In this document: one piece after another, positions 1-64,000 of the stretch
Numbering within the stretch: the stretch's first letter is position 1
How the letters are laid out: every line of letters starts with the position of its first letter
Program-made: the position numbers and the translations under genes
Notes under the pieces: generated by a model
What the model was told of the DNA's origin: nothing
The model's database searches: none
Seen by the model: only the letters and a program-made list of their open reading frames with translations
Source of the DNA: Minutocellus sp. GHC0000111
Taxonomy: Eukaryota
Assembly: GCA_977018835.1 (NCBI GenBank)
Contig: OZ361260.1
Span: 3,286,001-3,350,000, forward strand
Reading direction: 5' to 3'
DNA: 64,000 bases

Positions 1-769
1 GAATAAGGTCCGCTATTACTTCTAAGTCGGTTTCTGTAAGTTTGTCCCCAGAATGGGCATCAGGATCATCATTATTGGTATCGTTAGTTGGGGCTACTAC
101 TAGTATAGAGCCCGCAGGAGACCTGCTTTCTACCCTGGACTTTTGGTTCTTCCTAGACAACTGATTTCTCAGTCGAGAAACGAGCATTTCAGCTGTAAAT
201 TCTCGGCCTGCAAAATATTCTTTATGGATTCTCTCCCAGAAACCTCGTCGGACCCTTGTTTTGCCACTTTCCTCAAGATCCTTCGCAACGAGTTCCTCTA
301 CGAGTCTATCGTCCTCCTCCGTGAAGATAGACCTGGCTTTATTGATGCCCGCCTTCTCCAAATTTGTATCAATAATCTTCACCAAGGCCTTCGCTGCACT
401 GTGTGAAAACTTGTAGTGCTTCGCCAACATATCTCCGGCCATCCTTTTGCGCGTCGGTGGCTCACCTGCTTCGTCATCGCTACTATCATATGCCTCAAGC
501 TACCGCTGGTACTCTTCATCAGCTCCCAAACCACATGCCTTGAGCTCGGCTCGAACAATGCCCTCCCACCCGTCGGGAAGCTCGGAGGTATCGATTTCGT
601 TGGGAATAACGAGAGCCGAAGATACGGGCACCGAGGACGGTCCAGCATCTTCTGCTGGTCGTGCCTTTTTACTTTTGCCACTTGCAGTCTCGCCGCCTTC
701 ACCCGCACCTTCACCCACGCCCGAGGGCAAAGATTCCCCTTCGGTGCTCTTGCGCTTCACGCTGACCAT
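1..769 (-). CDS. Myb/SANT-like domain protein (3' end outside window) with one in-frame TAG at 500-502
   Basis: ORF 500..769 continues in the same frame past TAG (CGG TAG CTT) with no further stop to position 2. My translation gives ...EEYQR*LEAYDSSDDEAG...RSIFTEEDDRLVEELVAKDLEESGKTRVRRGFWERIHKEYFAGREFTAEMLVSRLRNQL..., which resembles a Myb/SANT repeat (FTxEED..L...W..I...F.GR). Confidence 0.5.
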
Positions 770-886
770 AACACCGACGGTTATTCAAATCATGTGTTGG
801 ATTTGAGAAAGTTAACGAGAAAGTTGCAAGAGGTGTTCTGCCCCCTATTATTCTACATCTGGGAGACCCCTAAATGTAATTGACGT

Positions 887-2509
887 ATGGCGGACAGACA
901 TCCCACATCGTCATACGTCAGATCGTCAACTCGTCAACGTCACTTTGCTTTTCATTTCTCGGTCATGGCCATGGCCGTCGAATGTAGCACAGCCGGCGCC
1001 AGGAGCATGGCAGCAAAGACGGGGGCGCCACGCCGTTCACGGAGAGCATGTCTCATCATCCTCTTTTCATTAGTATCAACAATTTCCGCCAAGGGCACAT
1101 CGTCACATTATCATGGCGTCCACCCGCGAGCATCACGCCAACTTCACGGTGTCATGGCCAGCCAACACGTACGTCAGCGGCCATCGATGACAACATTGAA
1201 TCTGCTCCGAGGCGGCGGTGTTGGGCGAAGCAGCAAAAATAATGAGGTTGCCGCCAAATCTGCAACTGCAACAGCATCGGCAGAGCAGGCATCGCAGCCC
1301 TCGCTTGTTCCACTCCTCACCTCTACACTGCTACTCATGATCTCCCTATCAATTGTCTCGCTGTCACCCACACCGATACTGATCGATCAATTTGGACCCT
1401 CCCGAGCGACCCACATCCTTTCTACAATTGCCGCCGTTGCTGCGGCATCGGAGATAATCCTCAGCCCGATATTGGGAGCGCTGCTCGACTCCATGGGACG
1501 GAAACCGGCGCTGCTGGCCTCCATATCGTCGGTGGCAATCATGCATGCACTGGTATCTACCAACACCAATGCCCTACCTGTGTGCATTGCGCGGTATTTG
1601 TGCTATGTGGCGCTCCCTCAATTCTTCGTGGCGTCGCAGGCTGTGGCGGGAGATGTACTGATGTCGACGCCCGATAAGATGGGATCACTGCTCGGTATTC
1701 AGAGCGCGTTAATCAGTGGAGGTTTCATCGGAGGAGTAAAAATCGCTGCACTTCTCGGAGAACGCGGACCAAAGGTTGCATATGGCGCATCATCCCTCCT
1801 GGCCGTTGTATCAGGCATGATATTAGCGTTCGGTCAAAGAGAAACCTTGGACGAGACACATAAGGTGCCATTTGATGTCAAGGAGACGAAGCGCAAAGTG
1901 ATTCAAGCGCCTATTGCTGCAGGACACCTCCTTGTTGGAAGAGGTCGAAAGATTGGCTTACTGGCACTGCTCTTTTCGCTACAATCGATGCCTACATTCA
2001 TTGGTGATGTGTTTCAGGTCTTCTGTCGAGACTTTTGGGGTCTTGAACAAAGTGCTGTTGGCGATGTTATCGCCGTGTTTGGTCTGTCGGGCATTATTGC
2101 CTCAGTTGTTGGAAGCATCCTCGTTGGAAGACTTGGCGTCCAAAATTTTACGTCACTCGCGATTTTATCGTCGTCGTTCTTTCCCATTGCGGCGATGCAC
2201 TCATACAAGGCTTCTCTATTTGCCCTGGCTCTGGGATTTCTTGGTTCTTGTCAAACAATCGGTGTCGTCGCCGAGCTGACTGCTCAAGTATCCGTATCTG
2301 GGGCTCGACAAGGTGAAATTGCCGGTGAACGGGGGGCTCTTCTTGCCATCACAAAGATGGTCGCCCCTCTCATGTACGGAGGCCTTTACATCGTTGGATC
2401 ATCGCTGGGTTTCCCACAGCTGATCTTTGCATTCAATATCGTTTTGGCCTTAGTTGTTTCGTACTTTCTCGTCAGGATGTTTGGCGATAGAAATGGGCAG
2501 AGATATTAG
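887..2509 (+). CDS. Major facilitator superfamily transporter (DHA1/TetA-like) with N-terminal extension
   Basis: 540-aa ORF with about 12 hydrophobic segments and MFS motif A (LGALLDSMGRKP; second-half LVGRLGVQ). True start may be 965 or later. Confidence 0.85.
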   Translation: MADRHPTSSYVRSSTRQRHFAFHFSVMAMAVECSTAGARSMAAKTGAPRRSRRACLIILFSLVSTISAKGTSSHYHGVHPRASRQLHGVMASQHVRQRPSMTTLNLLRGGGVGRSSKNNEVAAKSATATASAEQASQPSLVPLLTSTLLLMISLSIVSLSPTPILIDQFGPSRATHILSTIAAVAAASEIILSPILGALLDSMGRKPALLASISSVAIMHALVSTNTNALPVCIARYLCYVALPQFFVASQAVAGDVLMSTPDKMGSLLGIQSALISGGFIGGVKIAALLGERGPKVAYGASSLLAVVSGMILAFGQRETLDETHKVPFDVKETKRKVIQAPIAAGHLLVGRGRKIGLLALLFSLQSMPTFIGDVFQVFCRDFWGLEQSAVGDVIAVFGLSGIIASVVGSILVGRLGVQNFTSLAILSSSFFPIAAMHSYKASLFALALGFLGSCQTIGVVAELTAQVSVSGARQGEIAGERGALLAITKMVAPLMYGGLYIVGSSLGFPQLIFAFNIVLALVVSYFLVRMFGDRNGQRY

Positions 2510-2522
2510 CATTCAAAATTGT

Positions 2523-3644
2523 CTACCTATCTATTATTTGCTTATCCAAATACACATGCCTGTCGGCCAAGTACTCGTCTTGGATACTCGTAAGCACTTT
2601 ATTGCGGCGGCCGTATTTTCTTTTCAACTCTTTCAACTTGGCAACAATGAAGTTGATTTGATGTTTTGTATAAGTTGGCTTGTAACTCTTATCTCGACGA
2701 ACCGCGGAAGAGCGGTTGTGGATGGTATGGTGCCATATCTCTTTCGTTCTGTTGTATTCAGAAGGGAAATCAAGGAATCTCGCAATGTCTGATAATAAGC
2801 GAGGGCCACTTTTTTCATTAACCAAATCATCAAATTTGGCAATGAACAATGTATCAGACCGATTGAATCGTTCAACCCAATACGAAAAATGATTTGTCCA
2901 GTACTCTGTTTGATTTCGAACATTTTCCCCCTCGCGCCACTGGATCCATTCCTCTTCTGGTGCTTGCTTCTGATATTGCAAAGCCTTGGAACCTTTCTTA
3001 TGAAACGTATTGAACCAATTGTAGTAGGACGGTATTGCAGTGAATGGCGACCGTAGCATCAGTACAGCTCGCTTGGCAAACTCTACCGTGGGCTGCCCTT
3101 CCCATGGGCCGTGAGATTTAATCGCAACAACATCTTGGGTAGTCATCTCTCCACAGAATGGATGTGGCATTGACGTGTACAGAGATTCGTCACCATAAAT
3201 TCTGCCAGTCCATACTCCTGTCGTCATCTCGATGAGCAATCGGGTAATGGTAGAGCCGCTGCCGGGATAAGAAGCCAACACAGTTGGTATGCACGATGAA
3301 TTGAATGCTGGCCGAGCATGTTCGCGTTTATAGTTGGTGCAAATGAGAGACTTGCGCCCTATCCGCACACCGGGCCTTGCACGACGAGCATGGGAGTGAC
3401 CAAGCGACAACTGAAATATCAACGTAACGATCACTACGAAAAGTAGAACACACAATTTTTGCAGCTGCCATTCCAAGGTATCATCCGATGAGCTGCTGCT
3501 GTATCGCCTCTTGAAATGAGGGTCCCTTCTGGTAGGCCTTCTGATGGGAGTACGCGAGCTCCCGGTGCCGGCGGCATGCGGGGTGGTGCTTCGTTGGTTC
3601 CTTCGAGAGCCGCGTGCCAGAGGTCGAAGCTCAGCTTCTTGCAT
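2523..3644 (-). CDS. Type II membrane sulfotransferase-like protein (WSCD-like)
   Basis: N-terminal TM (LCVLLFVVIVTLIF), PAPS-binding loop LASYPGSGSTITRLLIE, and IKSH and LMLRSPFTAIPSYYN motifs. Confidence 0.75.
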   Translation of the reverse strand: MQEAELRPLARGSRRNQRSTTPHAAGTGSSRTPIRRPTRRDPHFKRRYSSSSSDDTLEWQLQKLCVLLFVVIVTLIFQLSLGHSHARRARPGVRIGRKSLICTNYKREHARPAFNSSCIPTVLASYPGSGSTITRLLIEMTTGVWTGRIYGDESLYTSMPHPFCGEMTTQDVVAIKSHGPWEGQPTVEFAKRAVLMLRSPFTAIPSYYNWFNTFHKKGSKALQYQKQAPEEEWIQWREGENVRNQTEYWTNHFSYWVERFNRSDTLFIAKFDDLVNEKSGPRLLSDIARFLDFPSEYNRTKEIWHHTIHNRSSAVRRDKSYKPTYTKHQINFIVAKLKELKRKYGRRNKVLTSIQDEYLADRHVYLDKQIIDR

Positions 3645-4037
3645 CCTGGCGGAGCATGGGCGGCGGCTGTGTATGCATGACGCTGGCGTGGGCGTGGGTA
3701 CTGCTCACGGTACGGTAAAATGATATGAGCCGGCGATTGATCGATCGAGCAGAGCGGACGACTGCAACTGACGACGAACAGACGAGTGAGACACACTTTT
3801 CGCGCAAAAAGCTCCCCCACGATACGAGGAGCGCTGGAGTTGAGTTTGCCGGAGAGGCTTCGCATCGAGCGCTTTCGATGACGTTCGACCACCAGATGCG
3901 CTGCTGCTCTACCCGGCTCTTTTCATCCCGTCATAAAATACAACAAGCAAAGAAAAGAAACATAATCTTCTAATCTAATCACCCATCAACATCATAAAGC
4001 ACATAATCGAAATCACTCCTTCTAGAAAATTGTCACG

Positions 4038-4505
4038 ATGAAATCAACTCTGCTCGCATCTACTTTGGCCATCCTCCTTGCCCTCTTCATTGTTCTGCAC
4101 CCGTCATCCGTTGCCGCTGCTGATGCTCCAATTTCATCTCCTAAAAATACTACCGACAGAGAACGCAAGCACCTGCGCACTCGACATTCTTCTCCTCCGC
4201 CGCGCCTTCTTGCCTCGGAGGAGTTGTTGTATCTCAACGACTTTGAGAATCCAAACTCGCCGCTCGATTACAACGATGGTTGCGGCGGTGTGTACGATTC
4301 TTACGGGAGACCACTACAGCGACTCTACAATACTCCCGGATTCGAGTTTTATAACCGATTCTATTCAGCTGGCCAGGGTGCTCTCTCCTTACAGAACAAT
4401 GTCTACACGAATCCTCAGAAAATTGGAGGTCAATATGCGATTGCATTTCGTACTTGGGATATCTACCTAACGATGTTGGTATGCATGTTTCTCCAATTGA
4501 TATGA
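4038..4505 (+). CDS. Secreted hypothetical protein, possibly truncated
   Basis: Signal peptide MKSTLLASTLAILLALFIVLHPSSVAA and a diatom-style RxLR/RLL propeptide. Its 3' end collides with the convergent gene. Confidence 0.45.
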   Translation: MKSTLLASTLAILLALFIVLHPSSVAAADAPISSPKNTTDRERKHLRTRHSSPPPRLLASEELLYLNDFENPNSPLDYNDGCGGVYDSYGRPLQRLYNTPGFEFYNRFYSAGQGALSLQNNVYTNPQKIGGQYAIAFRTWDIYLTMLVCMFLQLI

Positions 4506-5473
4506 AAGGTGACGGGAGGTGCCAAGGCATGCGCATCCAAGAGAAGTTTATTTTTGGGTTGTCGATGGGTAAAACCGATGAGGGAACGCCAACCGCTTTC
4601 AACTTTTCTTGACTTTCTACATGATCACCAAGGATGATTCGAAGTCGAACCCGAAGATATTTTGATATCATGAAAGAGAAGGCATCTACCACAGTCATCC
4701 AAGCGCCCTCATCAAGGCAGACGAAGAAGCTGGCAAACCTCAGTGTTTTGGCGCGAAAAATTCGACTGACACGCCGAGATTTTTCAAAATCAAAGCATTG
4801 TTCCACCCCCCCCCAACATTGTAGACCACATTTACGACTCCTAATTTCTGAACGTCTTCATCTTCAGATATGACATTGGAAACATACCAAAGTACCTTCA
4901 AAATATTTTCTCTGCGCTTTTATAGCAATCACTGATGGCTCTGTAGTAAAATAGAACCTTGCGATTGTTGGTATCAGGTTGTTGGAGGACTTGAAGATAT
5001 CCCATGATCAACATGTCCAAGTCATCTTCATCCAAATCAGACAGCAATATTTCTCGCCCAAGAAGGTCCTCGCCGAACAGTTCGAGCTTCTCCTCGAAAT
5101 GTAGAACGAGTCGACTAGCGGCAAGAGCCGCATCAAATTTCTCAGCTCGCAGGAATTTCAGGCGAAACTTTTTGTCTAAAACATACTCTCGATTCGACTT
5201 CAGTGCCTTGTTGTACGCCTGTTTCCTATGGAAATTAATTCGCAACAATTCCAAGTCCAATTTGAGCAGAGACTCATCGATCAGAGAGGGAGGCTCAAAT
5301 TCACGAGCGAATGCGCTCGGCTCCTTCCCTCGAATGAACAGACGACCTTTGGCCTCAGTCCCAGACAGATCGCGCCACACCTGCTTCTGCTCTGTTTCGG
5401 GCAGCTGAGAATACTCCCGAAGCGCTGTCTTTAGAGAATGGCAGTATGTGAGAATGTTTTGTACCAGGCTCAT
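4500..5473 (-). CDS. Diatom CRAL-TRIO/SEC14-like family protein (split by intron and/or frameshift; 3' boundary approximate)
   Basis: ORF 4898..5473 has FRLKFLRAEKFDAALAASRLVLHFEEKLELFG...REILLSDLDEDD...GYLQVL..D..NRKV. ORF 4234..4806 supplies the typical tail RVRLRIILGDHVESQEKLKAVGVPSSVLPID. Confidence 0.7.
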
Positions 5474-5783
5474 CCTTATTTAGTACTCATGTTTGCTTGT
5501 ACGGGCTATTTCTATTTCTGATTTGTTATGCCATCATCATGGTCGTGCATGCTTCGCTTCTTTTTTGTTGACACCGCCGTCAGTCGAGCCGGCGAAGTCT
5601 GAGAGTTCGCCGAGCCACATTTTTTTTACTGTTAGCCCATGGCGGAAAGCAGCAGCAGAACGCGCAGAGCAGCAGAGCCGTAGATCCACTAGAGCTAGCT
5701 ACGTAGAGCTAGCTCAAGCTACACTAGATCAGTATACGCCCAATCTCACGATAAAGGCGACAGCTATCAAACGATCTAGCTTA

Positions 5784-8165
5784 TTAATGATCAAGTTTCC
5801 ATCTCAAGGTTCGACTGGCACCAAAGGAAGCCCGTTGATGTCCATCATCACCTCTCGCCCTCCCTTCTCCGGAAGCAACAGAGGTAAAGCTCGCTCTCAT
5901 CCGTTCTTGTTCCAGTTCAATGTCACTCATGCCCACAGATCGGCCTTTACCTCTCATTTCTTCCTGATAATCGAAGATATCGCGAGTGCTGCGCTCAGGG
6001 ATACCGATGCTGCGCTCTCCGGAACCAATCGTATTCATTTCGTCAGTTCCTCCCTCGCTGACGACATCATCATTCGCTCTGGCTCTTCTTTCCATGACTC
6101 GGTCAACGACAAGAACAACACCGATACCCAATAAGAAGCAAATGGATCCAACGATCGCCCAGAGGGCATTTGATGATGTTGTGGGAGCTACAAGCGACCT
6201 TGGTGAAGCATTTTTCGGGGCACCCGTTCTTGATTCTACAGGAGAAAGGTCATTTTCGGAGTCATCGCTGCCGAAGAGGTTGCTCACACTTGAAACGAAG
6301 CTGTCCGTGATGCTCTGGCTACCAGAAATACTTCTGCCGGCAGTGCTGAATAGCCTCACCCCGGTATCTCTGGAATCCAAGCCGCTTCCATCGACGCATC
6401 CGTTGTGCTCGGCAAAACCGATGCGTCCCTCATCTACATCGAAGAGAACCTCATGGCCCTGGAAGATGTTGGATCCCAAACGACTGATCCCAGAAGGGTC
6501 CTCGATGCTCACAAAGAACTTTATGCTGAAACGGTCGGTAGCGTGATCATACTTTAGGTAGTGAGAGGGAGGAATAGCAATCACTACATCAAATGGATGA
6601 TGAGTGTCGAGATTGCGATAGGCAGCCAAACCGGGTATTGTTGATGGGTCGTCTCCAGTTTGTTCGGCATTATCAGCTTCAAGCTGAAGGAGCACCGTGG
6701 GTAACGTACGGACTTCCTCGTTTGTAAGCTCCATACCTAGATAGCTAAACTTTCGCCCGGACATGTCTTCAAATGCGCCAATAAAGTCCTTCCCCAGGGC
6801 ACGGTCGAAGTAGGTGTAGGAAAGTTCCGTGTCGACTGAAACGCCGGGTAGACTTCCATTGACACCTCCATTTATTCGATCGTAGTCGACTTGATCAAGT
6901 GCATAGACGGTAGCATCTTCGCCGTAGTCATTGCCGATGGAAGCCAGGGACGGAACAGGTCCATCGCCGATGGAGGCTGCACTCTCGATGTCACCTTGTC
7001 GGAGGTAGACTTTGCGAAGGCGGACGGCGTAGCTAACCCTAACTTTGATAGTTGTTTCTTGGTTGTTTTGATTTTCCTTTTCCAAGGCAGAATTCCGAGC
7101 AAACACGAGGGGGGTGATATGATGCCCTCGGTCGACATCACCCAAAGACACGTCGTTGTCATTTCTCCCCATTCGACCATCCGCGATATCATCTGCCTCC
7201 CTTTCCTCGTCGCTTAGTACCACCCCAAAGCTCATCTTATCGAAACAAAGTCCAAATCGACGATTAGGTATGATTCCCTCACTGACCAGCATACTAAGGA
7301 ACGACGTTGGTGCTGCACTCATGCCCACCAGCCCCGCACCCCTCCAACGGGCGTCGTCCTTCTCATCGCCATCTCCATCGACATCGCCGTACGCACCCAG
7401 GTTCTGGGCCGCGAATCCCTCGGCCTGAGAGAGGCAGTCAATGGCAAGAGGCAAGGTCACACTGTCCTTCTTTCCTACTTTGCTTGTAGTTGAGCGGCTG
7501 TTAAAGCTGTTATCCGCCTGATTGAAGAGTAGAGTTGCGATGTCCGTGACTTTCATGGCGGTGTAGGTACCATCCTGGACAAAACCCTTCTCATTGGTGA
7601 TGGTGGAACCAATCGTTGAGGTGGAAAGACACATGCCACCGGTGTTGGCACCACACTGATATTGGTGCGATGGATTTAGGGATGATGGACAAGTGGAGCA
7701 TTCGGTGAATACGGCAGTATCGCTGACAGCTGGATCGTAGCACGCGCGCAAATCATCCACATCATCAATCTTGCCGGCAAAGTCAGCATCAGTGGCCTCG
7801 GGACATGCGTTGCATCCGTTGCATCTCGCGCATGGGAGGAGGAGGGGGACATCCAGACCAGTGCTGATAGCAAAGGTGTGAGGAGATTGGTTCGAGCCAA
7901 GCAAAAGCACGAGGGTGTGCGTCTGCCGATGGGGGGTAGATGTGACGATGTTACCGATTGAGGGTGCTTCGGCGACTTCTTCATCGTCGGCAAGGATTCT
8001 GCCCTTTCTCTTCTTCTTCTTTCTTTGCAGTCGCTTTGAAGTAGATTGTTTCGTAGTAGTAGTGCTAGCGGCGAGTTCGCGTCGAATGATCCCACCGTCC
8101 GACGATGACCCAGCAAAACAAAGATACGCCCCAACCAGACAAGTGCTCCCCGCGATTATGGTCAC
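5784..8165 (-). CDS. Membrane-anchored A1 aspartic protease-like protein, probably catalytically dead (5' end uncertain)
   Basis: Pepsin-fold landmarks: PCARCNGC insert, GAGLVGM, FGLCF, LPTVLLQL, IPPSHYL, LGSNIFQGHEVLFDVDEGRIGFA, and a C-terminal TM. The catalytic motifs read ISTG and VDTE. The ORF begins at GTG. Confidence 0.75.
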   Translation of the reverse strand: MTIIAGSTCLVGAYLCFAGSSSDGGIIRRELAASTTTTKQSTSKRLQRKKKKRKGRILADDEEVAEAPSIGNIVTSTPHRQTHTLVLLLGSNQSPHTFAISTGLDVPLLLPCARCNGCNACPEATDADFAGKIDDVDDLRACYDPAVSDTAVFTECSTCPSSLNPSHQYQCGANTGGMCLSTSTIGSTITNEKGFVQDGTYTAMKVTDIATLLFNQADNSFNSRSTTSKVGKKDSVTLPLAIDCLSQAEGFAAQNLGAYGDVDGDGDEKDDARWRGAGLVGMSAAPTSFLSMLVSEGIIPNRRFGLCFDKMSFGVVLSDEEREADDIADGRMGRNDNDVSLGDVDRGHHITPLVFARNSALEKENQNNQETTIKVRVSYAVRLRKVYLRQGDIESAASIGDGPVPSLASIGNDYGEDATVYALDQVDYDRINGGVNGSLPGVSVDTELSYTYFDRALGKDFIGAFEDMSGRKFSYLGMELTNEEVRTLPTVLLQLEADNAEQTGDDPSTIPGLAAYRNLDTHHPFDVVIAIPPSHYLKYDHATDRFSIKFFVSIEDPSGISRLGSNIFQGHEVLFDVDEGRIGFAEHNGCVDGSGLDSRDTGVRLFSTAGRSISGSQSITDSFVSSVSNLFGSDDSENDLSPVESRTGAPKNASPRSLVAPTTSSNALWAIVGSICFLLGIGVVLVVDRVMERRARANDDVVSEGGTDEMNTIGSGERSIGIPERSTRDIFDYQEEMRGKGRSVGMSDIELEQERMRASFTSVASGEGRARGDDGHQRASFGASRTLRWKLDH

Positions 8166-8613
8166 ATCCCGCCTCCTACGCCTCTGCCGTCGTTGGTCTC
8201 TTTGTCTCTCATCACTGCAAGTGCTACTTGTAGCCTTCTGGGATCTGGCCGAAAAGACCGACAGTGACTTGCTGCAATATCTTGCGCTTGTTTGTTCGGG
8301 AGAGTGATTGCGAAAGCAAAGATATCAAATGCCGGTCGACCTCCTGTTTCTTCAATTCTAACGAGCTAGTATTGCCAATCGTTGAATGCCAACGAGGATG
8401 TAATGCATCGTTATCGCTACGAGATGGACGTTATCTGAGCGGCGCTGCTCTCCTGGAGGGTGGGTCATGGTGTCATCGCATGCCTTTCATGCGATGACTA
8501 CATACGTACTTACGACAAACTACGTACGACGGAATTCGTACGTACAGCCTTGGACAGCTAAATCGCTCATTTCTCGAGCCGCACGATGATGAAGTCAGCT
8601 TGCCGCCGCTGAT

Positions 8614-10485
8614 GTGGAATCGCTCCAGAAGAACAGCAAATTCAGCAGCAGCAGCAGCAAGCACACTTACTACGGGGCCGCCACCATGCCGCAAAAGTTC
8701 CGGACGGACACCACGTCCTCCAAACGTCAGGCCAAGTACCAGTACAGTCCCTACGAGCCGGCGTCGGGTTCGTCATCGGTCAAGTCGCATTACAGCGGTC
8801 CATCGGGACCGGCCTCCGTATCCAATGGCGGGCCACAGCATCCCCAGGCATTGCGAAAGGGCGGTGTGCCCGGCGGATCTCCTCCCAACGCATCCAACAG
8901 TGCGACAAGGTCGGCCTCCAGCAGCGGCAGCAGCGGCGCCGGCAATCGAGCCCTCACCCTGCTAGTCGTCCTCGGCGGCATGCTGTACCTGTTGTTGCAG
9001 CTCATTGCCCTTCGGCAGTCGGAATTTCGCTACTCCGTGGCGGAATCTCGATTCATCGCCTCCCATCGCCACGGTCATGCTGGCGGCGGCGGCGGTGGGC
9101 TCCACTCCCACCGCAAGATCCACGACCACAACCTGCACGTCGAAGATGGCAGGGGCAACGTCGACGTCCTCGTCGATGGGGCCGTGTCGAACATGGATCT
9201 GGGGAACACCTACGGCAACGCCGCCGGTGGGCACGAGGGGAGGGGCGAGCTGCGCGTCAGGCTGCCCAATGGGAGGGGGGAGATGCTGCGGCCGGCGCCG
9301 CACTTGGCTCTCAATGTCGGCGGGGAGGCATGGGACGAGGATCGACGGAGGGATCACGACAACAACAATAACGAGAATGGTGGGTTGAGGGGTAATGACG
9401 GGGATGGCGATGGCGATGGGGATGGGGATGGATGGGAGCCCGAACCACCGCCCGATGAAGCCATAATATTAGACGGCGAGGGAGGCGATGGCACCGAGGG
9501 CGGTGGTGCCCCGTTGAATGCCGATGCCGCCATTGCCCGGGCCAAGCAGTCGCAGAGAGATGCCGATCGGGAGAAACGCAATACCAACGGCCGGCGCAAA
9601 CGCAAGGGGGGTGGGGGAGACGCGGCAGGCGGTGATGGACGACTCAAGAAGGTCCGGGCCGAGGCCATGGGGCACTTCAAGGCGCACGAGGTCGACGCCG
9701 ACGTCAATCGGCCCGCTTCCCTCACCGACCTGGTTCACAAGATGATGCCAGATAATTTAGAATATGCATCGGATGTGTCGACGAGGCCGGACCCGGAAAA
9801 TCCCGACGTGCCAATTTGCTGGGACATACCCGCGAGCGGATCGGACCTGATGGCAACGATTGCCAAGGAATGTCTCCATTTGGGCACGGTCACCAATTTG
9901 CAACGTGCCAAGGAGGGGTAGGGACTCAAGCCGGAGGATGGCGTGGTCCTAACGCCGGACATATGGAACGCAATCGATTACTTGGATGGGATCAATCACG
10001 GGCGATTGTTTGGGCTGTTCCTCCACCCTGTTCATCGGGCAGTCCGGATGTTGGCCGAGCAGAAGGAAGAGGATCCTGTGGGCATTGGGCGATTAGGGAC
10101 GCTCGAGGAATATGCGCGGAGTAAGTACCACGAGCCCAACTGGATGGTAAGGCATCTGGCCGGAGTCCCAAGCAGTGATAAACCGACGGCCAATGATCTG
10201 GCCGTCGCCAAGGAAGTAATGAGGACGAAATTTATCGTTGGGATTCTACCATATAATGACGGATCATTGAAGAGATTTGAAGAACATTTCGGTTGGATCT
10301 ATCCAGCAAAGGGCGGTGTGGAGTGTCGACAAAGTGCTATTGCCGGTGCCACTGCGGCAGAAAAGAGCAATGTGAAGGAGGGCAGTCCTGGTTGGGTCGC
10401 TTTATCCAAGGCTAACGACTTGGACATTAAGCTCTACGAGTATGCCAATCACTTGTTCTTTGCTCAAAAGGATATGTTTGACTGA
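8614..10485 (+). CDS. Type II membrane sulfotransferase-family protein interrupted by an in-frame TAG at 9919-9921
   Basis: ORFs 8614..9921 and 9943..10485 share a frame. TM LTLLVVLGGMLYLLLQL, then PICWDIPASGS (PAPS-loop-like), FLHPVHRAV, NWMVRHL, SLKRFEEHFGW and NDLDIKLYEYA, typical of diatom sulfotransferase-like proteins. Confidence 0.7.
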
Positions 10486-10584
10486 GGCAATACATAGGGG
10501 ATGGGGATATAAGTCAATTGTAGCCAAAGATTATTGAGACTCCAGTTTATAGTACACACATAGCTAGCTTAAGTAAAATGAAAA

Positions 10585-13500
10585 TCAATGCTCCTTGTCT
10601 TGCATGTCAGGCGGAACAGTGCTCGCCTTGTCTTGCAACGATTCCTCCTTTAATTTGTGCATCTTTTCCTTGCGCTTCTTTTCCCTCTGCTCCTTGGCCA
10701 TACGCAATCTCTTTGCAAATTCATCGGGCTTCACTTTAATCGTCATCGACTTGTCTCCTCGTATGATCTTGAAGTCGATTGGGGTGCCGACCTCGGCGCT
10801 GTCAATCAGTTTATATGCTTCAACTGCTTTGCTGACTTTCTTGTTTCCGATTTGAGTGATAACATCGGCTCGTCGTAATCCCGCAGCCGAAGCCGGAGTG
10901 TCATCGAAAATGTGCAAAACAATAACGCCATTCGCCTCGGGGATTACCCCGTAGTTGGAGTTGGGATCCGCATTTTTCTCTCGCGCAAATTCTGGTGTGA
11001 GCGTAGCGGTATAAATGCCAACATAGCCGTGACTAATCTGTTTGCCCTCGGCTAAATCATGCATGATACTCTTGACCTTGTTGGTTGGCACCGCGAAAGA
11101 TGTGCCTTCCATATTATAGCGCATGCAAGTGTTGATCCCAATGACTTTTCCAGATAGGACGTCGACAAGTGGACCACCGGAGTTACCCATGTTGATTGCC
11201 GCATCGGTTTGAATGAATTCTACCTTCTTGTCATAGAGTCCAACCTCTTCGCTTGATCGCTTGAGTCCACTGACGATGCCCATAGTTACGGTATTGTCCA
11301 GCCCACCCGGACTGCCAATTGCAACTACAAAGTTCCCGACTTCAAGACTATCACTATCGGCAAGCTCAGCAACAGGTAGCTTTCCGTTGAATTCATCTTT
11401 TGTTGATGCAGTCTTTTTGCCCTTTGCCGCAGTGGTGCCCTCATCGTTACGAATAATTTTCAGCACTGCAATATCAACGATTTCATCAGTTCCTTTCACT
11501 TCTGCAGGAAAGCGTCGGCCATCAGTCAGCGTTACATATACTCTGGTTGCGCCCTCTATCACATGTGCATTGGTGCAGATGAGCCCGTCCTCAGAAATGA
11601 TTATTCCAGAACCTTGACCTTGCTGAACATACTGCCATCGTTGGGGCTTCATCGGACTTGGTACGCCCCCAAATACTTCATCACCATCTTCTCCTTCCGC
11701 CTCATCGCCATCGTTTTGTCCATCAACACGAGGACCTACGTGCACTGCTCTTTCGATTTCAGTTTCAGTATCCACCCGAACGGTAGCTGGACCAACCTTA
11801 TGGACAGCTGCCGAAACACTGCTCATAGCATTGACCTGCTCAGTTTGCGTTTCTACTGCAGGGGTTTCCATGACGGCAGTTCAGCCGCCCACGATCGGTC
11901 TTGTCGCCAACGCATTTTTCAGCGCTTCTTCAGCGGCCCATCCATTCTGCTTACCCTTCCTCCCTGAATCTTCATTTTCTTGAAGACCTTCGTCATTACT
12001 CTTACGTTCATCTGCAGTGGACTTATCCTCAACGGCAAGGCCATCTTCTTTCGCATGGGCTTCAGCTCTAGCTCCATCCTTCTCCTCGCCGCCGTCGTTA
12101 CCCTCCTTAGCCATGACCTCCAGTTCATCAGAGCCTTCGCCTTCTACTTCGACATGTTCTGATTGAGTCACGTCAACTTCATCATCTGTCTGATCAATGG
12201 AATTATCTTGAATGCCTGCACCGCTTGCAGTCTCATCAAGGATCACTACTGAGGGATCATTACAATCGACAGATGTCTCCGTATCATCAATGGGCGTAGT
12301 ACTCGATGTGACAGAGAGATCGACTTCGTCTACCTCTGTAGCACTGCTACGAGCATCCCATGCTTCTCGTGCCCTCCCAGCGGCAGATAGCGCATTTACC
12401 AGCCCCTTCTTACCGCCAGCTGCCCCACGAGCAGCGACTTCTCTAACACCGTCCCACAATTCGTCGCCCCTCGGAAGACCGGCAACCGCCACACCCGTGA
12501 TGCCGCCTGCGTCATCCTCTACGACCTCAAGATATGGCAATGTAGCAATCGCTAGGACTGCGAATGCAATCAGTTTGGACCTTTTCTTTGCCCCCATGAG
12601 AATCTTTGTTATTCGCGTTCGATTCTTCGTTTCCACAACGACGGCCAGTCCCTCCTCTTCCGTGGCCTTCGTTTCATTTGCGGGCACGGCAGTATCGTTG
12701 GTTTCGGAGACGAAATTTGTTGAACTATCGGGGGCAACATCCCCTTCCAAAGCTGGATTTTCCTCTTCATTTCCGCTTTCCTCAATGTTGGCGTCCTCTT
12801 CTACAGTTGCATTTACATCTGGTTTGACTGGAATTTCTTCAACGATCTCTGTTGTTTCCGAGACCGGCTCCATTGCAGCATCAGACTTGGATGCGTCGGC
12901 GGGTGAATCTTCATCCTCGATGGTGTCTTTTTCACCGCCCACAACATAGTCTGCATCTTCGTTGACTTTTGTTTGATTGGTACTGGCCGTATGCTTGACA
13001 CGCCTTCGGCCAAAGAATCGCAATCGGGAAAAGACGGAAGGACGCTCACCTTCGCTCTCTTCTTCGCCTTTTGTAGCACCGATTGGCTCCAGAACCTTTC
13101 CATTTTCTAGTTCTTTGTCCTCATCACTAAATGCAGAATTTGAATCAGATTTAGTCTCCGCCAATATTTCCGAGGCAGGACTGTCTGCTTCCGCAGTATC
13201 ATTTGAAGGCTTGACCGCCTCGATGATATCAGGTTGCGCTTGGGCATCCTCAACCTCTTCTATATCATCGACCTCATTCGGATCAATTTCAGAGCCGACT
13301 TCATCAATATTTGCGGTAGTATTTGCTTGTTTCTCGTCCAGATCGTTGGCCTCGGTTTGCCGGTATCTACTAACGGTGTCTTGCGCCACAGCCGACATCC
13401 CCACAACGTTCGCGCTTGCCTGCACAACGCCTCCCTCGAGGCCAGCAGGAGCAGAAGCATTCGCAGAATTTTCAAGGCCACCACCTTCACCTCCACCACC

Positions 13501-14202
13501 CTCCTCAAGTAGGGCATCTTCTGCCACGTCGTAAAGGTGAACCATTTTCTTCGCACCGTATCGAGCGGCGGACTTGGCAGTCCGAAACGCGAAGCGAAAG
13601 GTGGAACCCAGCGCCCGAAGGGCCATCTTCCTCTTTCGTCCCGTCACTGGTGGTTGGACACTGCCTTCTTCGCCCGACACTGGAAGAGGAATACTCGCTT
13701 CTGAGGCGACAATTTCCGTTGTGTTTTCACCTTTTGGTGCCCCCCATTCCTTATCATCCTTATCATCGGGCGGGCCAACATGGCCATCACTTTGGTCGTC
13801 ATCGCCATCATCCTCGGCATGATTGCGCCGATGCGCATGATGTCCCGGCAGCGCCGTCCGTGGTTTCCCCGCGGGTATACTGGCCTTATTAAAATCCCAC
13901 ACTGCCGCATCCTCTACATTATGTCGAGATATGCGAGGTGAAACCCCTCCGCCAACAGTGAAGGCATGGCACGCCCATGCTGATGCACCCGCATCCAGCT
14001 GGCGGTTGCGGGAGCCGCCATGGTCAGCAGGGTCGGAAAGGCTGAGACTCGGAGGGCCATCAAGGCCCAGCAGCGCCAGGATCAGAACCAGCGCGAACAT
14101 GAGGTGGGGTACAGAGGTCGCAACAAAGCGACGGGGTGGCGGCGGTCGCCGGTAGTAGCAGCAGCGGCGATGGGTACCGCTCGCCCCTGTACGGCATGTC
14201 AT
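10585..14202 (-). CDS. HtrA/DegP (trypsin + PDZ) serine protease with very long acidic N-terminal region; single in-frame TGA at 11881-11883
   Basis: 10585..11871 has GQGSG, TNAHV, DIAVLKI, TVTMGIVS, QTDAAINMGNSGGPL and a PDZ domain. The upstream 773-aa ORF (signal/transit peptide, acidic region, TM) is in the same frame: GGC TGA ACT GCC GTC ATG. Confidence 0.8.
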
Positions 14203-14361
14203 CGCCTCGAGCCATGATGTGCTCTCTTGTAACCTTTTTTTGGTTTTCCGCCTTTTCCCTTTTGTTTATCCTCATTGCCAAAAGCCGATAGCTACCCATT
14301 CAATGCCCTTGCTATGTGCTCTCGCCCTTGCCGGTAATATATTATTCCCTAACTTTAAAAA

Positions 14362-15878
14362 TTACACACACCCCTGACTTGAGCAATATTCATTGCATGC
14401 TCTGTTCTCGAATAGGCTGTATCCCTCGGTAATAACGTCATTCCTTTTGCAAAAAGGGTGCAAGCGAATCCGTTGAACGGGCGGAGCACTGGCCAGGCAC
14501 TCAGGACTCCACATGTTTTCTCGCCCCAGCTTTTCGCTCCAATGGTCACCACCGCTTTGATTCCTCATTTCCTTTTGAAGACTGGATTCGCTCATAATTA
14601 TGCGCCCGTCCATGATCTGCTCAGGCATGTAGCTTTGATTGTACGGACTCAGCGCCCACGCAAGATGGAAGGACCAGAAACTCACATCGTAGGCGGAAAC
14701 AGCCGAACGTCGTGCTAGATTCTTGAGACTACGTACGATAGCATCTCGTATCACAGGATGACGCCGCTCATAGATCATCGCCCATTGGTGGGCGCATCCA
14801 TCAGGCAGCCACTTTATCTCACCACAAGCTTTCCCTGTGACTACGCTTCGATTGTCAAAGCCCCACGTTCGAAATGGCAAATGTCCTGCTCCCGTCCTTC
14901 TTAAACTGTGCGTCCATGTCGAAATATATGCCCCCAAATACATAGACTATGCACAACCTCCAAAAGTCAGCCTTGGCCGCACCTACCATCAAACATCGGT
15001 ATGATTCTAGTAGTCTCTCGCCGAACTCTTTCCGGATGAAGCTTTCAATCGCTTTGTCGTCAAACAAAAAATAGTTATATTCTGGATTGATCTCGGACCA
15101 TGCCGTCGCAGCACTGCACAGAGAAGGAGAGAGATCTAATGTTTCCCATGTCTGAAAGATGAATCGCGATATTCGCCCACTTTCAGCTTGATACGAGTTG
15201 CATTCCTTGCAAGGTATCCACCCTATACTCGTCGTAGTATTTGCCTGACACTCTGGTCCATCTGTTTGCGGTATGCTGTACCGCTCAGCTATTTCTTCTG
15301 CAGTTTCAGGAAGCTTGGAGTCTTTTGACAACCAGTTCCTTTCCGCAGATTCAAAATCAGAGAGCAAATCTTGAAAGTTTCCGTCTGTGTTGATCTTCGG
15401 TAGTGATAATTTTCCGGCGATGGGACCTCGAGCAGATTTCTTTGGAAGGACATTACCAGCGATGGGTGTGTTAGGCTCGTCATTTCTGCTGTTTCTTTTG
15501 CCTTCCCTCGCATCACCACTAGCATCATCATGACCCTGCAATAATAGCTGGCCAGAAGTGTTTAGTTAGAGGCGACGTGGTTCTACTAGTTCGGCCAAAT
15601 GTAACATTAAGAACTGGTGATGTATCCGCATCCCTCGCTCCTTCTTTGTCCTCCAGTTTTCCACCCCCTCTTCTAACCCTTACACCTGCAGTGCCATCAT
15701 CGCCATATATTGCGTGTGTTATGTACAATGTCGCGGCAAAAGCCGTCCAAGCCACGGACTGGATTGCCGTCTTCCGATGCCGGGGAGAAGGCGATCTTCC
15801 GCTGATGCTGTCATCTGCGTGTAGATCTGCATGCAGTGCATCGCCAGCAAGCGAATGCTTCTCACGACGCTTCATCAC
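14362..15878 (-). CDS. GT32/Och1-like DXD glycosyltransferase, frameshifted in this sequence
   Basis: Three overlapping ORFs: an N-terminal TM; ISRFIFQTW...WSEINPEYNYFLFDD...GAAKADFWRLCIVYVFGGIYFDMD; then AHQWAMIYERRHPVI. Confidence 0.75.
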
Positions 15879-15988
15879 CGCTTTTGCTTCGTATTGATAA
15901 TCATACTACGGAGCTGGAGCCGGTAGCGAACTCATTGTCTTCATCGCAGAAGTGGTCTCGAACTCTCGAACCTCGAACTCTCGAATGA

Positions 15989-17680
15989 ATGAAATCGAAA
16001 GATCGAAAGCCAATAATTATGCCCCGCTCCCTTTTTACTCTTCTCCCGTCCCCCCTCTGGTTCGATGCTGTTGCGTCTGCCCGTCTGTCCTTCACCCAGA
16101 GTGGCCTCGCGATCGCCTCATTTCTTCATTCAAAAGCCCAGTCGACGATGACGGCACCACAGCCGCTAGCAGCGCCAGCGCTACGCCGGCCAGCGTTGAT
16201 TCAGGTGTGCTCTTTAGTAATACTTTGCATCGCTCGCCAGACAGCAGCCTTCTCACCCACAGTAAAAATAGCGCAGACCACTGTTCTGCGCACTTCTCCA
16301 CCACCACTGTTTGCAGGTAAAGGATTTGGCAAGGCAGGAGCTGCATCGTCATCCTCCCCGCGAGATGAAGCCCTTGAAAAACTGCCATCCTGGTCAGACG
16401 ATAGCTCAGTGGTTCGAGGGAAGGGCATATCCATCGCTGCCAACTCAAACAATGTCGGCGGAGGAGACGGCGTTCGAATCAACCGCTCTGCCAAGGCTGG
16501 CGACGAAATCATGTCAATCCCTCGCAATGTAATTGTGTCATCTCAAGATGCCCAGGCATCCCTGACCAAGGAGGAAGTGGACATTGTGATGACCACCCTG
16601 ATGCCCGGCGGCTTGGACGCGTACGCAGGGGAATTCTTTCTAATGCTTCGACTTTTGTAGGAGGTGGCAGCATGCAAGGATGGGAGTGGTCAAAATAGTT
16701 GCAGTCTCAGTCCGTGGTTGGAATCACTTCCCACAGATTTCGACATGGGGATATACTTCGACGAATTAGAGCGCAGCTATTTGTCGCAATTGGCATCCAA
16801 GTTGCTGGACCTGCAAGAACGTCAGTTGGCAGCATTTCGCATGGCATGTGATGCGCTGGTAGATTACGACGGAAAGCATGCATCCCTGTTTGAGTCCGAG
16901 GGCAGAAAATATGCCGATGGCGACATTGTCAAGTGGGCATTCAGCGTCGTCTTCTCGCGGTCATGGCGCTCTCCGTCCAACCCAGATGATGCTCGTATCG
17001 TCCCCTTGGCAGATACCTTCAATCATGGAGAAGATGCAAATGTGATCGTGGAGGAGCCGGAGGGAGAAAACGGCATGACACAGGTAGTTCTGAAGACCGA
17101 CGTGGAAAGAGATACTGAGCTGAAGCTTTCATATGGTCCTGGCTACGATCCATCTCGATTTCTTATAATTTTTGGCTTCTTCGATGATACTGTGAGGGAA
17201 GTGTTTTGTGGCGTTGCCTTTACCGATCCATCAGAAGAGCTAATCAATCTTGGCGCAGTGGATCGAAGCGCGATGATTTATCGCGACGATGGGGCCATAT
17301 CTAATGCAGTCTGGGACTCAACGCTCTATGTTACGCTCGCACAAAAGCCGGATGAGCAGAAGGCCTTCTACGAAGCGAGAATAAACGACGACGCCGAAAC
17401 GTTCCAAGAACTTCATAGAAAATATAGGCTTGAAATTGCCTTAAGCCTCAAGAATCATGCGGAAGCCGTCAGACTGCAAACCGAATATCTTGTGCCTACC
17501 GACCAGGAGCTGTCCAAGATCAATGTGAAGGAGCACCCAAGGCTGTCGATGATTTTGAGACACAATCGTTTCATGAGAAAGGTATTTAGTAATGTAAAGG
17601 ATCGACTCGAGAAGCAAGTATTGCTTGAAGTCGAGAAACGAAGGGCAGAGTTGAAAGAGGAGGTCGAGAAGAAGGCTTAG
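15989..17680 (+). CDS. Plastid-targeted SET-domain (Rubisco LSMT/SETD3-like) methyltransferase with in-frame TAG at 16658-16660
   Basis: Two same-frame ORFs joined across TTG TAG GAG. Presequence QTAAFSP, AGKGFG, IMSIP, PWLESLP, KWAFSVVFSRS, IVPLADTFNHG, LSYG, FLIIFGF. Start probably 16148. Confidence 0.8.
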
Positions 17681-17825
17681 AGAGGTATTCCTTACATGTA
17701 ATTTAAGTTTTTCTTCAAGTAAAATTTATCGCATAGTAGTGCCCTCAACGCCAACTCATAGATGCCAGATTTGAAATACTTCAATAACAATAAATTGCCG
17801 TAAAGCTTTCCACGTGCAATAGAAA

Positions 17826-18098
17826 TCAGATGTCGTGACCCTCAGGCTGGGCGACGAAGTCCTTGATTATCTTTACAGCACCGGGGCACGAGTCATAAAC
17901 GGTGGAGGTATTCGCATCCTCGACGGCGTTTATCTTGATCACGAGAGCAAAAGCATCGGACTGATCCTGCTTCTTGGTCTTCTTGCCGGCAATCTCTTCC
18001 ACATCGACTACGATTTTGCGCTTCCTGCCTTTGTTATCCTTCTTTCTCGATTGTTGTGGCTGCAGAAGAATGGTGACTTGTCGAGCAGTGAATACCAT
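17826..18098 (-). pseudogene. Short remnant resembling a DUF7726-like N-terminal segment
   Basis: Basic tract followed by TVYDSCPGAVKIIKDFVAQP, reminiscent of the VYDtC..vr.kI..Fl motif; terminates early. Confidence 0.3.
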
Positions 18099-18323
18099 TG
18101 GAAAAGTAACGGTCGAATTTCCTAAAAAAAGTGGCCGTTTCTACCGACTGCCAACAGCACTTGTACTGGTCTTTGCAGGCAAACCGGCAACGGTCCTTCT
18201 CTTTGGGACTTTCCGGTGAAGATGTGTGTGAATCTGTGCCAGTCCCTCTAAGCACCAACGGAACACTCCCCAATGAGCATTCAGATCACCACCCCAAGTC
18301 CGTTAATTTATACCGATCGTTCC

Positions 18324-19193
18324 TTACACCAAATCTTTCTCTACATTTGCCATTTCTACCATCTCGGCCCTTCGTCGACGGTACTCTGGATCACTAGCCC
18401 AGCGCTCATAGTCGCTTGCCAAACCCTTCATAAAGGATCTGAGGAGGATATTGAGACTCAGTTGCATTGCCTTGTCACCCGTTGCCTCGATTGCTCGCTT
18501 TGGTATCGCACTGAACGGCCTGGGTACATCAACATCAACCTTTATCCGCGATCGGGCGTAGATTGTGCTCTCGCTTTCATCTTGTTGGTTACTTATGCCC
18601 TCATCATTGCTAATTGCTGTATCTTTAACTTTGTCAAGTGTGTCATCCCACGTAAGCTCCGACCATACGTTGAAAGAGAAGCGCTCATTCAATTTGACTT
18701 TGGCAATAAAAGGCGATCCCTTGAGGGTACACCTGTCTCCGGTAATGGCCACCTTGTTTTCCTCCAATACAACAAAGGCATGAACGACGGGTTGGACCTG
18801 CAACCAAAGGAATCGGACCGGTGGGACTACCAGTTCAAAATCCGATGTCGACCCTCCGGCCAGACGCGATAGTGTGGAATTAAGAGGCATCGGCACCAAG
18901 GCATACTGCTCGACGGGAAGTCTCATGTAGTTGCTCAGCCGCACCGCATCATCTTGAATGGCGAGCCGATTGGAAACCGGCACGCTGCACGTGCTCCGAA
19001 CTTTCACTTTTGTGTCGAGGTTGAAGGCGAAGGATCCAATTGGTGTGGTACATGATGCGACCAGAATTATTGTCAAAAGAAGCACGTGTGCAGGGGGATT
19101 GTAGGTAAGCAGTGATCTCCTTGAGATGTATGCTCTGTGGAAGTCAGTGTTGCACCGACGGTTTGGCATGTTGCCGCCGCTCCTTTCCGACAT
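18324..19193 (-). CDS. DUF1997 family (SRPBCC-like) protein, probably plastid-targeted
   Basis: LSNYMRLPVEQYA, PPVRFLWLQVQPVV, VDVDVPRPFSAIPKRAIEATG and LASDYERWASDPEYR. First in-frame ATG is at 19193 (the track start 19223 is GTG). Confidence 0.8.
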   Translation of the reverse strand: MSERSGGNMPNRRCNTDFHRAYISRRSLLTYNPPAHVLLLTIILVASCTTPIGSFAFNLDTKVKVRSTCSVPVSNRLAIQDDAVRLSNYMRLPVEQYALVPMPLNSTLSRLAGGSTSDFELVVPPVRFLWLQVQPVVHAFVVLEENKVAITGDRCTLKGSPFIAKVKLNERFSFNVWSELTWDDTLDKVKDTAISNDEGISNQQDESESTIYARSRIKVDVDVPRPFSAIPKRAIEATGDKAMQLSLNILLRSFMKGLASDYERWASDPEYRRRRAEMVEMANVEKDLV

Positions 19194-19265
19194 CTTCGTG
19201 ATGGGAAAATGGATCTTCTGCACTTTTGCCCGACGACGGGAAGACCTACCTATCTTCTACTAGTA

Positions 19266-21913
19266 CACAGCCCCATCTCGTCTTGTTTCGCCGGTCGGAT
19301 GAAGCGTTTTTCGGCAGAAGACGAACACGTCACGAAGAAACCCACCAAAACCCAATCTTGTTCGTCACCCACTCTTTGACCGTCCAACACCATGGTGGTC
19401 CGTCGGCGTTGCGCCGGCGTATAACTATATTTTCGTACCAAATACGCATTCATTATCATGTTTGGATATAGTTGAAGCTTACTGTATCCTCAGATTGGCC
19501 TCCGCTGCGTATCAACGCCACGAACCATCGGCCTACTTTTCCTCCATCTGTCGGCCGTTCGTTCGTTTCTCTGGGGTGGCACCATTGCTCCGTCTTTGTG
19601 CTCGTCGTGCTCCCGTTGTGATGCCCCAGACCCTCTGGTACTTTCCCACGTTGTTGTTGATGATAAACTGCCGGGATTGCGCCGCACCCCCCGTGTGACC
19701 GACTCTCGCTGATGATCCCGACCGATCGCATCCCCACTCTCGACCTCCCGGAATTCCGATGTTGCGCCCGAGGAGAGACAGATAGCATTGGGATAAGTTT
19801 ATGCAACAATCAACCCGACAAAGGGACTTTTTGGTCTGGGAGATAAATGGGTGAGTTAAGAAGGACGTGATGTGTTTGTTTGGGTGTGCTATTTACTTTT
19901 TTGCTCAATCGCGACACTGTTTGTAAAAGTTGGATTGTGCAATTCATTTGTCATTGTGTAGCAGCAGTGCAGTTTCATTTTCTAATTTTACACATGCCCT
20001 GCTCCCATCTCTACATCCTCATCTCCATCGGTGGCCATCATGATCATTTGTTGGCGCTTGTCATCAGTTTCTGCTTTAACAGCTTCTTCGGTCCTTGTCC
20101 TTTTCCTTGTTCTTTTGCCACCCGAGAGTTTCGCTCCCGCCTCTCCTCGACCTTTGGATTGGATGCCCTCTCCTCAGCCTTGAACTGTGCCGTCTGTTGG
20201 GCCTCATGTCCCTTGACGCCCTGAGTCCGACGATCTTCCTTAACGCCCTCTTGGTGGGCTCGCTCTACAAACGATTCGTCGAGCCAATAGATGCCGCCCC
20301 ATCCATTCTTCACTAGCCAAATGTGTTGGTCCAAGATGTGATCTTCGAGTAAGTGCCACTTGGGCGTTGTGCTAATGCCGATTGCCCGTGCTTGCTTGAG
20401 GGCACTTGCAATCAATGCTTCAAGCTCTCTCACAGCCTTCTTTGCCTCATCATCCCATTTCATGCACCATTTCAGAAACCTGGAACATGTTGCGCGTCAA
20501 GAGTGTGGAGCAAATTAGAGCAAGCTTTGCAGAGCTCTTTGATGTCGTCATCCGTCATGCCATCTTCCTCGCGATTGTGCTCTAGGAGAGTTCCTTTGGT
20601 GGAGGTGTCATGGTGGATGAACTCTATTGTCCTTGGTTTCTTTTCTTGTTGTTGCCATCAGAAATGTTAATAGATAAAAAGCTCTCCAGCATTCTGCCAG
20701 CACTGCCCTTATTTTACCTGAGTCGGCCGCCTCAATGCCGGCCTTTTTCAGGAAATGGAAGTGAGGGGCATCGTCATCCTCGGCATCATCGACAGCTCCC
20801 ATCTCTGGCTCGCCATCACCGTGCTTCTGACGATTCTTCTCAAAGCACTGCTGCTGCATGTGTGCTTCATGTGTAGCGTCCTCTCTCTTGCAACATCAGC
20901 TTCGTCCTCATAACAGGGCACATAGTCCTCGTCTTCGTCGTCATCGTCCTCACTGATCTCGCCGGCCTCCGTCGTGGTCAGGGTGCCCACCGTCCCAACA
21001 TCGTCGTCATTGTCCCACCCATCGTCCTGCTGGCCATCATGCCCACCAGGGAACTTCTGGGCCTCGAGCAACATCTGCCTGTTGATTTCGTAGTCCATCG
21101 CCGCACATCCCACCGACACATGTGGTGCGACCGACTTGAGGAATGCATTACATGCCTTCGTCAAATTGAGCCGCGGCGGCGGTGTTTCGAGGCGAAATTG
21201 TTGCTCGACCGTGTGACCATGTCAAAAGCCATCCATCCATCCATCCATCATCATGTGGAGAGCGTCGGATGCACGAGGATTGACAGAACCGAGGCGAACA
21301 AACATGCTCTTTTTGTATGGGGTTCGCTGAACGTCGTCGGCAAGGCAGTGTCTTGATACCATTTCATCCCATCCATTCTGGTTGTCTGTCCTCACAAAAA
21401 ACACATCGCAGCAGTCTTCGTGTTGTTTCTTCTTCTTCAAACCCAAGATGCCCGCAGCGTGCATGACGGCGCCGTACATGATGGGACTGCATCCCAACAC
21501 ATTCATCAAGGAGTCGTTGCTGTTGCCGATGAAATTGTAGTAATGAAGTTCCTTTCTGCGAAGACGGACGAGTAGTTCAGCCAGGGCGTCCTGCACCACC
21601 GCAATTGTTGCTCTGTCTGCGGTGTGTTGACCGCGGGATTGCGGCCGTTATTTTTTTTGCTCATGGAGAATTATGGATCGAGACCAACGGGAATATCACC
21701 AGGATGTCGGGAGTACCTGGTTGGTCTCGTGCCGTAATTCTCCCACACCAGCGCGAGACATCACCTTCGTTCTGCACGTAGCGGCGGCAATTTGAATTTT
21801 TGCCGCCATGGTGGCTCGCGTTGGGCGCGCCGGTCGGTTGCTTCGCGCGCCGGCCGGCCACCGAAAGTGCGACCAAAAGTATGCGAGTCATCCGGCTGGC
21901 AGATGGTGCTGTG
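19266..21913 (-). mobile_element. CACAG-ended DNA transposon, RAG1/Transib/Chapaev-related, copy 1 (non-autonomous, 2648 bp)
   Basis: Termini CACAGCCCCATCT (19266) and AGATGGTGCTGTG (21913); 4-bp TSD AGTA at 19262-19265 and 21914-21917; near-identical inverted copy at 37927-40613. Confidence 0.92.
20044..21599 (-). pseudogene. Internally deleted DDE transposase of copy 1
   Basis: Fragmented ORFs 21222..21599, 20748..21164, 20608..20859 and 20044..20463. The last carries TPKWHLLEDH...GGIYWLDESFVERAHQ. Confidence 0.75.
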
Positions 21914-22017
21914 AGTACCTAGGCTAGGCCTAATCTTTTGCTTGCGTACAATTCGTCGACACCACAATCGCATGAGATAAAGTCTCAGCTTCAACTTGGG
22001 CTCAAATTTCTGCAACG

Positions 22018-23836
22018 ATGAGCTCCCAACGCCCTCTGAACGCCGTGGCTACGGCCCTTGCCATGGCAAGCAGTGCCGCAGCATTCGCCCCCTCATCCCA
22101 AATTGCATCCATATCCTCTGTCGCATCTCGGACGTCGGTAGTTTCCAATCTGGCCGTCGACCCAACCTCTCTCGTCGATGCCATCGATACCACCTCATCG
22201 GTCCTTTCCGCCGGAGGAGCTAATGCCGAGGGCATCATCGACGGAGTTACCACCACCCTTTCGTCGGCTGCCGCCTCGGTCTCTGCCTCGTCGACCAATC
22301 TCCTCTCCTTTGCCGACCAGGGCCAAAACCTCGCCGGAATCTTCTTCCAGGCGTCTCTTCTGCCGTATCTGACCTTTCTGTACTTTCTGTCCTTCCGTGG
22401 CAATCGAATCCCGGCCTTGGGCAACTTTGGCTGGCAATTTTTGCTCCTCTTCGTGCTTTCGACCATTCCCGGTGGTATCATTAGCAAGAGCGTCTACGGC
22501 ACCAGTTTGGCCGATTGCGATTGGCTTCATGGCAGTGCCGAGGCTCTGCTGACCATCACCAACGTGTTGATTGTAAGTTTGATGTGTTTGAATGCACATG
22601 TTATCCTGATGTGTTCATGTTGGGAGCATAGAAGGTATTCCGTTGAATTGTGTCTTTATATGGTTTTCCCAACTTACTATACATGTTATCTATTTGCACT
22701 TTCGGATAAAGGCTCTTGGATTCAAGAGTGCCATGACGCAGGAGGAGCCGATCCCCGTCGGCAAGCCCCGTCTTTTGGCTCTGGGCGCCTTCGGTCTTTG
22801 GGTAGCAGCCGCCGCCGCTGGTCCTCAGATTGGCTTCGAGGGTCATTCCGCCTTTCTCTTTGGTGCCGGCGATCTCCCCGCCGACGCTGTCACCGCTTTG
22901 CCATGGGCGTCGCACGCCGAGCCCGTCAATGCCCTCTCCATCCCCACGTGGGCCATTCACTTTTCCAGCGTATTCGAATTCCTCTTTGCCATGAGCCTCA
23001 TTTGGGACTTTGCCGAGGCCACCGGTAACGAGAAGTGGAAGGGACTGACGTGGGGTATGCTGCCCCTTCATGCATCGGGCATCGCAGCCTGCACGTACCA
23101 CTTTTTTTTCAACCCATCCTCGCTTCAGTTCTTGGTCAGTACTCAGGCTGGTCTGACACTGCTGGGAAATATCACCGTTGCCATTGCCGCCTATCGCATT
23201 GCCGTTAGCAACGGATGGACCCTGCGCGAGCTGAACCCCTTCTCCAAGACGGAAACCAGCCCCGAGGGACTTGCCATTGACGAGGCTGCCGCCATGCCGT
23301 TGCAATTGACCGAGGCCAAGGAGTCCAATGCCGTCCTTGTTGCGAAGCTCTCGGCGGTGACCCTGCTGACGTCGTACATTGTCAAGTATGGTGAGCTTGG
23401 ACTGGATCTGCCCTTCAACCCCAACCCCATTGCCGGAGCTGCCATCGTCCTTGGAATTCCCGCCATCACTGGTGTTCAGTACTACCAAAAGTCGCAGGCA
23501 GAGGGTGGAGAGATGAGTCTGTTTGGTGGCGAGGGTGGAAACCCGCTGAGCATGGACGACGTGAAGAAATTTGGTGTTGCCGGAACTGTGGCATATGTGT
23601 TGACCGAGCTTGCCTTCTGGGCGGTCGCATTCCCCGTGGCATCGACCTTGTTCTATCAGTCGGTTGGGCATTGGCCGGATGTCATCAATGACGGTGGTGA
23701 TCGGGCAGCTGTTCTTGCGAGTGTCTTTGCCGGTGCTAATATCGCTCGATTGCTCGTACCACTTCGTTTTGGCGCTGCTCTTGCATTGGCACCGTGGGTC
23801 GATGAGAATCTCATCAACAGGGAGCAAAACGCATGA
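22018..23836 (+). CDS. Plastid-targeted DUF3593 + Ycf49/DUF2499 fusion membrane protein; intron 22573-22711
   Basis: Presequence SSAAAFAP; FFQASLLPYLTFLYFL...LADCDWLHGSAEALL (DUF3593); NALSIPTWAIHFSSVFE...WGMLPLHASGIAACTYH (Ycf49-like). A phase-0 GTAAGT...AAG intron joins the frames. Confidence 0.85.
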
Positions 23837-24366
23837 GAAGATGGGTGGTGGTAGACTAACAGATTTACCAGTACCGGTACGACCGAAATGAAGTGGAGGG
23901 CTCTCAGATCAGCATTTCCCTGGTGATGCCCAACCACCGGCACATACCGGTACATACAGCTGCAGCTGTATGCTAACATGCTAAAACGCAATTCCACAAC
24001 CAATCGAATAGAAATACAATGCCTGTCTCATTACGCAATCTACTAATACCGGTATGACTGTACTGGTGGCCAAGCGTGCGAGAGGAGAGGGAAGCGAAGT
24101 GGCGACGACGAGAAGGACAAAAAAATTCCAGCACAAACGCGGAGAAGAGCTTTTTCCATGCGCTGACGCATTTTCACTGACGATGCATGGCGACCGACAA
24201 AAAGTCGTCATCATCAACCCCGAGACCATCGATCCCAACTCGGCCGGACGTGCCTCTTTCACAATTTGTGGCTGGAGCAGCGCCTCCACCTCCCAAACAC
24301 GCACCGTCTTTCATTCTACTTGCTCTCATAGATTTACAATTCTGTATATAATCGCGACAACAAAAT

Positions 24367-25320
24367 ATGTCCGCTGCTACCGTGCAACAAACAATGGAGG
24401 CCGCTCTTGCCGGCGAGCCGGAGGCCGTCGTCATGGCATTGCTCTCAGCTGTCTTTGCCATGGCTCTCGCCGTCGCATTCAAGGGCCTCGTCTTGGGAGC
24501 TCCCAAGTCGGCCATGAAGGCCGACGAGTTCCAGGACTTTAAGCTCGTCAAGAAGGAGATCGTCAGCCACAACACTCGTCGGTTTACCTTTGCATTGCAA
24601 ACCCCCACCACGCGACTGGGATTGCCCATCGGACAGCACATTACCCTCCGCTTTACGGATGCCAATGGGAAGAAGCACCAGCGCAGCTACACTCCCGTGA
24701 CCGGAGACGAGACCCTCGGCTTGGTCACCTTTGTGATCAAGATTTACAAGGCCGGCGTCCACCCCAAGTTCCCCGAGGGTGGCAAGATGAGTCAGCACCT
24801 CGATTCGCTCAGCATTGGGGACAGCATTGAGATGAAGGGTCCCAAGGGCCACCTGACTTACCTCGGACGGGGCACCTTCACGGTCAAGCAGATGCGCAAG
24901 CCGCTCCAGACCCGCACCGCCAAGCACTTTGGCCTGATCGCCGGCGGTACCGGCATCACGCCCTGCCTGCAGATCATCCATGCCGTCCTTTCCGATCCCA
25001 AGGACAGCACCACCACGCTCAGCCTGCTGTATGCCAATGTGAGCGAGGACGACATTCTGCTGCAGGAGGAGCTGGATGAGACGGCCAAGAAGTACCCCGG
25101 TCGGTTCAAGGTCCATTACACACTGGACAAGGCACCCAAGGGATGGGCCTACTCGGAGGGATTCATCAACAAGGATATGATTGAGAAGCACCTCCCGGCT
25201 CATGCCAAGGATGGATCGTCGCAGGTACTCATGTGCGGTCCGCCGCCGATGCTCAAGTTTGCCTGCATTCCCGCACTTACCGAGCTGGGTTTCACCGAGG
25301 ATGATTACTTTTCCTTCTAA
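24367..25320 (+). CDS. NADH-cytochrome b5 reductase
   Basis: HNTRRFTFAL, LGLPIGQHI, RSYTPVT, KIY, GGKMSQHL, GPKG, IAGGTGITP and MCGPPPM, plus an N-terminal anchor. Confidence 0.95.
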   Translation: MSAATVQQTMEAALAGEPEAVVMALLSAVFAMALAVAFKGLVLGAPKSAMKADEFQDFKLVKKEIVSHNTRRFTFALQTPTTRLGLPIGQHITLRFTDANGKKHQRSYTPVTGDETLGLVTFVIKIYKAGVHPKFPEGGKMSQHLDSLSIGDSIEMKGPKGHLTYLGRGTFTVKQMRKPLQTRTAKHFGLIAGGTGITPCLQIIHAVLSDPKDSTTTLSLLYANVSEDDILLQEELDETAKKYPGRFKVHYTLDKAPKGWAYSEGFINKDMIEKHLPAHAKDGSSQVLMCGPPPMLKFACIPALTELGFTEDDYFSF

Positions 25321-25533
25321 GCTAAAAACATTGCCTTGTTGAAAGTTGAGCGAAGCGAAATGGAATGACAGTAACGGAATATTAGCTTTCTACTCTAACT
25401 ACGCAGCCATCGGCATTCTTTCCTGGAATATTTGACCATATTGCGCGAAATGGCATAGCATTGCAATTCGATGTCGACTTTGCCTTCTATTGGCGCATTA
25501 GTTGCCAAGATCTTCCGCCACTCCAATACTCAA

Positions 25534-26486
25534 TTAACGCTCCATGGCCTCCGTCCGTGGGGCCTGCTGCTTTTCACGAAGGTCAATCTCGTGGTTGACC
25601 TGGGCAGACATACAACCGCTTACGCAGCAGAAGGTCACATCAGCAATGCCATTGACGATGCTGATACAGGCCCTCTCTCCATCCCAATCGAAGCAAATGC
25701 CAATGCAGCTGAGAATTACGGCAAAACACATCAAACAGTTGGAACAGCGGATGAGACGGACATCGTCCTCGTCAAGACCAAGACCATATTTGTCGCGGAT
25801 CAGCATGGAGTTGGTACTAGCAGCAAGGCCTGGGCATATGCACGCCTCCAGGCACATGCAGGGGACAGGGCAGGCGCTATCACCGCACTTTCCAGGCTGC
25901 AAGCAACAGCAGCCACCAAAGTACCCCTGACAACATTTGTAATTGCTCCACCCAGATCCGGGCTCAATGTGATTCAGTGCCTTCTTCCGCAGGTGAGTCT
26001 GTGCACACGGGAAGCAAATCATACTAGAGATCCAACAAGGACAGGCCTTGAATGGCGCCTGACACATGGTGATGGCGAATTTGTTGCTGTTGCCAGCGTA
26101 AGGGCCAAAAGCTGCCCCATACTTTCCTGGTATGGTAAGATTAGATAGAAAGATCGATAAGCAGGTGAGAATGTTATATTGCCAGCAAGGAAATCGGACC
26201 AAGTCGTCAAACGGTCACATGATATCGTGCGGTGTCGACATTCGCGTTGGAACAAAAGATAGAATGGGAGGATCGAATGGCAGGTGAGAATGGTATATTG
26301 AAATGTTGTCAACAAGGAAATTGGACCAAGTCGTCAAACGGCACATGATATCGTGCGGTGTCGACATTCCATAATTGTAGCCGTGGAACAGCAACCAGAA
26401 GATCAACAGCAGAACAAGCAAGGGCAGACCACACCTTTCGCCTCGTCCGGGGACAGTGGCTCGCTGGAAAAGCAAAAGAGGCACAT
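25534..26486 (-). CDS. PLAC8 cysteine-rich protein; exon 1 26486-26435, intron 26434-26127
   Basis: Exon 1 MCLFCFSSEPLSPDEAK-G|GT splices in phase 1 to CAG|GAAAG (GKYGAAFG). The body is Cys-rich: CFPCAQTHLR, YKCCQGY, CMCLEACICPG, IRDKYGL, GCMSAQVNHE. Confidence 0.85.
26143..26369. repeat. Imperfect ~120-bp tandem duplication inside the PLAC8 intron
   Basis: CAAGGAAAT(C/T)GGACCAAGTCGTCAAACGG(T)CACATGATATCGTGCGGTGTCGACATTC occurs at about 26186 and 26312, each preceded by AGATAGAA...GCAGGTGAGAATG. Confidence 0.85.
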
Positions 26487-26869
26487 GAGATGTGTATGTT
26501 TTGCTGTGATTTGAATTAACTCTAAAAGAAGGAGAGGAGTCACCACGGCAATAAGTGACGAGAGGGCGACTGAGGGCGAGAGGGCGGGGGTTGGCGGTGG
26601 CGCATGGCGCGGTTTCGGAGAATTGTACGAGGTCTATCTTAAGACACTAGTATCTCGCAGAACCACATGCTATGAGCTATGTAGAAATCAGTGAAAGATC
26701 AAGGTAGTTTATTTATCACTCTATCGAGCTCGCAGATGGCGGGCTTTTCTGTCCCTGCGAAATGACAACAGCATCGATCGAATCTCCAAAATTCAATCGA
26801 CGGAGCGACATCGAAGCATCAACGATCACCACCAATAACTGATAGCACAACATAAGTAACACACAGATA

Positions 26870-27658
26870 ATGGGCCAAGGAACATCCAAACTTCGTGCTG
26901 ATGCCGGCCTGGCTGATCCCACAACTGCAATCGACGGAGCCGCGCCCACATCAGAGGCTGGCACCTACACCGTGAGCCGAGGCAATTCTGAAGTCGAGCA
27001 TCAGCTCTCCAAAGCAGGCGGGGCCGATTCAACCGCTGAGATGTCTTCCGCGGCATTCGATGATCTGCCTCTGGGATTTGATGTGCTGTCGGTCCACAAC
27101 ACATCCACACCAAGTGTCTGCGCATCGGTTGCTCAAAACGACGGGTTGATGGACGACGGAACTCCTTCCCTCGTGGCCAGAGTCGCCGCGGACGAATCAC
27201 GTAGAAATTGGACGGTGTGTTGGGTTGACAAGCCCACTCATTCATCTCAGGCCGAGGATCCCGAAGCGTCCAAGGCATCTAGTTCCAAGCCATGCCGAAA
27301 GTGTGAAATTGAAGTGTCGGAAGGACGACATTCAGCCGTTGTGAAGGGTTGCGAGATCCATTCCAACCCGAAGGAAGACGTTGGTGTCCTGTCGTCCGAT
27401 GTCCTTCTCAAATTGGAGAAACCTGTTGGCATGGGTGAACTTTTCGCGACTCATTGTTGCACCCTGCTGGATGGCGAATCATCCGAAACCAGCAGTCCCA
27501 TTGCAGCATGGAAATGGTCCCACCCAATGGCAAGTAAGATGGATTTTGCCATCGCCAAGGGAGCTGATCTCACCCTTCATTTCATCCTGTTGGTGGTGAT
27601 GAACATCGTCCAGAAGGACAAGATGCTTGGTGTCACTCAGACTGGCGATGTTGTTTAG
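26870..27658 (+). CDS. Hypothetical protein with N-myristoylation-like start; possible LURP-one/tubby-like fold
   Basis: MGQGTSK start; C-terminal IAKGADLTLHFILLVVM resembles the tubby/LURP-one terminal helix. Confidence 0.55.
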   Translation: MGQGTSKLRADAGLADPTTAIDGAAPTSEAGTYTVSRGNSEVEHQLSKAGGADSTAEMSSAAFDDLPLGFDVLSVHNTSTPSVCASVAQNDGLMDDGTPSLVARVAADESRRNWTVCWVDKPTHSSQAEDPEASKASSSKPCRKCEIEVSEGRHSAVVKGCEIHSNPKEDVGVLSSDVLLKLEKPVGMGELFATHCCTLLDGESSETSSPIAAWKWSHPMASKMDFAIAKGADLTLHFILLVVMNIVQKDKMLGVTQTGDVV

Positions 27659-28006
27659 ATTGGTGTAACATTTACTGCTGAGTGCCGTACACCGCAGAGA
27701 TTAAAGGCAGCACTAGCATGTGCCTCTTCACCGCTATCTCGCTCATAGAAAGATCATGTGGCATAGTCAACACGAGAGTCACATGGCTACGATTATTTAA
27801 GCGAAACATGTAACAGCAAATTGAGCATAAATCCAGAAAGATGCACCTTTTGTGTAGATGCGGCAAAGCTTATTTAGTTAAGTAGCCCATCATGTTTCCA
27901 ATACGGGTACCGGAGTACGAGGATCGGCGGCAGCACAATCGAAGCGACTGAAGGCATCCTCAGCCGCACAACCCAGCCGCCATCTCCGACCACGAAACCC
28001 CGCATG

Positions 28007-30276
28007 CGAGGTCAGATTCGCGAGAAATCTCATGCTGAAATATTTAAGAAAATGGCTATTTTTACTCTAATTTTGATTTATCTTCATGTGAAACAATAAT
28101 TCGGATAAGACTTTAGATTTCAGCGGCTCTAATCAAATGGACGCGTTCGTGCGACGCGACGGTTCGGCCTCCATCTCGTCTTCATCTTGAACGATGGCAT
28201 GATACTCGCCTCGGATCGAAAGTACGATGCATTCGTCCCGGATCTCGCACCACAGCCAATCCGGGATGAGCTTGAGCTTCTTTAGCTCCCGCTTCACGCC
28301 GTTGAACTTGTAGATGAAGGTAACTGAGGAGTGGAACATCTCCGCGGCCTTGTCGTACACCGATTCAGTTATTGCCACGACATCATCCATGTCGAGGGGC
28401 ATGTTCTCGGCCCTTATCGCCCGGCAGACGAGTCGACTGACGACATTGAGGAGCATGTGCTTCTCAAAATCCTCGGGCCCGTCAATCTTGAGAGTTTTTT
28501 CCTGGTCAATGATGATGGCCAAGACAGCGGTGAGTATGTGTTCAATCCATTTGTGTCTCGGGCGGAAGTCGAAGCTGAGCATTTCGATGACGCGATCGGC
28601 ATACTTGGACTGGTATACTGCTTCCCAACGAGTGCCGATGATTCATCTGATTCGGCCGCCTTCCGTTCTGTCATCGACGATCTTGCAACGGCGACCCGGC
28701 GGTATGCTGCACCATGTCTCTTTGCAATTGCCAAGTGCAGGGAGCAGGCAAAGGTGGACTATTCGGTGCTGTCCAGCGCAGAGCATGGTGCACGATTTTT
28801 GGGATGGATGAAGGCGTATGGTGCTCTACCTGCATCCGAGAAGGCGATGTGGGAGATGAAGAGGAGATCTCATCTGGCTATGCAGCCATACATTCGAGAT
28901 GTTATTGTTGATGCTCTGATACGAAATCCTCGGGAATCTTGGCGGGAGCTGGAGGTTGATGTCAACTTTTGGTGTTCCTACTCGGCAATACGGCGGTGGA
29001 TAATGTCGCGGGAAGGGTTCCGGTACTATGCCGAAAGGATCATCCCTCTCCTTACTACCCATCAGATGGAGAAACATTTGGTATTTGCGCGGAAATTCCG
29101 AAACAATTGGGGGCTCGGCGGTGGCAAGTTTCTCCTTATTATGTTCGATGAGAAGTGGTTTTGGGGCTTGGTTCTTCGATCGTATGCCAAGCAAGTTGCA
29201 GAATTGGGTATTGATCCTCGGTCCTTCTCGGCATATCACCGAAATCACATCAACAAGTGCATGGTGGTGGCTGTCACTGCCTTGGCTTTTATTGACAGCA
29301 TTGAGAATGGCGGCATTGCGTTCAAGCTTGGACTTTTTCGGGCTCAGGCGCATAAAATTGCGAGGCAGATGGTAAGGGAGGCGGTGCGGCAGGCAGATGG
29401 TAGAATCAAATATTGCGGCCCGGTGGTTCGGAAGAAAGACGATCTATACCTTGTGGATTGCGCGGTGACTGGATGCAGCCATGGCACCCTTGATAATCCC
29501 AAGTTCCCACTGAAAGCTTTATTTGAGAACAAGATGTTTCCGGATGTTGAGGCTTTGGTCGGACCTGGTGGAAAGTTTGAAGGCTATGTCCCTATTTTTC
29601 AGGGCGGCAATGCTGGGCCCCATGCCGAGACTGAATTTGTGGAACATGTGGAAGGATACTGTCGGGACAAGGGATGGCGTTGGGAACCTCAGGCCCCGCA
29701 AATGCCCCATATGAATGTTCTTGATCTGTCTGTTTTCCCTTGCATGTCAAAGCGGCATACAATGTTGAGCCGCGATCGGGAGGGGCTGAAGGTTTTGACA
29801 GAAGATCAGACTTGGGATGCAGCGGAGGAAGTTTGGATGGGGCTGGAAAACTGGAAGATCGCATCGGCATACATCCAGGCTCATAGAATTGCAAAGAAGG
29901 TAATCGTTGCAAAAGGCAACAATGATTTTCTTGGAAACGGTGAAGGCATGCATGTTGGGGTGCGAAAGGATTTCAGGCCGACTGAAAATGGCATGGTTCG
30001 GATAGATGGGAAAATTATCGCTCCTCCTCCTGCTGATCCAACCATGGATAATTAGTCCTGCGGTGCTTTTAAGTTATGTTATGTTTAAAATAATACTAGA
30101 TTATTTAGATTCGAGCTATATTTGTGCTACTACACACACATGCCGTACATGCATGTGTAGTGCTCTCTTGTCAGTTTTGATGGTTCCGGCTTTACATGCA
30201 TGTGTCCGTGTCCGGGTTGCGGGCCCAAAAATCGACATTTTTTGGTCCGGGCCCTTTTCTCGCGAAACGGACTTCG
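28007..30276 (+). mobile_element. IS630-Tc1-mariner (plant/oomycete mariner-like) DNA transposon
   Basis: 21-bp TIRs CGAGGTCAGATTCGCGAGAAA (28007-28027) and TTTCTCGCGAAACGGACTTCG (30256-30276), 3 mismatches. Right flank is TA, left flank TG. Encloses a transposase ORF. Confidence 0.75.
28331..30055 (+). CDS. Mariner-type DDD transposase, second catalytic Asp replaced by Gly (true start uncertain)
   Basis: FDEKWF (D1), FQGGNAGPH (usually QxDNAxPH) and QAPQMPHMNVLDLSVF (D3, with 38 residues between positions 2 and 3). Confidence 0.85.
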   Translation: MEHLRGLVVHRFSYCHDIIHVEGHVLGPYRPADESTDDIEEHVLLKILGPVNLESFFLVNDDGQDSGEYVFNPFVSRAEVEAEHFDDAIGILGLVYCFPTSADDSSDSAAFRSVIDDLATATRRYAAPCLFAIAKCREQAKVDYSVLSSAEHGARFLGWMKAYGALPASEKAMWEMKRRSHLAMQPYIRDVIVDALIRNPRESWRELEVDVNFWCSYSAIRRWIMSREGFRYYAERIIPLLTTHQMEKHLVFARKFRNNWGLGGGKFLLIMFDEKWFWGLVLRSYAKQVAELGIDPRSFSAYHRNHINKCMVVAVTALAFIDSIENGGIAFKLGLFRAQAHKIARQMVREAVRQADGRIKYCGPVVRKKDDLYLVDCAVTGCSHGTLDNPKFPLKALFENKMFPDVEALVGPGGKFEGYVPIFQGGNAGPHAETEFVEHVEGYCRDKGWRWEPQAPQMPHMNVLDLSVFPCMSKRHTMLSRDREGLKVLTEDQTWDAAEEVWMGLENWKIASAYIQAHRIAKKVIVAKGNNDFLGNGEGMHVGVRKDFRPTENGMVRIDGKIIAPPPADPTMDN

Positions 30277-30460
30277 TACATGTATCCGTTCGCGGGATGT
30301 TCTCTCAACCCGTGCAAAACAATCCACGTTTCTCATTCTTTTCCCAAGCACAATAATCCAAGTTCCATTTCTCTTTCGAAAGCCCCCTTCCAATCCAGTA
30401 CCTTTGCGCGCCAAAAATATGCATTCTTTTCCGTTCTTTTTTCTTGTTTCGTCAGAAAAT

Positions 30461-31444
30461 TTATTTCTTGGCAGCGGCAAGCTCCTCACGCATGGCATCG
30501 ATGGTCTCCTTGTAGGCCTCGACGGTGCGGGGCTCCTTCAGGATGGCACTTCCAGCAACGAACATGTCGACACCGGCCTCGCAGACCTCCTTGATGTTGT
30601 CGACCTTGACACCTCCATCGATCTCGAGACGGCAGTCAATGCCGGCCTCGTCGATGAGCTTGCGAGCCTCGCGGGCCTTGTCGAGGGTGGCGGGGATGAA
30701 GGCCTGTCCACCGAAGCCGGGGTTGACGCTCATGAGGAGGATGATGTCGAGCTTGTCGAGGACGAAGTTGGCGTAGTCGAGGGAGGTGGCGGGGTTGAAG
30801 ACGAGGCCGGCCTTGCAGCCGCCGTTCTTGATGAGCTGGAGGGAGCGGTCGACGTGGTTGGTGGCCTCGGGGTGGAAGGTGATGTAGGAGGCACCGGCGT
30901 CGATGAAGTCGGAGATGGCGGCGTCAACGGGGCTGACCATGAGGTGGACGTCGATGGGGGCGGTAACGCCGTGGTCGCGGAGGGCCTTGCAGACCATGGG
31001 GCCGATGGTGAGGTTGGGGACGTAGTGGTTGTCCATGATGTCGAAGTGGACGACGTCGGCGCCGGCCTCGAGGACGTTGTCGACCTCCTCGCCGAGCTTG
31101 GCAAAGTCGGCGGAAAGGATGGAGGGGCGATGAGGTAGTCCTTGTCTCCCCAAACGTTGAGGGAGGTGGAGGCGCAGGCGGGTCCCTGGGAGACCTGTTG
31201 TGTCATCAACCGATTGATAGATCAAAGGAAGTGTGTTAGTTCACAAGATGATGGGATGTATCGGAGATTCATTCATACCAATTTGTATTATAGATGCAGC
31301 ATTTCTCGCTACCACCGAACAATGCAGTCGACCGATTGACAATTCCATCCCGAACATATTTTGTGTCACTTATTCCAGCATAAAACTTACGGGAGCGAAA
31401 GCGGCGGCCGAAGTGGCGAGGAGGGCGGCGATAGCGAGCTTCAT
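30461..31444 (-). CDS. RPE: Plastid ribulose-phosphate 3-epimerase; intron 31390-31195; 1-nt deletion in a C-run near 31125
   Basis: Exon 1 [65 protein letters not shown] and VAGSA. Confidence 0.95.
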
Positions 31445-32307
31445 CTTGGTTGTATTGGGGGTTTGGATTGAGATACGAGGACTAAAGGAATGGTGGTACC
31501 GATGGCAAGGCGGAGAAAATCGTCACATACGTGTTTTGATCGCATACTCCTGAAAAGTTAAGTCGCATGCTCAAAATGCGGCTCTCAGGTGACGGCCAGA
31601 CGAAGGGTGGAGGTAGGTGAGCGAGCGAGCAAACCGAACTGCATGAACAACCCGCATAATTGATCGTGTCACATCAACCAATCATCGACTTCAACACCCA
31701 ATCACAATACCGCCAGCAGTCAAATAATAGAGCCGACCATGCTAGGAACCACATTTTCCGCCGGCACTACGCCAATGAAGTCATCTCCCTTGATCCGCCG
31801 TCACTCCACGATGCCCGCTGACCTCTCCCCCGAAACTGAAAAGTGGCACCTGCTTCTCAACTGGTGATTGGAAAACTTGGAAACACGAAGTTGGCTGGAT
31901 GACGCCGTACTTCTCCCTCGGAGTGTGGTTGTCAATTGCAATGGTTTGGTTGCACACTCATTATTGATGAATTGTCAAGGCGGTACATGTAGATGGAAAC
32001 TAGAATCGCTTCAGTTTTGGAGCTGAAAGAAAAATAATTGGTGTAGTAGATAGCTCAAATTTACCGTGTGCCTCGCGCGTGTCCACCTCGGTCTATCAAC
32101 AGTGAGCATGTACATGTAGTACGAGAACGCCAATTGAGCTCTTCGATGGATGACAAAGGTTCCCCACCCCGACCGACCGACTGATGTTCGCAATCAGTCC
32201 TCAGACTCGAAAAGACACAACTTTCGGTTGCATCGAACGCCGCTTTGAGGGAGAGGAACGACCCCTGAGCATTCCAGGAGCACCTATCAACCAAAATAAA
32301 GGCATGG

Positions 32308-33216
32308 TTGTGTGTCGTGATGCATTCAGGATGCAAAAGAATGGCGCATGTAACCGCTCAACGATGGCAACGTCGAATTTTACCACTAAACCACTGGCAC
32401 ACATTTGACTCGATCGACTGCATGCAGACCGAACCAATACAAAGCAATTGTCGGAAAGGGAAGTCTCCCGAAATTTCTCTGTGCATTTTGAGGATATCAA
32501 AATATTTAACCACAAGTCAATCAAGGGAGATCTCCGCTCCACGGCCTTCCTTTGCCTTCCGCCAGCGGATCTCATCTTCGGCGGGTGTGAGGATATCGAA
32601 ATCGATTTGTTCCAACGCCGCCCCGCCGACCTGTATCATGGGCTGCAGGCGCCGATTCTCCACTGCTACTAGTACTGTGGCTGTTCCGGGACCGGACAGC
32701 CACAATAACGAAATTCACCCGAAGCAATCGCGCCGGCAAGGATTGTCCGCCCACCGCCGCCGCCGGCGCCGGCGCCATCGAGGTCGAACCCAAGGCGATG
32801 GGGACAAGCTTCCCCGTGCTACAACCCCCGACACGCCAAGTCCTATCATTGAGGTCCATTTTCGTGTCAATGTTGGACGGGTGCCGTCATGTGAGGAGAC
32901 CATGAAGCATCTGAATTCCACTGCCCCCTCTGGTTGGTCCGTCCAGAAAGTGTCTTACGACACCAACATCCATTTATTCACGGCGTCCGTCATGATTACA
33001 AATGCGCAGGAATGGGACAGCATCAGCATGAGAGACCGCCACATTCAGCTTGGTAATATTGCTCTCCAACCTTTCATGCGCTGCTCGGGATGCAACAAAC
33101 TCGGCAAGAACATGCTGCTTTGTGGCGCATGCAAGTCGGTCACATATTGTGGCGAGGATTGCCAGAAGGACCACTGGACCGACATCCATCGAGAGCAATC
33201 AAAAGGCAGCTCTTAA
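32308..33216 (+). CDS. MYND-type zinc finger protein (start uncertain)
   Basis: C-terminal CSGC...CGACKSVTYCGEDCQKDHWTDIHREQS; the final Cys is replaced by Ser. Confidence 0.7.
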   Translation: MCVVMHSGCKRMAHVTAQRWQRRILPLNHWHTFDSIDCMQTEPIQSNCRKGKSPEISLCILRISKYLTTSQSREISAPRPSFAFRQRISSSAGVRISKSICSNAAPPTCIMGCRRRFSTATSTVAVPGPDSHNNEIHPKQSRRQGLSAHRRRRRRRHRGRTQGDGDKLPRATTPDTPSPIIEVHFRVNVGRVPSCEETMKHLNSTAPSGWSVQKVSYDTNIHLFTASVMITNAQEWDSISMRDRHIQLGNIALQPFMRCSGCNKLGKNMLLCGACKSVTYCGEDCQKDHWTDIHREQSKGSS

Positions 33217-33458
33217 TTGACTGCTACAAAATTCCCCTGTAGCAACCAACACCTAATATTTCAATTACGAAACTACAATCGTAATAAAATAAGTACAGGT
33301 AGATCTAGTGTAATCACAATTATACTTTCTAGATCAAGTTAAGTTTTGGTACTGACACCTTTAGTGGATCTACCAGCAAATACATAGGCAAATACATTTA
33401 TTTTGATATTTTTTTTGCATAGAATCAATCATATACATACACTCACACCTACATAAAA

Positions 33459-34340
33459 TTACAAGATGCAAGGGAAGCAGAAGGATATTCCACAGCATCC
33501 AACTTTTGTAAGATTTGGTTTCTCATCGAGGGTGGGAGCATCGCGCATCGGGATGACAAATGTCTGGTGGTCTGGGAGGTAATATTTGAAGAGCAGGTGT
33601 TTGATAGGTGGTGGCATCGAAGCAAGGAACTGCTCATAAAATTCCTTCGTCGCCCATTCCTGAATTGCCAGGACAACGGCCGGGAGGAATACCTTCGCCA
33701 TGGTCAGCCCACCGGCCTGAAGAATTTTCTCGACAATGGCGCCCTCCTCCTCTTGGGTGAAGTTTTCCCTCAAAATCGCCGGCATGGCCTGCTCCTCTTC
33801 CTTTAGGTGCTGTCTCATGTCGGTGTTGAAGGCGGGGATCTTCTCAATGAGGCTGGATATTTCCTCGGCACAATTTGTACCCTTCTTGTTCAAAATCTTC
33901 TCGCAAACATCTTTGATGGTTGTCATGGCGGCAACGAGTTCCTCGTGGGACTTGGAGAATTCCTTCTCGGGATACTCTGCCTTCTCCTTGATCCAAGGGA
34001 AGTAGATTTTCTCTTCAGCATCGTGGTGTTCTTCGACGGTGTCGTAGAAATAGTCGCAATACCACTCAGCGAACAGAGTGGCCTTCCAAGCGGAATCATC
34101 CGTTGGATCGTCAGGCATGGCGGCAACGCTATCGACCATGGCCGTCATTTGCCTTCGGATTGCCTCATGAGGAATGAGAAGGCCGACATCCGCCCAGTCC
34201 ATGGGTGGGAAATCGTCACTGAATACATCGCTCGTCAGCTTGTTTGCAATGGCAGGAGAACCACTCTTCTTGAAGTCGTTGCCAGAAAGATTGTAGGACC
34301 CTCGCCTGCTGGAACGGTTGGATACGTCGAGAGTCTGCAT
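33459..34340 (-). CDS. Hemerythrin HHE cation-binding domain protein
   Basis: PHEAIRR, EEHHDAEEKIYFPW, SHEEL and HLKEEE; Cys-rich C-terminus. Confidence 0.85.
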   Translation of the reverse strand: MQTLDVSNRSSRRGSYNLSGNDFKKSGSPAIANKLTSDVFSDDFPPMDWADVGLLIPHEAIRRQMTAMVDSVAAMPDDPTDDSAWKATLFAEWYCDYFYDTVEEHHDAEEKIYFPWIKEKAEYPEKEFSKSHEELVAAMTTIKDVCEKILNKKGTNCAEEISSLIEKIPAFNTDMRQHLKEEEQAMPAILRENFTQEEEGAIVEKILQAGGLTMAKVFLPAVVLAIQEWATKEFYEQFLASMPPPIKHLLFKYYLPDHQTFVIPMRDAPTLDEKPNLTKVGCCGISFCFPCIL

Positions 34341-34799
34341 GTTTCAATGTGGTGCGAGCAAGAAAGTAGAAAGTTTGCACGTGACGTATCGTGAGTATTC
34401 TAGTTCTCCGTCAATTTGCAATCTAGCTAGGCCTAGCGGCGTAGGAGCGTAGCTACCTACTAGACTAGCTAGAAGATAGTATGTGGCGCCTCGATAAGTG
34501 GCCCCAGTGTTCTTTGTGCTGAGCTTGCTTCTTTCTTCTTTCTTGCGAGCGCTCTTGGCGATGGCGCGCTTTTCTACACTCGCGCCTTGTGACAGCACCA
34601 GTGCTCCCTGTAGAAAGATCTGTTACCGGTAGTACTACGTAGTAGACTTATACATGTACATGTAAAGGATGAACGCTAAATAACGTTGTCACTCTTTGCC
34701 AACTCTTCTTTATAGAGAGAGAGAGATGGTTTAGAAGAAGTACCGGAACTGACCGCACATCGTCTGGACCAGCCAACAAAAGGCGCGGTTTCAACTAGA

Positions 34800-36293
34800 G
34801 AGTGATTTCACGAGAGAGCAGACACCCCCTCCGCGATGTTTCGTAAACATTGTACCAAAGTAATTTTATTGCTGATTACTGCTTAGAAGGATGTTGTAGA
34901 CCATAATCAACAATAAAATTACTTTGGTACAATGATCTTGGGTGTTAATTTAGCACATCTTATAGATACGGAAGAGAGTGTTTTGATTTGGTCTTAAATT
35001 ATTTTTTTGGGGATTGATATAGATGTGCTGCTTGAGAGAAAGAAAATTTTGTATCGAATTTCATTATAAAACGAAACCCATTTGCTCAAACAAGAGGTGC
35101 CACAAGATGTGTTGCCGATGTGCCTCCCATTGAAACTAAACAAGAATACGGTGCACCGTACCCTTGTAATAGCCTTCCACAACACTGTGATGCAGCAGGG
35201 GACTTGCGATTACCTTTTTGAGGCTTGAAAAAGTCGTTCGCGTTGTGTCCGATTTTTTCGACAGTTTCCGACGTTCCATCACGACCATGTTCGCCCGATG
35301 TGCAGCACCACCCCCGCCATCGCACACACTCTGGCCACCTCGATGCCTTCCTGAATATCACTGGAAGGGATTGCTGGGTGGTAGTGGGGCGTCAATGCGT
35401 GCCTGCTCCGCAAAATGTTGCCCAGGGACACTGCCACCCCCATCACACCACCCGCCCGAAGTTGGTTCGGATGCTATTTCGTGGTCCATGCATCACTTCC
35501 GTTTCACTGATCAGTCGCTGCTGCGCCCATGTGTATATACCACGAGCAGTTAAGTGGGGGGTGGTGGCTTCTCTTCACAATTCATCGAGAAAACTGTGCC
35601 CAACGTCCTGTTTCTGGTGTCAGCACCAGATTGCACCTTCATTGCTTCTGCCGCCCGAGAGGAAAGAAATCTGATAAAACGACCAAGCCAACACGTGGGA
35701 TCGATGGATACAACAATAAATTAGTATCCTGCGTGCTGGTGATGCGTGAAGAATCAGTGCTTGAGGCTCGAGGAGGGTTGTAGTTGGGGATTCGCTACTT
35801 TCGGAAGCTTTTTCTTTTCATAGTGACGGCCACGAAGATGCAAAGATGGGGTCCAATGCCGACCCTTTCGTGCCAAACCGCCCCCCACATGATCCGAGTG
35901 GAAGTCATGCTGGCCAGGGGGGGATTGAAAGGGCTGTAGAGAATCATGAGCTATTCTTCTTTGCCATTTTGAGGGGTAAAAATATTTGAAATTTCACGGG
36001 TGTGAGGAGATGTTGCTAAAATAGCACATGATGTACGAATGGATGTTCTTTCAAGTATTCAACACTCACCTAATGTATGTAGTTGGTGTATGCATATATT
36101 GGCTTGGGGCCAATCATTGTTATGCCAACATTAGATGGCCTTCTTGTTGAGATGAATTCTCCCTTGCTTTCGTCGCGTTGAGTGAGGCCATTTAGTGGGT
36201 TCATTTTTTACACTGGATAAAACATCGTATAAAAAGTTTTTCTAGTGGCTACATGTTTACGTCAATTTTGTCGGCGGTCTCGTGAAATCACTC
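34800..36293. mobile_element. Non-autonomous DNA transposon with GAG termini and 4-bp TSD (Sola-like), 1494 bp
   Basis: Perfect 16-bp TIR GAGTGATTTCACGAGA (34800-34815; 36278-36293), extendable to 25 bp with 3 mismatches; TAGA duplicated at 34796-34799 and 36294-36297; no intact ORF. Confidence 0.8.
34848..34934. repeat. 31-bp-arm inverted repeat (hairpin), 25-nt loop
   Basis: CATTGTACCAAAGTAATTTTATTGCTGATTA (34848-34878) pairs with TAATCAACAATAAAATTACTTTGGTACAATG (34904-34934), 1 mismatch. Confidence 0.9.
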
Positions 36294-36389
36294 TAGATCT
36301 ACTGCTATACAATCCCACGCTGGAGTGAAACTGTATTTCCGAATAAGATCTAATTCTAAGTTAGTTATGTTTCGTACGGACGGCTTTAC

Positions 36390-37832
36390 CTATGCCCAAA
36401 CCCACCACCATTCTTCCGACTTGCGTTCGCGGTCGGCAGCTGTCCCATTTATTTCGAATTCGTCGCCCGACTGTGATGTCATACCGTTACTGCTCCTGAC
36501 AGAATCAGGATTTAGAGATTCCGTATCCTCCCTTGCAATTTCTTTTTTGATCTCCTTTCTCGCAAAGTAGATCGTTACAATAATGGCAAGAAGCCCGCAC
36601 GCCCCGGTGACGGAGAGCAAAACTATGTTCGACAATGTCCAGTCCTCCGCAATGGAGCTGTTCTTGAGCGAACCGGCCGTGGCACCAAAGAGCACGGTGA
36701 GGAGCTGTGACGGTATGATGCCAATCATTGAGTTGACAAAGCTAGACAATTGCACACCCGTCACCCCACCGATATAATTAAGCGCAGAAAATGGAATGAT
36801 CGAGCACAATCTGAGCAGCAACATGACCTTGAATCCCGATCGCTTCAGAGCCTTATCCACTGCGCCGATGATCGGATACCGTTTCGCAAACAGTTTGACA
36901 AGATCACGGGTCATGTAACGAGCTCTGGCAAAGGCAATGATACCTCCGATGCAACTGCCTAAAAAGCACGTCACCATAGCCAGCGCCATTCCATATGCAA
37001 AACCGTAAACCTCCACAAAGACAAATCCAGCCCCAAAAGTCATTAGGAATGGAGGAACAAACATGAGCGTCGTCAGGATGAACATGCCGACGAATGCAAA
37101 GGACGAGGCGATGCTGTTTTGGTCCATCCATTTGAGGAACAGCTCCAAACCGGCGTGGATCTTGCTGTCCTCCCAGAACAGTCCAAATAGATCGGCGTAC
37201 ACGACGCATGCCACCACAAAAAAGGCGGCGGTAATCAACTTCTTCTGCCACGATCGGTTTCGGTACCAGGCGATGAGTTCCATGATGAAATGCTTGTTGA
37301 TGTGCGGCGTTGTGTCGGGCGCTGCTGCAGCTGCTCCCGTGGTTGTTGCAGCGTCGCCAGTTTCCGGATCAACGTCCGACGATGACGACGGAGGAACCAC
37401 AGTGAGCAGTCGCGGCGGTGCCATTGGGATGTGCTGGTGCTGGTGGTGACGATGATTTATGTGTAACGCCTCTCGTCGTGTTGGCGATTCGTCAGTATCT
37501 CCACTGGCAACTTGCTCCATGCTTCTCATCAGGGCAATGTCCGCCGCCGCGGCCTCGGGAGATGGGAGAGAATGGTATCCATTGGGATCGTCCGTATCGC
37601 CCAACCCACCGGCAGTGGCAGCGGTGGCAGCAGCCGCCGCCGCCGCATTGGCGGCGTCGAAATCGGACGACGACCGAAGGTGACCGTCACTCGAATCGGT
37701 CGAACCCAGAGTTTGTTGCACCCCAGATCTCTCCGACGATGGAGAGGCGTTGTTGGTGTTGGTAATATTGTGCTCTCCACCATCCACTTCGGAGGTGGAA
37801 GATGCCATTAGAACGACTCGTTGGCCTTGCAT
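36390..37832 (-). CDS. VTT/SNARE-associated (TVP38/TMEM64-like) membrane protein
   Basis: FVPPFLMTFGAGFVF, GSCIGGIIAFARARY, GFKVMLLLRLCSIIPFSALNY and GIIP. Confidence 0.9.
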   Translation of the reverse strand: MQGQRVVLMASSTSEVDGGEHNITNTNNASPSSERSGVQQTLGSTDSSDGHLRSSSDFDAANAAAAAAATAATAGGLGDTDDPNGYHSLPSPEAAAADIALMRSMEQVASGDTDESPTRREALHINHRHHQHQHIPMAPPRLLTVVPPSSSSDVDPETGDAATTTGAAAAAPDTTPHINKHFIMELIAWYRNRSWQKKLITAAFFVVACVVYADLFGLFWEDSKIHAGLELFLKWMDQNSIASSFAFVGMFILTTLMFVPPFLMTFGAGFVFVEVYGFAYGMALAMVTCFLGSCIGGIIAFARARYMTRDLVKLFAKRYPIIGAVDKALKRSGFKVMLLLRLCSIIPFSALNYIGGVTGVQLSSFVNSMIGIIPSQLLTVLFGATAGSLKNSSIAEDWTLSNIVLLSVTGACGLLAIIVTIYFARKEIKKEIAREDTESLNPDSVRSSNGMTSQSGDEFEINGTAADRERKSEEWWWVWA

Positions 37833-38586
37833 CTCATGTGCTGAAATGAGGTTGGCAGTGAGGTTCGACGGAGTTCGACTGCGAGCGAGCCGAGGCTCGT
37901 TGCGGCGATTTTTTTAGGCGAGGGCCCACAGCACCATCTGCCAGCCGGATGACTCGCATACTTTTGGTCGCACTTTCGGTGGCCGGCCGGCGCGCGAAGC
38001 AACCGACCGGCGCGCCCAACGCGAGCCACCATGTTCAAATTGCCGCCGCTACGTGCAGAACGAAGGCGATATCTCGCGCTGGTGTGGGAGAATTACGGCA
38101 CGAGACCAACCAGGTACTCCCGACATCCTGGTGATATTCCCGTTGGTCTCGATCCATAATTCTCCATGAGCAAAAAAAATAACGGCCGCAATCCCGCGGT
38201 CAACACCGCAGACAGAACAGAGTTGCGGTGCAGGACGCCCTCCTGGCTGAACTGCTCGTCCGTCTTCGCAGAAAGGAACTTCATTACTACAATTTCATCG
38301 GCAACAACAACGACTCCTTGATGAATGTGTTGGGATGCAGTCCCATCATGTACGGCGCCGTCATGTGCACTGCGGGCATCTTGGGTTTTTGAAGAAGAAG
38401 AAGAAACACGAAGACTCTGCTACGATGTGTTTTTTGTGAGAGGACAGACAACCAGAATTGATGGGATGAAATGGTATCAAGACACTGCCTTGCCGATGAC
38501 GTTCAGCGAACCCCATACAAAAAGAGCATGTTTGTTCGCCTCGGTTCTGTCAATCCTCGTGCAGCCGACGCTCTCCATGATGATGG

Positions 38587-39772
38587 ATGGATGGCTTTCG
38601 ACATGGTCACACGGTCGAGCAACAATTTCGCCTCGAAATGCCGCCGCCGCGGCTCAATTTGACGAAGGCATGTAATGCATTCCTCAAGTCGGTCGCACCA
38701 CATGTGTCGGTGGGATGTGCGGCGATGGACTACGAAATCAACAGGCAGATGTTGCTCGAGGCCCAGAAGTTCCCTGGTGGGCACAATGGCCAGGACGATG
38801 GGTGGGACAATGACGACGATGTTGGGACGGTGGGCACCCTGACCACGACGGAGGCCGGCGAGATCAGTGAGGACGATGACGACGAAGACGAGGACCATGT
38901 GCCCTGTTATGAGGACGAAGCTGATGTTGCAAGAGAGGACGCTACACATGAAGCATGCATGCAGCAGCAGTGCTTTGAGAAGAATCGTCAGAAGCACGGT
39001 GATGGCGAGCCAGAGATGGGAGCTGTCGATGATGCCGAGGATGACGATGCCCCTCACTTCCATTTCCTGAAAAAGGCCGGCATTGAGGCGGCCGACTCAG
39101 GTACAATAAGGGCAGTGCTGGCAGAATGCTGGAGAGCTTTTTATCTATTAACATTTCTGATGGCAACAACAAGAGAAGAAACCAAGGACAATAGAGTTCA
39201 TCCACCATGACACCTCCACCAAAGGAACTCTCCTAGAGCACCACAATCGCGAGGAAGATGGCATGACGGATGACGACATCAAAGAGCTCTGCAAAGCTTG
39301 CTCTAATTTGCTCCACACTCTTGACGCAATGTGTTCAAGGTTTCTGAAATGGTGCATGAAATGGGATGATGAGGCAAAGAAGGCTGTGAGAGAGCTTGAA
39401 GCATTGATTGCAAGTGCCCTCAAGCAAGCACGGGCAATCGGTGTTAGCATGACGCCCAAGTGGCACATAATCGAAGATCACATCTTGGACCAACACATTT
39501 GGCTAGTGAAGAATGGATGGGGCGGCATCTGTTGGCTCGACGAATCGTTTGCAGAGCGAGCCCACCAAGAGGGCGTTAAGGAAGATCGTCGGACTCAGGG
39601 CGTCAAGGGACATGAGGCCCAACAGACGGCGCAGTTCAAGGCTGAGGAGAGGGCATCCAATCCAAAGGTCGAGGAGAGGCGGGAGCGAAACTCTCGGGTG
39701 GCAAAAGAACAAGGAAAAGGACAAGGACCGAAGCTGTTAAAGCAGAAACTGATGACAGGCGCCAACAAATGA
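38587..39772 (+). pseudogene. Internally deleted transposase of copy 2 with predicted 73-nt intron 39101-39173
   Basis: GCC GAC TCA G|GTACAAT...CAACAAG|AG AAG AAA CCA joins ORF 38587 in frame with ORF 39263..39772 (TPKWHIIEDH...LDESFAERAHQ). Further frameshifted coding sequence lies upstream. Confidence 0.7.
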
Positions 39773-40470
39773 TCATGATGGCCACCGATGGAGATGAGGA
39801 TGTAGAGATGGGAGCAGGGCATGTGTAAAATTAGAAAATAAAATTACACTGCTGCTACACAACAGCAAATGAATTGCATGATCCAACTTTTACAAACAGT
39901 GTCGCGATTGAGCAAAAAAGCAAACAGTGCACCCAAACAAACAAACACATCACGTCCTTCTTAACTCACCCATTTGTCTCCCCCAGACCAAAAAGTCCCT
40001 TTGTCGGGTGATTGTTGCACAAACTTATCCCAACACTGTCTGTCTCTCCTCGGGCGCAAAACCATTGTCGGAGTTCCGGGAGGTCGAGTGGGGATGCGAT
40101 CGGTCGGGATCAGCGAGAGTCGGCCATGCGGGGGGTGCGGCGCAATCCCGGCAGTTTATCATCAACAACAACGTGGGAAAGTACCAGAGGGTCTGGGGCA
40201 TCACAACGGGAGCACGACGAGCACAAAGACGGAGCAATGGTGCCACCCCAGAGAAAAAAACGAACGGCCGACAGATGGAGGAAAAGCAGGCCGATGGTTC
40301 GTGGCGTTGACACGCAGCGGAGGCCAATCTGAGGACATGCAGCAAGCTTCAACTACATCCAAACATGATAATGAATGCGTATTTGGTACGAAAATATAGT
40401 TACACGCCGGCGCAACGCCGACGGACCACCATGGTGTTGGACGGTCAAAGAATGGGTGACGAACGAGATT

Positions 40471-40580
40471 GGGTTTTGGTGGGTTTCTTCGTGACGTGTT
40501 CGTCTTCTGCCGAAAAACGCTTCATGGGTTTTGGTGGGTTTCTTCGTGACGTGTTCGTCTTCTGCCGAAAAACGCTTCAT
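40471..40580. repeat. Perfect 55-bp tandem duplication, subterminal in copy 2 only
   Basis: GGGTTTTGGTGGGTTTCTTCGTGACGTGTTCGTCTTCTGCCGAAAAACGCTTCAT at 40471-40525 and 40526-40580; single in copy 1. Confidence 0.95.
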
Positions 40581-40699
40581 CCGACCGGCGAAACAAGACG
40601 AGATGGGGCTGTGGGCCACCTGGCCACCTCCATTGTTGAACCGAAGCGATTGAAAGCATCACATCATGCTGTGCAGTCAACCATGGCCGCCCGCAAATC

Positions 40700-41633
40700 A
40701 TGCACACACATGACGTGGAAAGAGGCCAAGTCCAAATCCGGAGACTGCATGACCTGAGCAACAAAAAGAAGAAGCAGGTCATTCAAGTCTCTCATGCAGA
40801 TGCCCTGACGGCCAAAATCGTGCGAAAAACCAGCGCCCCGTCGGACTTTACCAAGGCCGAACTCCGTCGGGCCAAGAAGCAGGAGGAGAAGGCCGTGGCG
40901 CTGGCGGCCAAGATGGCCGAGGAGCGGGAGGCCGAGCGGAGGGAGCGGGAGGCCAGGACAATCTGTCCGACGGATTTGGCCAAGGAACGGATGACGGCCG
41001 AGGCCGATCGGAGGAGGGCGGCGCCCACTAATTTTGTTGCTGCTGCAGAAGATAATGATCACAATCTCGACGAATCGCAAATGGTGCAGTGCCGAGAGAT
41101 GCAGCTGGATGAACTCGATGCGCTGGAGGCAACACATGCCGAAACGGATGAGTTTGCCCTTGCCGACGATGCCGACATTGATGAATTGCGAGAACGGATC
41201 GAGCAATGGCAGGAAGACGGCGGCAATGCTGATCTTGTTTCGAGCATTGTGGGGCATCCACCCACACGATTTTGCTTACAGCTGGTCGTTGAAGATGAAA
41301 TGAATGTCTCATGGGGACCGATGACAGTGGCCTTGGTAGCCACAGTGTTGTTGCAGATAACTTTGCCGCCGTCGTATCCGGAGGCGTCCTTGCCCCAGAT
41401 GGAGGTGGCGTACTTTTGCGTGACGGATCGGAACGCACAGATGGTCACGGACAAGGCGTTGGAATCGTTGGTCCATTTGGAGGAGGAGCGGCTGCTGCAG
41501 GATCTGGCCAAAGCAGGCGGAGGGCATAGTTCCCATGCCATGCGTCTACGAGGTGGCAGCATCGTGGTTACCGGATCACATATTTGAGTACTGCAAGCTC
41601 CGCACTCATGCTCAGTTAAATGTAATTATGTAA
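40700..41633 (+). CDS. RWD domain protein (frameshift near 41510)
   Basis: MQLDELDALEA and LLQITLPPSYPEASLP. The shifted frame gives PMPCVYEVAASWLPDHIFEY, the RWD C-terminal helix. Confidence 0.8.
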
Positions 41634-41663
41634 AGAAATGGAGCATGACTGTGCTGAGAAAAC

Positions 41664-43928
41664 ATGTGTTTTGGTGGAAATGGGATGGATGGGATGAAGA
41701 AATATTCCTCCGGGTTCTTTTTGCCATCGTCATTTTTCTGCCATGACAACAAACGGCACATACTACGTAGTAGAGTCAGGCACATACCAAGCCCGCTGAT
41801 GACGTCCACGCTCCGCCAAGGAGGCGGTGGCGGCGGCGGCAAGAGCAGCGATAACATTGCTTTCGCCTCGCCTTCTCGACAACAGCAGCAGCAGCAGCAT
41901 TCGCAACCGCTGGACGGAAAGACGCCTCGCATCACCAATGCCGGCGGCATCGGCAACAGAGCAGAGGACGACGGCGGGGTGGCCGTCGATGGTCTCACCG
42001 CCTCTCTGCTGGGCATTAATTTCCTTCCCTTCACTTCTTTGCCCGGCGGCGATGGCGGTGGTGACGCTGCTGCTTTGCCTGATAACAGTCGGCAGCACGA
42101 ATACTCGCACCTCCTGCCCGCTCTGCCGGCCATGACGACCAGCCCCCAGCAGGCCACCAGAGGCCATCGCAGCACCCACAATGACACCAACGGCGATGCC
42201 AACTTGTGCTTTTCGGATCTGGGGGACAATTCCACCCTCACGGAGGATCCGGCCGATGTCGTGGGCCGATCGAAGCGCGGTAGTAGCGGCATCGGCGGCA
42301 GCAAAGTCGGGAAGAGCAGCCGGAAGCGGATCAAGGGGGCCTTCAAGTCCATCAAGAAGAGCATCGTGCGGGGGAGCAAGTCGAAGAAGGCGAGCGTCGG
42401 CACCGCTGCCGATGCCGATGTCCTCGGTCGGGGGACCAATACCACCTCCATCTCGTCCAGCCCCGTCAGCGGTGGGGGGCAGTCGGCCATATTAATGTCC
42501 TCGTCGTCGGCCGCCGACCTGTCGCGTCTTCAAAGCAGCGCCGACGAGGCCACCCGCCGAGCCAAGGCGTTGACCGAACGGATCGAGTCCAAGACGGAGG
42601 AAATCACGGCACTGGAACGGAAGCTGGCGTCGTGCCGCGAGGCATTGGCCCGGGACGTGGCCGACCTCGACTCGCTGCGGGAGGACATTGACGCCCTGCA
42701 GCGCCGACGGAGGGAGGTGGAAAAGAGCAATGCCGATTCTAGTAGTGGTGCCTCCTCCCGGCCGAATGCGCAGACTGCTGTGCCGGTATCATCACAGCAA
42801 CAGCAGTTGAAGCCGAAGCCGGAGGCGGTGAGGCGTCTGTCCTCCTTCATTCGTATCCATGATCTCGATTTGGCCCAAGATGCCGGCACTGCAGCGGCGC
42901 CTGGCCAGGGATTGCCGCCTTCCAGTGCCGCTGACAGCAGCGTGGATGGAAGCAGCAACAAAACCAATCTCAACCGGGCCTATTCGCTCTCTGTTGAGGT
43001 GAGCGAGGTCCAGACGGGATCGACGAGGCCGGACCTGGCCGACGTACACGGGAGCACGATTGCACCCGCCATCGTCGAAGCTCTGGCCAGGATGGCCTAC
43101 GATGCTGCCACGGACGATGCGACGGATCGGTGGACTCCCTCCGCCGATACGAAGAAGGCCCTGGGCAAGCAGACCGATCTTGTCGTTGCTGCTGGATCTC
43201 ACAATGCTTCGGTACTAGTAAGTGCGGGGGGAGCGCCGTGGATCCACGTACCTCCCAAGGAAGTCTTTGTGTGGCATGGCAAATTCGAGCACGGCGGCTT
43301 TGGTTCGGACTTGCCCGTCGTCAAGGCACGAGGCCTCGTGTTCTGCTCGGCGCAGGAGCTGGTAAGTCTCCTCCTTGACAGTACCCGCACCAAGGAATAC
43401 AACAAAATGTCCATCGGGCGGACTGACGAGCATTACTTCCATCGCAATGCCCTGCCTGGTGTTACCGATGAAATGCCAGGAGGTGCTGCCTGTGGCAACG
43501 AGACCAACACTGAGGATGACACCTGCTGGGATGAGCTGCCGGGCGAAACGAGGATATTGCGTTCGCTGTCCAAGCCGCCGATGGTAAAGCCCGTCGAACT
43601 ATTGACGCTGTACCACGCTCGAGAATTGGATGCGACAGCAGGCCAGATCGATGGATACCTCATCGTATCCAGAAGCATCTGGGAAACCGAATGCGGTGTC
43701 CCCACCGAGGGTGGAGGAGGCAAGAAGAGTGACTCCTCCGCTACACGAACAGAAATGCTCCTGGGTGCTCAGCTTGTCCGGTCTGTCGATAACGCGGACC
43801 GGCCTCAATGCGAGCTGACGACCATCAACCACCTCAGCTCCAAGAGTATACCCATGATGATGGCCAAAAAGGTTGGACTTATGACTGCTGCAAGCTTCAT
43901 TAGAGATATCCAGGGCGTCTTTGAGTAG
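41664..43928 (+). CDS. Coiled-coil + START/SRPBCC lipid-binding domain protein (start probably 41799)
   Basis: Coiled coil, then LPVVKARGLV, LLLDSTRTKEYNKMSIGR, GYLIVSRS, RTEMLLG and CELTTINHL. Confidence 0.8.
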   Translation: MCFGGNGMDGMKKYSSGFFLPSSFFCHDNKRHILRSRVRHIPSPLMTSTLRQGGGGGGGKSSDNIAFASPSRQQQQQQHSQPLDGKTPRITNAGGIGNRAEDDGGVAVDGLTASLLGINFLPFTSLPGGDGGGDAAALPDNSRQHEYSHLLPALPAMTTSPQQATRGHRSTHNDTNGDANLCFSDLGDNSTLTEDPADVVGRSKRGSSGIGGSKVGKSSRKRIKGAFKSIKKSIVRGSKSKKASVGTAADADVLGRGTNTTSISSSPVSGGGQSAILMSSSSAADLSRLQSSADEATRRAKALTERIESKTEEITALERKLASCREALARDVADLDSLREDIDALQRRRREVEKSNADSSSGASSRPNAQTAVPVSSQQQQLKPKPEAVRRLSSFIRIHDLDLAQDAGTAAAPGQGLPPSSAADSSVDGSSNKTNLNRAYSLSVEVSEVQTGSTRPDLADVHGSTIAPAIVEALARMAYDAATDDATDRWTPSADTKKALGKQTDLVVAAGSHNASVLVSAGGAPWIHVPPKEVFVWHGKFEHGGFGSDLPVVKARGLVFCSAQELVSLLLDSTRTKEYNKMSIGRTDEHYFHRNALPGVTDEMPGGAACGNETNTEDDTCWDELPGETRILRSLSKPPMVKPVELLTLYHARELDATAGQIDGYLIVSRSIWETECGVPTEGGGGKKSDSSATRTEMLLGAQLVRSVDNADRPQCELTTINHLSSKSIPMMMAKKVGLMTAASFIRDIQGVFE

Positions 43929-44207
43929 GTCTGCTAAGGAGGAAAGAGAAATATACTACGTAGTACCGTGCATACCGATGATCTAATGGCACTCTAATCG
44001 CTAACTTACTATTGTACAAAGGAAAAGGTATGAAATATAATACAATGTGTACATGTAGCTATTCAATTTCTCTCAATTGGTGTGGACGTGCACACACACA
44101 CGTGAACGCGAACGAGACGGAAATAGAGAAATATGCATTTACAAAGTGTACATAAATCGACTTTAATACATGTGTTGTTGTAGTAAACCTGATTTGCAGA
44201 TTGCCCA

Positions 44208-44658
44208 TCACTGCATGGCATCGAGGGCGGCCTGAGAATAGGCGCGCTCCATGTCCTCTTTTGACAATGCCTGCGAAAGCATCGAGAGCCTGGCGTGCTT
44301 TGAACCACCTTGACTACATGTGCCTTGTGTTGCAGGCTTGTTCTGCTCGTCGAGGATAGCTTGGATGTGCCTCTTGTTGTTGGACATTCGTGCCTGGAAG
44401 GTAGCCGGCGTCTTGAGATGTTCTAGGCCTCGGGCGCAAAGCACATCGCCGTCGATGACGGGTAAGCTCTGATGCTGCTGGTGGTGGAGGCGGCGCATAA
44501 TAGCTACAGTCCTCTGAAGATTGGACATGATTCTGCCCCTATCATCTTCGGAGAACCACTTCATTTCAATTTCCGATGACGACATGCTGTTGAGGCTTTG
44601 AACGGGGATGCATGGAGACAGAAGCGGTGTTGTTGCACATGTAAGAAGGTGTCGCCAT
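44208..44658 (-). CDS. Diatom-expanded small protein of the W..../C.RGLE/ILDEQ family (5' part frameshifted)
   Basis: EIEMKWFSEDD...LCARGLEHLK...HIQAILDEQ...LSQALS...A..DA; paralogous to 46337..46819. Confidence 0.7.
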
Positions 44659-45057
44659 GGGACTGTGGAAGGGAGCCAGACTACCGATACCGGTGCAACA
44701 CATGTTCGAGATCGTAGGGTTTGTGAACGCGAATCTCGTGTTTTATTTGTGGAGTTTTGTTCTGCATGCTGATGCTTGGGTGACCTTTTCGAGAAGATGA
44801 GGCCAATGACACTAGTAAGAGGAAGTGGGATGACAAAAAGTGATCAATTCGGCGAAGTTTTCCGTGGATCTATCTCTATAAAAAGCCTGAGCACGCGTTG
44901 AATGCGTGTGCAGTGCTGATGCGGTGGCACTAGTGGCTAACGCACACTCAGGGGGTGGGTTCCCATCTGTGCGCAGAAAAGCGAGCCTTGTTTCGGCACA
45001 CGTAAAAAGGCTGAGTGAAGAGTTTTGCGCAACAGCAGATGGCCCGGGCGCCCCGAT

Positions 45058-45262
45058 GAGATTAATGCGATCAGAAAATCACTTTATAAAGAAAAAAGCA
45101 TGTCAAGGGTCGGTTGGTTGGAGGAAGGAGCTCTGACTTCTTCAGTTAGGAGCAAGCAGTGAGATTAAGCGATCAGAAAATTGTTTTTAAAGAAAAGCGT
45201 GTCAAGGGTTGTTGTTGGTTGGAGGAAGGAGCTCTGACTTCAGTTAGGAGGAGTGAGCAGGT
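45058..45262. repeat. Imperfect ~103-bp tandem duplication
   Basis: GAGATTAA(T)GCGATCAGAAAAT...TGTCAAGGGT...GTTGGTTGGAGGAAGGAGCTCTGACTTC...AGTTAGGAG starts at 45058 and again at 45161. Confidence 0.9.
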
Positions 45263-45865
45263 GTGCAGAGACAAGGTCGGTCTCACAATTCTGCCAAGAG
45301 CTAACCTTGATTGAGAGCAAGCCGCCAAGTTACAGGCTCACTTTTGATTGCCCCACTTCACAGTGTGCTCAAGCAGTCACCACACTAGCCTTGTGGGCCT
45401 GTGTCTGCAACACACTTTTGTTCACATGTGCGTGCCTCACACACTCTGTGGAGATGAGGTGGTCTCTGGCTTCTCTGCTTGGTTGTTGGGAAAAAAATGC
45501 ACACTGCACTTCGTGCTAGTCTGTTTGTGTGTCTCTTCTTGTGTGTTTGAAGTGTTGTCTTTTTTCTTTGGCGCGACTAGGGAGGACAAGAGAGGCCAGC
45601 AGCAAGTTGCGCGCGCGAGCGAGCCGACGAGAAAATTCGCAGCAAGCCGCGAAGGCGAGCACAACGTGCGCATGCCTGCAAAATAATTGTGTTGCTGTCA
45701 ACATGGGAAAAAGCACGCCTCGCCAAAATCGACTGACATGTGAATGTTCGTCGACCTATAAAATTATAACTAAAAAAAACACACTACCTCTTGTTGCTAG
45801 ATTGGCCACGCCCACCCTCCAAGTGGCGACGTGCTAGTGGCATGCCTTAGAGGGCGCCCGGGCCC

Positions 45866-46080
45866 ATCTGCTGACGTCAACCATACGTAAAACGTCGAAT
45901 GAATCGGCGAAGAAGGTCGATTCTGTCGTGAATTTTTCTATCTGCTGACGTCAGTTTCCCGGTTTCCCGTTTCAATGCCGCTTTTTGGTCGATTTCAACT
46001 TGAAGGAATCTGATCATTAGACGTCATACCCATTGACTTTCCATATAAGATATTCGAATGTGCCCGTTTTATGACGTCAT
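45866..46080. promoter_or_regulatory. Cluster of TGACGTCA (CRE/bZIP; aureochrome-type TGACGT core) motifs
   Basis: TGACGTCA at 45872, 45946 and 46072 and GACGTCA at 46020; the first two share ATCTGCTGACGTCA. They lie 260-470 bp upstream of 46337. Confidence 0.55.
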
Positions 46081-46336
46081 ATCATCGAGAAACTGCCCCC
46101 CGCCCCAAGCCCGCGGGAAGCAGAAACAGCTGCCCCACAATTTTTGTGCACGCACACGATTTGTTCAGCATGCACAATGCTACTGACTCAATGCGTTTAG
46201 GCCTGCCTATCCCACAACATAACACAAGCATTCAAAGCAGGCCAGATTGCAGAGCTACATCCCGCAAACATAAACTTCTTGAGCTGCCTACATATCCCGC
46301 AAACACAAAAGAAGTCTTCCAACTACAGCCCTCTAC

Positions 46337-46819
46337 ATGCCATCCAACATGAGCACCAGCACCATCACCGCCGCCACATCCAAGAAGCAGAGACCATCAG
46401 TGAGCTTCGCCGAGCGAACTCGCATCTACCTCGTCGAACGCCTATCTGACTTCTCCGACGCCGAGATTGATGCAGTCTGGATCACGCCGGAAGAAAACAA
46501 GGCAAGTCTCGCCGATGTTGCCAAGAACGTCCAAGCCATGCGAAGGAACGCCACTGAAGACCACTCCCACGGCCTCTGCTTCCGTGGTCTCGAATCACTG
46601 AAAAGCGCTTCCATAGTCCAGGCAACGAAAATCAACAAAGAGAAACACGTCGACGCCATTCTCGACGAACAAGACCGGCAGTGGAAAGACGCTGAAATCA
46701 GCCACGACAAAATTGCCAAGCTATCACAGAGCTCATCCGAACAGGCGAGGCAAAATGCCGTCGCCAAAGGTCTTCACGACAGCATTGTTGCCACTGTTGC
46801 AGCAATCGATGCAAAATAA
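46337..46819 (+). CDS. Diatom-expanded small protein of the VSF/W/C.RGLE/ILDEQ family
   Basis: SVSFAE...EIDAVWITPEE...LCFRGLESL...HVDAILDEQDRQ...IAKLSQSSS...A...G..D. Confidence 0.8.
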   Translation: MPSNMSTSTITAATSKKQRPSVSFAERTRIYLVERLSDFSDAEIDAVWITPEENKASLADVAKNVQAMRRNATEDHSHGLCFRGLESLKSASIVQATKINKEKHVDAILDEQDRQWKDAEISHDKIAKLSQSSSEQARQNAVAKGLHDSIVATVAAIDAK

Positions 46820-47855
46820 ATTGTCTAATACGCATATTTTGCACATTTTTATATCAGCAAAGGCTGCCTTGCGTACATGTACAATAAATTAATCGAAAAG
46901 ATCAATTGAACTCTCGCGCTATACATAACATACATATTACAAATCAGCAAAGAATGTCATACATGTAGCTACATGCACTCTAACATACATATAACGTAAT
47001 TCAATCAACAGTTACGTAGAATATAATTGCACAGACAAATATCTTTCGAATTGATACAGTCCAAACCAGCTGGCCGGCGAATATGGAGAAATTTTTGGAA
47101 TTGGAACCTGCTCGGTTTTGGGAGATCTCGAACGTCAGCCCAAAACCGCCGCCAACATCAAGGAACAACACCGGCCCTACTGTGCAGGAATTGACGATGC
47201 GCGAATTATCTCGGCCTGCCGTGCTTATCACCGCTGAAGTATGCCACACTTTTGTTGCAGTTGCAAATTTCGCCATGGCCCAACCTTCACCCAGTGCTTT
47301 CTTGTTCAAACCAACGATGTCTTCATCACAGCGCCGTTTACTGCTAATGATGTCAAAGTAGCCGTTGACGATTTGCCTTCCCCTTCACGTTAGAGCGTCG
47401 AATGTACTATCATGCCCCCAATAACAAGTGCTCTTACAAAAGCCACAGTGTCATCTGAAATAGAAATATATTGGTAGAGGAAGACACAGAAGTGTCCGTG
47501 TGCCAAAGAGACGCACCAGGAGCAGAACAACCAGACCAAACCTCACAGCTATCTTCGAAGGCTTCGTACTAGCCAATAATACTGATGCTAGGAGAGATTG
47601 AGACTTGTGGTGTTCTGATTGCTTTACAACATTTTGTATTTATTTGTTAATATATGAAAATATGATGACTGTCCATACTAATGCAAACACAGATGCTATT
47701 TTCGGACAGAGTTCTACCATGAAGCCCTGGTTCTACCAAGTAACTTGGTATTAGCTACACTCAGCTGGACGACACCGCCACACAGATACAAGATGTTGAA
47801 ATAAATCATACAGCGCAGCGCCCAAAGTTCCTCCACTAGCTACTAGTCGAACTAG

Positions 47856-50800
47856 TTAATCGAATCTAGTCTTTCGGCTCGGTACCATTGGTTTGTACTC
47901 ACTCACATCGACCTCGCTAAAACGAATGTCGGCATGGGTCTTCAATAGTCTTTGGAGGTATCGCTGGCGTTCCATACTGGCCCAAAAGGGGATCTTATCA
48001 AATTCAAAAAAGGGGACGCGAACGACTGTCCAGCCTTGACGTTTGAGCATCCTATACTTGAGAACGGTATGGCCAAGAGCCCGTGGTTTAAGGCACCCTA
48101 CAGAGCGTGTGAAATGATTTGGTCCATCAAATTCAACTGCAACTTTGTGGTGTGACTCTCTGTGATCTCCACGTTCGGCCGTATGGGTCCAGGAACTTTC
48201 ATCTTTCAGAATAATGGCAACGTCAATGTCTTCGTCGTGCTCATTGAAGTGCGCAACACCCATTAGATCCAACGTTTGGCTCAAAGATTTGTGCCGAGCG
48301 CTGCTCGTCTTTTGCCTCGATTTCTCTTTATTCCAAGTACGTTCAAGATAGTCACGAAAGCCCGGGGTAACATCGGAAACAGCGCTGGGATAAGTCTTCT
48401 TTCGCCAGATAATAAGATTGCCAAAGTTGATGCGCATTTTCCAGTCGTATGAAGGCACCTGATCTATACGATGAAGTTGCCGAGAGAAAGATGTGACGCA
48501 GAAGTTCTTCTGCGTCCTCGGAGGAGATATCTTGAAGAACGGTGAGGGACCATGCGATATTGGCTTGCTCTTGAGGGCCTAGTCCGACGGAGTCAAGTGA
48601 CACAAGTCATTCCCGCGGTCCGAAGAGCACTCGACCCTCCGAAGAATTGTTTTCGGGACAGCTTCTGCAAAGATACGAAAGACATCGTCTTCCTTTGAGG
48701 TGAGGTATAGATTGGCCTGAACCCAAAGCATTATTGATAGCTCCCATGCCTGCCATCGACGTTGCCTCTTTCGGTCCCCTCGTGCATGGCGAACATTACC
48801 ACCCGTCTTCTTGTCATTTACTTCGCCGCTAGATCTATCCTCCATATCCTCACTGACAAGTATGATGTGAAGCGCTTCGTTGTAAATTTCAGAGAGTAAG
48901 CTAACATCATCGATTCGTCCGTGAGAGAGTGCGACAGAAAGCTGCACGAGGTCAGCGGGCTGCCAGTTCTCAAAGGGGCGACGATGGGCGTCGTAGTGCT
49001 TGTCTACACCAAGACCGATCCAATGGCGGTTGATTGCACCAACCAATTCTACTAGCGAGTCGCCCATGCGATGATTGTCCGATTGCAAAACAGCCACAGC
49101 CCAAGCTAGTTGTGAGACGTCCCGGGGTAGAAATCGTGACGTGCGATCATTGTTGTCACCAACCTTTCTCCAACCATTCTTCTGCACACCATAGTTGCCA
49201 TTGCTGCCATTGGCTCTCCGGCCGTCGTTGGAGGCGCCTCTAGGAGTTTTATCGAGGCGTTTACTGGCTTCTTGGACTGCCGCATCAATCAAGTATTCGG
49301 TCGACTTGGAATCAAAATGCTCTCGATTTGCGTAAGACCAGACAATTGTTGACAAATCTTTCCAAGGGCACTGTTGTAACATTGTTGTCATTTCGTGATC
49401 AGTGCTGTGGCTCTCCTCAACGTCGGCTACTTCCCGTCCGAGCCATTTACGTGAGGTCTACGCTCTTTGCACAAGACATTGGAGACGGCGTCGAATAGAT
49501 CGTCCACAATGATATCTGACCGAGATTGTGCTCTCTTTTGCTCTCGATGGCTGACGGTAGATGTGTCTATCTCATCCAATCTCTCAAATATCACCACATC
49601 GTCCATGGGACCATCAAAAATACTATCCGCTCGAGCCTTGACCGCATCAGCCCCTCCGGAGATATCATTTCCCGGGGCACCTCCGATCGCCGCGGCACTC
49701 ACAAGGGCCGTGGCAACATCGCTGTTATTAGAGCCACTGTCACTGGCACCGGCATCGTCAGGCACCCGGCCAACCCTCGGTGGTAGCTCCCATCCCGGTG
49801 GGACCTCGCGCGGCCGCGTCGACGCGTACGCCCAGCACGCCATGGTAAGCTCCCCAACCTTGACGACGTTGTCTTCGCTCTCACCACCACCACCCTCCTC
49901 CTCCTCCTCCTGCCGATCCAAAACGCTGGTAAGCCGAAGGGCAATCTCGTCCATGGTTTGGGCCAGCTCTTCCTGTAGTTTTCTGTCGTTCTCCTTGCCG
50001 GGGTCATTGCTACCGTCACCGCTGCTTCCGTTGTCAACGTCGTCGCCAATATTCCATCGCTCTCGCATCCCAAGCTCAATGCCGGCACCGTGACCCGGGA
50101 GGATGGAATCATCGTAGGCATGATGCTTGCCAACGGCCCAGGCCGAGTTGCAAAGCTGTCGGGGGCTGAGCAGATCGGCCTCGACTAGCCGGCCCAGTAT
50201 CGCAAATACCTCGTTGCGCAGTGTGCGGAACTGTTGTGCCAGAGGATCCTCTTCCTTACCGTTTTTGGTAACTCTGGCCACGGTGGGAAGTTTCGATACC
50301 ACTTGGCGCTGAGCGTGAGGGAGCACACCAGATTGGCCGCGTTGCACTGCTCCGGCGGAGTTTCGAGGAGCGTCGTCAGGACGTCGACGGCCAGCTGCAT
50401 CGGCGGCACCCTCTGTCTCGTTGGATCGCCTCGGCCCCTCCCTCTTCCTTGGCCTCGGCCCGTGCCTCTTCCCCTGCCGCCGCGGCCCTGACCACGCCCA
50501 CGCCCGCGGCCGCGGCCGCGGCCACGCCCTCCGCTGATATTTCTATTGTTGCCGTTGCCGTTGCCGTTGCGGTTGTTGCGATCGTCCTGGCCACCGGCCG
50601 CCTTGATGCGGCGCTGGGTGGCCATGGACGTTCGATAGTCTGCCTCCCAGGCCTTGTTGTTGCTTGGTCTGGTAGATCTACTGGCACTGGTACTGGCATT
50701 TGTTGATGACGGCGTCGCAGTTTGCAAAGCACCGGATTGCTGTTCCGTGTTTTCTGCTGCAGCTGATAATATTCTACTGCGATGGTGACGCCTGTTGCGA

Positions 50801-51027
50801 TTCAATGTCGTTGTTGAAGTTACGCAAGACGACGAAATGCAGGAAGTTGCTGATGTGCCACCACCCGCTGCGAGAAGACCAAAGCGAGTGTACGGAGAAG
50901 ATACCGCCGGCAATGCCAAGGGCGGGGGGGAGAATGCCTCCGCACAGCCAATAGGTGCATTGTTGTAGGATGATCGACGCTCCGCCGCCAGCAGGACGAC
51001 GCTCAACGCTACGGTGCCGATCCTCAT
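47856..51027 (-). CDS. Plastid-targeted helical-repeat RNA-binding protein with C-terminal RAP domain (several frameshifts in this sequence)
   Basis: Presequence CAEAFSP; GR-rich tract; OPR/FAST-like repeats (SPRQLCNSAWA, WKDLSTIVWSYA, PRDVSQLAWA, PQEQANIAWSL); RAP motif AVEFDGPNHF...LKYRMLKRQGWTVVRVPFFEF. Spread over five overlapping ORFs. Confidence 0.85.
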
Positions 51028-51443
51028 GGTTGCTCTCGTCGGCCGTCAACTTCGTGCGTTTTTCGACAAGCAAAATGAAGAAGGCGCGAAATGCCTGCAA
51101 GCCTGGTCGCATGATCAACGTATCTTTCATCAAACCTCAAGCAGTCGTGCGTTGCAAGCAAGGTTGCAGGCGAGTTGCCTTTTCTTTATTTGAGGGCAGA
51201 CTTTTCCTTATTCAAAATCATTGGGTGTCAAGCCAGAGAACCGGAATCGGAAGCGACGTTTCCACCAGAGAGTTTGCTGGGACGGACACAAAGATGCTAA
51301 CAACGATGACGAGCAACCCGTGCCCCTCCTGTCACAGCCAGGCGCCTCCGCCCTGCCCTCAATCCCCATCTACGGATAGCGGCTATTATTCGGCTTCCAC
51401 TATTAGACATTGCAGCTCCGGAAGGATACGATCATTCCACGAC

Positions 51444-52652
51444 ATGTCAACACAACAACGGCAGCGCCACCCGAACCGCGGGAAAAAGCATTCTTTTTTC
51501 CATCATCCTCAAGTGATGGCGGTGGTCGTGATGTGCTCGTTTCTTCTCTACCATGTCCCATTCCTTTCGTCCTCGCCAGCATTGGTTTCAGCATTTGTCC
51601 TAGAAAGGATACGGCCGGCTGCTACACGTACGAATCATCGTCACAATATCCGCAGAAACAACGAGAACTCGCTCGTGCTGCCTTCGACCGTCGTCCCATC
51701 GCCAGATCAGGCACAGTCGCCCCTATCAGCACCGCCACAACTCGACAACGGCGGAGACATCGAGGTGGACCCGTCCAACCTCCCCTCCATAGCCCGCCGC
51801 ATCCTCCACCACACGCGCAATTTGGACGATCTGTACGACAAATCCTCCAAGCTGCGTTGTCCCTTCCTCCGACGACGGGCGGCCGACGCCATCGACGGAA
51901 TGGCCATGGTCCTGCGCTTCCTGGTCATACGGCACAAGTCGCTGGGAATCTTTGACCCGCTCAAGACCCTCCCCTTTTTGGACGATGACGGCGTCGACGG
52001 CGGCAGCAGCAGCGGTGGCCGTCGCGGTAGCAGCGGCGAGCAGCTCCTCCAGTCCACCGTACGACCGCCGGGGTGGAAGGCCGTGGGCAAACACGTGCGG
52101 AAAAACGCCGACGGGACCGTGTGCAAGAACCGCAACCTGCCCCTGTTCACCATCGCCCAAACCATCGAGAGGGACTGGCTGTGCGGACCCCAGCAGGCCA
52201 AGGGATACTACCTGACGGGACGGCTCAATTCCTCCATCTACCGCGACGACTGTCTGTTCGATGGGCCGGATCCCGACATGCCCGTCAAGGGGCTGCGGAA
52301 GTACCTGAGCGCGGCGTCGCACCTGTTCGAGAGGGAGAGCAGCTTCGCCCAGCTCCTCGATCTGCGGGCCGAGGAGGGGGGAGGTCGGCTGGGATGGGGC
52401 GCCGTCGTCGTTCGGTGGAGGCTGGGCGGGACGCTCATGCTGCCCTGGAGGCCGGCGGTCCGGCCTTGGACGGGAACGACGACGTACCATCTCGACGAGG
52501 AGGGCCTCGTCTACCTTCACGAGGAGGAGTGGGACGTCACCGTCCTGGAGGCGTTCGTCTGCACCGTCTTTCCCAAGCTTGGTGAGAGGATGTGGCCGAG
52601 GGCGGCGGCGGCGGATACGGCAACGTCCGTGCAGTTGGAGAGAAATGAGTGA
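51444..52652 (+). CDS. DUF2358 (SnoaL/NTF2-like) protein, probably plastid-targeted
   Basis: VSAFVLE presequence; GYYLTGRLNSSIYRDDCLFDGPDP, WRLGGTLMLPWRP and GTTTYHLDEEGLVYLHEEEWD. Confidence 0.85.
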   Translation: MSTQQRQRHPNRGKKHSFFHHPQVMAVVVMCSFLLYHVPFLSSSPALVSAFVLERIRPAATRTNHRHNIRRNNENSLVLPSTVVPSPDQAQSPLSAPPQLDNGGDIEVDPSNLPSIARRILHHTRNLDDLYDKSSKLRCPFLRRRAADAIDGMAMVLRFLVIRHKSLGIFDPLKTLPFLDDDGVDGGSSSGGRRGSSGEQLLQSTVRPPGWKAVGKHVRKNADGTVCKNRNLPLFTIAQTIERDWLCGPQQAKGYYLTGRLNSSIYRDDCLFDGPDPDMPVKGLRKYLSAASHLFERESSFAQLLDLRAEEGGGRLGWGAVVVRWRLGGTLMLPWRPAVRPWTGTTTYHLDEEGLVYLHEEEWDVTVLEAFVCTVFPKLGERMWPRAAAADTATSVQLERNE

Positions 52653-52820
52653 TGATTGTTATGGATTATTGAGCCCAGTACGCGCGCGCTAAAAATAGGC
52701 ATGTGTATTACATGTATTTCTGTGTCTGACATGCCGCACGGCAACATGTACATGTATTTTTGAAACTTGCAATGAAAGGTAAGCAAAATTCACCACATCA
52801 AGCTACTGTGTTGCGACATA

Positions 52821-53663
52821 GAGAAATGTTTTGCTCCTGGAAATTTCGCAGAAGTTGGCTAAGGGTCGCCGATTAGAGGGTGCCCCCCCCCAGCACCCCC
52901 CAATTTTCGAGCTCGGAGGCCAAAAGGATCCGGAGGTGTTGACCATCGAAGACGTGACTGAGGCCAGGATTTGCTGGCTGACCAGGTCAGTTGAAGCAGA
53001 CACACACACGCTTTGTCAGAACTGATGAGTGAGAGTCAGCGATGGCGATTCATCTCGTTCTCGGCTTTTGCCGCCTGTGAAACATCGCGCGCATGTGCTC
53101 GTTTCTCATCGATGTCGAGCTCCGTTAGCGAAAAAGCCTTTCTCTGCTCTCTCTTTTCGCGCGTGCGTCACGACACCTGTGCTGCCTTGACACCTTAGTG
53201 TCCTTCGCAGACTCCACGTTGCTAGCAGTGCGTCCTGCACAGAAGAGCTCGTGTTCACACAGAGCCGACACGCACACTTCCCAGAAAAAATGGACGAGTG
53301 TCGGTTCGGTCTTTCCATGCGTCGTCCGACAATGAGAGAGCGAAGTTAGTGAAAATCCGAATGTTGCTGAGTGGCTCACCTAAAATGGGACCAACTCAAG
53401 GAGGAGCTGCTGATCTGTTTTTTTTGTTTCACTCAACTAACTGACGACTTCAACTGCAACAACGGGCGAAAAGCAACTAACGCAATTTAAACATGCATGT
53501 GACACTAAAGTGCTGTCATGAAACCAACCACCAAAATGCTGCACCCGGGACCGAGTTTTTCTTGTGTGCTTTGTGGCCTGACTCATTGCCCTGTCCCGCT
53601 TGGTCGTCGTGCCGTGGTCGTGAAGAAAACCTGCGCATGCAAGAAGAAGAGCCAGACTTGGCA
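52821..53663. repeat. TpA-purged degenerate tract, probably a decayed mobile element
   Basis: About 840 bp with no TAC/TAT/ATA/GTA; the 11 TpA sites I counted are all YTAR; CA/TG-rich; no credible ORF. Confidence 0.55.
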
Positions 53664-53690
53664 ATAAAAGTCACATTTTAACCCATATGT

Positions 53691-53760
53691 CAGAGTTTCA
53701 TGTTTCATGTTTGTCCTACTAACTACAGAGTTTCATGTTTCATGTTTGTCCTACTAGCTA
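53691..53760. repeat. 35-bp tandem duplication
   Basis: CAGAGTTTCATGTTTCATGTTTGTCCTACTA(A/G)CTA twice. Confidence 0.9.
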
Positions 53761-54536
53761 CTAGTAGTGTCAGAACAATGGGGTCTCGAAAATGTCTCAT
53801 TTCTGCCAAGCATCGCATTTTGTTGTCCCACCTTTCTGCATCATCATGACGACACGTCTGGAGAAAGAACTTCAAGTTACTGTAATGGCATAAATGTTTG
53901 TGTCAATAAATGTGTATTTCCTTTTTGGAAGGCAACATCTCGTGAGTTTCTTGCTTCTCGTTCTTCAATGTTTCATCTCCTCCCCAGTGTGGCTCCCGCC
54001 GGCCGTTTCTCAACTCTCTCTCAGGCCTCAAGTCACACAACTGCACAGTAGCACAGTAGCGGAGTTCATTTTTAACATTTGCTCAAGGTGAGCACGATGG
54101 CCAAGCTCTTGCAAGCGGAGTACATATGTTCGCTGGGCTAGGGGACACACGCCGTTGCATCTGTGGAGGAGCCCGGTCCCTTTCGCGAATGGAAAGTTTC
54201 CTTTTCTTTTTATTCAGCACATGAAAGCAACTTGGTAGAATTTGGTGATCGAGGCAGTTGTGGGGACAAAATCGCAGTTCATCTTCAACTGCCCCGGGAG
54301 AAGAAGAAGAATATTCGATTAGCTGTTGCATTTCACACCTTAGCATACTGCTGCCTTTGATGATCTGATCTCATCATTTGGCTTCGTCTCCTCTTTTATT
54401 ATCTTCGACTTTTCCTCATAGGCATCGATCTCAACGTCGCTCGTTGGCCCTCCGCACAGAACAAACTTCGCGAGGTCTTTTCCCATACACAATTAAACAC
54501 CACCACCACTTCCTCCCAGTAATAATACCACACACC

Positions 54537-55841
54537 ATGCCCGGATCTCCTGCGCTCAAGAAGCGATGTCGCAAAGACGAGTCGCTCAGTGCTCAAGAGT
54601 CGGTCATCGAAGCAGCGAGTGCCTTGGCAGTTTTGGCACAATCTCCTCCGGCGAGTCCTCACGCTTCCGGTTCTGATGACGCGGGTGAATCGTCCGACAG
54701 CGAGGCATCGTCAGATGCCCACGAAGACGAAGCAGCAACCAAGACCGGTGCAGGCACTCCCGCCTCCTCGGTGAAGGATAAATCAACTGTATCATTCCCA
54801 GAAAAGCTCATGGAAATCCTCACCATCTTAGAATCCGAATCTTCTGACGGGACAATGTCAGATCAGCCCATTTCGTGGCTGCCCAGAGGCGATGGGTTCC
54901 TCATCAGCGACCCGAACGAATTCACCCTCAAGGTCCTCCCTCGCTTCTTCTCTCAACGCGTTGAGTTTTCGTCCTTCACCCGCAAGCTGTACTGGTGGGG
55001 ATTTCGCAAGGTAACGCGCGGGGCTGGTACCGACGCCTTCCATCATGATTGCTTCCTCAGGGCAGATCCTGCTCTTTGCCGCAAGATCAAGGGCAAGCCT
55101 AGGAGGAAGCCCGCCAAGAGCTTGAGCAGACAAGCCATTGCTCAGTCCCAGTCCAATGCACCAAGGAACGTGCCTCGGGTTCAACCACAGTCCCAATCGC
55201 AGGGGGTGTCGTCGCTTCCATCTGCCGGGACACCTATCTCTACAGGCAACGTCTTACCCGTCCACAAGAACCTCGCCTTTGGGGCCGTCGCCAGCCCCAC
55301 TGGACAGGCGAATGCAGCCGCCGCCAACCTGCTGCTCAACAATTCCTCCCCCCTCATCGCCGCCGCAGCTTTGCGCCTACAGCAGCAGCAGCAACAACAG
55401 CAGAATGGCCAAGCCGCGGCGACTCAGGCTGCCATTCAGCAACTTGTCCTGAACCACGCCTCGGTTACCAACCAAGCCCTCGCCCTAGCCACCGGTGCAC
55501 AGCAGCCGCAGCCACCGCCACAGTTTCAGCAACCGACGCAGCAGCTTAATGTTGCCGCCTATCTCGCCAGTCTTCAGCGAGGGGGTGCCCCGTTTCTTGC
55601 CCAACCCGGTATCGCCCCGGTAGCACCACAGCAGCAGATGAACATGTCCCCACCACAGCAGATCCAGGGCATGCCATTGGTCGCTGCTGCTCCCGTCCCA
55701 TCGATTCGACTACCGGTAGCAGCGGCTGCCCCTGTCGCCGCTCCTGCTCCTGGATCTCAAATTGTCATCCACGTCCATCACATGCCTGATGGTAGTGTGA
55801 GATTTACGCAGGGCTTGAGTCAACGGTTGGTTTTAATGTAA
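54537..55841 (+). CDS. Heat shock factor (HSF)-type transcription factor
   Basis: FPEKLMEIL, ISWLPRGDGFLI, VLPRFF, FSSFTRKLYWWGFRKV and FHHDCFLR, then a Q/A/P-rich activation region; N-terminal EAASALAVL motif. Confidence 0.92.
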   Translation: MPGSPALKKRCRKDESLSAQESVIEAASALAVLAQSPPASPHASGSDDAGESSDSEASSDAHEDEAATKTGAGTPASSVKDKSTVSFPEKLMEILTILESESSDGTMSDQPISWLPRGDGFLISDPNEFTLKVLPRFFSQRVEFSSFTRKLYWWGFRKVTRGAGTDAFHHDCFLRADPALCRKIKGKPRRKPAKSLSRQAIAQSQSNAPRNVPRVQPQSQSQGVSSLPSAGTPISTGNVLPVHKNLAFGAVASPTGQANAAAANLLLNNSSPLIAAAALRLQQQQQQQQNGQAAATQAAIQQLVLNHASVTNQALALATGAQQPQPPPQFQQPTQQLNVAAYLASLQRGGAPFLAQPGIAPVAPQQQMNMSPPQQIQGMPLVAAAPVPSIRLPVAAAAPVAAPAPGSQIVIHVHHMPDGSVRFTQGLSQRLVLM

Positions 55842-55999
55842 ATATATTATATGCATAAGCTGAACATATATATTCCATATATAATTCTTTTGTCTATTGG
55901 CGCTTTTCTGCGTGCCGGTGTTTCTTTTGTGTAGACGACATTTCAAATGAATCTAAGTTATACAACTTCTGGCAAGGGCAAAAAGAACCTGCAAATCCA

Positions 56000-56779
56000 T
56001 CACTGACTCTCCTCTTCTTCGTCTCCAGTGTAGACACCACACAAAGGGAAGTTCTTTGGCTCGTCCTCCTCGAGCTGTTCCAAAAGGCACGGGTTCTTCG
56101 AAAGGCTTTCGTATACCTCATCGTAATTTTCAATGTACTCGCTCAGATCATCCGAACCGCGCTTGTACGACACGCTCTCCTCGCTGAGCTTTTGCAACGA
56201 TTCCTCGTCGATGGGAGATCCAAGGAACTCGCCGAGATCCCGCATTTCTCCAACAATATCTTCAAAATAGGATGTGGCATAGGGATATGGAAGGAGTGAG
56301 TTATACTGTGAGATTTCGAATCGTTCACAAAACGCATGTAGAAACGAACAATATTTCATAGGCCTACATGAATACGAGTGCCGTAACATGCGGAAGACTA
56401 ATCCTTCTCACCTTGCTGCATGCTCTCATACGACAGGCAGAATATCCTTCCGTCGCCAAACTTGTTGGCTAGCTCTCCTGCTGCCTCGGTTACGATCGCC
56501 CTCTTCATTTCGGACTCGTGTATTTTGCTCCATAGCTCGGTGACATTGAGATTGATGGTCTTGGGCAAATTCTTGATGCAGTCCTCCCCGCCGGTGAACG
56601 ATATTCCATTTTGCTTCTTGTTATGTTGTGTGAAGGTATCGAGGCCCGTGGTGAAGTTGCCGTACAATAAGAGACTTGCTCGTTGGAATTTGACTGGAGC
56701 TGGTAGTCACTTTGCGCCAGAGCTCGGCAATAAGAAGAAGGCCGAGAGCAAGTAAGTGAGCAAGTGGCGCATCCGCCAT
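56000..56779 (-). pseudogene. C-terminal portion of an Stf0/NodH-like sulfotransferase, N-terminal core apparently missing
   Basis: INLNVTEL...LSYESMQQ|GTGAG intron ...LGEFLG...KRGSDDLSEYIENYDEVYESL; no PAPS loop found before the neighbouring divergent gene. Confidence 0.5.
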
Positions 56780-56965
56780 GCATGGCGTGTTCGAACGATT
56801 TTGCGCCACCAGCCAGAGCAGACTTTCTCAAATTTTGGAGTGGCTTTGCGGGAATAGATTGAAAGATATCGGGACTACTTTGTATTGTGCATCGATTGGC
56901 GAATTCACAAATCACAACATCACAACGCAACATCGATCCGATCCGTCCATTTCAAGCAAGCAACC

Positions 56966-58646
56966 ATGATGGTCCGGAGAATCGCCGACGTTCTGATCCT
57001 GCTCCCCCTCATCGTCCGATGCCAAGATGATGAGCCAGCATTGTCCGAGGGCGACGACAACAGTACCATCGTTGACTCCACACCAATGACTTTCTGCAAC
57101 TGCACGGGGTGTCCCAACTCCGACCGTGTTTCGGTCGGCCTTCACAAGAACCTTATCTCTGAGATCTGCCCCGAGGGTTCGGCCGCTACGGTGACCACCC
57201 TTCGAACGACCAACACAAAAGGTGGACTCTCCATTTACGATCTGTTAACTTGGAATGAGGTAAGATGCATTAAATGATTTCATGCCTTGTGAATACATGT
57301 TGTGCCTTGTTCAGGTTGGATCGTGGGAGACAAAAGCCCTCTCTGATTCTCACCAAGAAGAATACAATCACATCGCCCATACATACATTTAGGGAGCCTT
57401 GTCGGGCGATTTGTCCATCAACCCACCCTACATTTATCGGCAGGCCAGTGAGATTGATCAGGGCACAACATGCTACGAGGCCGACCCCGATGTTCTGCCG
57501 GTGATTGGCGATCAGACCACCATCAAGGTGACACTGAATTGCGAGGCGGTGATATGTGACTTTCAGTGGGATGCGCAGTTCGGGTGCGCCGAGTTAGGCG
57601 TCCTTACCACTTCCGTGGATGGCGGTTTGCAGGTGCTGAGCGATGTGGACGACACCATTGCTTGTGCCAGCCCAACCACAACCTGCGACTCTATCCCAGC
57701 ATGTACGTTGGAGGGAACAATATCACATTACCTCGCAGGTATTGATCGAAGGCTCGAACACAAGGAGATGTACCCTGGCGTCGCGGAACTGATGTTAGGG
57801 CTGGCGCTAGGTCCAAAGGATGGGAACGAGGGACAATACATTCCGGCCAAGCCCATGATGTTGAGTGCTCGGCCGCGTGAAGCTCAGCTCGTTTTGGCCA
57901 TTGATCAGGACAGCGAGCTCAATGTTTATGCCGAAAGTGCAGGAGATCGATTGAACTACACGAATTGGGGTGTCAACACCGACTCGTCCATGTACGGAAC
58001 CATATTTGATGGGACAAGCTTCAAAGAATTTGGGGAGACCAAAGCAAAGAGTTACAACTCCATATCAACGGAGCGACCTAATACGCGTTTCGCATTTCTG
58101 GGCGACAATGGTCAAGGGGACGTTTGTGCTGCACAATCCATGTTGGAGTCGACCAACGGCGATCGTTTGGAGGTAGTTTTCATCCACGAGGTCCAAGATC
58201 CTGAAGAGGCACACACTGCCTGTGAGCATCCCGATGGGAGTGGTGAATTTACCTTGGACTTGCGAGAGAGCGACAATGTCCACTATCACCGCACTCACGC
58301 GGAAGCGGCTCTTTGGGCTCTGGACAAGCAACTCATTTCCTGTTGTTCTGCCCATAATGTGTATTTTGCTATCAACGAGTTTATCGAATGCCGGTGCGAC
58401 GGCATTTGTCCGGAAGGAGGGCTCAATACAGGCTTTGTGGATCTTGCAAGTAGGAATGAAACTCTGGCATATTGTGATGAATTGCGGAAAGACCAAAAGG
58501 ACTTATTGAGCGCAGTCGATGATTGTGATCCTGCAGGAGAATGCCCAAACCATGCAGAGGTTGATTCCAGCTCGGCGAACAATGGGATGCGCTATTCTCT
58601 CGCCGTCGGTGTACTTTTGAGCCTTTTGAGTTCCCATGCATTGTGA
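56966..58646 (+). CDS. Secreted, possibly GPI-anchored App1-type phosphatidate phosphatase (HAD-like) protein; intron 57260-57392
   Basis: Signal peptide; LSDVDDTI, MYPGV, LSARP and FLGDNGQGD; hydrophobic C-terminus after SSSA. Confidence 0.8.
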
Positions 58647-58783
58647 CTTGCAAGCTAGAGTAGTGCGAAGTATTGATAATAAATAATGGGAGGTCTAATA
58701 AAGCGAAATTTCGTCCGATCCGCCTGACAGATAACATTTAATACTTTTATCCCCAATGGAGCCGGCATATGCTCACAATTATG

Positions 58784-60362
58784 TCAATCAAGTTGCCAGC
58801 ACTTGACTGTATGGTCGACACCGCCCGATACCATGATTGGCAATGTATGATGCATCGCAATCGAGGTCACAAAATGTGGATGGGCATCGTCAATTGTACG
58901 AAGACAGCGCTTGGACTTGACATCGAAGACTCTTACCGACCGATCATCTCCGGCGCTAATGATGAAGTTGCCTGTCGGGTGGACCAAAACACTCCTTACC
59001 CAATTTTCGTGCGCATTGAAGGTAACAAGGCACGATGCCTTGCTGATCGACCAAAGCCGGACCGTGCGGTCACGTCCGCAAGATGCCACGAGATCATTCA
59101 ACTCCTCAGCCTTTTTATCCGCCACGCTCTTTCGGCCATCCGATCCTCCACTTCCACCAGCACTGCCACCACCTAATTCTGCCCTTGCAGCCGGCGTCGC
59201 TGCGCATACAAATGCCAATGCCTCCACCACGTGCTCGTGTCCACGGAGCTCGCAGACCTTCCGCCGATCACCGCCGGTCCGGTAGACGTTGACGACCGTA
59301 TCGTTGCCACTGGTAGCAAGCATCTCTCCATCCGACTCCCGAACCGCCACCGTACGGACCCAATCGCTATGATCCGACAGTGTGTGGACGCAGAAACCCG
59401 TCTCGACGTCCCAGAACTTGACCGTCTGATCGCGAGAGGCCGATACCAAATGAGCCGCACCGGCCGCGGCGACGCTAATGCCCGTGGTGGAGGATGCCTC
59501 GGCGGCCCCCCCTGCGGCATCTCCGCCCGCAGTTGCTGCCGACGACGACGATGCCGAGGTCATGGCCGACAATGGGAGGGGTATGAACCGCACGCACGAG
59601 ATGGTGTGATCATGACCACGGAGGGTCCGCACGCAGGCATAGGTGGAGAAGTCCCAAAGCTTGATGGACAGGTCGGACGAGCAGGTAGCCAGGTGCGATC
59701 CCGTCGGGGTAAATGCGACGGAATACACCGTATTGGTATGTCCCTTGAGAGTCCGAACGTAGTCACCAGATTCATGATCCCAAACCTAATTCATATCAGG
59801 TTGAAACGAGCAATCCAACTGACTGTAAGCAACACAATATGAAGGAGCCACAAAAAGTAGTAGAAACACCGCAAATGCCCAACACCGCACTCACCTTGAC
59901 CGTTCCGTCTTCGCTTCCGCTAACCGCCACGGTGTAGACGGGATGGACCGCCACGCACGTCACCTGTCCCTGATGGCCCTTGAGGGTGTGGACGGCGGGC
60001 GGTCGGGGGATCATCCTCCGACCGGCCGCGGATCCCGCAGCTCCGGCCCCGGCGGCTCCGTCACCAGCACCGGCCAGTCCCATCCCGGCCCTGTGGGCGT
60101 GGATCTTGGCGCTCTGCGCCGCGGCCCGCTCCAACTCCAGCACCTTCTTCTGCAGGCGGGGGACGGCCGTCCACTTCTTCTCGAGGATGGGAGCCGATGA
60201 GGCAGCAGACGCCGGCTTGCCGGCCTTTTTGGCCTGGCACGCGGCCGGATCGGCCTCCGCCAGGGCAACGGCCGCCGCGGCAAAGTGATCTCCGGGGCGG
60301 GAGAGGAGGTACTCGTAGATCCCCGAGTGCAGGTCGGCCCGTTGCCGATCGGTGAGGACCAT
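58784..60362 (-). CDS. LIS1: LIS1/PAFAH1B1 homologue (LisH + WD40); intron 59894-59786
   Basis: [38 protein letters not shown] and seven WD repeats ([38 protein letters not shown]). Confidence 0.95.
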
Positions 60363-60910
60363 GGTGAGGTGTTGGTTGTTAGGTTATGCCGTTTTTTTTA
60401 GACCTGTCGACAAAAATTATTTGCTCGAACCGGTTGACGAAAGATACGCGCACTTTCGCGTCGGTGAACGAATTGAGCACCTACTAGACAGTGCTGATAG
60501 TACGAGTGCGCCCCTACCCTGCCTGTCTAAAATGGTGGAAGGGGGCGCGGCGGGGGGTTGTTTCGAGAGGTCAAGCAAGATGGCGTCAGGCAACGGCGGA
60601 AAGCATATGGCCATCGCATTGCGAGACGCTCCATAGCATTCGCAAAATCGAGCCAGCTCTCTCTCTCTCTCTTTCTGCTGCTGCTGCTGCCCGCTGCTGC
60701 TTCTCTGCCGCGTGCGATCTCGAATCGCAGATCTATCGGTAAGGCATAACTATTACCTCGCATGTGGCTGTACATCAATTGTCTTAACAGCAGTCAATCT
60801 TACGTATAGAGCCTATCGTCAGCAGCCAAACAGCTGAGAGACGAAAAGCGAGCTGCTGACACCAAATGATGAGTGATGATTTTCCGCAACTCTCATCATC
60901 ATCTAATCTT

Positions 60911-61951
60911 TTATTTGGTGGGTGACCTGGCAAATTCAGGACCATCCTCCATGCTCTCCACTATCTTGCGTTCTATCATTTCCAAGTCCAGTGGTGCCGG
61001 TTCTTCCCCATCTATGATGCCAGTGCCGCCAGATATTGCCCTGTGAATGCCTCGTTTGATCTTGCCGCCGGCTCCTCCTCCATTGGCTCGGACTGCTCCT
61101 GATGATCCATTGCTTTTGCTGTTTCCGATTCCTCTTTGCGTCCCAGAACGAGCAGCCGCCGCCCTTTGCTTCCGTTCTTTCTGTCGGCCGATCCGTTCCT
61201 CCCGATCAAAGTAACGCTTGGCAGCGTCGTCGATGTGTCGATCATCAAATCGCTCCGTTCCGAACTCATCGTCGTCCAGCTCGCCATATTCCATGCTGGT
61301 CTCGCTCTCATCACCGGACGAGCTGCCATCGCAATCACCATACTCGTTGCGGTAGCCCCCAATGCCGCCCAAACCACCGCCCTTGTCGTGATGGTCGCGA
61401 TACAGGTCTGTGGAAATTGCCGCGTACTCATGTCCATCTATGCCCCGTTTCTTCCTTCGCCGCCGTCCAGTTTCAGGGCACATGCCACACCGCTCGCAGC
61501 ACGAGCAGCAGCACCTGTAGAGCACGACCACCACGACGGTGAAAATCGCCGCAAAGAAGAATCCCTCTATGGTATCGTACAGGATGGAATCGGGGTCGAC
61601 GTAACGGGCAAGAGAGAACACGGAGGGGCGATTGCTGTCACTGCTACTAGAAGAAGATTCCGAGGCATTGTTGTGAAACTCCTCAAAGTCATCGTCTACC
61701 GAAAAGGATTCTGGTGAAGAATTCACCTGCTGCGGATTGGAATTAGAATGACCTGGACCGGCCTTGACGCCCAGTCTTCTCCTTCGTATTCTCTGCGTTG
61801 AGCCGTTGAGAAACTGCGTCGTGCTTGCGACGGATGATGCCGAGACAAATGACATGGAAAAACATAAAATGAAAGAACACGCAAGATGTCGCATGTGACC
61901 ATGAGGTCGCCTCGGCCTTTGACGGCCTGTGCCTTTGCTGGACATTGCCAT
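60911..61951 (-). CDS. Single-pass membrane hypothetical protein
   Basis: Signal-like segment, TM FFFAAIFTVVVVVLY, juxtamembrane Cys cluster and low-complexity tail. Confidence 0.65.
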   Translation of the reverse strand: MAMSSKGTGRQRPRRPHGHMRHLACSFILCFSMSFVSASSVASTTQFLNGSTQRIRRRRLGVKAGPGHSNSNPQQVNSSPESFSVDDDFEEFHNNASESSSSSSDSNRPSVFSLARYVDPDSILYDTIEGFFFAAIFTVVVVVLYRCCCSCCERCGMCPETGRRRRKKRGIDGHEYAAISTDLYRDHHDKGGGLGGIGGYRNEYGDCDGSSSGDESETSMEYGELDDDEFGTERFDDRHIDDAAKRYFDREERIGRQKERKQRAAAARSGTQRGIGNSKSNGSSGAVRANGGGAGGKIKRGIHRAISGGTGIIDGEEPAPLDLEMIERKIVESMEDGPEFARSPTK

Positions 61952-62136
61952 GATTGTGCTCTCGGTAACGGTACGAACTCGTATTAGGGTAGCTTCCGCT
62001 GATGGCCCGATTTTTTCCGATTATTACTCTTCTAATTTGAGAGTTGAGGCTACATAGAGGGGAAAATTCGGTTGAGGAGTGTCATAATGTCTGTCCGTCT
62101 CCTCCGATCTGCCCGGCCGACACTCTTTTCTTACCC

Positions 62137-62482
62137 ATGCCCAGGTTACGAGCTCGTCGTACCAACATGATGATGATGATGATGATGACACTGCCACGAC
62201 GGGTTGCCTTTTCGACCGCTCTCAGCATTGCTTTCGTGGCGATCAGCACAATTTGTGTTGACGTGGATGCGTTCGTTGCACCAAGTGCATTGACCACTGG
62301 CGTGTCTTTTCCGTCACCATCATCGGCCCTGGCCTCCTCCTGCCTTGACTCGTTGGGGAGTCACGACGGTAGCAGTGGAAAGGCTGCCTCTATGTCGCCA
62401 CCAGGAGCCGCCTCTTCGACGCAGGGCCGACTTCCAATCATTGCTGGGAATTGGAAGCTCAATCCAGCAACTCTATCCGATG
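62137..62482 (+). pseudogene. TPI: Plastid triosephosphate isomerase, 5' fragment truncated by an insertion
   Basis: Presequence VDAFVAP followed by RLPIIAGNWKLNPATLSDA; similarity then stops abruptly. Confidence 0.75.
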
Positions 62483-64000
62483 CACTGTGTAAAATTTACA
62501 ATGAGTTCGCAGAAGACTGTTGGCATAACCGAGACTAGAGCTCTACATGGCAGTCTTAGCTTGCTACGCGCTAGAGTTACTGCAGTTAAAAGTTAACTCA
62601 TCTGCGTAGCCGAGCAGCCTCTCTTTGCTGCCTCACTGAGCGTTTGTAGTTTCTTCGTAGATTGCTTGGTCTATCAGGGTGGTTCTCCCAGCACCACTCC
62701 ACCATCTCATTTCTTGGGACGCAACAAAGCTGCTTGATTCTTTCCATGGTTACTTGGCTTTCCACCCAGCACATGGCATTGCGGCAGCCACTGCTGTTTC
62801 TCCGGTGCCTGTTGAAAGCACCAGGCCCTCCTGAAGGATTCATGGGTCGAGGATCGTCACACCAGCACCTTCCACAGTTACTACAGAGGTAGTAGTCCCT
62901 TGTCCCTGTCCCGTTGTTGCCAACAACGTCATCCAGCATTTGCACAAACTGGTTTGATGCTTGCGCTTTAAGCGTCGAACGGGGCATCAACCAGCCAGCT
63001 TCCAGAAGTCGTTCAAGCGTTGGAGCCCTCTCGTCGTGGGCGTGCGGGAACATGGTGCTAAAGCAGAATTGACACAGATTGTTGCCACCCTCTAGCTAGA
63101 GTATTGCTCAGGTAACCATGGCCATGTCGCTCAACGTAAGCGCTCATCTCCTCAACCCTCCCCTCGTCTACAGAGGTGTCGATGACGCTTTTTTTGTTGC
63201 GGTGCCCTTTCCATCGAACTTGAGTGTGACCGATTACGTCTCGGCACTCTCGGAGGGAGAGCGGAGGTAGCTTGGACATTCGGTACGCACCTCGGAGAAG
63301 GTGGTACAAACAATAGAGGTCGTTGAGATGGACGCTGTCCCTCAATGGGGGCTTGGTCCCCCCCGCCGCAATGTGCTGACCATGGTGGAAACGGCAAAAG
63401 TATCGTTCAAATGAAAAAACCTCGTGGTCGTTAACTAAGCGACGATAGACCTGGAAGGCTGGAACCCCGGCGGTAGCAAATCGAAGCGACGAAACATCAA
63501 TGTTGGGGTAGTGGGGACCGGACGGATTGTTCGGGTCAATCGGGCCCGACGCATTGAGAGCGCCCAGCAACTCGACGAACAGGTACGGCAGGTGATCCAT
63601 TGCCGCATTGAGGACATCGTTGTAGTCACCACTGCCACCGTAGTGCCAGTCCGTGGTTTCGACGACGGGGAACATGTTGAAATGAGCTACGTTGTTCCGC
63701 CAGAATTCAGATCCGCCATCATCGACGACCCCCAGTTCTTCCATGACATCGAACGGCCTGTTGAATGTGGCCTCGATAATTCCATCATGGGCCTCAGCGT
63801 CATTGTTGGTCGACTGGAAGTGTAAACGTTCGAAGCTTCCGTGTGTAGCGAAGTGGTGGAAGACGATGGCCTACAGGAGAAAATTTAAGACAACAATCAA
63901 ATGAGAAAGAAGTGAAAATAGAAAAATAAATGAAACAAGCAACTCGATTTAAACAAATCAGATCACACACCTTGATTTCGGAAGGATCTTCGCCGAGGAA
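62483..64000. mobile_element. Putative insertion element starting CACTGTG and extending beyond the window
   Basis: TPI homology ends at or near CACTGTG (62483-62489) and unrelated minus-strand ORFs follow; the other end is not visible. Confidence 0.4.
62598..64000 (-). CDS. Uncharacterised spliced gene inside the putative insertion (intron 63970-63871) with C-terminal CxxC...H...C zinc-finger-like segment
   Basis: AAG|GTGTGT...CTGTAG|GCC is phase 0 and in frame with 63058..63744. ORF 62598..63053 (LCSNCGR...FNRHRRNSSGC) follows in a shifted frame. Confidence 0.5.

Follow-up and report, generated by a model that had tools for sequence, protein, structure and literature searches.

Two copies of one transposon lie in opposite orientation in the stretch of DNA analysed here (the window; 64,000 nt of contig OZ361260.1 from Minutocellus sp. 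GHC0000111, a Cymatosirales-like diatom), and at many of the sites where they differ one reads TA and the other CA or TG. We asked which state is original and what produced the others. Copy 1 (19266-21913, minus strand) is, by its protein matches, a non-autonomous, internally deleted DNA transposon of the CMCT clade (RAG1/Transib/Chapaev-like). It has 13-nt terminal inverted repeats beginning CACAGC and is flanked by a 4-bp target duplication, AGTA, at 19262-19265 and 21914-21917. Copy 2 (37927-40613, plus strand) is inverted relative to copy 1, is flanked by GGCC (4 bp; 37923-37926 and 40614-40617), and contains a perfect tandem duplication of 55 nt at 40470-40579. Both are 2.65 kb long, with 94.7% identity by BLASTN. 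Each carries a broken transposase remnant that is frameshifted and lacks about 570 central residues: that of copy 1 (19991-21664, minus strand) matches residues 1-328 and 901-1097 of the full-length relative P0057, with a deletion junction near 20582 and 13 insertions of 2-8 nt, and that of copy 2 (38166-39825, plus strand) has the same internal deletion, near 39236.

The CMCT clade, as delimited in PMC12730594 and PMC4411706, comprises EnSpm/CACTA, Mirage, Chapaev, Transib and RAG1. Its 5'-CA..TG-3' termini and 2-5-bp target duplications were present in both copies as CACAG ends and 4-bp duplications, and its residues D615, C632/C635, H978/H983 and E1004 (P0057 numbering) were conserved among 53 aligned sequences. 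The transposase matched no Pfam family, and the assignment stands at the level of the clade. PDB sequence searches returned nothing or coiled-coil noise, a profile match to RAG1L reached only E=0.091, and Atlas leads to RAG1 clusters scored 0.86-0.89. A metagenome scan with P0003 yielded no more than 2 loci, both distant (41% over 41 residues), which were left out of the analysis.

Over 2674 aligned columns the copies differed at 71, representing 56 substitution events. Thirty-one of these were TA/TG (11), TA/CA (8) or CA/TG (12) pairs, more than the two dozen such differences and the eight or so double sites of an earlier sequence-only reading, whose five quoted examples (38896, 39531, 39552, 19891/19895, 19511) were all present. 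Six events involved CG (CG/TG 3, CG/CA 3); both copies retained TA at 45 steps and CG at 167. Among isolated transitions, A on the purine strand had changed at 19/104 positions after T versus 15/1047 after other bases (Fisher p=1.8e-12). There were 15 pairs of adjacent mismatches, whereas 20,000 random scatters averaged 1.9 and never exceeded 9. Observed/expected TA came to 0.29 and 0.26 for the coding remnants of the two copies. The remainder of the window gave 0.58, and none of 269 equal-sized windows there fell below 0.39.

We then polarized the changes using relatives. At the 34 variable columns of the transposase (major residue below 90%), the outgroup had the TA-coded residue at 23, with 2 non-TA changes and 9 uninformative columns, and its majority state was CG, CA or TG at none. 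The N-terminal outgroup was mostly one protein (P0006), and P0299 was kept out of it. Pairwise BLASTP with distant homologues gave Tyr at positions 158 (3/3), 218 (1/1) and 242 (1/1), with contrary cases at 941, where His was commonest (19/77; Tyr 11), and at 20 (His 4/5). Sixteen Tyr-type sites held Y 193, H 164, C 161, R 1 and S 2, and both products were present at 20 of 22 two-way sites. The motif G-I-S-I-T-P-K, which had been reconstructed by restoring TA, is read directly in full-length family members and outgroups, and the likewise restored DEDYVP and FVER are the family majority. Because relatives carry the TA-coded residue, this comparison of sequences confirmed TA, and not CG, as the original state and TG/CA as derived, as had been proposed. 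The proposed directionality holds with respect to the ancestor; between the two copies it is not one-way, TA being kept at single sites by copy 1 in 15 cases and by copy 2 in 4.

To characterize the change we used 54 of the 121 proteins in the transposase cluster. These family copies from beyond the window are proteins only, selected for long frames and mostly from one assembly, with codon context borrowed from the window copies. Left out were two fragments not matching the transposase frame (P0009 and P0051), the 12 codons among 517 whose ancestry was ambiguous, and any column covered by fewer than 8 members. A>G occurred at 443/1802 positions after T (24.6%), 30/3549 after A, 28/4579 after C and 3/6771 after G, or 0.04-0.9% after non-T bases. 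CpG decay reached 22/3228 (0.7%), other G>A contexts 0.14-0.24%, T[G>A] 6/3761, and transversions at most 11/13539 per class. The spectrum hardly altered when two near-duplicates were removed. Coding and template strands were hit alike (237/1018 and 206/784). These counts show, at the level of inferred codons, that the A of a TA step changes to G on either strand, yielding TG or CA, and then almost never CG. A pyrimidine after TA was preferred (RTAY 0.417, RTAR 0.146, YTAY 0.149, YTAR 0.005), and AAT formed a weak extra class (26/910). The 44 TA-bearing codons held 75% of pairwise amino-acid differences among family copies, so the TA process distorts diatom transposon ages, consensus sequences and annotations.

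The TA-specific A>G spectrum was repeated in a second superfamily. Between the two copies lies an open frame for a Tc1/mariner-type transposase (28328-30055, plus strand), lightly hit, with residues 127, 403, 440 and 541 in TA>TG/CA states relative to the family majority. In 30 of the 192 members of its cluster (proteins only, long frames selected), A>G was found at 85/1330 positions after T, 3/2398 after A, 0/2378 after C and 3/3225 after G. The excess of TA over AA was thus 49-fold, compared with about 29-fold in the first family; the purine preference at -2 was not replicated (RTAY 0.081, YTAY 0.074). In three further Tc1 clusters from the same assembly, Cys or His stood at 24-35% of Tyr-type positions, versus 0.5-0.7% variation at control residues. 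Outside the main assembly, clusters P0007, P0187 and P0210 had no Tyr>Cys/His excess (1/15, 0/30 and 1/22 columns), and P0189 had such changes at 8/18 columns, mostly in one protein.

The RTAY/YTAR context rule of the family was mirrored by the surviving TA steps of two other tracts in the window. A MITE-like element at 45033-45873, with inverted ends of 21-22 nt, retained TA (among TA+CA+TG) at RTAY 0/43, mixed 9/77 and YTAR 13/42, and a non-coding tract at 52860-53690, its limits set by eye, retained RTAY 1/43, mixed 1/63 and YTAR 11/40. A host-type ORF (26846-27658, plus strand; weak LURP-one/Tubby-like lead) had RTAY 0/35 and 1 Tyr in 262 residues, and was possibly hit by the same process. 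The RTAY index was 0.105 in the copies, 0.239 in host ORFs and 0.235 elsewhere in host DNA, and a neighbouring gene kept 8/8 Tyr invariant in 20-22 relatives; host-gene controls are confounded by selection. A host tandem duplication (about 95 nt, 26150-26369) retained TA steps in its shared part, a span too short to be decisive. The process had been called repeat-targeted, and it is indeed concentrated in mobile DNA; that repeats as such are the target is unproven, given this depleted ORF, this short duplication, and the single-copy main target of a similar process in Bigelowiella natans, described below.

Different copies bear different combinations of hits, and the load varies widely between them, as the aligned family sequences show: four gametes were found in 90 of 99 site pairs, the load per copy ran from 23% to 100%, and 0 of 2000 permutations reached the observed overdispersion. 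State sharing over 1063 pairs had a mean z of -0.11. Two separately placed near-identical pairs, which might be assembly duplicates, shared 25/25 and 31/33 states, and the sister copies of the window shared 25/33 versus 17.3 expected. Neighbouring hits in one copy fell on the same strand in 63/128 cases versus 62.0 expected. Processive single-strand editing as a general rule was rejected, since neighbour concordance equalled the permutation mean at all three distances. Locally, copy 2 carries six same-strand hits within 115 nt (19421-19535). At the end of copy 1 (19266-19900, a boundary picked after inspection of the data), TA is kept at 11 sites changed in copy 2, and 0 the reverse; a DUF1997 gene has its first ATG (19193) about 70 nt away from this end. 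Double sites had a polarity of 9:3, for which a double lesion split between sister chromatids was considered and dropped because the single sites were reversed, 4:15.

Where eukaryotes defend their genomes by mutation, the chemistry known so far is mostly C>T (RIP, APOBEC, methyl-C decay). RIP is a C>T change (CpA>TpA) that enriches TA. Like RIP in ascomycete fungi, the process seen here makes dinucleotide-specific transitions on both strands, accumulates in mobile DNA and wrecks coding sequence; unlike RIP, it acts on the opposite base in the opposite direction and removes TA. The depletion of TA in the elements, together with the T[G>A] count, ruled RIP out and bore out the earlier claim of an opposite process. 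Homology pairing is the RIP trigger; here the Tc1 copy of the window is only lightly hit.

The earlier suggestion of an undescribed system fell: an A:T>G:C process restricted to TpA has been reported for integrated NCLDV and virophage DNA in Bigelowiella natans (Mettrop et al., bioRxiv 10.64898/2026.01.13.699255). That 2026 preprint, on an unrelated alga, is the single earlier description we found, and our literature search returned no description of the TpA signature in diatoms. According to the preprint, the signature arose in Illumina mutation-accumulation lines, 19 SNM amplicons were Sanger-confirmed (region unspecified), and an adenine deaminase was proposed, with an unproven ADAT2-like candidate. 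In both organisms A>G and T>C occur almost only at TpA, yielding TpG/CpA, with TA ancestral; the Bigelowiella process is described as confined to foreign or silent DNA and uneven between lineages. Bigelowiella belongs to Rhizaria, its main target is a single-copy viral insert in which new mutations were measured, and transposons were implicated by composition only, whereas here the targets are multi-copy cut-and-paste transposons of two superfamilies in a diatom, with changes deduced from copies and outgroups. To this our data add a preference for T-A-pyrimidine, a weak class at AAT, and short insertions in the same copies; the words "trinucleotide", "context" and "diatom" do not appear in the main text of the preprint. 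A TpA-specific A:T>G:C process in diatoms would carry what a single preprint has observed into a second major group of algae and into ordinary transposons, in organisms that are culturable and amenable to knockout.

We lean, if not strongly, towards the view that a host enzyme introduces the TA change within the chromosome and would be directed to mobile DNA that has been silenced. The likeliest chemistry is deamination of adenine, with a putative adenine deaminase as the probable enzyme. The A of a TA step would be deaminated to inosine, which would pair with C at the next replication and fix A:T>G:C; each hit would remove the TA step, and the other strand would then no longer be a target. 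Hits would accumulate singly after insertion and would cost the transposase codons for Tyr, Ile, Val, Leu and Asn; a hit element that duplicated again would pass its hits on. Targeting by chromatin state rather than homology pairing is suggested by the single-copy target in Bigelowiella and by weak signs in this window. Some points speak against a deaminase: neighbouring hits lack the strand coordination that a processive single-strand deaminase tends to give, and evolved TadA enzymes are described as only slightly biased against 5' G (PMC10085711), a far looser preference than the TA rule seen here. Such a natural DNA adenine-modifying activity would be of interest for base editing.

The modified base might instead be T. 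A TET/JBP-type enzyme could oxidize thymine at TpA in silenced elements to 5-hydroxymethyl- or 5-formyl-uracil, which would mispair with G and leave T>C as a by-product of a silencing mark; by sequence, T>C on one strand is indistinguishable from A>G on the other, and a passive lesion suits the absent strand coordination. We consider this rather improbable. 5hmU normally pairs with A, and of all contexts here TC, read as G[A>G] on the purine strand, was the coldest. In dinoflagellates 5hmU marks repeats and aids silencing (PMC11572971), which resembles the TA process as an A:T-pair modification enriched on repeats; older Crypthecodinium work cited there found that it stands in for T with a preference for TA and TC, and in Breviolum no sequence preference was found (PMC11071213). 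Both sources describe a silencing mark, not a mutator, and PMC11572971 lacks the word "diatom". An error-prone, Pol eta-like polymerase filling repair patches in transposon chromatin, placing G wrongly opposite T more often at TA than at AA, and leaving short duplications by slippage, would cover both the substitutions and the insertions of 2-8 nt in the two coding remnants (25, versus 0 short deletions). The 5' order T >> A > C > G and the AAT class resemble the WA motif tied to Pol eta (PMC11817618). This too is improbable: TA exceeds AA about 29-fold (49-fold in Tc1), transversions are at background although Y-family polymerases are expected to err over a broad spectrum, strand-coordinated tracts are absent, and the text of the preprint reports no raised indel rate in Bigelowiella hypermutable regions.

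That the DNA is truly TA, with a modification on both strands making the long-read base-caller report G for A, is very improbable. Loci read at random as TA, TG or CA would likewise show the two products at a site, produce four-gamete conflicts and lack strand runs, and most family proteins do come from one assembly, which has megabase contigs. Random reading is at odds with the near absence of CG (1 Arg in 521 residues at Tyr-type sites) and with the states shared by the near-identical pairs, possible assembly duplicates, against no excess sharing overall. Logan contigs are mostly short-read, and one of their proteins, P0370 (a related Tc1), had 7 Tyr>Cys/His and 3 Tyr left versus 12 in P0367. 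With the Illumina lines of Bigelowiella (bioRxiv 10.64898/2026.01.13.699255) also showing the signature, a sequencing artefact is an unlikely cause. Diatom transposons are CG-methylated by DNMT5 (PMC9998398), and decay from a CG ancestor gives the same TG/CA products, with or without a RIP-like CA>TA change making the TA states; the small CpG excess in the copies fits this. An origin in these known cytosine processes is nevertheless scarcely credible. CG is their starting point, outgroups hold Tyr/Ile with Arg or a CA/TG state never the majority, the elements are depleted in TA, not enriched, and in the copies the TA process exceeds CpG decay about 36-fold (0.246 vs 0.0068). The single Arg and the 167/173 unchanged CG steps ruled out CpG decay. 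UV TA photoproducts and damage of the psoralen type were not retained as candidates, since they would not spare host DNA.

Beyond the deaminase reading, we raise only tentatively the idea that diatoms defend their genomes by a natural editing of DNA adenines, a system they would share across SAR with chlorarachniophytes. It might read chromatin rather than copy number, rewrite T-A-pyrimidine steps in any silenced DNA, stray host gene copies included, and halt near active promoters, with insertion-biased repair adding 2-4-nt duplications. An adenine deaminase leaves the short insertions unexplained, and they would represent a second process. By eye they were not centred on TA steps, and five were common to both copies at identical reference positions.

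The window was gene-dense, with a GC content of about 52%, and it carried two remnants of one transposon family. A neighbouring cytochrome b5 reductase had diatoms as its named relatives, and its 91%-identical hit belonged to a 90% cluster that includes a Minutocellus polymorphus record, so the host is most likely a Cymatosirales-like diatom. Copy 1 (19266-21913, minus strand) and copy 2 (37927-40613, plus strand) lay inverted relative to each other and were 94.7% identical. They represent separate insertions, because each has its own 4-bp target duplication (AGTA for copy 1, GGCC for copy 2), and they are sisters, because five insertions were common to both at identical reference positions. 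Both had 13-nt inverted ends beginning CACAGC, and both aligned to residues 1-328 and 901-1097 of the full-length relative P0057, with the centre missing. D615, C632/C635, H978/H983 and E1004 (P0057 numbering) were conserved across 53 aligned sequences, and these residues, with the termini, match the description of the CMCT clade in the available portion of PMC12730594. Chapaev is a possible finer label; the RAG1 leads for the transposase from Atlas and PDB were weak. Each copy sat between divergent ORF starts (intervals 19193-22018 and 37832-40700), with the first ATG within about 70-105 nt on both sides.

We counted 56 substitution events between the copies. The sequence-only reading had proposed that TA, CA and TG were the states involved, and indeed 31 of the 56 were of this kind (TA/TG 11, TA/CA 8, CA/TG 12), with TA unchanged in both copies at 45 steps. 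CG/TG and CG/CA pairs numbered 3 each, and CG was unchanged at 167 steps. Among A sites, isolated transitions affected 19 of the 104 that follow a T versus 15 of the 1047 others (p=1.8e-12), and 15 pairs of neighbouring mismatches were observed versus 1.9 expected. Because CG was so seldom changed singly, 12 opposite-strand double changes on CG are not credible, while such double changes are expected on TA, where 19 of 64 sites differed singly; this agrees with the earlier explanation of CA/TG sites as two hits on an ancestral TA. The observed/expected ratio of TA was 0.26-0.29 in the coding remnants of the copies versus 0.58 elsewhere. Double sites (TG/CA) fell mostly on the window's plus strand (9:3) and single sites mostly on its minus strand (4:15; Fisher p=0.008 between the two, a post hoc comparison).

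Direction was assessed with 54 family proteins (the 56 listed out of 121 cluster members, less two non-matching fragments) and an outgroup of 9 proteins at 61-73% identity, whose N-terminal part was mostly the single protein P0006. The transposon relatives came from an assembly with megabase contigs. It represents a strain or haplotype very near to the window's own without being letter-identical, because its copy of the b5 reductase, P0366, differed by 3 residues out of 308. At 34 columns the major residue stood below 90% among the 54 proteins; the outgroup held the TA-coded residue at 23, two were non-TA changes and nine were uninformative. A CG, CA or TG consensus, named earlier as the opposing outcome, was looked for in the outgroup and formed the majority at none of the 34 columns (N-terminally, again, mostly P0006), so that the proposed polarity, TA to TG or CA, proved correct. 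TA is the reconstructed ancestral state at the variable sites. At columns 132 and 180, two of the 23, the outgroup had a TA-coded residue that none of the 54 proteins retained. Among homologues below 50% identity (119 proteins), column 973 had 98 residues (Val in 45, Ile in 25, Met in 9, Thr in 5), column 158 was Tyr in 3 of 3, and at column 941 His (19 of 77) was commoner than Tyr (11). At 16 Tyr-type sites the family proteins had Y 193, H 164, C 161, S 2 and R 1. As read from these residues, CG, the product of a double change, is almost never reached.

The spectrum was tabulated by sequence context, as had been suggested from the sequence, with codons mapped from the two copies in the window; 505 of the 517 codons had a single inferred ancestor. 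In the 54 of 121 family proteins, A>G was concentrated after T (443/1802, at 53 sites); it occurred in 30/3549 cases after A, mostly in AAT (26/910), in 28/4579 after C, where two sites with a probably misassigned context supplied 16 of the 28, and in 3/6771 after G. CpG decay reached 22/3228, and transversions did not exceed 0.08%. Flanking bases mattered: with R and Y denoting purine and pyrimidine, A>G was highest at RTAY (321/770), followed by YTAY (52/349), RTAR (69/474) and YTAR (1/209), and a site-level test of RTAY against all other flanks gave p=1.2e-6. The direction and context of the change are established.

Both products were present at 20 of 22 two-way sites in the family proteins, four gametes were found at 90 of 99 site pairs, coding and template strands were changed alike, neighbouring changes showed no strand coordination, and the load per copy ranged from 23% to 100%. 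On these grounds most changes are, as reconstructed, independent, single and post-insertion, and gene conversion could have added to the four-gamete count. Some changes are evidently inherited: two near-identical pairs had 25/25 and 31/33 states in common, and the window's sister copies 25/33 versus 17.3 expected. In the 635 nt of copy 1 adjoining the DUF1997 start, there were 11 sites at which TA was kept while copy 2 had lost it, and the reverse was never seen, versus 4:4 in the rest of the copies (p=0.018, with the boundary set after seeing the data). Gene proximity alone fails to explain this retention, because an ORF start is found close to each of the four element ends.

The signature was replicated in the protein family of a Tc1/mariner-type element at 28007-30276. 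The element has a possible 21-nt inverted repeat (28007-28027 / 30256-30276), and its transposase frame (28328-30055) is open. It has some 190 close relatives at the protein level, and the listed ones all map to contigs of that same large assembly. Among 30 of 192 cluster members, A>G occurred in 85/1330 cases after T and at no more than 0.13% after other bases. The 3' pyrimidine preference was repeated (RTAR 2/277); the purine effect at -2 was not repeated in these 30 proteins. Three further Tc1 clusters from the same assembly had Cys/His at 24-35% of Tyr-type positions, and the excess was absent from three of four clusters that lay on other, short contigs. P0370, a Logan Tc1 protein in the cluster of P0189, carried 7 Tyr>Cys/His changes, and 4 of the type Ile>Val/Met, relative to its own cluster; this copy of other source suggests that the same process may act in another organism.

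Two further tracts were similarly depleted. A MITE-like element at 45033-45873, with 21-22-nt inverted ends, an inner direct repeat of about 100 nt and no clear target duplication, had surviving TA at 0/43 RTAY and 13/42 YTAR positions. The TA-poor tract 52860-53690 (RTAY 1/43, YTAR 11/40) was followed by a 35-nt tandem repeat at 53691-53760, and 52860-53760 is probably another element. Short ORFs in 44208-44843, 46283-46819 and 62041-63095 gave RTAY counts of 0/21, 0/13, 1/17 and 0/14, all small numbers; the first two regions border the MITE-like element in divergent orientation. AT-rich intergenic DNA at 34848-34934 held a 31-nt inverted repeat, 97% complementary with 25-nt spacing.

The RTAY index stood at 0.105 for the copies, as against 0.239 for host ORFs and 0.235 for the remaining DNA. 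TA steps were kept in a short host duplication (26150-26369), and none of the 8 Tyr in the b5 reductase varied among 20-22 relatives, a control confounded by selection. Strict transposon specificity is opposed by a host-type ORF directly upstream of the Tc1-like element (26846-27658, open, 262 residues, weakly resembling LURP-one/Tubby proteins), because it had RTAY 0/35 and a single Tyr, with 7 Cys and 8 His. It may be a gene copy changed by the same process.

From this pattern we infer an enzyme, a chemistry and a targeting signal. Deamination of A at TA to inosine would yield exactly A>G, and CG would be missing because one change destroys the TA step; the available portion of bioRxiv 10.64898/2026.01.13.699255 cites a U-before-A preference of ADAR. 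Adenine deamination is the best reading, and we lean modestly towards the whole statement that TA is original and is changed by a host enzyme, probably an adenine deaminase, steered to silenced mobile DNA. That a modified thymine is responsible instead seems fairly unlikely to us, an error-prone polymerase is an unlikely source, and mis-called bases are a very unlikely one. Cytosine processes are scarcely credible, as 167 CG steps were the same in both copies and CG was never the outgroup majority.

The process had been thought possibly undescribed, which does not stand: as far as that preprint is available, it reports TpA-only A:T>G:C change in viral DNA integrated in Bigelowiella natans, at about 1000 times the background level, and transposon domains enriched among TpA-poor genes. 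The window's transposons show the same A:T>G:C change at TpA. Set against that single previous description, and within the same portion of the preprint, what is new here is the diatom host, the cut-and-paste transposons, the extended TA context (flanking context may be held in the preprint's supplements) and the accompanying insertions. Our literature search found no description of TpA hypermutation in diatoms.

The copies differed by 22 indels; 19 of these were tandem duplications of 2-4 nt, and only two had a length of 1 nt. Relative to the family reference, the two coding remnants together carried 25 insertions, 13 in copy 1 and 12 in copy 2 with five in common, all of 2-8 nt, and no short deletions, the junction overlap excepted. 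In-frame indels comprised 26 distinct insertions versus 7 distinct deletions in the family proteins and 5 versus 0 in the Tc1 proteins; in the host control, 2095 identical residues came with 0 insertions and a single deletion.

What the first reader, a model, noticed from the sequence alone, without database searches (positions are those of the whole stretch)
37927..40613. Diatom DNA transposon with RSS-like 12/23 asymmetric ends
Seen: both copies have the same two ends. End A is CACAGCA-ccatctgccagc (12 bp)-CGGATGACT. End B is CACAGCC-ccatctcgtcttgtttcgccggt (23 bp)-CGGATGAAG. A CACAG heptamer-like terminus and an identical internal CGGATGA block are therefore separated by exactly 12 and 23 bp. 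Known: V(D)J recombination signals are CACAGTG + 12/23 spacer + ACAAAAACC; RAG1 derives from Transib-like transposases; CAC termini with 4-bp TSDs typify Chapaev, whereas Transib/RAG make 5-bp TSDs. Inference: this family may use a one-helical-turn asymmetry rule analogous to 12/23 but with a different internal motif. Caveat: the shared block can be extended leftwards with mismatches (GCCRGYCGGATGA), so the robust quantity is the 11-bp offset; the numbers 12 and 23 depend on taking a 7-bp terminus and the perfectly shared block.
Basis: partly seen in the sequence, partly recalled or inferred. Interest (0 to 1): 0.92.

Follow-up and report, generated by a model that had tools for sequence, protein, structure and literature searches.

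The report
RAG1-like transposons with one-turn asymmetric ends
This likely diatom cut-and-paste transposon belongs to a large group whose predicted enzyme folds like the antibody-gene recombinase RAG1, and across very distant families a sequence block shared by the two ends sits one DNA turn (10-11 bases) further in at the downstream end, which likely reflects an end-pairing rule like the 12/23 rule of V(D)J recombination in a lineage where it had not been found in our literature searches.

Summary
Confirmed and extended. The window holds two internally deleted copies (37927-40613; 19266-21913) of a CAC...GTG transposon with 4-bp target duplications. Each end has a 13-bp terminal repeat and a shared inner block, 11 bp further in at the 3' end. 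The full 1097-aa transposase has CMCT/Chapaev-type motifs; its predicted fold matches RAG1 (Z 21-22) and, in 4 of 35 RAG/Transib rows, also RAG1's nonamer-binding domain. Of 80 related metagenome loci, 21 gave end pairs by a rule blind to the inner block. In 8 other lineages (under 35% protein identity) the offset is +10/+11 in six and +21/+22 in two, always long at the 3' end (shuffled null: mean 0.55, none of 5000 reaches six). The block is family-specific; CGGATGA is not conserved. No RAG2-like gene, no A-rich nonamer, no Chapa zinc finger. 12/23-type asymmetry is published for Transib and RAG-like elements, not found in print for Chapaev-like ones. Whether transposition needs a short-plus-long pair is untested.

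The parts
37927..40613 (+). Copy 2 of the transposon, non-autonomous deletion derivative, 2687 bp
37923..37926 (+). Left 4-bp target duplication GGCC of copy 2
40614..40617 (+). Right 4-bp target duplication GGCC of copy 2
37927..37939 (+). 5' (short) end: 13-bp terminal repeat starting CAC
37940..37952 (+). 5' end: inner block (element bases 14-26; CGGATGA at bases 20-26), likely second transposase site
   Evidence: binding inferred
40601..40613 (-). 3' (long) end: 13-bp terminal repeat starting CAC
40590..40600 (-). 3' end: the extra 11 bp (one helical turn) between terminal repeat and inner block
40577..40589 (-). 3' end: inner block (element bases 25-37 from the end; CGGATGA at 31-37)
38228..39235 (+). 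Frameshifted remnant of transposase residues 1-328 (numbering of full-length P0014)
   Evidence: tblastn
39230..39825 (+). Frameshifted remnant of transposase residues 900-1097 (H(4)H motif and catalytic E); residues about 329-899 (NBD-like region, both catalytic D, C(2)C) are deleted at about 39230-39235
40470..40579 (+). 55-bp tandem duplication present in copy 2 only, just inside the 3' inner block
19266..21913 (-). Copy 1 of the transposon, 2648 bp, same deletion, 4-bp duplication (AGTA on + at 19262-19265 and 21914-21917)
21888..21913 (-). Copy 1 5' (short) end
19266..19302 (+). Copy 1 3' (long) end
19991..21596 (-). Copy 1 transposase remnant (residues 1-328 and about 901-1097, frameshifted)

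Best explanation
This is a deleted copy of a cut-and-paste transposon whose whole lineage keeps a family-specific inner block one helical turn further from the 3' end than from the 5' end, and the transposase likely reads that block with a hinged domain predicted to resemble RAG1's nonamer-binding domain, so that a short end would pair best with a long end, as in the 12/23 rule. Shown: the ends, the 3-4-bp duplications, the conserved offset and polarity, the DDE/C(2)C/LH/H(4)H motifs. Predicted: RAG1-like fold with a three-helix NBD-like segment (residues about 332-402) in front of the DDBD-like helices. Inferred: a single-gene transposase dimer, without RAG2, grips bases 1-12 at each active site, while one NBD-like dimer tilts to hold both inner blocks on the same DNA face; this would favour 5'+3' pairs over 5'+5' or 3'+3' pairs, a useful safeguard in a high-copy family. 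The window copies lack residues about 329-899 and would be moved in trans by full-length copies such as P0014.
For: 21 of 80 related loci gave a CAC..GTG pair by a rule using only the first 12 bp and the duplication (shuffled flanks: mean 2.0 loci); 18 of the 21 have +10 or +11 among their best offsets (14 alone, 4 in ties). Clustered at 35% identity they form 8 lineages besides the window's; lineage-best offsets are 11, 11, 10, 22, 11, 10, 21, 11, window 11; shuffled null mean 0.55, maximum 5 of 8 in 5000. In 7 of 8 test windows all 8 lineages have a best offset of 10, 11, 21 or 22 (some in ties); real DNA 60-150 bp further inside never gave 7 or 8 lineages in 3000 draws. The two ends of one element match at that offset (8-12 of 16 in 8 of 9 representatives) better than ends of different lineages (mean 5.6, maximum 9), so the block changed in concert at both ends. 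Identity peaks at 5' bases 18-28, highest at 24-25, where the nonamer lies in a 12-RSS (RSS layout from PMC1131882). In the best-sampled clade 11 of 11 distinct 5' ends and 11 of 12 distinct 3' ends hold the core motif at fixed places 10 bp apart while the spacer drifts. 10 and 11 swap at least 3 times on a quick tree with no in-between value. Short end 5', long end 3' is the polarity given for Transib. Model pLDDT 78.6; Foldseek RAG1 E 1e-12; Z 21.2 RAG1, 19.9 BbRAG1L, 13.8 HzTransib against 48,161 chains; model 332-1055 aligns with RAG1 391-1008 in 4wwx_B, and into the NBD in 3 more chains. ProtoRAG prefers its asymmetric pair in assays (PMC8289069).
Against: No biochemical data. 59 of 80 loci gave no pair (35 too short on one side, 24 with room), so the sample is what assembles with both ends. 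Per locus the signal is weak in the CACATTCGTTT clade: with the fixed window L025, L028, L055, L057 peak at other offsets, and L010 ties; L054 was a false pair. With a wide window (13-45) two lineages lose the signal. The test window and the set 10/11/20/21/22 were chosen after seeing the ends. Lineages share ancestry, so they are not independent trials. The relaxed second pass gave 6 of 16 pairs at 10/11, most others spurious. Only 4 of 35 RAG/Transib rows extend into the NBD, and pLDDT there is 51-85. No GRP[RK] hook in 63 full-length proteins and no A-rich nonamer. Mouse RAG1 without RAG2 is reported to lose the 12/23 preference (PMC8355894), and invertebrate RAGL is argued to be fairly insensitive to asymmetry (PMC7204232).
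Confidence: 0.62

Rival explanations
1. The inner block is a real transposase site that only has to lie on the same helical face as the cut; each end works alone and there is no pairing rule. The short-5'/long-3' layout is an inherited default.
For: Offsets of 21-22 in L034 and L017 show that whole turns can be added; RAG1 alone shows no 12/23 preference (PMC8355894); symmetric Transibs exist.
Against: No lineage of 9 has a best offset of 0 or a reversed polarity, although protein identity has fallen to 20-34% and the block itself has been rewritten at both ends.
Confidence: 0.22
2. The asymmetry serves something other than synapsis, for example the extra turn at the 3' end is a site for a host bending factor or another transposase domain, or the 5' block doubles as promoter or autoregulatory site.
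For: The transposase has about 330 N-terminal residues of unknown role and a long coiled coil; 3' spacers are partly conserved within clades.
Against: A promoter role would not keep the same block at the 3' end at a fixed phase; the block sits where the nonamer sits in RSS and an NBD-like segment is in the matching place in the model.
Confidence: 0.12
3. Neutral relic or chance: one old insertion at the 3' end, carried along without selection.
For: For the window element alone the shared block has p of about 0.014; all lineages share an ancestor.
Against: The block differs between lineages yet matches between the two ends of each element, and spacer length stays within 10-11 or 21-22 while spacer sequence is unrelated; nulls.
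Confidence: 0.04

Closest known systems
V(D)J recombination signals and RAG1 (12/23 rule, nonamer-binding domain)
   Same: CAC terminus; second conserved block at bases about 20-28 or 31-39; one-turn difference with 1-bp slack; RAG1 core fold; NBD-like segment in the predicted model.
   Different: No RAG2; block is family-specific and not A-rich; 12-13-bp terminal repeat instead of a heptamer; no GRPR hook; 3-4-bp duplications; long coiled-coil insertion; rule not shown biochemically.
Transib with asymmetric ends (Transib5, Transib2_AG, N1-N3_AG, PMC1131882; subgroup I Transib, PMC9435367)
   Same: Single transposase gene, CAC ends, short end 5' and long end 3'.
   Different: Transib has a CACAATG heptamer, an A-rich nonamer, usually 5-bp duplications and an about 700-aa enzyme; here 3-4-bp duplications, 1020-1165-aa enzyme with GxDHG/GDL/YHGG motifs, no CCGHC tail; asymmetry seen in every lineage resolved, whereas most Transib families are symmetric.
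Chapaev (CMC/CMCT clade; PMC4079192, PMC4411706, PMC12730594)
   Same: CAC...GTG termini, 3-4-bp duplications, C(2)C, LH and H(4)H motifs; DUF1280 hits in 4 of 48 relatives (the link of DUF1280 to Chapaev is recalled, from no call).
   Different: No sign of the N-terminal Chapa zinc finger; asymmetric ends not reported for Chapaev in the papers found; no tree with reference Chapaev proteins was possible.
RAG-like transposons: AanRAGL of Aureococcus (4/13 spacers), PflRAGL-A (10-bp asymmetry), ProtoRAG (27/31)
   Same: Bipartite asymmetric ends; AanRAGL is also from a stramenopile and also has a 13-bp terminal element.
   Different: They carry RAG2L and make 5-bp duplications; this lineage has neither; no CCGHC tail.

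Membership tests
CMCT clade of DDE transposons | D, D, E with C(2)C and H(3-4)H between second D and E | tested here: met
   D516, D615, C632/C635, H978/H983, E1004 conserved in alignments; definition from PMC12730594
CMCT clade of DDE transposons | CA..TG termini and 2-5-bp target duplication | tested here: met
Chapaev | Invariant CAC and GTG termini | tested here: met
   Both window copies, borders also marked by loose contig ends; CAC was part of the search rule for the related loci
Chapaev | 3-4-bp target duplication | tested here: met
   4 bp in both window copies and in 2 of 21 loci, 3 bp in 9 of 21, 5 bp in none, none seen in 10 of 21
Chapaev | C(2)C, LH, H(4)H motifs | tested here: met
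   definition PMC4079192
Chapaev | N-terminal Chapa zinc-finger domain | tested here: not met
   No CxxC in the first 330 residues of 62 of 63 full-length proteins; a crude test, but a two-zinc domain needs such ligands
Chapaev | Clusters with reference Chapaev transposases in a tree | not testable with these tools
   No reference Chapaev, Transib or RAG1 sequence was delivered by any tool
Transib | 5-bp target duplication | tested here: not met
   the trait is labile in some Transibs
Transib | CACAATG-like heptamer plus A-rich nonamer | tested here: not met
   Ungapped end profiles of 18 elements keep only CAC and a weak GTTTC at bases 8-12
Transib | RAG1-like catalytic fold | tested here: met
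   Predicted model
RAG-like (RAGL) transposons | RAG2-like kelch gene inside the element | tested here: not met
   No second ORF over 268 aa apart from transposase fragments in 21 delimited elements; the 187-195-aa convergent ORFs have no Pfam hit at E under 0.2
RAG-like (RAGL) transposons | [quoted passage not shown] | tested here: not met
   0 of 63 full-length proteins for either
RAG1 / 12-23 system | Three-helix nonamer-binding domain in front of the DDBD | tested here: inconclusive
   4 of 35 RAG/Transib rows align model 332-402 to the NBD; helical pattern conserved in the family; pLDDT 51-85
RAG1 / 12-23 system | Ends differ by one helical turn between terminal and inner block | tested here: met
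RAG1 / 12-23 system | Efficient cleavage only of a short plus long pair | not testable with these tools
   Needs an assay

The most novel reading that the evidence does not exclude
The 12/23 geometry is ancestral to the whole RAG1/Transib/Chapaev-like radiation: a hinged NBD-type dimer that measures a one-turn difference between the two ends existed before RAG2, the heptamer and the A-rich nonamer, and it survives, strictly enforced, in a large undescribed algal lineage of single-gene transposons whose inner site is rewritten family by family. These intact one-protein systems would be the simplest test bed for how the 12/23 rule arose.
Probability: 0.42. Interest if true: 0.9.

Novelty: new variant of a known kind. 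Interest (0 to 1): 0.78.

Why it matters
Where the 12/23 rule came from is an open question: it has been credited to RAG2, to a Transib 'seed' or to RAGL-A elements. A 2021 review calls some Transibs the only known transposons with 12/23 asymmetry (PMC8355894). Finding the same one-turn offset, the same polarity and a block at the nonamer's position in every resolved lineage of a distant, RAG2-free group with about 10% structural-alignment identity to RAG1 would push the geometry deeper in the tree or show that it arose twice on the same fold. Many members have intact single ORFs and complete ends, so the question becomes directly testable with one protein, and family-specific sites suggest orthogonal directional transposases.

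Tried and rejected
No host genome is held, so copies could not be collected genome-wide. Pfam finds no family for the remnants or for P0014; sequence searches of the PDB gave only coiled-coil matches and a weak RAG1L hit at E 0.055. Word-based homolog searches found only close kin. Single-sequence folding failed (pLDDT 36). Five viral-contig scans or attempts found no relative (answered with none; 58 and 72 had no usable pattern); the prokaryote genome collection was not scanned (no usable pattern), so bacterial relatives are untested. A two-copy complex prediction of residues 326-402 gave no answer. The careful tree did not finish; the quick tree is used. Rejected: RAG2-bearing element; CGGATGA as a clade-wide motif; a second copy of the block at offset 0 or at reversed polarity (sums at background); the pairs called for L054, L040 and the rule-2 5' end of L063. 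Variation at the ends among the many copies of the window's own family is known only from the partial tables. Two look-ups in earlier scan findings returned nothing.

Full report
The observation. The window holds two copies of one element, 37927-40613 (+) and 19266-21913 (-), differing by 70 substitutions over 2606 aligned columns. Each is flanked by a 4-bp duplication, GGCC and TACT. For this element alone the block is modest evidence: 68 of 5000 shuffles reach 11 of 13 at some offset. The terminal 107 and 89 bp carry none of the 70 substitutions (p about 0.005).

The family. Contigs of 4 public runs laid on copy 1 have loose ends exactly at 19266 (2 runs) and 21913 (1 run), a head-to-tail joint with 4 letters between (1 run), and a joint that skips the whole element (2 runs), so an empty allele exists. 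Summed depth inside the element is about a thousand times that of the flanks in two runs; the tool warns that this is no copy number. Both copies lack transposase residues about 329-899. Of 27 stored proteins that carry the junction motif, 17 show this same deletion, 4 the full sequence, 1 is cut short and 5 are distant relatives, so a deletion derivative dominates. The full protein is P0014, 1097 aa. Neighbouring genes (DUF1997, DUF3593, DUF2499, HtrA-type protease, RAP, HSF) fit an alga; the only named relatives, 3 of 20 clusters looked up, are Thalassiosira proteins. Diatom is likely, not shown.

The enzyme. HMMER found 623 relatives at E up to 0.001, most of the 150 listed at 24-33% identity. 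Conserved are D516 (GxDHG), D615 (GDL), C632/C635, L703-H704, YHGG, H978/H983 and E1004: the C(2)C, LH and H(4)H motifs given for Chapaev (PMC4079192, passages) and the CMCT clade (PMC12730594, passages). The Atlas ranks unnamed cnidarian clusters and DUF1280 first, RAG1 next. A model built on 119 sequences has mean pLDDT 78.6. It matches RAG1 by Foldseek (E 1e-12; HzTransib 1e-5) and against 48,161 chains (RAG1 Z 21.2, rmsd 4.3, 474 aligned; BbRAG1L 19.9; HzTransib 13.8; P element 10.9; then coiled coils). No Chapaev structure appears in these lists, so the ranking cannot place the protein between Chapaev and Transib. In 4 of 35 RAG/Transib rows the alignment runs on into the nonamer-binding domain (4wwx_B: model 332-1055 to RAG1 391-1008, Z 21.3, rmsd 6.2, 538 aligned); the other rows start at the DDBD. 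The segment's helical pattern is kept across 63 full-length proteins, which have no GRP[RK], no CCGHC tail and, in 62, no CxxC in the first 330 residues, so no Chapa finger.

The decisive test. One metagenome scan matched 597 stretches, confirmed 100 and kept 80 loci at 21-34% identity. Ends were called by a rule blind to everything past base 12: CAC..GTG, at least 11 of 12 matches or 10 with a duplication. 21 of 80 loci gave a pair; shuffled flanks give 2.0 on average. Duplications were 3 bp in 9, 4 bp in 2, 5 bp in none and absent in 10. The best 11-mer shared by the two ends lay at +10 or +11 in 18 of 21 (4 of these ties), at +21 in L034, and elsewhere in L010 and L054; L054's pair proved false. 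At 35% identity over 200 residues the loci form 8 lineages besides the window's. With a fixed window (5' bases 14-29; L031 left out as a duplicate of L030, L054 kept in) the lineage-best offsets are 11, 11, 10, 22, 11, 10, 21, 11 and the window's 11; shuffles give a mean of 0.55 lineages at 10/11 and never 6 in 5000. The result holds in 7 of 8 windows and fades for two lineages in the widest; real DNA further inside gives at most 6 lineages at whole turns (3 of 3000). The window and the whole-turn set were chosen after seeing the data, lineages are related, and several single loci of the CACATTCGTTT clade peak elsewhere; pooled, that clade holds its core motif at fixed places 10 bp apart in 11 of 11 and 11 of 12 distinct ends. 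Of the 59 loci without a pair, 24 had room for both ends. A relaxed pass over these and L054 gave 16 pairs, 6 at 10/11, including L016 (13 of 16 at +11) and L019 (+10); L040's pair at +7 is false because its true 3' end is that of L042, and L063's true 5' end is cut by the contig start and gives 14 of 16 at +10. The block differs among lineages but matches within an element, with identity peaking at 5' bases 18-28. On a quick, unfinished tree 10 and 11 interchange at least 3 times. No element carries a RAG2-sized second gene.

Mechanism. The simplest reading is that of RAG, where the NBD dimer pivots on a linker to take up the one-turn difference and enforces the rule (PMC10629977, passages). 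Here a single-gene transposase would hold bases 1-12 at each active site and read the inner blocks with an NBD-like dimer, the block and its reader changing together from family to family; a short end would then pair best with a long end. Binding, dimer and pairing preference are inferred. Against a strict rule: RAG1 alone is said to show no 12/23 preference (PMC8355894, passages) and invertebrate RAGL may be insensitive to asymmetry (PMC7204232, passages); for it, ProtoRAG works better with its asymmetric pair (PMC8289069, passages).

What is known. 12/23-like ends, short at 5' and long at 3', are published for five Transib families (PMC1131882, passages); asymmetric ends for subgroup I Transib and for AanRAGL of a stramenopile (PMC9435367, whole main text; its supplement text had no hit for Chapaev, diatom or Thalassiosira) and for PflRAGL-A. 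Chapaev is placed beside Transib and RAG1 (PMC4411706, passages; bioRxiv 2026.01.24.700457, passages; PMC3014272, passages). Duplication length can vary inside Transib (bioRxiv 2026.08.26.747230, abstract and one section), so it does not settle the placement. bioRxiv 2021.09.26.461848 (passages) adds nothing on ends. Nine searches found no paper on asymmetric Chapaev ends or on diatom Chapaev-like elements; 'Chapaev + recombination signal + asymmetr' gave 0 papers. Not seen: the Repbase Reports of 2007-2008, Repbase entries, Yuan and Wessler 2011, bioRxiv supplements and figure images, any of which may bear on novelty.

Verdict. A real feature, stronger than first reported: a Chapaev-like CMCT lineage without the Chapa domain, not filed as Chapaev, Transib or RAGL, that works like the RSS system in end geometry. 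New variant of a known kind; interest 0.78.

Noticed in passing
L003 4265-4825 (-), L005 3353-3937 (-), L006 4158-4730 (-): A conserved 187-195-aa second ORF, convergent with the transposase, inside the 3' end of one lineage (32-41% identity among the three; also matched in L002, L004, L009, L011, L018, L059, L060, L070, L072). No Pfam family; low-confidence helical-repeat look-alikes, not kelch.
   Followed up: partly
L034 3641-4207 (-): An unrelated 189-aa convergent ORF in the lineage with the 21-bp offset; also in L033 and L026.
   Followed up: partly
window 19257-19265 and 21914-21976; 37914-37926: Both copies sit just upstream of host genes: copy 1 between divergent DUF1997 and DUF3593 genes, copy 2 next to the 5' side of a VTT-domain gene.
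   Followed up: no
window 28328-30055 (+): 575-aa open frame with a Tc3-type transposase helix-turn-helix hit below Pfam's cut-off (E 9e-6): probably another DNA transposon.
   Followed up: no
window 19266-21913 and 37927-40613: 61 of 70 substitutions between the copies are transitions, 30 in CG/TG/CA context; CpG is depleted in parts of the interior (0.33-0.51) but not in the terminal 150 bp (1.3-1.5), as methylation-driven decay sparing the ends would give.
   Followed up: partly
L017 4135: The 5' end of a related element, inverted, lies about 300 bp beyond the 3' end of the L017 element.
   Followed up: no
P0014 residues 733-850: A long antiparallel coiled coil is inserted between the LH and YHGG motifs, where RAG1 has its RAG2-binding region by recall.
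   Followed up: no
window 34848-34934: A 31-bp near-perfect inverted repeat with 25 bp between the arms.
   Followed up: no
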